Of a stretch of 32,000 nucleotides of DNA, positions 1-32,000 are shown piece after piece. Below the pieces are notes generated by a model. That model made no database searches and was not told the origin of the DNA. It saw only the letters and a list, made by a program, of their open reading frames with translations. The DNA is from Desulfovibrionales bacterium (GTDB taxonomy: Bacteria; Desulfobacterota; Desulfovibrionia; Desulfovibrionales; Desulfovibrionaceae). The position numbers were made by a program, and so were the translations under genes. How positions within the stretch are numbered: the stretch's first letter is position 1; every line of letters starts with the position of its first letter. Where the stretch lies: the NCBI GenBank assembly GCA_965112965.1, contig CBCOTE010000001.1, positions 1-32,000 of the forward strand, given 5' to 3'.

Positions 1-2903
1 AGGCCTAAACTTTCATGTAGATAGTCGACTAGATGTAGCAGCCCGATAAGATCGGTGACCTCTTGTCATCCACGTTAGCCACACCTAGATGTCAGGGTAG
101 AGTATAATCAGCAGGTCGGTCACGGGCATAACGCGATCCAAAAAAATAAATATATAAAAACTCTCAGAGCTCAGAATCAAACCAAATAAAACTATATATA
201 GTTACCTTAAGAATGAGCAGCTGGAACAGATTGCCACGACTGAAAAAATAGAGAATGAGTCCGGACACTATATTTCTTGTCTACTATCTAAACATAACGA
301 CCAAAAAATGCCTTGCTGATAACGCTACCATTTAAAGGTATAGCATATGAACCGCAACGGATTTATGAAGCTAAAAAAAACAATCAAAATTTAGTGGATA
401 CGCCAAACCACGCTCCATTGCCGAGAAAACGATAGATGACGATTTAACTTAGGTGTCCTATACAAAATTATGCACTCCCAGGCCAAAAAAAGGGGGCAGA
501 TCGGCTTAAAGTCGTATAGAAAACGTAGAAACACGACCTGGACATCCGGCACGCTGACAAATTTAGAGAGCAAATACAAACTATAACTAACAAAAAAAAT
601 AGCTTACAGTTAGCTATCCAAATCCTTATATACAGGCTGTAGATGCTCAAATATCTGTTAGAGTCATAAAAAGAATAACCCTTATATCGAAATTCGGATA
701 GAGGAAATCTCCCTCGAAAGGTCAAATAGAGTGACTCTCGGCAGTGCAGGTTGGGCACGATATCAAAAATATCTAGCCGCTAAACGCCAGATAGCGCTGT
801 ATATTAGCCAGGGCATACAAAAGAGTTAGCTAGATATTCGAGAATGCCATACAAAAAAATGCAGTGAAAAAACCGTAAAATGGCTTCCGTCAAGTCTACC
901 CCTTCCTGTTAAATTTTAGGCATAAAACGACATAAATTACACTCTACAGCTGCTTCATCCACTCCAGGTCTTTTATGCTGCATAATATTAACGGTCAGCT
1001 CTTATCGCACGTGAGCCGGAGAATAAGAATTCTATAACCGCACAACTAAAATCAAGGACCCTCCAGATGCCTTCAAAAAATCAACTTGTATGTGACTAAT
1101 CGGTTCATCGTGTCTCAGACCCTTAATCAATAGGTCATGATCGGAAAATAGAATATCAGAAATGCTACCACACACACCCTCAACAGCCAGATATGACACG
1201 CGAGACAATACCGAAAACTGACCGTCAGCCGAATGGCCTAAGCACCACAAAAATCAAGGGGGCTAAAATAACAACATCCGCTTGCTTATGATAATACACC
1301 ACATATATCCATGAACTACATTCACGACCACCATTTCCCACAGATACCTGGATACGAGATGACCTAATAAAAATTTTCGCACGAAACAACTGCAACACAC
1401 TAACGTCGTTCCTAAACAGATATAACCTAGGCAGCCTTTATCAACCGACCATATGTAACCTATTTTAATTCCGCCATGAATACGATAAGTTTGAGATCTA
1501 AAAATCTCCAGAGCAGTGCCTAGATGGTTAGCAAACTATGCTCAGACATAAAGTGAACAACGCCATATAGACCTGCACTACTAAAAAAAATAATTACCAC
1601 TTCTATGGACTAGCTACGAAAATCGCCGACTCCATAAGAAGGCCATAGCCATCGCCCGTAGCCTCCACGCTCGCCATACTTAAACGCCTACTCGACAGAC
1701 ATAGTCATGATCAGAAGCGCCTACGTCCAATCCGCTTAAACAGCAGCCCGAGTATTGCTTCGCTACATACCCGAATGAGCTGGACATGCGTTTAGCAAAC
1801 AGGGCCGAAGAAGAAGATAATAACGTTCTGCAATCACAATAAGGCAGACAGCCAACTATGTCATCTATGGCATAATAAGTTGATAAGATGAGAAAGCCCC
1901 AAGTATTATGAATTCGCAGAAAAAATATGACAGCATAAAATCTGGCCATCACAACATACTCTCCACTTAACAGCTAAAATCTCTGACTGATCCATCGATA
2001 TTGATGAATATTTTATACGATATTGAGTACTAATGTTCGGAATTTCTTGCTACAACCCCTGTTGCAACATTGCTTCGGCAAAAAAAAGGTACCAGTTAAA
2101 AAAAGCACTTTGAACGACGGCGCCCTATTCAAAAAACGGCCGTATCATAATAAATGACCTTAACTTAACCAACATAACCGATCCCTTCGATATGACAATA
2201 TTCCAGGGCCAAATCCAAACTATAATTGACCAGCAAGATGGCTTCATTCATTATATTTGAAATCGGCTAGACGAAAAGAAACTAAACCCAAAACTCACCT
2301 TCACATGAGCTTTTCCCGAATAAGCTAGATCATCGGTACGGGCGCATATATAGATAATATGATACAATCTTAACTAAATAATATTATCCGAAAAATATCA
2401 AGGGCTTACACGTCAATCTCTACAGCATACTCTAGCACATGACCTGAATCTTCGGGACGACTCCACCACTGTGTTCGACCTGGCGTTGGCTTTAGTCAAA
2501 ATCTACGACAGCCAGGTGATAGTCGTAACTAAAACAGAATCTTTCACGATGCGACCGAGCCTAACCAAAAGACGTCAGTGAACAATTTAAAGCTAACCCA
2601 GGAGCATCTCTATGCAAGTCTTTTCTTATCTTTTTACGACTGCCCAAGCAAAATATTAGGCGTATAGTCGCCATTAAACGGCATTTTCTGGCCCCACTTA
2701 AGCTAAAATAACTAACAAGGCTGACGCCGCGACCAAAACTCTCTAGCGCATGACTGACTCCTAGCGCCCACGCGCTGTAGCCCGACCCGACTCCTAGCTT
2801 GCACCCAGGCTTTTATACGGGAGAGTAAGGGCTTCAACCACGTATCTTTGGCGCCCGGAAAACTCTTGCTAGCATCAAACTAAATCGCTCGCACTATATC
2901 TCA
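1..2903. other. ORF-poor, A-rich tract (probable eroded / pseudogenised DNA)
   Basis: No ORF longer than 96 aa in any frame over 2.9 kb, and none of the listed ORFs has a recognisable motif. Spot composition at 1381-1440 is A23 C17 G8 T12. Frequent A6-A8 runs, e.g. 373-380, 592-599, 1583-1590, 2080-2087. Confidence 0.5.
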
Positions 2904-4070
2904 CTATACCTTGGCTTCAGCCCGATGCACAGATTCGCTATCGGATAACCTCACCCTCAACTGGCCACAGGCCGCGGCTATATCCGCGCCCTTACTCTTA
3001 CGCAAAGTTACGGTCATATATTTTGCACGCAGCAGGTTCTCGAAAGCCAATACTCTCTCCGGTGACGGCGTAGCGTAAGACAGCCCAGGTACCTGATTAT
3101 AGGTTATAAGGTTCACTTTAGCCTTACGGTCCTCTAACAATTTTACCAACTGCCTAGCCTCTGCTAGACCGTCATTTATATCCTTTAGGAGCAGGTATTC
3201 GTAGGTAATACGCTGCCTCGACTTAAGCGGGTAACGGTCAAGGGTGGTCATAAGCTCTGACAGGGGGAAAAATGCCGCGCGAGGCATGATTCGTTCCCTG
3301 AGCTCCTGAGTCGGCGCGTGCAGCGAAATGGCCAAAGAGACTCGGGCCACGGCCCCCAACTCGTCCAACCCTCTGGGTAACCCTACTGTTGATACTGTAA
3401 TCCGCCGCGGAGAAAAATTTAAGCCCTGGATATGCACTAGAATCTCCAGTGCCCGCAGAAGTTCGCCCAGGTTTAACAGTGGCTCGCCCATGCCCATAAA
3501 CACCAGCCTCCTGAGTCGCCTAGGCTCGATACCGGCAGCCGTCTGCCGCGCTAAATACACTCGGCCCAACAATACCTGCCCAAGGATCTCACCGACTCGT
3601 AGATTACGGGTAAATCCCATAGTCCCGGTTGAGCAAAAGCTACACCCCAAAATACATCCCACCTGAGTGGATAAACACTGAGTAACGTAGCCGGTCCTGG
3701 CCGCTCCATTCAAGTGCGTCCTCCAGCTTCTCATCACACCCTCGCCACCCATACCCCCTCTGTCTGACGATTCGTCGAGGTCAAAGGGAATGAGCACAGT
3801 CTCAATACGTGCTCCGTCTGCGAGTTCTAATAGCAGCTTGACCGTGCCATCACAGCTCACGACCTCGGAGACAATACGCGGCCAAGAAATAATCGCCCGC
3901 TCGGTCAAGGCGACGCGCAGTCCCTTGCCTAAATCGGTCATGACAGCCAAATCGGCCACGCCTTTGTGCCACAGCCAACGAAAAAGCTGCCGGCCGCGGT
4001 AGACGGGTTCACCAAGGGAGACCACAAAGGCCTCCAGCTCTGGCAAGACCAAATCGAGAAGGTTAATCAC
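2904..4070 (-). CDS. rlmN: Radical-SAM 23S rRNA/tRNA adenine-C2 methyltransferase RlmN
   Basis: 388-aa ORF with GTG start and TAG stop. Radical-SAM CxxxCxxC motif in STQVGCILGCSFCSTGTMGF. GMGEPLLN and the C-terminal DIAAACGQL are typical of the RlmN/Cfr family. GC-rich island. Confidence 0.9.
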   Translation of the reverse strand: MINLLDLVLPELEAFVVSLGEPVYRGRQLFRWLWHKGVADLAVMTDLGKGLRVALTERAIISWPRIVSEVVSCDGTVKLLLELADGARIETVLIPFDLDESSDRGGMGGEGVMRSWRTHLNGAARTGYVTQCLSTQVGCILGCSFCSTGTMGFTRNLRVGEILGQVLLGRVYLARQTAAGIEPRRLRRLVFMGMGEPLLNLGELLRALEILVHIQGLNFSPRRITVSTVGLPRGLDELGAVARVSLAISLHAPTQELRERIMPRAAFFPLSELMTTLDRYPLKSRQRITYEYLLLKDINDGLAEARQLVKLLEDRKAKVNLITYNQVPGLSYATPSPERVLAFENLLRAKYMTVTLRKSKGADIAAACGQLRVRLSDSESVHRAEAKV

Positions 4071-7000
4071 AGGGCAGTCCAGTAGTTAAAAAACGAAATA
4101 AAAAAAACTAAGAGCCAGACAAGGCCAAATGGTACCGTTCCCCACAAAAAATAAAAGGTTAACCTTGACCAGAGAAAAAAATAACTAAACTATCCACACC
4201 AAAAATTCTTAGAACCATTCCTAGCCCTTAGTAGTGGCAGACCACGAACTCGGATATATTATAAAATTTGTCAGCTAGATGGCTCTTGAACAAGACCTCG
4301 TACAGCAGCTGATGACAGGACCAAACTTCAAACTCAAGAAACCTATAACTCGTGTTATTAGGCATAGACTCACATTAATCCTTTGGCCACGCTAGATATT
4401 GCAGTTCACACTGGAGCCAAGAGCCATGTAGGCGCTCTCGCAGACCTTTAATATCAACCGTCTCAATAAGTCGATAATAGTCATCCAAAAATATAAAAAC
4501 ACAATCTGTATATATAAATCTGAATGTAGGTAGTTGCGCGCAAGTTAGCACATAAGTTCTATATTGACCGGAATAAAATCCCACATGGGTAAAAATCGTG
4601 CGGGCAGAATTAGCACCATTTTTTAAGATACTAAAAATTCACTCGCCTTCGACATATTCCACGGTACAAAGTTTTCCCCATATCTTTGAACAGATAAGTT
4701 ACGGTATCAAATTAATCTTAGGGCAATTCTTCAAAGTAGCGGCACATACCCTACAATAGTATGGACGAAACCAGTTTCTTCTCACCTCTTTCGTTCTTAA
4801 TCTACCTGACACGGAAGAAAGTAGCCATTACAACGACAAAGTCTATACAGAAGATGAACGTCGAAGATTATGCACACAAAAAAATAACAGGAATTCTCGG
4901 ACTCCAATATTACGCAACTCGTCCATGATATCAAAAAATAAAACGTAGTCGAGAATATCTTGAAAGCCGTGGACTATATCCATAATAAACGCCTAGACCA
5001 TGGCAGAGACAGTTAATCGCGAAACACAAGAGGCATAAATGTCAAAGATACAATTACGGTATATAGTATCACCTAAAAAAACTAGTAAAATAAATTTTTA
5101 CCTGCACTTCAGTCCTCTAAGTCCTAGCTAAAGTCCCAAGGCTGGAATAAATAAGAACAGATTAAATAAATAGCTGGTCATTGTTCGATATCTAAGGCCT
5201 TGATCATATAACTAAACTTAGCCATATGTAGTCTCTAGGTGGGAGGCATATACGATATCGAATTGACAGAAATTATAAAGTACATCAATCTTTTACAACG
5301 CGGTCATGATATAGGATTAAATGTACCATCTATATAAAAAAAGTCAACGGGTAATGTCAATTTCTAAAAAAACTTCCGGACTGCAACAATTCACACTGCA
5401 AACGGTGTTAATGAGATATGTATCGTAGCCATTACGCATAATAATCATGAGGGCATTCAATATCTTTGAACGGATAGGCCGTTTACGGCCTCCTAGAGTC
5501 ACGGGATGCCTAACCTGGAAGCAGAACTCACTGCCCGCCCGGACGTCCATTTTACAATTAGGACTAATAAGAGCAATAGATCCGACATCGAAATGAATAG
5601 CAGACCAGATTTTCGCCGGCCAGCCAAGGCTGAACCATCCGACGCCTTACGGCCTTGACCATTGCTACCTTTAAGACTACAAAAAATTTCACGCGCCCGT
5701 AGCTCAACCGGATAGAGCGCCGGACTTCGAATCCGTAGGCCGCAGGTTCGAATCCTGCCGGGCGCACCACGAAAATCAAAGAATTACTGCCTGTCTAGAC
5801 TACAGCCCAGTTCTAATTGTATAAACGTCCTGACCGTCAAATATAAAAAACTACAGATTGTCCATAAGCATGGTAGACTTCCTTGGTCGATGATATAACC
5901 GGGGACGATGGATCTACTGAACTTCAGCCCGAATACCACCTCAACCATGGCCCTACCCATACTCTGCCCTGCCCACTAGAACCAAGAGAAGAGCGCTAAT
6001 CGGCCTTATAGCCTTCTATAATGAGTAAAGTCTATAGCGATTATTATTCACATCATACTATGCAAGATCGTCAAAAAAAATAAATCGCCTGCGGTAAACT
6101 CATCAAATCTATCGCCGCGTTGTTCGCCCAGCTGGTGCGTATAGCCTCTTATGCCGGCTACCTCTTCCGCACGAAACTAGCAATATGCATACGTCACACC
6201 TAATATATAATGCACCCCGGGCATGATATCTAGCCATTCCAAAAAAAAACAATCCACCCGTTTTTTAGGAATACAATGACATTCATCTCCCACATACTAA
6301 ATAAAAAACTATATAGAAAACCGATCAACCAATAAAAAAAGCTATTACTTACTGCTATCCTTTTATGAGCAACTTCAATTTCACAGTTTTATCTAAAGAA
6401 TGGCAGTGAAGCTATAATATTCCGCATGGAACCATTACAGACCACCGCGGCCATATTGTCTTCCAATATAATAGCCTCCTGTTTTGTGAACTAGTCCTGC
6501 AATCTAGTAATTTTTTTATACTCCTGCGATGTCTGCTAGCTTATAACTTAATAGTTGTGCTTATAGTCTGACTAAAAAAGGTGCATGTCAGAGCCGACAA
6601 AAAAACCAATAATTATTAACATATTGAATATGATGACTAAGATCATATTTCTATCTAGCTGACACTACTAACGACCGAGTTGCGGCCCTTATCTTATTTT
6701 GGAGACACGCCTCATTCTAACTTGAACTGATTAAACTTACGCCACAACGTAACTTGTGGATTGTCTAAGATCCAGGCAAGCAACCCTTTCATGTATCCCG
6801 AATATTCCAAAACAAACTCAATATGCCAGTGCCCTATCTACTCCAGGCTCAGAAGATGTTTTTTATTTTACAGCCCCGATGTCTATCTGCTGGATATTAC
6901 GGATAAGAATTGAACGGAGATTAATGACTCAAGGTCACACAGGACCATAGCATAACCCGCCATGTTTCTAGCTTACGCGCGTTAACTAAAAACCATCGAC

Positions 7001-8800
7001 CATAAGAAAAATGTAAAGTCCAGACTATTAGATAGCATGAAGCAGCTTCGCCTGTATAAAAAAAATAAAATATTTCTAAATCTCGTCTAGTCTAACCGAA
7101 CGCACTATACAAGTCGACGCGATCCTCTGTGGCGCTCGATGACCAAATAGATCATGGCCAGCTCCACTCCAGTGCTTTTATCTACTAAAAGACTTATGGG
7201 AAGCACTCCGGATCGACACTGTTGCCTTGCCCATAGCACGGCCCGGATACACGGTGCTCATGCCCTGTCTGGTCTCAGCAACCCAAACTAGGCCTAGTGA
7301 CATGCGTCGTATTCTCGAACAGATTCAGCAATGTCTGCTACAAATATAGTGATGAATCCAGACTCGACTCGTTTCTTCGTACGTAGTTTCAAATTCATCT
7401 TCAGCTGTAACGCCATTGCCTTCAACTATCTAGCTTAAACGAATAGGATCCAAAACAAGCAAATTACATCTTCGGCCGGAGAACTCTGAAAATACCGTAC
7501 GGGAACTATATCGCATGGCCCATTTGGTATCCTGTCATCTGTACAACGATATAATTGTATAGAACTACAATCAAACTTAGAATATCCTCTTGACGATTAA
7601 AGGTGCCCTAAATGGTATCCTGACGAGTATGTAGCTACTAACATTTTCTGATATTATCTGAAGATTGAGCTTTTAGTGTGGCTTACCGTACTGGACATAG
7701 TCGTGGGGCTACCTACCCCAGACGAAATGACAGACATAATCACGGTCATGGCTAAGCTGCCGCCCCTCCAAAAAAAGGCAACACTCACAAAACATAATCA
7801 AATATACACGGACTCTGATGACTATTGCATATTATAACTAAGTCTATTTTAGACGCTAAGTTATACTTGTCTAACCGTAACAAAAATATGCATTGTACTA
7901 TTAAAATACCTACTCCTGCCCAAATACTATTAGATCCTCTAGGCTACTGGATATAAATGGTCATAACCGGGAAAAATCCTCAAAATAACTCTTTGCTGCT
8001 TCGACCTCAACTTGATATTCGCGCTCTTCAGTTTCTACACACACTGTAATAAACTATTCACCCTCTCCCGTAACCAAGTAGACCATCTATCATCTCGAAC
8101 TACAACACCATACACTACTTAAACATTATTTTTATGCCCGACCTGTAATCGCATCTACTGGGTCAGTTTACAAAAAAAAACGACTAACCCCGACGCCGAT
8201 TCAATAGCTTTCTGGCCAGCTTAAACTATGTGCCAATGTCAATATCTTTAGACTGAGATAAACTAATAATAACTCTGGCTACAAAAAAATATGCCTTCTA
8301 CCGCTTACATTTGGCTAATCGTTAGGATGTAATCAACGGACAACTACGGCAACTTACTGATATTGCGTAAAAAATAATGCTTTTTTTAGGAATAGCCTTA
8401 TAATTGCGTAGAATAGTCAGGTGTCCAAATACATACAAGATGCCCCCCCGAAAAACAACCCGACTCCTAATAGGAGATTAACGTACAGACCTATGGACGA
8501 CAAAAAATAAACGACAAGTTAACTTAATTCGGCGAGTTCAAGTATAAAAGAAATATAATAAGTACCAATTATACATTGAACCATGCAAAAACCGCTATTG
8601 GTACCATACTGCAAATATTTTTTTATAATTAACTACACCATTTGGCAGCTTACAGAATACGACAACTATTATAGAATCGTACAGAACTATTTAAGGCAAC
8701 TAGCATAAAATAAAAGAATTGGCCAAGACCGGACACTAAACCGAGTGGCTGCTGTTGACGGTCTGGAGGATAGGAAGATAACAATGTTCCAGACAGAAAA
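4071..8800. other. ORF-poor, A-rich tract with a single embedded tRNA (probable eroded DNA)
   Basis: 4.7 kb whose longest ORFs are 64-71 aa without motifs. Dense A7-A9 runs, e.g. 6073-6080, 6241-6249, 7058-7065, 8172-8180. The only clearly functional element is the tRNA at 5693-5769. Confidence 0.5.
5693..5769 (+). tRNA. tRNA-Arg, anticodon TCG (UCG), CCA encoded
   Basis: 77-nt cloverleaf folded by hand. Acceptor stem GCGCCCG/CGGGCGC. D arm GCTC-AACCGGATA-GAGC. Anticodon arm CCGGA-CTTCGAA-TCCGT with anticodon TCG. Variable loop AGGCC. T arm GCAGG-TTCGAAT-CCTGC. Discriminator A followed by CCA. Close in layout to E. coli tRNA-Arg. Confidence 0.92.
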
Positions 8801-10117
8801 TTAGAATGGGTTATAGGTCTTCGTGTCGGTATAATGCATATACCCCACACTTACCCCCACTCGCAAGCCATGACCACTACGAATAGGAGCAAGAAACACG
8901 TCCAAATTTTGTTGATAATTAACACTATATCCTTCCACTACATAGATACTGCCATCCATACCCAGAAAACGTTGAAAAAGCATCTGAGGATCAGTCAAAT
9001 TGAAAAGCAAAGTGAAGACTTTGCCGCCGTTGCCGCCCAAGTCCAATCCGATGGTCGGACTCTGCCAGTAGATATGGCGCGTCATACCATTCTTGAACCA
9101 TAAGTCACCTTCGCCGTAACGAAAACCTACGATCACTGCACCGGTACTTTCCTCACCCATAATGTAGCCGGTAGGCTGACCGTGGTCCTTAAAAATTTTA
9201 TCTAGAATCTGGGCCAGAGCCAAAGAATATTCGCCAAAAAAACGCTCAATCTCTTGGCGCATCTCATCCTTGGTAAAAGTCTCATGCCCTCCATAACGAT
9301 TCTTGATGCGCGGTTCGCGGAGCATAGTGTCGTCCTTTTTCTGGCCCTGTCCCTGAGCATAACGGGCTTGGATATCGATGTCAGGACCTAGCTGCGATTC
9401 TGCCGGTAGCTGGGATGACTCACCTTTGTATGGCGATCCTGGCTGTGACTGCCAGATAGGAGCCTGAGCTGGCTGAACTGGCTGTGACTGCCAGATAGGA
9501 GCCTGAGCTGGCTGAACTGGCTGTGACTGCCAGATAGGAGCCTGAGCTGGCTGAACTGGCTGTGACTGCCAGATAGGAGCCTGAGCTGGCTGAACTGGCT
9601 GTGACTGCCAGATAGGAGCCTGAGCTGGCTGAACTGGCTGTGACTGCCAGATAGGAGCCTGAGCTGGCTGAACTGGCTGTGACTGCCAGATAGGAGCCTG
9701 AGCTGGCTGAACTGGCTGTGACTGCCAGATAGGAGCCTGAGCTGGCTGAACTGGCTGTGACTGCCAGATAGGAGCCTGAGCTGGCTGAACTGGCTGTGAC
9801 TGCCAGATAGGAGCCTGAGCTGGCTGAACTGGCTGTGACTGCCAGATAGGAGCCTGAGCTGGCTGAACTGGCTGTGACTGCCAGATAGGAGCCTGAGCTG
9901 GCTGAACTGGCTGTGACTGCCAGATAGGAGCCTGAGCTGGCTGAACTGGCTGTGACTGCCAGATAGGAGCCTGAGCTGGCTGAACTGGCTGTGACTGCCA
10001 GATAGGAGCCTGAGCTGGCTGAACTGGCTGAATTTTGAAGTCTAATGATTTAGCGCCCGTAGGTAACGCATCGAGTATCCAGTAGCAAACGAACAGAAGA
10101 ACAAAAAAATTATACAT
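8801..10117 (-). CDS. Secreted tandem-repeat protein with a beta-rich C-terminal domain resembling DUF1134/EipA
   Basis: 438-aa ORF with ATG start and TAA stop. Hydrophobic N-terminal signal-like segment MYNFFVLLFVCYWILDALPTGA. Then 15 x PVQPAQAPIWQSQ. The ~150-aa C-terminal domain (GAVIVGFRYGEGDLWFKNG...YWQSPTIGLDLGGNGG...IRSGHGLRVGVSVGYMHYT...NPF) recalls the DUF1134/EipA periplasmic family from memory. Confidence 0.8.
   Translation of the reverse strand: MYNFFVLLFVCYWILDALPTGAKSLDFKIQPVQPAQAPIWQSQPVQPAQAPIWQSQPVQPAQAPIWQSQPVQPAQAPIWQSQPVQPAQAPIWQSQPVQPAQAPIWQSQPVQPAQAPIWQSQPVQPAQAPIWQSQPVQPAQAPIWQSQPVQPAQAPIWQSQPVQPAQAPIWQSQPVQPAQAPIWQSQPVQPAQAPIWQSQPVQPAQAPIWQSQPVQPAQAPIWQSQPGSPYKGESSQLPAESQLGPDIDIQARYAQGQGQKKDDTMLREPRIKNRYGGHETFTKDEMRQEIERFFGEYSLALAQILDKIFKDHGQPTGYIMGEESTGAVIVGFRYGEGDLWFKNGMTRHIYWQSPTIGLDLGGNGGKVFTLLFNLTDPQMLFQRFLGMDGSIYVVEGYSVNYQQNLDVFLAPIRSGHGLRVGVSVGYMHYTDTKTYNPF
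9441..10025 (-). repeat. Perfect tandem repeat, 15 copies of a 39-bp unit, in frame within the CDS
   Basis: The plus-strand unit ggctgtgactgccagataggagcctgagctggctgaact starts at 9441 and recurs every 39 bp up to 9987. I saw no substitution in any copy. A partial extra copy, ggctga, lies at 10026-10031. Confidence 0.95.
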
Positions 10118-13100
10118 AGCGTGGTCTCTAGCTACTAAACAGACCAGTAGCAGGTCAGTGGGTGTATATTTACCTAAGTTTCTTCAACCGCAATCATCAA
10201 TAATACAAGCATCTAGCACTGAAATAAAAAATTTACATCCACTACTATATGCCTAAGCATGCCAAAACAAGAGAACTTCTGCGATGCTATTATAGACTAT
10301 ATCAATCCATCACGATAATTTAACGTTAATCTGCATCCTCTTTTTTTTATAAAAAATCTTTATTTAAAAACCTCTGCCGACTCCTCTGACCACACGCCCA
10401 CCACCCCGATTATCAAACCGATGGCTCTCTGGTGCAAGACATAATCCTTAACTATCAAATATTATGACTAAACTTAATTTTTATAATGTTGTCTTAATAA
10501 ATCCTAAAATACGAGAAAAGATGCCACACATACTATTCTGTCTTCAGTCTCGACTTGCAACACCGTGAGAAAGAAAATCTCTGTAAAACCTAAATACCGC
10601 AACAGGCACAAAAAAATCACGTAAAAGACGGATGCGGCTTTCCAAGCTGATTACAGCCATCGCAAAAAAAATCATACCTAAGCTGCGGCCTATACGGCGT
10701 GTCGCCTGACCTACTCAACATAATTTCTCTCAGCCACCCATTAAAAAGGCTCTGCTTTCCAGCGCCGACGAATATTTTGAACACCCACTTTTGCTAACAC
10801 AGAAGTAAAAAACAATCTTCTTACATATTTGGAATAGTCCGCTGCTGACACTATGTCCGATAAGCTCGGCCACAATATCGCCCCCCCCAGTCTCATAAAA
10901 TTCATGCCTATCTGAGTAACCGGGGACCGTATCTTCATAATATGCAACATAAAATAACAGCATAACCTCTGAGAACTCAAGATTATTTTTTATCTAATTA
11001 CTTGGCCTACTCACCCCGCCACCGTAACTAGCCCTTTCGGAATTGGCTATATCCAGAGATTTGTCAAGTAAATCCAAAGCTAGACCCTTCACAACTCCTA
11101 TGTTAAATACGATTATCTGGCTATCGCCACCTCCATAGTAACCCTTGCCCTTCAGTTTAACGCCTATTTTCTCAGCAACTTGATAGGGTTGTTGTGCGAT
11201 ACTATATAATCCTTAGATAATCATTTGTCGACCTAATGGCTGGAATCTCCGCCACCGCCTGTCTCACCATCGCCAATTAATCTATTAATTTCTGTTATCT
11301 TTACGACCAAGACAAAATTGAGTTCATATTGTGGGTGAAAACATGAAAATACCACATATCATATATAGTTCCATTGGCATCAGCGGTTCCGGGATCCAAC
11401 GAATACTGCACCAGTACCCCCCTGCAAAAAAAAATAACGTGGTTCTATTTACAACTCTACTAACTGTCGGATAAACTTAATAGCCACTGGCTTATGCTTC
11501 GAGACGGCCAGGCACTTTGACAGACTAATCTTAAAAATCAACACTAAGTATCTAATAGCCAATACTTAGGCTTATGTCAGCCCGATGCTATACTTAGCCA
11601 TCATCTCAATTCCAATAAGTTGACCTTCATCGAACCCTAACGTCATACTCATAGACCAGCAATATCTTCTCCAATTCGGGACTATTTAGGACCACATGAG
11701 TTTCATAAACACACCTTACTGCAGTTCTAAATTGGGAACCACCCAGTAGATCCTCGGTCGGCATATATAAGATTATCACGCCTTATCACATTTTACGTAC
11801 TCACAAATTCAAACCTTGTGCTACATCGATTTTGACCTCATATATGAAAATCAGCCTCAGCGCAACAGACCTACAACTTTACTTACACCATTGCAGGAAC
11901 CTAATGCACGCCATCATGATGAGTAAACATCCGGCATACTAGGTCTGTTATCACTAACCCCATGGTCCCTCAATCTTAACATTGATATTCCAGTTCGCCT
12001 AGTTTATATGCTTGGTATAGAGGATCAGATTAAAGTGGCATTGTCCCCACGCTGGCCATGTTACAGCACGCCCTAAGTATACTCGGTGCAGTTCCTACCC
12101 TAACGATGACAAGCAATAATTTTCGGTCAATCACTCCTATGCGCTCGGCTGTAGAAAACTTAAACATGACCATAAAAGCTTTAAATGGCCGTAGTGCTCA
12201 TCCTTTAGCGTGCTAAGCTCTTATGTTCTAAAGCCCAGAGCCACCGACATACACCGCATAAGCCAACTTTTTTCAGGGACTATAAATACTATATATTTCA
12301 CGCCGCCTCCGAGCCCAGATCCCAGGGCTGTCATGACCCGGCCAGAGGTATTGAAGACCATACCACTTACTTACGCCACCTACTGGAACCTGGACATAGA
12401 TCTTAACGAGGATATACTGAACGACGGAGAGACCCTACAACACTTGAACAGTCTGTCAATTGACTGGATATATTCTACAGCAAACTTAGGCCTTTTTGTC
12501 CATCCAATTACTAACTGATGAACTCTAATAGTAAACCCTCAGACGTATGGAGGGGGGGCCGGCATAGTATTTAGACAGGCCTAAGCCTAGCCATACCCCA
12601 CTCTCACTCCTCCTTTCATCTAAAAAACTAAACCGGGAACGATGCTAGATAAAAAAATAAATTGCTCCATTGCTATGGAATCTAAAAATGCCGTATAACA
12701 TATCATGAAACACTATCCGTATAAATTGAGACCATACACTTAACTTCATGACTAAGGACGGGCCCGCTCATGTTGTAGCCACAGCAGGCCTGCTATATAG
12801 CCACCATAGCCATCGCTCTGGACCAACTCTGGTTCTGTGCCAGATCTCGCCACATCTTAATTGTAACTACCTGCCTAGAGTAGCCAAACCACTATGCAAT
12901 CATGATATAGAGGTTTTAAAAAGCCGTGTGCTCAAACTTAGGATAGATTTTAAATACTGTGGACCGACAGGAACTCGTGATCTGCGGATGTGCTCTAACT
13001 AACTACTGGTATTATCCATCTTCACTATATTACTCATAGTGTCCTTATGAATGTATCTCCGTTCGACTGTCCAAAACAACGACTACCAAAAAAAATGCAG

Positions 13101-13292
13101 AGACTGGCAACGGGCCAGCTTTTAAGACCAATACGCTCCAGCCAGATGGTGACGAGAGGGATATCTGGACCGAGCTTAGGCCTAGCCGTATGCATCGTGT
13201 ATAACCTATGTCTGGCTACAATGGGCCAGACTTCCTTCTAGATCATAAAATATGTTCAAAAAACTAATGTCGATTCCTTTATTCTGCCATGG
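10118..13292. other. ORF-poor tract containing pseudogene relics
   Basis: 3.2 kb without a convincing ORF. Contains the broken minus-strand frame at 10730-11420 and only short, motif-less plus-strand ORFs. Confidence 0.5.
10730..11420 (-). pseudogene. Relic of a minus-strand gene of unknown family (frameshifts plus one in-frame TAG)
   Basis: Hand translation shows 11212-10730 is one 161-codon frame with a single internal TAG at 10994-10996 and no start codon at its 5' end. Protein-like pieces lie upstream in two other frames: 11420-11301 (GVLVQYSLDPGTADANGTIYDMWYFHVFTHNMNSILSWS) and 11280-11233 (LIGDGETGGGGDSSH). A GGG(D/V) motif recurs: GETGGGGD, GYYGGGD, SYGGGV, YETGGGD. Confidence 0.5.
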
Positions 13293-14456
13293 TCAAGACA
13301 TGAATCCGTACAATCTACCTCGTACTACAGCCCCGGCGCCGAAGCGCTCACGGATAGCATCCAGGGTCCTATCCAAGGTCTCATCTCGGGCATACCCAAA
13401 CTCTGGATCAAGCAACAGCTGTTGTAGTCCGCGGCCAAAATGCGACACCCTTACCCCTATGAGCCTCACCGGTTGAATCGGCACGAGCTGTCCCAGCAAA
13501 TTCACCACGGTCTCAAAAATCGTACGTGTGGCTGCAGTGGGCTCGGCCAACGTGCGACTGCGGGTCAGACTAATAAAATTAGCATACCGCAACTTGAGCG
13601 TCACTGTACGTCCAACGAGCTGCTGCTGCCGAAGCCGCTTACCCACTCGCTCGACCAAGACTAACAACCAGCAGTGCAGCAGCTCCATATCCTGCGTATC
13701 CTCGTCTAGAGTGTGTTCGGCACTCTCACTTTTAGGCTCATACCACGGTTCTACCTCCCGCAAGTCGATCCCTCGGGCTCGATCCGCGAGCACCAGCCCC
13801 CATTTGCCTAGCCGCCGCCTCCAGAAGTCCGTCGGGTAGCGCAGCACATCCCCGGCCGTATACACCCCCAGCCCATGCAGCTCAACCAATAACCGAGGCC
13901 CTACTCCAGGAATCTTCTCCACCGGTAACTCTGCTAGAAAATCAGCTACTTCCCCGGATTCGATACAAACCAGACCGTCGGGCTTACGCAGGTCAGAAGC
14001 GATCTTGGCTAGGAACTTTACCGGGGCGATACCCACGGAGCATGTCAACCCAGTGGCCTGTAGCACAGCCTCTTTAATCCGTCGCCCCAACTCCATAGGC
14101 GAACCGAACAACTGCTTCATGCCAGTGATATCCAGATATGCCTCATCCACCGACGCCTGTGCCACTAATGGCGAAAATCCATCCAGTACGGCTATAATCT
14201 GATGTGAAATCTCAGTATATCGCCATATGCGGCTGGGCACTATCATCACCTGAGGACACTGCCTAAGCGCCTGACTTATAGGCATAGCCGATCGAACCCC
14301 AAATGCCCGCGCCTCATATGAACAAGCTAACACCACACCACGTTTGCCACTGCCAACCACTATGGGCTTTCCCAGAAGCTCAGGCTGATCAAGTTGTTCC
14401 ACCGACGCGAAGAACGCGTCTATGTCCACATGCAGAATACGTCGGTCAGTGCCCAT
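13293..14456 (-). CDS. dinB: DNA polymerase IV (Y-family translesion polymerase)
   Basis: ORF 13293-14498 opens with GTG. The likely start is the ATG at 14456, giving MGTDRRILHVDIDAFFASVEQ. DEAYLD catalytic motif and IGIAPVKFLAKIASD are present. TGA stop. Confidence 0.9.
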   Translation of the reverse strand: MGTDRRILHVDIDAFFASVEQLDQPELLGKPIVVGSGKRGVVLACSYEARAFGVRSAMPISQALRQCPQVMIVPSRIWRYTEISHQIIAVLDGFSPLVAQASVDEAYLDITGMKQLFGSPMELGRRIKEAVLQATGLTCSVGIAPVKFLAKIASDLRKPDGLVCIESGEVADFLAELPVEKIPGVGPRLLVELHGLGVYTAGDVLRYPTDFWRRRLGKWGLVLADRARGIDLREVEPWYEPKSESAEHTLDEDTQDMELLHCWLLVLVERVGKRLRQQQLVGRTVTLKLRYANFISLTRSRTLAEPTAATRTIFETVVNLLGQLVPIQPVRLIGVRVSHFGRGLQQLLLDPEFGYARDETLDRTLDAIRERFGAGAVVRGRLYGFMS

Positions 14457-15060
14457 GGTATTTGATAGCACGGTATGCCTTCGGCAGTCAGAGGCCACTC
14501 TTAGACCTTTATACTCTGGAGAAACAATTAGCGTATTTTACACATTTCGCCAGTTAAATAAAAAAATAATGCGCACACTTTCACAATCAGTAGCGACTAT
14601 GTATATTTTTTTTAAAGGAATAGATAATGTCCGTAGTAATCTTAAAGCCGAATTATAAAACAAATAATATCGTCGTAGATCTCAAAAAAAACAAAACGAA
14701 CTAAATAGGTACTCAAGACCATACCCACCATTTTTACTAAAGGTCGCATATTTTATTAAAGAAACTAATATGTATAGACTTTAAAAAAATAATATCTTGG
14801 TTTTACAAATATGGACCCCATAAATATCAGACTGATCTTTAGACCAAACTTTATTAATTTAGGAGCATGATTAATGTATAACGCCACAACATATTGATAC
14901 AACATTTGAATTTCTTAAAAAATTAGAATTCAAATCTGCTCATTTCTGCAGTAGTTATGGAATATCATTGCTTTAAACTAAAATATAAACAATTGTATCA
15001 TATCAAAAGTATTCACACAACATATAGCTAACTATAAAAAATCGACTTATCCTCAAGATA

Positions 15061-15831
15061 CTATGGTTTCCGGAGCCAAAGTAAGAACTCTTGATTCCCT
15101 TTGTGCCCTTTAATGACGGCCGGCACTAGCCCGGCCACATTCAGCCCCAACACCTTACTGGCATAAGCCGATACCATCTCTACAGCTTCGACCTGCCTAA
15201 TTGGGTCACGCACTATCCCTTTAGGCGCACCCCCCGGTCCCAACTCAAATTGCGGCTTAACCAACACCACAAGTTCGCCTTTAATCCGCAGCAGGCTGAC
15301 TAAAATAGAGAGAATAACAGTAAGAGAAATAAATGAAAGATCGGCTGTAACAAAATCTACGAGCTCGGGCAACAGATCCGGACTAGCCAGCCGGAGATTC
15401 ACTCCCTCAAGGTTAATTACACGAGGGTCTGACCTAAGCTTCTCATGTAGCTGGATACGCCCCACGTCCACGGCATAAACACGCTCAGCTCCATGCTGCA
15501 GAAGGCAATCAGTAAAACCGCCGGTGGAGGCACCAGCATCTAGACAAACTTTGCCGGCCACTTTGAGACCGAAGCATTCAATGGCCGTAAGCAATTTCTT
15601 ACCGCCGCGGCTAACAAAACGTGGCGGTGCGGCTATGACAAGCCGCGCAGTAGGCGGCAGTTGATAGCCCGGCTTGTCGATCCGCTCATGCAGTCGTGCC
15701 ATACCTACGCCCTTCACTCCAGACATAAACAAAAAAACCTCACCGGCCATGACCAACCGCTTGGCCTGTTCACGGCTGGCAGCCAGACCTTGCTCGAAGA
15801 GCAACTGGTCAGCGCGGATCCGTCTGGCCAT
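15061..15831 (-). CDS. tlyA: TlyA-family rRNA 2'-O-methyltransferase (S4 domain plus FtsJ-like fold)
   Basis: 256-aa ORF. N-terminal S4-like segment RADQLLFEQGLAASREQAKRLVMAGEV. SAM-binding motif LDAGASTGGFTDCLLQHGAERVYAVDVG. Confidence 0.85.
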   Translation of the reverse strand: MARRIRADQLLFEQGLAASREQAKRLVMAGEVFLFMSGVKGVGMARLHERIDKPGYQLPPTARLVIAAPPRFVSRGGKKLLTAIECFGLKVAGKVCLDAGASTGGFTDCLLQHGAERVYAVDVGRIQLHEKLRSDPRVINLEGVNLRLASPDLLPELVDFVTADLSFISLTVILSILVSLLRIKGELVVLVKPQFELGPGGAPKGIVRDPIRQVEAVEMVSAYASKVLGLNVAGLVPAVIKGHKGNQEFLLWLRKP

Positions 15832-17750
15832 AACTTAAAAGACCGCAAAGCAGCCAGTAACCTCGACAATAGTCATAATATACCTTCCATGGTCTTATAT
15901 AGCCACAGCTGTGACGCCAGGAGTGAAATTGACATACTATCTAAAAAAATACAAAAGCAGTAATGGTACCCGAATACAGACAAAAACAGCCCAGCCGAAC
16001 TTGCCTTAGCTGTTACAGGCCTGACAAAAGCTATTGAACAAATATGTAGACATCCTTGTAGAAAATAAAAAAAAATAGGCCGATCTCCCATAAAAGATAT
16101 TGAATACCATCTGATGAATCCAGAGTCCGACCAAGATATCAAAATTATTCACAAACAGGAAAACAGGTCCATAATCTCTTTAGATCAGCCATCTTATGTC
16201 CGAAGACTAACCGTAGCCGCAGCGTGTATATTTTAAAAAATAAAATAACCTTGGCCAAAATCAGAGTAGTCGCCGGTAATCAAATCGGTAAAAACGCTCG
16301 GGCCGGGACCGAAGCAACCAACAGAACTAACCGCAGGGTCAGTACGGACAACAGGCCAAGTAGATAGTACATCAAGAATAGGCATAGTAAACTCATAGTA
16401 CAAAAAACCTCATCAAGCATTGCGGTTAAAGAACTAAGATTAGCAACATATGGCCGTCACAGTCTGTTCCATATCGACTTTATAGTACTCTGACATCAAG
16501 AAGCACATCATATTTAAAAAAAATAGAACCGAAAAAAGTGGCCCGCAACGGGCAAAGTTTAGCATAACACAGCCCAGCCATTCAAGCTATATGTCGCGAT
16601 ACTGGCCACTACAACACGGTCAGGACTTCTTCTAGTAAGCCGACCATGGCGGATTGGAGAGCAATAACACTCAGTAGTCCCAACGCCACGAGAATAGCAA
16701 AGTAACAATGTGGATGACAAAATAAAGACTATCCACCTTGTCAGGCGTACTTATTCAAAATGTTGATTAATCAATAAAAACACCAAACTAATTAATTTCA
16801 TGGTGCCACATATACAAGTTTTTTTATTTTTTATAAATGGTATGCCAGCCAATCTGCAGAGCTATTTAAGGCTGGCTGTAATCGAACCAAACATGAAATT
16901 CCCGGACAACGTCAACCTTAAAATTCAGATCGAAAAACGGAATCATGGACCACGCAAGGGCCGAGTCAACTTACCGGACAAAACTATCAAACTCAACCTA
17001 ATACATCTTACCTGCAGATCTATTCCCGTGCTTCTTACGCCTAACCTGAGCCAAATAGTCGGATGCCTCAATGACTTAATGCGTACTCATCCACCTGGTT
17101 TCTTAGTCCATGATTATGGCTCAAAAAAATTCAGGACTTGGATGAAAACATCCGGCTACCTTTTGCGTTTTACCCGACATCTAAATATTGAATTCATCGA
17201 ACGTAACTAGCTCGCAAGTCCCTTTTACACAAATGAAAAAAACATCCGCCACCCGAATAAAATATTAGAGGAAAAAATTAAAATATTCTCGCAATCTCAT
17301 CTCGTAAAACCATTGATAGCATAATAGGCTCTCCCCTCGAAGCACCCCGAACATCCTATGCATAGCTCTCACCGCGACTTACAACACTTCGATGTCCAGT
17401 TTATCACACTTGCTTCCCTAAAGCCGCTTTATAACGATGAACTATTCCATCGAAATCATCATCTGGGTACTGCCCCCAAGGCTGGCCGTATCCAGTCTCT
17501 CTAGGCGTTCTAAATTATCAACCTTGCCAATATCAAATCTAGTGACAATATAATCCGCCCAAGCATAAACATGAACTTGCTCACTCGTCGCCTCTACACT
17601 ACGCTATCGACAAAGCGTATAAGGACGGATTTCTAGAAATCTAATCTTAATCCGCCCATAATATAGAATCAAGCGTGCCCCACGGAGAGAACAAATCAAT
17701 GCCCAAACAGCCTACAGTTAGGTACATAAATTAAGTACGGTAATCTCTCC

Positions 17751-18605
17751 TTAATACAATAAACTGTTATGCATCTTATACGCCTTGATCGTATTATAGA
17801 GCAGCATGGCGACGGTCATAGGCCCCACACCCCCCGGCACAGGTGTCATAGCCGCTACTTTACCTTTAAGTGCCTCAAAATCGCAGTCACCAACTAGCCC
17901 CGACGCAGTATGGTTGATGCCTACGTCCACCACTATCGCACCTTCAGCCACCATATCCGCGGTCACGAAACGTGGGATGCCTATGGCCGCAAACACAAAA
18001 TCTGCCTGTCGACACTCGGCTGCCACGTCGAGTGTACGGGAATGGCAAATGGTTACAGTAGCATCGGCTACAGTGAGCAACGCAGCCAACGGCTTGCCGA
18101 CAATGTTACTACGCCCCAGAACTACCACTCGCTTACCGCGTACCCTGAACTCGTAACGCCTGAGCAGCTCCATCACCCCCGCTGGAGTGCAAGGCCAAAA
18201 TCCCGATAGACCTATAACTAACCGGCCTATATTAAACGGATGGAAACCGTCCACGTCCTTCTCCGGCGCGATGCGACATAATAAATCAAACTGATTAAAC
18301 CTATTGGGCAACGGCAACTGAAGGAGAATGCCGTCCACCTCAGACCGCCGGTTTAACTCGTCGATGATACTATTCAAAACCTCTGGAGCCACCCCAACTT
18401 CTAAGAATAGATTCTCAGAAATTATCCCCATCTCCTCGCAGGCCCGTACTTTATTATGCATATAGATCTGCGAAGCCTGATCTGCGCCCACCAGGATCAT
18501 TGCCAACCCCGGCCGCCGACCTACACGGCCAACCAGCTCATCAACTTCCGCCTTGAGCTCCATGCAAATCGCCGCGGCGGTCATCTTCCCATTAAGTAAC
18601 TGCAT
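17751..18605 (-). CDS. folD: Bifunctional methylenetetrahydrofolate dehydrogenase / methenyl-THF cyclohydrolase
   Basis: 284-aa ORF. LLQLPLP, EKDVDGFHP, VVLGRSNIVGKPLA and PVPGGVGPMT motifs are typical of FolD. Confidence 0.92.
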   Translation of the reverse strand: MQLLNGKMTAAAICMELKAEVDELVGRVGRRPGLAMILVGADQASQIYMHNKVRACEEMGIISENLFLEVGVAPEVLNSIIDELNRRSEVDGILLQLPLPNRFNQFDLLCRIAPEKDVDGFHPFNIGRLVIGLSGFWPCTPAGVMELLRRYEFRVRGKRVVVLGRSNIVGKPLAALLTVADATVTICHSRTLDVAAECRQADFVFAAIGIPRFVTADMVAEGAIVVDVGINHTASGLVGDCDFEALKGKVAAMTPVPGGVGPMTVAMLLYNTIKAYKMHNSLLY

Positions 18606-18690
18606 AGTTTTTTTCTGGACAGAACAGTCTATGAGAGGTGATGGACAAAAATATCATTCTTCCCATTCCTCACACGCCGTTGCCGTTGCC

Positions 18691-20013
<1,323 letters not shown>

Positions 20014-20072
20014 TTACTATCAGCGTCATTAGTTAAGGGACACGTCGGTTACATATACGACAGCGCCTACCA

Positions 20073-20888
20073 CTACTGGCGTCGGGTATACAAAAAAAAT
20101 AATCCTCCGAGAATCAAATCCGGTAGCACAACATCAAAACAGGACGCCACGGAAGCGATTTTCTCAGCGAAGCCACCCGTAGCTACTACGGTCAAGGTAC
20201 AGTCTGGCCAGCCCAGTAACGGCCGTAAACGCTGAATCAATCCCTCGGCTAAAGCGGCGAAACCAAAAACAAAGCCATGGTTCAGACTCTGGCTGGTGCT
20301 GCGACCAATGACCAATGCAGTGGCATCCACATCCAAACTGATCTGCGACAGCTTGGCGGCCTGAGTTGCTAAAGCCCTGACCGAAGAGAGCACACCAGGA
20401 CAAATGAGCCCACCCAGATAAACGCCATCAATCACACAGTCAAAAGTAGTAGCCGTGCCAAAATCAACCACTACATGGGCTGGAGCCGGGTAAAGCACAG
20501 TGGCAGCATAGGCGCCTACTAAGCGGTCAACACCCACCTCTTGAGTCCTCAAGTAGCGATTTTCCAAGGGCAAGGGCAGGTCGCCCGGGACGAAGAACAG
20601 TGCACAGCCCAAGTAACGACGACAAACCTGACCAAGAATTAAATCCACAGACGGAACTACGGAGCAAACTACACAAGCGACAATCTCGCCCGGAGCATAG
20701 CCGGCATGATCAAGCAGGGCTAAGAGTCGCAGTCCCAGAGAATCAGCCGTCCCAGCCTCAACCGTAGACAAAACATATGATATCGACTTTGGAAGGGTAG
20801 GGATCACATCTCCATATCCCAAGTAGGAGAATATCCCAAACTTAATATTGGTATTGCCGATGTCACAGACTAAAACTGCAGGCGCCAT
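20073..20888 (-). CDS. coaX: Type III pantothenate kinase
   Basis: 271-aa ORF. LVCDIGNTNIKFGIF phosphate-binding motif, VVDFGTATTFD and VVATGGFA are typical of CoaX. Confidence 0.9.
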   Translation of the reverse strand: MAPAVLVCDIGNTNIKFGIFSYLGYGDVIPTLPKSISYVLSTVEAGTADSLGLRLLALLDHAGYAPGEIVACVVCSVVPSVDLILGQVCRRYLGCALFFVPGDLPLPLENRYLRTQEVGVDRLVGAYAATVLYPAPAHVVVDFGTATTFDCVIDGVYLGGLICPGVLSSVRALATQAAKLSQISLDVDATALVIGRSTSQSLNHGFVFGFAALAEGLIQRLRPLLGWPDCTLTVVATGGFAEKIASVASCFDVVLPDLILGGLFFLYTRRQ

Positions 20889-20935
20889 GCTTCCCTGGGG
20901 CGGCCGAATAGAAAACGTCAGACCATCCCGCTTTT

Positions 20936-20964
20936 TTTATATCGCCATCGGAACATCTTTTCAA
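20936..20964 (-). promoter_or_regulatory. Candidate sigma70-type promoter upstream of coaX
   Basis: On the minus strand: TTGAAA (20964-20959), a 17-nt spacer, then TATAAA (20941-20936). This places it about 45 nt upstream of the coaX ATG at 20888. Sequence match only. Confidence 0.35.
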
Positions 20965-23365
20965 GTATTTTTCGATCCTTCCAAAAAAGCTCGTCCGTCC
21001 TCACACCTCAACAAACTGCGCTGCTTTGACAGGTCTACTTCTCTCGCTAACAATATATGAATGGGAACAAAAAAAAATAATCTACCAGTCTCTTTGGTAT
21101 AATTTATTGACTTACGTGGCTATGGCCATGTCCGACCTCAAAGCGGTCTAGTCTTCATAAATTCTTTTAGACGAAGTGTTCGCCGTAATCATGTGGGAAC
21201 TTGTATGTCTGACGATGGGCGAATCCCTAAGGTGCTATCGGCGAAATGCCTAGCCTGACAAACGGAGATGGTTGGGCTATTTGCGAATATAACCTGCTTG
21301 TCTGATGCCCGGCAGCTATGCCCCATCTGAAACGTGTCCGTAAACATAAACCGTGACCTTGCTAGCTACAAAATAAACGCGGCTCATTTGCGGTATTCTC
21401 TGTGGCAGACTTCATCATATTCATGGTCCGCACCTAGACCATGACGATCTTTTGCGCCAGCCCAGCCAGCTTCATTGTAGCCCAGTACGTCCCGACTATT
21501 GTCCAAAAAAACATATGGTCACGACATATTTCACGATTGATATTGGCATTCTTAAAAACGCCCCATACCACGCAGTCAAATATCTTATAATATAATCACC
21601 ATTAAGAAAATGAAACAATATAACATGAACATACCTAGATCATAGCAGTCAGATTCAACGCCATCAGCGACCTGGCTGCCTACGTCCTGGCCAACGTCAA
21701 AATACCTGTTCGGTGGAACAAATCAAGCTTACACGCCGGAACAGATCTAAACTATCAACTGCTGGTATGAAAAAAATCGAGGACTATTTTTTTACGCTAA
21801 ATTTGTCTAATATTTGAATTATGACATCTCAACTACTGGCTGAAGCTTAAGCACATAGCCTTCAATCTGTTATTAAAGCTAACTAAGGAGCACCCCTTAC
21901 GTTATTAATACGTCTAAAGCATAGACAGCCCATTCTATGTTAACAGGCCAAAGCATATACTATAGTGCTCCTATATACCTTTCAGCTGCTAACGCAGTAT
22001 AGTATCGGTACGAACATGGCCCATAGTTTACTAGACCTTGTCATCCAGTACGACCAAATAAAAAAGCTCCTGGATGTAGCCAAAGTACCAGTATCACAGT
22101 TTCCCATGAACATCCTCTTCCCCAACCAAACACACCCATTGCCCCCGGCCAGCCGTCGCTTTACTATCAGCTGCCGGAAGTTAAAGTAGAGCTGATAACT
22201 AGCCCCCGCAGCCATTCTCAACCACCTTTGGCAAGGCTGGCTGCCATATATCTATGGTATATAATGTAGAACAAGTCCATCTTGAGGTATGGCCGTACTT
22301 GTTCTAAGGTATAGGCCAAAGACTTCCCATAGACCTTCACGGACACTACAGTATTCAGGATATTCCTAGACAAAGACGGCCTAGCGACATGCTAAGAATA
22401 AACTATAGATATCGTAATCGGCCAGTTATAAGTTGTACGTCCCGGACCTTGATCCTGGTCTTGGGCGCTATCGAAACATAGCGACTCCTTGCTCAACTCT
22501 GCCTATCAGACTTTCACAGACGACCTAAACAATAAGCATGGGCTGTTGGATGCGGAGTTCATAAAAAAAACCTTTACGTCGGCATTATGTTCTTCTTTAG
22601 GAAAAGCTGGCCACCTACTGGGCCATCTTAATGAATAAACATTGACTTAATCGCGTCAAAGCCGGCACTATACTTCGACCGCAGGCTAGCTATATACTCT
22701 TACAGAGAATCGAGCTTCACCAAATGAAAATGGCCATATTTTTGTCATTAGTATTACTATGAGAGCTATAGCCATGAAAGCAGAATCTTCAAGAAATATT
22801 ATAGCAGCCACCCATGCCCGGATTATAGCCGTGCAGTTGCCGCAGTCAAAGAAACCACTAACCATAGATCTACAAGAAACATCTTCGGCCTATCCAAAGC
22901 GCATGTCGAAATGCATACAGATCTGTCCAACTATCCTTTTGTTGGAAGAATATTCAAAATATATTTAGAACTAAGCCGCCAATCCAATGTAACCCGGCCG
23001 AGACGACACTCTTCACCTACCTACTGCAACTTCGATAGTTAAAACTAATATATAAGACGCAGACTGCATAAAAAAAGAATCCAATCAGCTCGATCGTTAG
23101 TGTCAACTACCGCTACCACGCTATCCTTAATCTATTATGCATCTACACATCACCGCCACCAGCGCGCTGCTCGCCCAGGACTGCAACTTCTAGCCCTCGC
23201 TGACTATTCAAGCACTGTCTCTTGCAGGCCGCCGCAGGTATTATCGGCCGGTCCTGAATGTTTCCTTTGGTCCCGCGTCCCACGAAACACGCTTAGTTAA
23301 CAATTCCTCATGAAACAAAACAAAATTTATTCTGTCTAATTTCTCTTTTTTCGGTTAAATTACAA

Positions 23366-23715
23366 GTCCTTTTCTTTTTTTTCGGGATACCCATCATAAA
23401 AATTGTCATATCTTTGACTATAGTCACGTTGCTGACCGCTTCCCCGTCCTAACAAAACTTATCCAATCTCAAGTAGCAGCAAAAGCGACACGTCCAAAGC
23501 CTCATTGTTTTTTTGCATCAAAAAAAACTACCCTTCCTGCCCGACTGCGTACGTCAGCAGCCAAAAAAAACAAATAGCCCCTCATCGCCCCGAGATGCAC
23601 TCATAGCAACCGCAATCCTTTCTTAAGAGAGACTCCATGCAACGCATAATATTTCTGACTATATTCCGCGTTGCCGACCGCTTCTCAGGCCCTTACTGAC
23701 TTCTCCAACTTCACG
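23366..23715. repeat. Degenerate direct repeat, two copies about 241 bp apart
   Basis: Core copy A at 23411-23443 is tctttgactatagtcacgttgctgaccgcttcc. Core copy B at 23652-23685 is tttctgactatattccgcgttgccgaccgcttct. They share tgactata, then 17 nt with 2 mismatches. Weaker similarity extends about 40 bp on both flanks. Confidence 0.5.
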
Positions 23716-24865
23716 GCCAAAATAAATGCTCAAGATGGTCCTAACTCACATTAAGAAAGCCTGATTTATAGCCAAAACTGAAGCTAAATTAAAACTAGAG
23801 TTAAATTGGTCAAAAAGCTGCATCATCTGCACGCCAACTATCAAGGATAGGTAACTCGATGCTCCTCAGCAAGTGCCATCCATAGTGATCGCCCACCGAA
23901 TACGCCACGCTCGGCATCCGTATACAACAATAGTAACGCCAACAGCTTGCAGTTACGTGGTCCAGGAATCCTGAGATATAATGATTCAGCCAAAGACGTA
24001 TCTGTACGAACAGTCCATTTTTCACGAGATACATCGATACACTCAGTCATCAATAAAAATAAAAAAGAACCTAGCCATTTCGACCGTTTAGGTACTAGTT
24101 GAAATCTAGCCCGGGTATACCAAAAAAAAGCACGCACGACAAATATTCGGCGCGTAATTCATAGTCCGGACTAACGTAAAAGGTCCTTAACAGGCTCTTT
24201 TAACTTCTAAAGTACCGGGCCACCATTATCCCTACCTCGTAACCATACACTGTACAATGAACACTATTCTCACTCGCTGATACTCAAGCCATGAAAATGA
24301 CCAGGTTGTAGTTAAATATCTAGATCCTAAACAAGACTGCCTGATGCTACAAAAAAAAGACAAGATAGCCGACCAGCGCATTAAGACCTCACATGACCAG
24401 TAAACTCATATGGATAATTCTCAGAATAAAAAATGCCGTGGTTACAGCAAAAAAATAATGACACTGTCTTTAGAGCCGGCATGAACTGCCAGTCAGGTGA
24501 GGCCGTAGCCACGCCGATGCAGTCGACCTCTGGTCACCCAATAGAACGCGCTGACACTCGGAAGATATTCAGACATTTAAATAAAGCGTCAATTACGATT
24601 TAGACACTGATTGTATAAGTCTACAGACACAAAAGAAGATACAAAAAACACAGCAGTTGATGATCAATAACATAAGGTCGTAACATAAATAAAAGGAATG
24701 ACTTAGCGGCCCTAGCCAGAATTTCTATGAAAACGCAGTAAAAAATGTAAAGCAATTAATAAGGATGGAATTAATACAACACAAAAAACTTAAGATACCA
24801 AAAAAATTGAAAAAATTGTGTCAAATTATAGAGGAGTGGTCTGCAAAAAAACTGTGGAATGGATT

Positions 24866-25264
24866 CTAGCTCGGACCATCCTCCTCATCCTGTGCATCAA
24901 CGATCTTGGCGGGCAGCACAACTTGCCGAAAGGCTAACACATTTGATTTCTTCTTGCAGCTCTGGAGGACCGAAGGTAGGGTCTCCAGAGGCAATTTAAT
25001 ATCATCTGGCAGACAGACCCTGTCGTCTTCGACTAAAGTAAGCAGTAACCGGTTTGAATTAACGACTGTAGACCAATTGTAGTTAAAAAGTTGATTCTTC
25101 CAGCGCAATCCCTGAATAAATGATAGCACCAGCGTCGCAGTCTCCCAATGTTGGGTAGGTTCGAAGTCACGCACGATGGCCGCGTACTTATCCCACAAGG
25201 ACATGAGCGAAGCCTCGTCGTAGGCATTGAGCTGACGCGCTAAACGTAGCAGTATCTTTTCCAT
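24866..25264 (-). CDS. Hypothetical protein (orphan, family not recognised)
   Basis: 132-aa ORF forming a GC-richer island flanked by A-rich DNA. Balanced, protein-like composition (MEKILLRLARQLNAYDEASLMSLWDKYAAIVRDFEPTQHWE...) with an acidic C-terminus. A G-rich stretch lies just upstream of the ATG. Confidence 0.55.
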   Translation of the reverse strand: MEKILLRLARQLNAYDEASLMSLWDKYAAIVRDFEPTQHWETATLVLSFIQGLRWKNQLFNYNWSTVVNSNRLLLTLVEDDRVCLPDDIKLPLETLPSVLQSCKKKSNVLAFRQVVLPAKIVDAQDEEDGPS

Positions 25265-25342
25265 CCCGACCCCCCCATAACTGCTCCACAGCGGGCATCA
25301 TAATATAAACCAAAAAACGGCATTTGCTGATCTTGACCAATT

Positions 25343-26244
25343 GTGTTACTATTCTATTATTCTGCGGAATGTAAGTATAAACAATTAAAAAAAATGTACA
25401 AGGCCAACCAGAGCAACTACTTCCAAAAGGATCTGACTTTACATCTGGGGAACCAAGAGCTCAGACTCACAAAATATACTTGGACCATCGCGGCGAAATA
25501 TATAATCTACGCTACGGTGAGAACCTTGATCAGTCAGCAGCGCTCTATGGGCTCACCAGTGGTAGGCTGACCCTAGATAACGTGATCTTCCACGGCCCTG
25601 GACAAAAAAACTCGTGACTGCCTTATCTAAAGAATATATGTTACAAATCAAAGAAGATCAACCTCACAGACTTGTAAAATTACATCAACATACTTCAGCA
25701 ACTTACAACAAAATAAGAGACCGTAGTGCTCAAGTACAACAACTCAAGTGGCGCAGCTTGGATCAACGAAGGCATACTGCGACGCTGGAGCGCGCTGTAC
25801 AAGCCAACTTCATCACGGCCTTCAGTGCATTATTGTAGCGAACCGATTCTATATACGGCCACCTATGAAATCATCGATACCAACTACTTTGAGGTAGCGG
25901 CTGCACCTGATTACAAGTCAAGGGCACTAAGCACTATCAAGAAACGAAAAAACTTGCGCGTCCTGCGCATCCCAGACTTGGCTAACCTTGCCGACCTAGC
26001 CTGCAAACACTTCCTGGACGTCAAATCACTTATGGACGACGACATAGTGTTCCAGGCATCAACCTGCAATCGCACCAGCATAACTGCAGACTTCCTGCCC
26101 GCCACGGCGAAACATGCTTGTCGTATTCTCAAAGCCCGCACCATCACCCTTACCGAGACCAACGACCTGCTCTTTATCTGGGCCGTGGAAACCAGAATAA
26201 CATCCAGCTCGGTTATTTTCGCTAAACATGGCATGCCCCCCTAG
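25343..26244 (+). pseudogene. Possible frameshifted plus-strand gene (three staggered ORFs); the last ORF may still be functional
   Basis: ORFs 25343-25570, 25614-25838 and 25726-26244 follow one another in the three different plus frames. The 172-aa last ORF is protein-like (…EIIDTNYFEVAAAPDYKSRALSTIKKRKNLRVLRIPDLANLADLACKHFLDVKSLMDDD…). No family recognised. Confidence 0.3.
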
Positions 26245-26579
26245 CCATAGGCATAAGAGAAGAAGGCCTGGGCTTGATAAACTACGTAGAGCTGGCCACC
26301 CACAACGCCTACACCAAGTACACCGATATCTTGAATTTTACTAAACACGAACTCTCCTTCTATGACCTTAAGGTAAAAGCAGCCAAAGAAGAAAAAAAAT
26401 GCCAAGACCTTAATAAACATCAAGACACGCACGGCCAAGGCCAAAACTGATCTCACCAGTTCGATACTCGTATCCAACAGCTTCTTATCTTTTTTTGCGA
26501 CGGCATAAATCTGGCGCTGGCTCAAATGGTGACGGCTATCGCACAGCCCGGAGACTCCATCTACCGATATTTCAAACAC
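26241..26579 (-). CDS. Hypothetical small hydrophobic protein (doubtful)
   Basis: 112-aa ORF with two hydrophobic stretches, SVLALAVRVLMFIKVLAFFFFFGCFYL and IGVLGVGVVGGQLYVVY. Its start is only 20 nt from the divergent RNase II start, it is AT-rich, and it contains a T8 tract. Confidence 0.2.
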   Translation of the reverse strand: MFEISVDGVSGLCDSRHHLSQRQIYAVAKKDKKLLDTSIELVRSVLALAVRVLMFIKVLAFFFFFGCFYLKVIEGEFVFSKIQDIGVLGVGVVGGQLYVVYQAQAFFSYAYG

Positions 26580-26599
26580 TAAACTACTGATAGAGCCGT

Positions 26600-28738
26600 A
26601 TGAACATAATTACTGGAAGTGTCTACCGTCCAGCCCCAGGATGCTTAGCGGAACTTATACTACACGACCGGCCACTCATAGCCTGGGTGATGGCAGAGGC
26701 CGGCGGCCAGCTGCGGCTGGTGACCGTTACTAAACGCGAATTAAAATTATCCGTATCCCGGCTCTTGCCCTGGCTCGGGCCGCAGCGTACAGCCGGAGCC
26801 AGCCGACAGGCTGTCCAGGATGAATTAGAAGTCCGCCAGGCCGAGCGCGAGCGCCTGGCCGCAAGAATTGATCCACTGGAAATTTGGAAACTAGCTCTGG
26901 GCGAGTTGTCTAAAGCCCGACCTGAATGGTTTGCCGAACTTTTATGGGAACGGCCGGATCTAGACCATGTAGCGGCCATAGGCCGAACACTCCTAGCCTG
27001 TAAGACCCACTTTCGCTTCCGTCCGCCGGATTTTGAAGTTTTTCCAGCGGAGCTTGTAGAAGCGCGCTTAGCCGCGCAGCAGGCGGCTGAGGAATGTGAA
27101 CGGCTAGCCACGGTCGGCCGCAGCTTCTTCTTGAAACTATGGGCCGTGGCCCAGGATAGGCAGGCTGAACCACCCACACCACCAACTGACCCCGGCCTGA
27201 GCAAACAACTAGAAACACTTCTGAAGCACCGTCTGACTAAGCCCGAAGACGCCGAGTCCAAAACCGTATGGGATTTGGTACAAAAAGGCCTGCCTGAGCA
27301 TCCCCACCAAGCCCTCTTGTTAGCCCAGGCCTGGGGCCTGATACCGGCGCACTATAACCAATACCTGGAACAGGCTGGCTACACTGCTGGCGATGCCTGG
27401 GCCATGACCTTCACTGCCGAGATTGCGGCACAGCGAAAGGCCTTCGATCTGATACGCCGGACGCCCGAAATCCTGGATCTGATCAGTATAGACAGCCCCA
27501 CTACCCGAGATATCGACGACGCTTTTGCAGTGACACGCCGGGAAAACGGCAAATTTGATATCCGTATTGCCCTAGCTTGTCCGGCCTTGGCCTGGGAGAT
27601 CAACTCACCTATGGATCAAGTCGTAGCCGAACGCAGCACAAGTCTCTATCTACCCGAAGGCACCAGCCACATGCTACCTGAGGCCCTAGGCACAGACCTC
27701 TTTAGCCTATGGACCGGAAAGGACCGGCCGGTACTACTACTGGAGATCTCCGTGAATACCTTCGGGGACATCACCGCCTACGCCGTACCACGCCTGACCT
27801 GGGTCCGAGTGGCAGCTAACTTGAGTTATGAGATGGTGGAGGCGAACTATACAGGCGACAAAGCATCCGCTGCCAAGCCCTTCACTGCTTCACTAGAAGC
27901 AGGACTGATCCTAGCTGAAGCGCTACGAGCGCGACGTATCAGACATGGGGCCACGGTAATTGAACGTAATGAGCCTGAAATCGTACTCAAAGGTCTGGAT
28001 ATAAATGACGGCCAAAATCTAACCGTACTACTAGGTCCGAGGCCGGACACACCTCGAGCACAGCTCCTAGTGAGCGAACTCATGATCCTAGCCAATGAGG
28101 CTACGGCGGCCTGGGCTAGCTGTGTTAGTATTAGAGACGGTCATGATGTCAGGATGCCGCTGCCCCTTATTCATCGCACCCAGGTAGCCAGCCTCAAAGC
28201 CGAGCAAGCCGGAATATTGAACACTCCTCTAGACGTCTACCGAGCGGTCAAGGCCATGGGTAACTCGCAGCTGGAGGTAACTACGCGACCGCACAGTGGA
28301 TTAGGGGTGCCACTCTACGCGTTAATCTCCTCTCCGCTACGGCGCTATACGGACCTGCTGAACCTCATACAGATACTCCACTATCTAGCTCACGGCTCCC
28401 CTCGCTGGGACCACGAAGCTCTCAAGGCCAGACTAACCGCCCTGAACACTAGACTAGAATCAGTGAGCCGAATACAACGCTTCCGGACACGCTATTGGAA
28501 GCTGCTCTATTGCAAGCAGCAGGCAGACAAACGCCGCTTTTTAGGAGTATTAATAGAAAAGAACCAGTATTTCGTTACAATAGCGCTGCCGGCGGAGCAA
28601 CTCTTCGTACGTGGCCCGCACCAACTGTTCGGAGACAAATGCGTACCAGGTACAGCCTACACCCTCAATCTTGGCCGTATCAATCCCATGGGCAACGAAA
28701 TCCACATCATCGATGCCGAGGCAGTGGAGACCATATAG
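26600..28738 (+). CDS. RNB-domain 3'-5' exoribonuclease (RNase II/R family)
   Basis: 712-aa ORF. RNB motif I in ISIDSPTTRDIDDAFAV. Also HSGLGVPLYALISSPLRRYTDLLN, the conserved RNB C-terminal motif. The C-terminal ~80 aa are S1-like. Confidence 0.9.
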   Translation: MNIITGSVYRPAPGCLAELILHDRPLIAWVMAEAGGQLRLVTVTKRELKLSVSRLLPWLGPQRTAGASRQAVQDELEVRQAERERLAARIDPLEIWKLALGELSKARPEWFAELLWERPDLDHVAAIGRTLLACKTHFRFRPPDFEVFPAELVEARLAAQQAAEECERLATVGRSFFLKLWAVAQDRQAEPPTPPTDPGLSKQLETLLKHRLTKPEDAESKTVWDLVQKGLPEHPHQALLLAQAWGLIPAHYNQYLEQAGYTAGDAWAMTFTAEIAAQRKAFDLIRRTPEILDLISIDSPTTRDIDDAFAVTRRENGKFDIRIALACPALAWEINSPMDQVVAERSTSLYLPEGTSHMLPEALGTDLFSLWTGKDRPVLLLEISVNTFGDITAYAVPRLTWVRVAANLSYEMVEANYTGDKASAAKPFTASLEAGLILAEALRARRIRHGATVIERNEPEIVLKGLDINDGQNLTVLLGPRPDTPRAQLLVSELMILANEATAAWASCVSIRDGHDVRMPLPLIHRTQVASLKAEQAGILNTPLDVYRAVKAMGNSQLEVTTRPHSGLGVPLYALISSPLRRYTDLLNLIQILHYLAHGSPRWDHEALKARLTALNTRLESVSRIQRFRTRYWKLLYCKQQADKRRFLGVLIEKNQYFVTIALPAEQLFVRGPHQLFGDKCVPGTAYTLNLGRINPMGNEIHIIDAEAVETI

Positions 28739-28892
28739 TCGTTAGTTTGAAAAACAGCCTAAGTGACCCGGCGCCCGCTACCTTGTTACCATAGTATACA
28801 TAGACACAATCAAAATAGAGTTACGTCTTATATCCCAGACAAGTCGACCTAGAAGAACCATATATCCACCCAGAAATTAGCATAGATCCTTT

Positions 28893-29426
28893 TCACCGCT
28901 GCGCCGGCACACTCCCTTCCAGTTCAAGAAGAAATATCTTCATGGCCTGCCCGGCACCGGAAAAATGCCCTACCCGGCCTGAGGCCGGAAGAACACGGTG
29001 GCAGGGCACCACAAGGGGCCATGGGTTAGTAGCCATAACTTGACCCACTGCCCGCGCTGCACCAGGACTGCCACAACGGGCGGCTAACTCGCCGTAGCGT
29101 ACCGTCTGCCCTGAACTAAAATCAGCACGCAGCCGCTCCAATACTCGCCTGGTAAAAGCCGGTAAACCTTCCCAAGCCAAGGGTAACTCAGGCCAAACTA
29201 CCCGACCCATAGACACATACAACCCTACTGACTCTCGTAACGCCATAGACGCCACTGAAAGGGGCAAAGTCGCCGCCCCATCTTGCTGCCTCTCGGACCA
29301 GCCCAATTCCAGCCGTACCAGCTGCCCCTTCTCCCAGTGGCAAACCAGAGCTAACGGTTTGGATATTATATACTCTTTCCCGGACATCAACCCAGCTAGC
29401 GCTTTTTTCGTCCGCTGCATACCCAT
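28893..29426 (-). CDS. ogt: Methylated-DNA-[protein]-cysteine S-methyltransferase
   Basis: 177-aa ORF. Active-site PCHRV in VVPCHRVLPASGRVGHFSG, preceded by the helix-turn-helix-like YGELAARCGSPGAARAVGQVMATNP. The exact start is uncertain (M1, M3 or M14). Confidence 0.85.
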   Translation of the reverse strand: MGMQRTKKALAGLMSGKEYIISKPLALVCHWEKGQLVRLELGWSERQQDGAATLPLSVASMALRESVGLYVSMGRVVWPELPLAWEGLPAFTRRVLERLRADFSSGQTVRYGELAARCGSPGAARAVGQVMATNPWPLVVPCHRVLPASGRVGHFSGAGQAMKIFLLELEGSVPAQR

Positions 29427-29481
29427 TCCTCCAGATTCGTAGTTTTTCTGCTGCCCGCACCGAACACGGCGGAGCCTGGCA

Positions 29482-29511
29482 TTGACAACTCTACAGCCTC
29501 GGGACTAAAAT
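29482..29511 (+). promoter_or_regulatory. Candidate sigma70-type promoter for the SOD gene
   Basis: TTGACA (29482-29487), an 18-nt spacer, then TAAAAT (29506-29511), inside the ogt/sod divergent region. Sequence match only. Confidence 0.35.
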
Positions 29512-29587
29512 GAAATATTGAAAATTTGGCCCTAGGCCTTCCATGCCCTACAAGATCACTATGAACCATCATAACATCATCAACAAT

Positions 29588-30310
29588 ATGAACCGCCGTA
29601 CTTTTCTCAACCTTGCTGCAGGTGTCGCCGCTACAGCTAGTATCTTCAGATTCACTACCTCCGTTCGAGCCCAGGATCACCCAGACATGTTAGCTGCCAG
29701 CCCCATCGCTCTACCACCCCTGCCCTGGCCTATAGACTCTCTGGCCACAACCATATCGGCCCGAACCATTGAATTCCACTACGGCAAACACCACTCCGCC
29801 TATGTCAAAAAAACTAACGAACTCCTTAAAGACTTCCATGTTGAGGCTACCCAGCTAGAAGATATTATCCTCCAAACTGTCAACGATCCAACTAAGATTT
29901 CCCTCTTCAATAATGCCGCCCAGGTTTGGAACCACACCTTCTTTTGGCACTCCCTTCGGTCCAAAAATAACCTCGAACCAACTAATAATCTACGTAAAGC
30001 CATTGTTGATATGTTCGGCTCCGTGGAAAACTGTAAACGCAAACTCGCCGAACTCGCTATAAGTCGCTTTGGCAGCGGCTGGGTTTGGCTCTCCATAAAG
30101 GACGGTATTCTAGCCTGCACGGCTACTGCTAACGCCGACACCCCACTGGCACACGGTTTCGCACCCCTACTCTGCATCGACGTTTGGGAGCATGCCTACT
30201 ACCTTGACTACCAAAACCGCAGAGCCGATTATATCCATATGGTCCTCGACAACATTCTCAATTGGGATTTTGCCGCTCAAAATTTCGCCGCTGCCACGCA
30301 CATGATATAA
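29588..30310 (+). CDS. sodB: Fe/Mn-family superoxide dismutase with a twin-arginine (Tat) signal peptide
   Basis: ORF opens at 29543. The start is chosen at M16 because MNRRTFLNLAAGVAATASIFRFTTSVRA is a textbook Tat signal. SOD motifs: HYGKHH, WNHTFFW and DVWEHAYYLDYQNRR. A periplasmic Fe-SOD is known in Desulfovibrio. Confidence 0.9.
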   Translation: MNRRTFLNLAAGVAATASIFRFTTSVRAQDHPDMLAASPIALPPLPWPIDSLATTISARTIEFHYGKHHSAYVKKTNELLKDFHVEATQLEDIILQTVNDPTKISLFNNAAQVWNHTFFWHSLRSKNNLEPTNNLRKAIVDMFGSVENCKRKLAELAISRFGSGWVWLSIKDGILACTATANADTPLAHGFAPLLCIDVWEHAYYLDYQNRRADYIHMVLDNILNWDFAAQNFAAATHMI

Positions 30311-31430
30311 CGGAAACAACTGTAAAAATGCAGAATGAGAATTTTTTTTACAAAAAACTCCTTGCATTCCTTTTTAGCTACCCTCACATTTCGTTCAAAA
30401 AAATCTTATTACTATTACGAGATAATATAGAAACAAGGGAGTGTTAGGCCATTTGTAATCTAACTTTTTTTGAGTAAGTAAAAGATTCTCTGTCATTATA
30501 CAAAAAAAATATACTCTATAGATATTGTCACTCCAGCCAAGCTCAACTTTTATACCCTAGTAGGACTTACTCTTTTAATCCTATATCTTCTTATTTTGCA
30601 TCATCGCAGGTGTCAAAGTTTACTGACGGGCCATAACTCATTTTTTTGGCCTAGAAACAAGAATTATATATGACCAGAAGGCTACCGAACGCAAACAAAT
30701 CCTTTATCGCTGGGATATCCTCGTTTTCGAGCTCTTCTTCCTCCTCCACGATGGCTACTTCCATATTATATGACCCAGATTCTCCAGTTTTACGGCAACA
30801 TAGTAAAAAATTTCCAAAAAAAATGTTTAAATAATTGTACTCATAAAATGGTCCAGCAATCCGACACACTCCAGCAGTCTCAGACTTATCCTAACTTAAC
30901 TACTAATCACGGCGATAAGTCAGTATAATAATATAGCCGGCCATTGCCCATCATATCCGAATTGACCACTGCGTTACGGTTAATACATTTATAGCCTGAA
31001 ACCCAAAGGAGCAAACGTTAAAAATTTGACTGCTAGACATTATAAACTTCCTTCTGCTAAACCGCTAGCGGCTGCCTAAATCCCTATTAAGCGTACAAAA
31101 AAATATTAAAATCGAGATACCAAAGCAGATGAGGTCAATAATTTTTGTCGCCATCCTCGGAATTGTCTAGTCTAGGTGTCAATATATAAATATTAACCTT
31201 GACTTCCTCCAAACAGCTCTGCCGAGTGTGTAGTCAAATCATTACAGACAAGAATCTTTTGCACCCTACTAGTTCAGGTCGGAAATATACATCAATACTC
31301 AACGTATATATCCACGTACGTCACAAATTCCAATTCAGCAGTAAGACGCATCCAATGTGCCCTTCCCCACTTCTTTCATCCTAAAATTTCCAGGCGGCCA
31401 ACGTTAAATAAAGAGCCACACAAAATTGCT

Positions 31431-32000
31431 ATGGACACACCTGGAGATAAACAGACCATACGCACCACTTTCCTAGCATGGCGTCAAATGCTGGATCCAG
31501 CTATAGTACGGGAGCATTCCGAACGCATACAGTGGCAGGTGTTGGCATTGTCCGACTGGATCACAGCCCGTACCGTGTTGCTCTACATGCCCTTCCGCAA
31601 CGAGGTAAACACTGGTACACTCCTCAATGCTGCCTGGGCTGCAGGCAAACAGGTTTTTCTCCCACGTTGCCGGCCCAATACCAAAAACTGTCTTGAGCTA
31701 GTCTGCGTGACCGATCTGACTGTGATCCAGCCCGGCGCCTACGGCATTCACGAACCAGATCAAAATATCTGCCCAGCTGATAAAGACTATATACCAGACC
31801 TAGTGGCTGTCCCGGCCGTGGCTTTCGACCGCTGCGGCTTCCGTTTAGGCTACGGTGGCGGCTACTACGACCGCTATCTAGCCGGCCTGCCACGGACTAC
31901 TCATGAAACATCCAGGACCGTAGGTTTGGCCTATAGCTTTCAAATACTAGACCGGATTCCTGCAGACCCATGGGACCAACCCATAAATATATTGGCCACG
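31431..32000 (+). CDS. ygfA: 5-formyltetrahydrofolate cyclo-ligase (3' end beyond the window)
   Basis: Not in the ORF track because no stop is reached. Hand translation from the ATG at 31431 gives MDTPGDKQTIRTTFLAWRQMLDP...LLYMPFRNEVNT...VFLPRC...AVPAVAFDRCGFRLGYGGGYYDRYL...PWDQPINILAT. GYGGGYYDR is the family signature. Confidence 0.85.
   Translation, partial: MDTPGDKQTIRTTFLAWRQMLDPAIVREHSERIQWQVLALSDWITARTVLLYMPFRNEVNTGTLLNAAWAAGKQVFLPRCRPNTKNCLELVCVTDLTVIQPGAYGIHEPDQNICPADKDYIPDLVAVPAVAFDRCGFRLGYGGGYYDRYLAGLPRTTHETSRTVGLAYSFQILDRIPADPWDQPINILAT

Follow-up and report, generated by a model that had tools for sequence, protein, structure and literature searches.

A coding density of 85–90% is usual for bacteria. 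In Mycobacterium leprae and in recent symbionts of the Sodalis type, mass pseudogenisation has left about half of the genome without coding function, and the GC content of the pseudogenes lies below that of the live genes. Most of these dead genes are recognisable by homology, whereas about 90% of what we take to be dead DNA in the stretch of 32,000 bp analysed here (the window) is not.

In Serratia symbiotica SCc, the co-obligate symbiont of the aphid Cinara cedri, a coding density of 38.7% was reported, with intergenic regions of 1.7 kb on average in which homology to coding regions is no longer traceable. Recognisable pseudogenes are few and IS elements absent, a state that the authors interpret as the final phase of pseudogene decay, to be followed by deletion (Lamelas et al. 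2011, PMC3213167). Its GC distribution is two-peaked (CDS 38.7%, intergenic DNA 27%). The Desulfovibrionaceae also include host-associated bacteria with reduced genomes, 'Ca. Desulfovibrio trichonymphae' (1.41 Mb, 79.8% coding) and Lawsonia intracellularis (1.46 Mb, 83.7% coding; PMC5322295). These densities indicate that dead DNA has largely been deleted in both. In 'Ca. D. trichonymphae' the 188 pseudogenes can still be recognised, and the GC content of 54.8% is not depressed (PMC5322295), unlike the situation in their relative DsD-1.

DsD-1 ('Endodesulfobacter magneticus', Desulfovibrionaceae sp.) was described in Nat Commun 2026 (PMC13103400) as a magnetosome-forming symbiont, shown by microscopy and FISH to live inside the cells of a ciliate. 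The genome, assembled into 26 contigs at 160x coverage from amplified single-host-cell material, comprises 2.25 Mb with a GC content of 45.74%, and its reduced size and low GC are both noted in that paper. Its coding density of 57.4–57.6% was termed "unusually low", the mean CDS length is 496 bp, a COG could be assigned for only 40% of the CDS, and mobile elements are very few. Non-functional sequence was described as 'not yet fully purged' and pseudogenes were called only via split E. coli orthologues; Results and Discussion disagree over which symbiont is the pseudogene-rich one, and what is said there about the pseudogenes of DsD-1 is contradictory (PMC13103400). Since the words 'intergenic', 'non-coding' and 'noncoding' do not occur in the main text, a GC contrast between coding and non-coding DNA was apparently not described there.

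Origin and coding content of the window

Three proteins encoded in the window match CAM2056503, CAM2056521 and CAM2056566 ('Desulfovibrionales bacterium') exactly, and rlmN, dinB, tlyA, eno, coaX, the RNase II gene, sodB and the 5-formyltetrahydrofolate cyclo-ligase gene occur in the same order as in the KEGG table of DsD-1 (JFAAJGIO_01097 to 01121; PMC13103400). On these grounds the sequence is assigned to the genome of DsD-1, the endosymbiont of a magnetotactic freshwater ciliate. The preliminary description, made from the DNA alone, had proposed a host-restricted or endosymbiotic lineage in mid-erosion and considered this unusual for the clade. The published intracellular lifestyle and 57.6% coding density of DsD-1 agree with the former, and the far denser genomes of 'Ca. 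D. trichonymphae' and Lawsonia with the latter. An endosymbiont of low coding density is thus already known, and the erosion reading is right, not new.

Twelve CDS and one tRNA gene add up to 11,930 of 32,000 bp (37.3%), in comparison to 38.7% in S. symbiotica SCc. This confirms the initial estimate of about 37%, and remeasurement reproduced the reported gap sizes of 2.9, 4.7, 3.2, 1.9, 4.0, 1.3 and 1.1 kb as well as the spot GC values (31.7% at 14701–14760, 41.7% at 1381–1440, 66.7% at 13801–13860).

On the minus strand, rlmN (23S rRNA/tRNA A2503 methyltransferase; 2904..4070, GC 0.54) is intact (TIGR00048, 362 bits) and its product matches CAM2056503. The 77-nt tRNA-Arg(TCG) gene (5693..5769, +; found by ARAGORN, Rfam 73.7 bits) forms a lone island of 66% GC inside 4.7 kb of AT-rich DNA. 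A gene for an EipA-domain envelope protein with a signal-peptide-like N-terminus (8801..10117, −; PF06577, 205 bits; exact match to CAM2056521) contains 15.2 perfect, 100% identical tandem repeats of 39 bp (9439–10030) that encode PVQPAQAPIWQSQ. Intact minus-strand genes follow for DNA polymerase IV (dinB, 13293..14498; NF002677, 344 bits), an rRNA 2'-O-methyltransferase (tlyA, 15061..15831; TIGR00478, 200.8 bits), FolD (17751..18605; NF010783, 344 bits), enolase (eno, 18691..20001; TIGR01060, 651 bits) and type III pantothenate kinase (coaX, 20073..20888; NF009855, 278 bits). The enolase shares at most 76% identity with any GTDB species representative, and coaX-eno-folD is the sole block of the window with family-wide synteny. 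DSUL_100030 (24866..25264, −), a conserved hypothetical gene of 132 aa, has 47.8% identity to an M. gigas gene (HMM 112 bits) and is the orthologue of the gene of about 140 aa that precedes purH in relatives. An intact exoribonuclease gene of the RNase II family (rnb, 26600..28738, +) shares 44.7% identity with the M. gigas orthologue, which holds the same position after purH. The O6-methylguanine-DNA methyltransferase gene ogt (28893..29426, −; TIGR00589, 77.5 bits) is intact, sodB (29543..30310, +; PF02777 and PF00081) encodes an Fe/Mn superoxide dismutase with a twin-arginine-like leader (weak TAT_signal match), and the intact gene for 5-formyltetrahydrofolate cyclo-ligase (5-FCL; 31431..32000, +; PF01812, 151 bits, profile positions 1–185 of 186) runs off the window end.

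CDS have a GC content of 0.532, compared to 0.413 for all gaps and 0.405 for the unexplained ones. The 28 coding segments of 300 nt (mean 0.533, minimum 0.473) and the 58 non-coding ones (mean 0.409, maximum 0.49) overlap slightly in range and are clearly separated (Mann–Whitney p = 2e-13); locally, the GC content of gap DNA drops to 0.24–0.28. The difference of about 12 points between 53% and 41% equals that in S. symbiotica SCc, with the overall GC content of the window far above that of the aphid symbiont. AT pressure reaches the retained genes too, as eno, folD and coaX have GC3 values of 0.50–0.57 against medians of 0.72–0.77 in 28–51 Desulfovibrionaceae orthologues and 0.8–0.9 in the closest relatives. 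Gap skews (GC −0.18, AT +0.13) have the same sign as those of the CDS and are stronger, as expected of long-resident neutral DNA on one replichore.

Content of the gaps

When all 20.6 kb of gap DNA were scanned in six frames against Pfam, the only matches were a degraded purH, the intact gene for 5-FCL and a single one below threshold, and about 18 kb of the window contain no protein domain, repeat or RNA family. No recognisable gene was found in the first gap (1..2903, 2.9 kb, GC 0.41), where dCache_2 matched weakly at about 2114–2320 (+) with 23.2 bits, below the gathering score of 26.5, and with 18.8 bits when rescanned. Direct homology support for decay of the gaps is limited to this match and about 1.2 kb of purH. 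Pfam and Rfam scans of 4071..5692 (GC 0.39) and Pfam scans of 5770..8800 (GC 0.40), 10118..13292 (3.2 kb, GC 0.42) and 30311..31430 (1.1 kb, GC about 0.40) revealed nothing recognisable. A small GC islet at 7163–7329 has an unconvincing RNA structure, and residual codon periodicity is seen in one 300-nt segment at 10868–11167. The spacer that separates the start of dinB from the end of tlyA (14499..15060) is very AT-rich (GC 0.276). According to the deposited annotation, the 1.9-kb gap at 15832..17750 (GC 0.41) holds DSUL_100022 (16800–17210, +), an orphan ORF of 136 aa and the longest of any gap. In the 4.0-kb gap at 20889..24865 (GC 0.425) nothing was recognised by Pfam, and the ancestral neighbours purA, holB and SLT left no trace in tblastn with M. 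gigas neighbours or in profile HMM searches.

Searches of the unrecognised gaps by tblastx and tblastn against the neighbourhoods of relatives, and with profile HMMs of the expected neighbours, gave no matches, nor did a targeted search for purA, holB, SLT, plsY and the eno neighbours of about 50 relatives. In part this can be explained by a scrambled gene order, since purA and plsY are present elsewhere in the DsD-1 genome.

The one gap content that is demonstrably a pseudogene, judged by its sequence, is purH (25379..26570, +), about 1.2 of about 20 kb (PF01808, 54 bits; HMM 219 bits; frames defined by tblastn and homologues). The relic covers residues 2–399 of homologues of 424 aa in three reading frames, with in-frame stops and at least two frameshifts, at 40–45% identity, an intermediate GC content of 0.467 and no net loss of length. 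It occupies the purH position in the order hyp140-purH-rnb, which is kept in M. gigas and three other relatives. In the deposit it appears as the 'hypothetical' DSUL_100033 with the antisense shadow ORF DSUL_100034, and a purH KO is not listed for DsD-1 (KEGG table, PMC13103400). The split-orthologue method of that study would miss such a relic.

The earlier suggestion that the gaps contain broken protein-like frames holds for purH and was not confirmed as a general feature. The gaps contain 53 stop-free frames of 60 aa or more, compared to 51 ± 6.6 in composition-preserving shuffles; a slight excess occurs at 80 aa or more (23 vs 14.7 ± 3.7), and at 100 aa or more there are 5 vs 4.4, so that the lengths of these frames nearly follow random expectation. 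A faint residual coding signal is kept, with a codon periodicity of 0.0187 in gaps vs 0.0147 in shuffles (p = 0.016); the purH relic has 0.031 and CDS 0.064.

Origin of the gap DNA

We consider it likely that the window typifies the genome of an obligate intracellular symbiont in a late, un-purged stage of reduction. After host restriction most ancestral genes would have lost their function, and strongly AT-biased mutation would then have acted on the whole genome. Purifying selection would have held the retained genes and the tRNA near a GC content of 0.53, with dead DNA drifting to about 0.41 and locally to 0.24–0.28. Deletion would have been too slow to clear it, leaving kilobase spacers between single retained genes, and at roughly 0.5–0.7 substitutions per site most of it would have lost any recognisable coding origin. 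purH would be a later casualty, still readable and of intermediate GC content. The substitution estimate corresponds to a simulation in which 40 M. gigas genes decayed neutrally: with ancestral and equilibrium GC assumed rather than measured, a GC content of 0.41 was reached after 0.53–0.70 substitutions per site. At this point 5–22 of the 40 genes were detectable with their own ancestral protein as query, compared to 32–35 at GC 0.47, so genes that had drifted to 0.41 would mostly escape detection. From composition, strand skew and simulation, rather than from recognisable broken frames, we infer that the unrecognisable 18 kb descend from ancestral genes, and weak deletion rather than selection would retain them. 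The KEGG table of PMC13103400 has no DsD-1 row for mutS, mutL, ung or mutY, a possible cause of the AT bias. The same table lists recA, which leaves slow deletion without an obvious reason and counts against this history.

Other origins of the gap DNA were weighed against this one. The deposited MicroScope annotation, with about 32 CDS from rlmN to rnb compared to the 9 accepted here, implies real lineage-specific genes that escape recognition, and the annotated gap CDS DSUL_100022, DSUL_100029 and DSUL_100034 and the excess of frames of at least 80 aa speak for it. The other length classes are random, however, codon periodicity lies nearly at shuffle level, and no six-frame Pfam match was obtained. 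DSUL_100022, the longest of these ORFs, has no Pfam match and retrieved only itself in an exhaustive HMMER search of 1.84 billion representative proteins, while DSUL_100033 is a purH fragment and DSUL_100034 lies antisense to it. Together with the genome-wide mean CDS of 496 bp and the 60% of CDS without COG (PMC13103400), this makes such genes a very unlikely content of the gaps. An origin from decayed prophages, IS elements, horizontally acquired islands or DNA of the host ciliate appears somewhat less remote, yet still unlikely. The gap sequence is unrecognisable, AT-rich islands are typical of foreign DNA, and the scrambled gene order suggests past activity of mobile elements; against this, transposase, integrase and phage domains are absent from all frames of the gaps in Pfam, dispersed or inverted repeats in the window do not exceed chance, DsD-1 has very few mobile elements (PMC13103400), and every gap shares the replication-type GC and AT skew of the genes.

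That the skew is uniform along the window also argues against an assembly artefact, in which chimeras from whole-genome amplification or contamination would interleave genes with unrelated AT-rich DNA. Amplified material from a single host cell and 26 contigs make this conceivable (PMC13103400). Logan assemblies obtained from the runs ERR15526394 and ERR15526395 align colinearly and with 100% identity to 541–6248, 10001–26755 and 12553–19298, independently reproducing 22.5 kb exactly and crossing five gaps and gene junctions. With the reported coverage of 160x (PMC13103400), an artefact is extremely improbable. We regard as equally far-fetched that the spacers are regulatory, small-RNA or structural DNA under selection. 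Promoter-like hexamers are somewhat enriched (52 vs 37 ± 6), but spurious matches arise in AT-rich sequence; two GC islets fold slightly better than shuffles (z about −2.2), which is unremarkable given nine tests, and Rfam found the tRNA only, even at E ≤ 1. To our knowledge, no bacterium has single housekeeping genes surrounded by regulatory regions of kilobase size.

Significance for the DsD-1 genome

The late-erosion reading is in accordance with a genome of the S. symbiotica SCc type, as the window shows low density, homology-free kilobase gaps, two GC classes, a pseudogene in ancestral position, few repeats and mobile elements, and low GC3. The two differ in that SCc is a gammaproteobacterium of insect bacteriocytes and DsD-1 a sulfate-reducing member of the Desulfovibrionaceae in a ciliate. 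They also differ in the published genome-wide density, 57.6% vs 38.7%, with many small ORFs of DsD-1 annotated as CDS. The window holds 8 KO-annotated rows compared to 9.1 expected per 32 kb, given a total of about 639 for the 2.25 Mb. Together with the mean CDS length of 496 bp, the COG share of 40% and a genome-wide count of about 1,600 Prokka genes (tables of PMC13103400), this row density indirectly suggests that the window is representative of the genome.

For the DsD-1 genome the value of these findings is corrective more than new. Spurious small ORFs have probably pushed up the published 57.6%: many chance ORFs, among them the dead purH fragment and its antisense ORF, probably entered both this figure and the deposited annotation as genes. 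'Almost no pseudogenes' in DsD-1 more likely means that dead genes have decayed past recognition than that none exist. That the true genome-wide density is as low as about 40–45% is a long shot. If true, it would be level with the lowest for any bacterium (S. symbiotica SCc, 38.7%), despite recA and almost no mobile elements. Deletion would then be exceptionally weak, or bulk DNA would serve some purpose, such as cell or nucleoid size in a bacterium with six magnetosome chains, and local GC content could be read as a clock that orders the gene losses by which the symbiosis arose. An endosymbiont was here diagnosed from raw sequence, and GC islands in ORF-free DNA offer a usable detector of late-stage genome erosion. 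DsD-1 would be a second, phylogenetically independent case of the rare stage seen in S. symbiotica SCc, in a protist host and on a high-GC ancestral background.

Source genome and anatomy of the window

Three proteins of the window match exactly NCBI records of 'Desulfovibrionales bacterium'. The assembly GCA_965112965.1 (2,251,498 bp, GC 45.74%, 26 contigs) was published for Desulfovibrionaceae sp. DsD-1, the magnetosome maker among four endosymbionts in a magnetotactic freshwater ciliate, with the proposed name 'Endodesulfobacter magneticus' (PMC13103400, Nat Commun 2026). The KEGG table of that study lists rlmN (JFAAJGIO_01097), dinB (01106), tlyA (01107), eno (01111), coaX (01112), RNase II (01118), sodB (01120) and 5-formyl-THF cyclo-ligase (5-FCL, 01121). 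Since this order is exactly identical to that in the window, the identification is secure. The preliminary description had suggested a host-restricted or endosymbiotic lineage caught mid-erosion, which is supported by the published ciliate endosymbiosis.

The window has a GC content of 0.455, contains no Ns and carries 13 credible protein genes and one tRNA. On the minus strand we found rlmN (2904-4070), an EipA-domain protein gene (8801-10117), dinB (13293-14498), tlyA (15061-15831), folD (17751-18605), eno (18691-20001), coaX (20073-20888), a conserved 132-aa hypothetical (hyp132, 24866-25264) and ogt (28893-29426). The plus strand holds tRNA-Arg(TCG) (5693-5769), an RNase II family enzyme gene (rnb, 26600-28738), a Fe/Mn superoxide dismutase gene (29543-30310) and the 5-FCL gene, which begins at 31431 and is cut by the window end. 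Together the genes amount to 11,930 bp or 37.3% of the window, in agreement with the approximately 37% estimated initially; the seven gap sizes and three spot-checked GC lines reported with that estimate were all correct on recount.

The picture of gene islands in ORF-free, AT-rich DNA could thus be confirmed. Genes have a GC content of 0.532 compared to 0.405-0.413 in the remainder, and in 300-nt windows the coding minimum (0.473) and the non-coding maximum (0.49) overlap only slightly (p = 2e-13). The 77-nt tRNA stands as a lone island of 66% GC within 4.7 kb of 39-40% GC DNA. The GC minimum (0.24-0.28) lies at 14583-15023, in the spacer that separates the start of dinB from the end of tlyA, and further AT-rich troughs are found beside genes at 8557-8649, 10252-10297, 24656-24786 and 30376-30529. 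These troughs may approximate the mutational equilibrium GC.

Two of the retained genes show peculiar features. The EipA-like gene contains a 39-bp tandem repeat with 15.2 perfectly identical copies (9439-10030) encoding PVQPAQAPIWQSQ, flanked by a signal-peptide-like segment on the N-terminal side and by the EipA envelope-integrity domain on the other. In a genome that decays elsewhere, one would not expect an envelope protein to carry a perfect repeat that expands in frame. The number of copies given by short reads is not certain, because the Logan contig L084 stops at 10001, within the array. In the superoxide dismutase, a leader resembling a twin-arginine signal (NRRTFLNLAAGVAA) suggests a periplasmic enzyme in this sulfate reducer inside an anaerobic ciliate.

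Misassembly, raised as a concern in the preliminary description, is ruled out. Logan assemblies of two runs (ERR15526394, ERR15526395) are 100% identical to and colinear with 541-6248, 10001-26755 and 12553-19298, and their contigs cross five gaps including gene-gap junctions. The strand skew is uniform as well: on the plus strand, GC skew is negative and AT skew positive in nearly every 500-nt window, coding or non-coding, with stronger values in the gaps (-0.18/+0.13) than in the CDS (-0.11/+0.11). The cumulative GC skew declines continuously across the window and reaches -9.9, and 9 of the 13 protein genes lie on the minus strand; the whole window is therefore placed on one replichore with the minus strand as leading strand. 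The gap skew fits a long residence on this replichore and speaks against a chimera with host DNA as well as against recently imported sequence.

Content and probable decay of the gaps

To characterize the gaps, all eight were translated in six frames, and stretches of 14 aa or more without a stop were scanned against Pfam. Besides the intact 5-FCL, the scan gave one clear match, AICARFT_IMPCHas (purH, 54 bits), and one weak match, dCache_2; approximately 18.3 kb of gap DNA had no Pfam match in any of the six frames. The dCache_2 match at approximately 2114-2320 (plus strand) scored 23.2 bits, and 18.8 on rescanning, at a gathering score of 26.5. As it is sub-threshold and a second match in another frame is out of profile order, we do not regard it as an established relic and keep it as a lead. 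It might be the remnant of a chemoreceptor or sensor kinase, which would agree with flagellar loss as reported.

An explanation of the GC islets in the gaps by RNA genes was also considered and rejected: Rfam returned only the tRNA in the window, even with the cut-off relaxed to E <= 1, and none of nine folded segments gave a convincing structure. Dispersed repeats are absent from the window. The longest gap ORF, DSUL_100022 (136 aa), matched only itself in an exhaustive HMMER search over 1.84 billion representative proteins.

Stop-free frames in the gaps occur close to chance, with 53 of at least 60 aa (51 +/- 6.6 in shuffles) and five of at least 100 aa (4.4 in shuffles); a slight excess is seen for those of at least 80 aa (23 vs 14.7 +/- 3.7). 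Genes show a codon periodicity of 0.064 and the purH relic one of 0.031, whereas the gaps, at 0.0187, lie slightly above shuffled sequence (0.0147; p = 0.016). At most a faint coding signal remains in the gaps.

What old pseudogenes should look like was simulated with eight genes of Megalodesulfovibrio gigas, which evolved neutrally under AT-biased mutation and indels to a target GC, ancestral and equilibrium GC being assumptions. Decay to GC 0.41 needed 0.53-0.70 substitutions per site, and only 5-22 of 40 replicates were then detectable with their own ancestral protein as query, compared to 32-35 of 40 at GC 0.47, the purH value. Absent homology in the gaps is thus what old pseudogenes would show. 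Of the initial description, broken protein-like frames could be confirmed for the purH relic, whereas frame lengths elsewhere in the gaps are near chance. We conclude that the data support an interpretation of the gaps as dead DNA on its way towards AT, with direct pseudogene evidence for only one gap, that of purH.

The shift in composition is deep, the M. gigas locus having a GC content of 0.66, and it also reaches the retained genes. GC3 of orthologues has medians of 0.72-0.77 in relatives and values of 0.8-0.9 in the closest ones, compared to 0.50-0.57 in DsD-1; a FYMINK versus GARP shift in the retained proteins was small and inconsistent and was left out of the argument. The KEGG table for DsD-1 has no rows for mutS, mutL, ung and mutY, while recA and fpg are present (PMC13103400). 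Absence of the four repair genes would be a plausible cause of the AT bias. Both dinB and ogt are intact without them, and a repair gene set of this kind would promote GC-to-AT change. As recA is listed, lost recombination was rejected as the cause of slow deletion.

The purH relic and its neighbourhood

The gap between hyp132 and rnb is occupied by the purH relic (25379-26570, plus strand). It aligns with residues 2-399 of 424-aa Desulfovibrionales purH proteins at 40-45% identity, over three reading frames, with in-frame stops and zero net length loss, and has a GC content of 0.467. The KEGG table contains no purH KO for DsD-1 (PMC13103400). M. gigas and three other relatives share the order purA, sometimes SLT, a gene of approximately 140 aa (minus), purH (plus) and rnb (plus), followed by plsY in two of them. 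The relic therefore occupies the former place of a live purH. Two deposited hypothetical proteins derive from this region, a 172-aa piece of the relic (DSUL_100033, 25726-26244, plus) and an ORF antisense to its 3' part (DSUL_100034, 26241-26579, minus).

The hyp132 family (approximately 130-145 aa, without a Pfam family) adjoins purH-rnb in four Desulfovibrionales relatives (L082, 9379-9798; L086-L088) and folD in one gut Desulfovibrio (L011, 12275-12649). In DsD-1 the gene is intact despite the death of the neighbouring purH. As its homologue follows folD in the gut Desulfovibrio and it lies upstream of coaX in the window, gene order has been rearranged.

Wider synteny was assessed by tblastx of the window against the surroundings of eno, 10 kb on either side, in 80 GTDB genomes (approximately 50 Desulfovibrionaceae). 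Only the coaX-eno-folD block was common to both, and the gaps flanking it gave zero matches in these genomes. Similarity of a gap to an ancestral neighbour was seen for the purH relic, which is in place, and was absent around eno. PurA, HolB, SLT and PlsY left no trace in the window, either in tblastn with the M. gigas proteins or with maximum-sensitivity profile HMMs from four relatives. We had expected the 4-kb gap to hold a relic of purA, an idea abandoned because the published table lists purA and plsY as live genes at other places in DsD-1 (PMC13103400). Both ancestral flanks of the hyp140-purH-rnb block have thus been lost, and the blank searches are in accordance with this.

Coding density in comparison with other symbionts

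The published annotation of DsD-1 comprises 2,659 CDS with a mean length of 496 bp and 57.62% coding density, and only 40.24% of the CDS fall in a COG (PMC13103400). Between rlmN and rnb approximately 32 CDS are annotated, judged from accession and locus-tag spacing, compared to nine accepted here, which probably explains why the published 57.6% exceeds our 37%. Several deposited CDS are chance ORFs. For the whole genome, a coding density of approximately 45% can be roughly estimated (approximately 1,070 COG-assigned genes of approximately 920 bp, with some non-COG genes added). The window appears representative by indirect evidence from the published tables, the window being the only DNA read: approximately 639 KO rows per 2.25 Mb give 9.1 expected per 32 kb compared to 8 found, and a second DsD-1 annotation has only approximately 1,600 genes.

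A close precedent is Serratia symbiotica SCc, with 38.7% coding density and a GC of 38.7% in CDS and 27% in intergenic regions, which average 1,672 bp without a trace of homology. It lacks IS elements, 58 of its pseudogenes can still be recognised, and the authors of that study consider this the last stage of pseudogene degradation (PMC3213167). In contrast, two other host-associated Desulfovibrionaceae are far denser, with 79.8% coding in 'Ca. Desulfovibrio trichonymphae' and 83.7% in Lawsonia (PMC5322295), which bears out the earlier remark that such a pattern would be unusual for this clade.

Both the genome of DsD-1 and the phenomenon in general have been described before. The authors termed its coding density unusually low and put it down to non-functional sequence that has yet to be purged (PMC13103400). 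Pseudogenes were called there solely via split E. coli orthologues; the Results give DsD-1 the highest share (>6%), and the Discussion, in contradiction, almost none, with DcD-1 as the 6% symbiont. To this our analysis adds an effective coding density of approximately 37% in the window, chance ORFs among the deposited CDS, and a purH relic that keeps its ancestral synteny and full length at an intermediate GC.

What the first reader, a model, noticed from the sequence alone, without database searches (positions are those of the whole stretch)
9441..10025. Fifteen base-perfect 39-bp in-frame tandem repeats in a secreted protein gene
The 39-bp unit repeats 15 times head to tail with no substitution I can see. 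It encodes 195 aa of PVQPAQAPIWQSQ between a signal-like N-terminus and a folded C-terminal domain.

Neutral DNA in this window is heavily mutated. Zero divergence among 15 copies therefore implies very recent expansion or ongoing homogenisation by slippage or recombination. That is the behaviour of a copy-number-variable (VNTR, contingency-like) envelope or surface protein.

This is the one place in the window where sequence is being actively generated rather than lost. At 585 bp of perfect repeat it is also an assembly-collapse risk.
Basis: seen in the sequence. Interest (0 to 1): 0.7.

Follow-up and report, generated by a model that had tools for sequence, protein, structure and literature searches.

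The report
Perfect 13-residue repeat linker in EipA
A bacterial endosymbiont gene for a periplasmic envelope protein (EipA family) has had its floppy proline/glutamine-rich linker rebuilt from fifteen identical 39-base copies: a real, lineage-specific repeat expansion of an ordinary and already familiar kind.

Summary
TRF finds one array, 9439-10030, period 39, 15.2 copies, 100% identity and no indels. It lies in frame in a 438-aa ORF on the minus strand (8801-10117).

The protein has three parts:
- a hydrophobic N-terminal helix;
- a roughly 260-residue stretch with no predicted structure, made of 15x PVQPAQAPIWQSQ plus 54 unique residues;
- a confidently folded EipA/DUF1134 beta-barrel (Pfam E 7e-61; PDB 5UC0 E 3e-40).

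The protein is identical to CAM2056521.1 from a "Desulfovibrionales bacterium". This is probably DsD-1, the magnetosome-forming endosymbiont of a freshwater ciliate, whose coding density is 57%.

Across the EipA family, the linker ahead of the domain runs from 0 to about 420 residues and is often P/Q/A-rich. None of the 150 best relatives has a comparable repeat, and no relative exceeds 58% identity. So the array is lineage-specific and amplified inside an already length-tolerant linker. CAGCCAG microhomology at its borders points to slippage.

"Recent expansion or homogenisation" is supported. "Contingency-like surface protein" is not: the unit is in frame, EipA is periplasmic, and no population data exist.

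The assembly was hybrid SPAdes on amplified DNA. Both the exact copy number and the perfect identity could partly be products of the assembler.

This is a new member of a known kind, of modest interest.

The parts
8801..10117 (-). Complete ORF of 438 codons plus stop (stop at 8801-8803): an EipA-family protein with a repeat linker. It is identical to NCBI CAM2056521.1, 'conserved hypothetical protein [Desulfovibrionales bacterium]'.
10052..10117 (-). Residues 1-22, MYNFFVLLFVCYWILDALPTGA: a hydrophobic N-terminal helix, taken as a putative Sec signal peptide or signal anchor. It is atypical because no K/R precedes the core. The following AKSLDF aligns with the post-cleavage KERSLSD/QERSITD of homologues.
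   Evidence: helix at residues 2-17
9439..10030 (-). Tandem array: 15 identical 39-bp units plus a 7-nt partial unit (CAGCCAG). It encodes Q30-P226, that is (PVQPAQAPIWQSQ)x15. GC is 59%. No secondary structure is predicted and pLDDT is about 40-58.
9281..9442 (-). Unique linker remainder, residues 226-279 (PGSPYKGESSQLPAESQLGPDIDIQARYAQGQGQKKDDTMLREPRIKNRYGGHE). It is non-repetitive and predicted to be disordered.
8804..9280 (-). EipA/DUF1134 (PF06577) beta-barrel domain, residues 280-438. It covers the full Pfam profile (2-160 of 160) and the full crystallised domain of B. abortus EipA (5UC0). pLDDT is about 85-97. All 31 columns that are invariant in 11 homologues are retained.

Best explanation
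The gene encodes an EipA/DUF1134-family envelope protein of a genome-reduced Desulfovibrionales endosymbiont, probably DsD-1 of a magnetotactic ciliate. Its architecture is the one seen in several Desulfovibrionales and other relatives: leader peptide, intrinsically disordered P/Q/A-rich linker, then an eight-stranded beta-barrel.

In this lineage a 39-bp piece of that linker was duplicated and then amplified to about 15 copies. The piece is bounded by the 7-nt direct repeat CAGCCAG and itself contains a QPx-QPx sub-repeat. The likely mechanism is slipped-strand mispairing and/or unequal recombination. The linker is now almost entirely one 13-residue unit.

The expansion is young or is being continuously homogenised. 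It is tolerated because linker length and sequence are barely constrained in this family, and drift in an endosymbiont makes fixation of such changes easy. The likely role of the array is that of the ancestral linker: a flexible, extended spacer ahead of the periplasmic EipA barrel.

Shown: the array, its reading frame, the domain identity, the predicted disorder, the lineage specificity and the family-wide linker variability.

Inferred: the slippage mechanism, near-neutrality, periplasmic location and the identity of the organism.
For: - Array and frame.
- Domain identity: Pfam EipA E 7e-61, 205 bits against a cut-off of 30.8; 5UC0 E 2.9e-40 over the whole chain; Foldseek 5UC0 E 9e-13, TM 0.79 normalised to the target.
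- AlphaFold: helix 2-17, no secondary structure across 18-282 with low pLDDT, and a confident barrel at 283-438.
- Purifying selection on the domain: 31 of 31 columns invariant in 11 homologues are kept.
- Family linker variability: the best 150 of 1095 HMMER hits are 128-578 aa long, and the domain starts anywhere from residue 1 (truncated fragments) to about 420. Linkers are P/Q/A-rich in P0002-5, P0013, P0018 and P0044. Several Desulfovibrionales homologues have no linker at all.
- Small tandem duplications occur in other linkers: P0018 QPAQAAPQYG x2-3 and P0062 QPSYK x3-4. Nothing is comparable to 15 perfect copies.
- The P0013 linker contains QPAQEPIRRPVQSRPVQPG and SQSQLPW, which resemble the unit QPAQAPIWQSQPVQPAQ. 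This fits amplification from an ancestral linker segment.
- CAGCCAG is present at the start of every unit and directly after the last one.
- Single-stranded units fold into hairpins (CTGGC-N7-GCCAG), with z of -4.8 and -4.3.
- Best genome hits are Desulfovibrionales: MAG D1M01_27 at 58% and a Desulfohalobiaceae MAG at 56%.
- Organism: CAM2056521.1 is labelled 'Desulfovibrionales bacterium'. The window's GC of about 45% and its low gene density match DsD-1, which has 45.7% GC and 57.6% coding density.
Against: - No read-level or population data exist, so neither youth nor the exact copy number is verified.
- The similarity of the unit to the P0013 linker lies in low-complexity sequence and is not statistically secure.
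- The leader lacks the positive n-region that 46 of the 49 aligned homologues have. Export, and hence periplasmic location, is unproven.
- Near-neutrality is an argument from family variability, not a measurement.
- The hairpin z-scores are inflated, because the shuffles destroy the periodicity of a repeated sequence.
- No promoter-like site or clear Shine-Dalgarno sequence was found upstream of the ATG.
Confidence: 0.7

Rival explanations
1. Adaptive, copy-number-variable (VNTR or contingency-like) envelope protein. Under this reading, repeat number is actively varied within the symbiont population to tune the reach of EipA across the periplasm or an interaction with the host, and the copies are kept identical by frequent gain and loss.
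For: - The copies are perfectly identical.
- The unit can form hairpins.
- The genome retains rec, ruv and mut genes according to PMC13103400.
Against: - The unit is a multiple of 3, so no ON/OFF switching is possible.
- EipA is periplasmic rather than surface-exposed in Brucella.
- The family tolerates linkers from 0 to about 420 aa, so length looks unconstrained rather than tuned.
- There is no second allele anywhere. The exact unit is absent from metagenome contigs, and the only protein above 52% identity in the protein collections is the sequence itself.
- This is the only tandem array in the 32 kb.
Confidence: 0.12
2. The array is real, but its exact form (15 copies, zero variants) is partly made by the assembler. 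[quoted passage not shown] The unit sequence then comes from one collapsed loop, and the number of turns comes from noisy R9.4.1 Nanopore reads of MDA-amplified DNA.
For: - Assembly method: MDA, Illumina plus Nanopore R9.4.1, and hybrid SPAdes 3.13 --sc.
- Exact tandem repeats appear as cycles in de Bruijn graphs. Short reads give only the pattern and long reads give the length (PMC4582210).
- At 585 bp the array exceeds the length of a NovaSeq read. This last point rests on my own knowledge.
Against: - Coverage of the bin was about 160x and Nanopore N50 was about 5 kb, so spanning reads should exist.
- The array is in frame, and both flanks are colinear with homologues exactly where a P/Q linker is expected. 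A wholly artefactual insertion is therefore very unlikely.
- This rival changes the numbers, not the nature of the feature.
Confidence: 0.3
3. A gene on its way to becoming a pseudogene. The leader has degenerated, the protein is no longer exported or needed, and the repeat expansion is a runaway event in an unconstrained ORF.
For: - There is no K/R n-region, unlike 46 of the 49 aligned homologues.
- No promoter-like site lies upstream of the ATG and there is no obvious Shine-Dalgarno sequence.
- The genome is rich in decayed DNA, with 57% coding density. The neighbouring regions 4071-8800 and 10118-13292 hold no long ORFs.
Against: - The 438-codon ORF is intact.
- All 31 family-invariant columns and 57 of 70 near-invariant columns are retained. 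The 13 exceptions are 3 positions in the N-terminal/signal region, where only the C-terminal 213 residues of the window protein were aligned, 1 linker position, and 9 mostly conservative replacements inside the EipA domain.
- The full-length Pfam match scores 205 bits and the fold is predicted with confidence.
- The hydrophobic core of the leader is as strong as in homologues, with a Kyte-Doolittle mean of 2.75 over 12 residues.
Confidence: 0.1

Closest known systems
EipA (envelope integrity protein A, DUF1134/PF06577) of Brucella abortus, PDB 5UC0
   Same: The C-terminal 160 residues are homologous over the whole crystallised domain: 38% identity in the structural alignment, phmmer E 2.9e-40 and the same beta-barrel fold. 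An N-terminal hydrophobic leader precedes the domain.
   Different: Brucella EipA is 198 aa, with the domain directly after the signal peptide. It is CtrA-regulated and lies next to chpT-ctrA. Here there is a 260-residue disordered linker with 15 perfect repeats, in a Desulfovibrionales genome, with no such neighbours. Function here is untested.
EipA-family proteins with P/Q/A-rich linkers in Desulfovibrionales and related MAGs (P0002-5, P0011 / Fundidesulfovibrio agrisoli, P0013, P0018)
   Same: They share the three-part architecture: signal peptide, a conserved 'K/Q-E-R-S-L/I-S/T-D' motif after it, a low-complexity P/Q/A linker of 60-150 aa, and the EipA domain. The P0013 linker carries motifs that resemble the repeat unit.
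   Different: Their linkers are non-repetitive or have only 2-4 short imperfect repeats. Identity in the domain is at most 58%. The upstream gene pair seen in those loci (an AMIN-domain gene and a 361-370-aa gene) is absent here.
Preprolysostaphin of Staphylococcus simulans (N-terminal repeat propeptide)
   Same: The layout is identical: leader peptide, then 15 tandem repeats of 13 residues (195 aa), then the functional domain. A variant with a shorter repeat region has been described (PMC4034026). This accounts for the weak Pfam Lysostaphin_N hit.
   Different: There is no homology: the score is 20.4 bits against a cut-off of 60 and the unit is different (AEVETSKAPVENT-type, recalled from memory). 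Lysostaphin is a Gram-positive secreted peptidase whose repeats are a cleaved propeptide. Nothing here suggests proteolytic activation.
Tandem repeats of variable copy number in Ehrlichia ruminantium
   Same: It is an intracellular bacterium with an unusually low coding ratio of about 64%, in which tandem repeats actively expand and contract (PMC10710844).
   Different: Those repeats are numerous and mostly non-coding. Here there is one coding array in 32 kb, and variability has not been shown.

Membership tests
EipA / DUF1134 (PF06577) | Match to the Pfam model above the gathering score over the full domain | tested here: met
   E 7e-61, 205.1 bits against a cut-off of 30.8; profile positions 2-160 of 160; residues 280-438
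EipA / DUF1134 (PF06577) | Compact eight-stranded beta-barrel fold as in 5UC0 | tested here: met
   phmmer against the PDB finds 5uc0_A, E 2.9e-40, chain residues 4-163. The AlphaFold domain has pLDDT 85-97. Foldseek finds 5uc0_A, E 9.3e-13, TM(target) 0.79, followed by the R. equi Vap proteins, as reported for EipA.
EipA / DUF1134 (PF06577) | Sec signal peptide and periplasmic location | tested here: inconclusive
   There is a hydrophobic helix at residues 2-17 with a Kyte-Doolittle mean of 2.75, in the position of the homologues' signal peptides. There is no K/R n-region and no classic AXA site. No signal-peptide predictor or experiment was available.
EipA orthologue in the alphaproteobacterial sense (CtrA regulon, next to chpT-ctrA) | Linkage to chpT/ctrA | tested here: not met
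   The neighbouring intact genes are rlmN, dinB, an FtsJ-type methyltransferase, folD, eno and coaX. No response regulator or phosphotransferase is nearby. This feature belongs to the Brucella/Caulobacter orthologues, not to the Pfam family.
In-frame coding minisatellite (VNTR-type locus) | Head-to-tail units of at least 10 bp, with unit length a multiple of 3 and the reading frame preserved | tested here: met
   39 bp x 15.2 copies, 100% identity, in frame with the start codon and the domain
In-frame coding minisatellite (VNTR-type locus) | Copy number differs between individuals or strains | not testable with these tools
   No second allele was found. The unit is absent from metagenome contigs. 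The protein cluster has one member. The only proteins above 52% identity are the sequence itself.
Contingency locus (phase-variable simple-sequence repeat) | A change in repeat number switches expression by frameshift or by altered promoter spacing | tested here: not met
   The unit is 39 = 3 x 13 and lies inside the ORF, so any gain or loss of whole units keeps the frame.
Lysostaphin_N (PF25533) | Pfam match above the gathering score | tested here: not met
   20.4 bits against a cut-off of 60. The resemblance lies in the 13-residue periodicity only.

The most novel reading that the evidence does not exclude
The array is a functional, selectively maintained length module. Under this reading an obligate endosymbiont that has lost most envelope and motility functions tunes the reach of its EipA barrel by adding or dropping 13-residue units, possibly as an uncleaved, membrane-anchored tether spanning the periplasm. 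Copy number would then differ between symbiont populations of different ciliate hosts or sites, and the locus would serve both as an adaptive envelope 'ruler' and as a ready-made strain marker for an uncultured magnetotactic symbiosis.
Probability: 0.1. Interest if true: 0.5.

Novelty: new member of a known kind. Interest (0 to 1): 0.3.

Why it matters
There are three practical points.

1. This is the only tandem array in the window, and it offers a simple PCR length marker. It could be used to ask whether the uncultured magnetotactic endosymbiont population is clonal within a ciliate and how it differs between sites.

2. It shows that slippage or recombination still creates sequence in a genome that is otherwise decaying, with 57% coding density.

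3. It flags a spot where the published assembly, both in copy number and in perfect identity, should be checked against reads.

Biologically it adds an extreme case to the hypervariable linker of the poorly understood EipA family. It does not reveal a new mechanism.

Tried and rejected
- A homologous-protein search with the C-terminal 212 aa alone returned nothing, although the full-length query had found homologues. I treat this as a limit of the word index. The exhaustive HMMER search replaced it.
- A genome-contig scan with the single protein found no relative. The alignment-based scan worked. The source genome itself is not in that collection.
- The look-up of encoding contigs for P0001 reported it not on record, so no independent assembly of the locus is available.
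- An exact-unit search of metagenome contigs gave 0 hits.
- The synteny test used genes flanking eipA in L001 (histidine kinase, dynamin-like, AMIN-domain, 361-aa and others), run by tblastn against the window. Only the EipA gene itself matched.
- NCBIfam has no family for the protein.
- CRISPR was considered and rejected: the spacing equals the unit length, so there are no spacers.
- A non-coding RNA was considered and rejected: Rfam finds only the tRNA.
- A translated repeat on the + strand was considered and rejected: there are stops in all three frames of the unit.
- Homology to lysostaphin was considered and rejected: the score is below the cut-off.

Full report
**1. The observation**

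Tandem Repeats Finder reports exactly one array in the 32-kb window: 9439-10030, period 39, 15.2 copies, 100% matches and no indels. A copy-by-copy comparison gives 0 mismatches in all 15 full units and in the trailing 7-nt partial unit. The 78 bases on either side show no in-register similarity to the unit. So the array has sharp edges and no decayed outer copies.

The array lies on the minus strand inside a 438-codon ORF, 8801-10117. It is in frame with both the ATG and the C-terminal domain and encodes (PVQPAQAPIWQSQ)x15. The + strand has stops in all three frames of the unit, as can be read from the sequence.

**2. What the gene is**

- Pfam places residues 280-438 in EipA/DUF1134 (PF06577), with E 7e-61, 205 bits against a cut-off of 30.8, and the full profile covered.
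- phmmer against PDB sequences finds only 5UC0, the crystal structure of Brucella abortus EipA. The E-value is 2.9e-40 and the match covers the whole crystallised chain.
- An AlphaFold model built on a 50-sequence alignment shows a helix at residues 2-17. It shows no secondary structure and pLDDT of about 40-58 from 18 to 282, and a confident barrel (pLDDT 85-97) from 283 to 438.
- Foldseek recovers 5UC0 (E 9e-13, TM 0.79 on the target) and then the Rhodococcus equi Vap proteins. That is the same distant resemblance reported for EipA (bioRxiv 10.1101/442541).
- In Brucella, EipA is a soluble periplasmic protein needed for envelope-stress resistance. PhoA fusions show that it is exported to the periplasm but not released from the cell.
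- All 31 columns that are invariant in 11 homologues are retained here, and 57 of 70 near-invariant columns. The domain therefore looks to be under purifying selection.

**3. The leader**

Residues 4-15 form a hydrophobic core as strong as in homologues, with a Kyte-Doolittle mean of 2.75. But no K/R precedes it, whereas 47 of the 50 aligned sequences (46 of the 49 homologues) have one. The segment after it, AKSLDF, aligns with the conserved post-signal motif KERSLSD/QERSITD of homologues. So it is a homologous leader that has become atypical. Export is likely but unproven. An uncleaved signal anchor is possible.

**4. The organism**

The protein is 100% identical to NCBI CAM2056521.1, 'conserved hypothetical protein [Desulfovibrionales bacterium]', on a 193,607-bp contig. 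It is the only member of its cluster.

The window has few long ORFs separated by gene-poor stretches. GC is 50-56% in genes and 38-44% between them, about 45% overall. This matches DsD-1, the magnetosome-forming Desulfovibrionaceae endosymbiont of a freshwater prostomatean ciliate. DsD-1 has 2.25 Mb in 26 contigs, 45.7% GC, 57.6% coding density and MicroScope annotation (PMC13103400). I could not link the accession to that BioProject directly, so the assignment is an inference.

**5. Relatives**

An exhaustive HMMER search with the 213 C-terminal residues against 1.84 billion representatives gives 1095 hits. The best non-self hit is only 51-52% identical. A scan of GTDB species genomes puts Desulfovibrionales first, which is consistent with vertical descent. 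The top hits are MAG D1M01_27 at 58%, a Desulfohalobiaceae MAG at 56%, Fundidesulfovibrio agrisoli, Desulfonatronum and a Desulfovibrionaceae MAG.

The family is strikingly variable ahead of the domain:
- The listed proteins are 128-578 aa long, and in the full-length ones the domain starts anywhere from about residue 30 to about 420.
- Several Desulfovibrionales homologues have no linker at all.
- Others have 60-150 residues of P/Q/A-rich low-complexity sequence. These include P0002-5, F. agrisoli/P0011, P0013 and P0018.
- None of the 150 best hits contains a long perfect repeat. The nearest cases are 2-4 short units: QPAQAAPQYG in P0018 and QPSYK in P0062.
- The P0013 linker contains QPAQEPIRRPVQSRPVQPG and SQSQLPW, which resemble the unit QPAQAPIWQSQPVQPAQ. 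This is suggestive but lies in low-complexity sequence.

The array is thus a lineage-specific amplification inside a pre-existing linker that tolerates changes in length.

**6. Mechanism (inferred)**

Every unit begins with CAGCCAG, and the same heptamer follows the last unit. Within the unit, CAGCCAGTT-CAGCCAGCT is a 9-bp sub-repeat encoding QPV-QPA. A first duplication between CAGCCAG copies 39 bp apart, followed by slippage or unequal exchange, accounts for the structure.

Three-unit single strands fold into hairpins (CTGGC-N7-GCCAG), with z of -4.8 and -4.3 against shuffles. That would favour slipped intermediates. The z-scores are inflated, though, because shuffling destroys the periodicity.

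With zero differences in 585 bp, a star phylogeny gives a Poisson 95% upper bound of about 0.005 substitutions per site per copy. This is my own arithmetic, with no tool call. The domain, by contrast, has diverged by more than 40% in amino acids from every known relative. Hence 'recent or homogenised' is justified, provided the assembly is right.

**7. Assembly caveat**

The genome came from MDA-amplified DNA, NovaSeq reads and R9.4.1 Nanopore reads (N50 4.97 kb), assembled with hybrid SPAdes 3.13 --sc. Exact tandem repeats form cycles in de Bruijn graphs. Short reads yield only the pattern and long reads yield the length (PMC4582210).

A looped path is written out as identical copies. Rare variant copies can be removed as bulges, and the number of turns rests on noisy reads. 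This last point is my own knowledge of the assembler and was not tested. The array as such is very unlikely to be artefactual: it is in frame, and both flanks are colinear with homologues at the expected linker position. But 'exactly 15' and 'base-perfect' need confirmation at read level.

**8.

'Very recent expansion or homogenisation' and 'assembly-collapse risk' stand.

'Contingency-like' does not stand, because a 3n unit cannot switch the frame. 'Surface protein' does not stand either, because EipA is periplasmic.

Copy-number variability cannot be tested:
- The unit is absent from metagenome contigs.
- The protein has no second allele.
- No independent contig is on record.

The family's unconstrained linker makes a tolerated, near-neutral expansion under endosymbiont drift the simpler explanation. 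An adaptive length module remains possible, at about 0.1.

**9. Comparison with known systems**

The domain is a bona fide EipA-family member. The repeat belongs to the well-known class of in-frame coding minisatellites in secreted or envelope proteins.

A neat architectural twin is preprolysostaphin: leader, then 15 tandem repeats of 13 residues (195 aa), then the enzyme, with a shorter variant reported (PMC4034026). This explains the sub-threshold Pfam Lysostaphin_N hit (20 bits against 60). It is analogy, not homology.

Ehrlichia ruminantium is the precedent for an intracellular bacterium that has a low coding ratio and actively changing tandem repeats (PMC10710844).

**10. Verdict**

The feature is real, correctly located and correctly described at the sequence level. 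It is best read as a young slippage-driven expansion of the disordered linker of a periplasmic EipA-family protein in a genome-reduced endosymbiont. It is a new member of a known kind, of modest interest (0.3). Its main uses are as a candidate population marker and as an assembly checkpoint.

Noticed in passing
window 1-32000: Gene density is very low. Only about a dozen convincing genes are present: rlmN, eipA, dinB, an FtsJ/TlyA-type methyltransferase, folD, eno, coaX, an RNB-domain RNase, ogt and sodB. They are separated by multi-kb stretches without long ORFs, for example 4071-8800, 10118-13292 and 20889-24865. Genes have 50-56% GC and the gaps 38-44%. This fits AT-drifting pseudogene remnants that have not yet been deleted.
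   Followed up: partly
window 1-32000: Strand asymmetry is uniformly strong. GC skew is negative in 31 of 32 1-kb bins (cumulative -4.95) and AT skew is positive in 31 of 32. The single exception for both is the bin that holds the repeat array. The whole window appears to lie on one replichore with an unusually marked mutational strand bias.
   Followed up: no
window 25726-26244 (+): A 172-aa ORF matches only the middle of the AICARFT/IMPCHase (purH) profile, positions 180-290 of 311, E 7e-10. It looks like a purH pseudogene fragment just upstream of the RNB-domain gene.
   Followed up: no
window 29543-30310 (+): The Fe/Mn superoxide dismutase ORF is 255 aa, and the Sod_Fe_N domain starts only at residue 57. 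This is either an N-terminal extension or export signal, or an over-long ORF call with a later true start.
   Followed up: no
window 5693-5769 (+): A lone tRNA-Arg (anticodon TCG) sits in the middle of a 4.7-kb stretch without long ORFs. It is the only Rfam or ARAGORN hit in the window.
   Followed up: no
L001 5827-8963; L002; L003; L005 547-2575: In free-living relatives that have P-rich-linker EipA proteins, eipA directly follows (and by 4 nt overlaps) a conserved 361-370-aa gene with no Pfam hit, preceded in L001 and L002 by an AMIN-domain gene. This may be an envelope operon. No trace of these partners is left in the window.
   Followed up: partly
P0007 (601 aa, NCBI): An unrelated PF26766 protein surfaced only because it carries about 7 near-identical 29-residue repeats beginning with SQP[AV]QPAQ (SQPAQPAQVNCWDNFVFNTTTCSWNNTG). 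This shows that QPAQ-type words in repeats attract spurious word-index hits.
   Followed up: no
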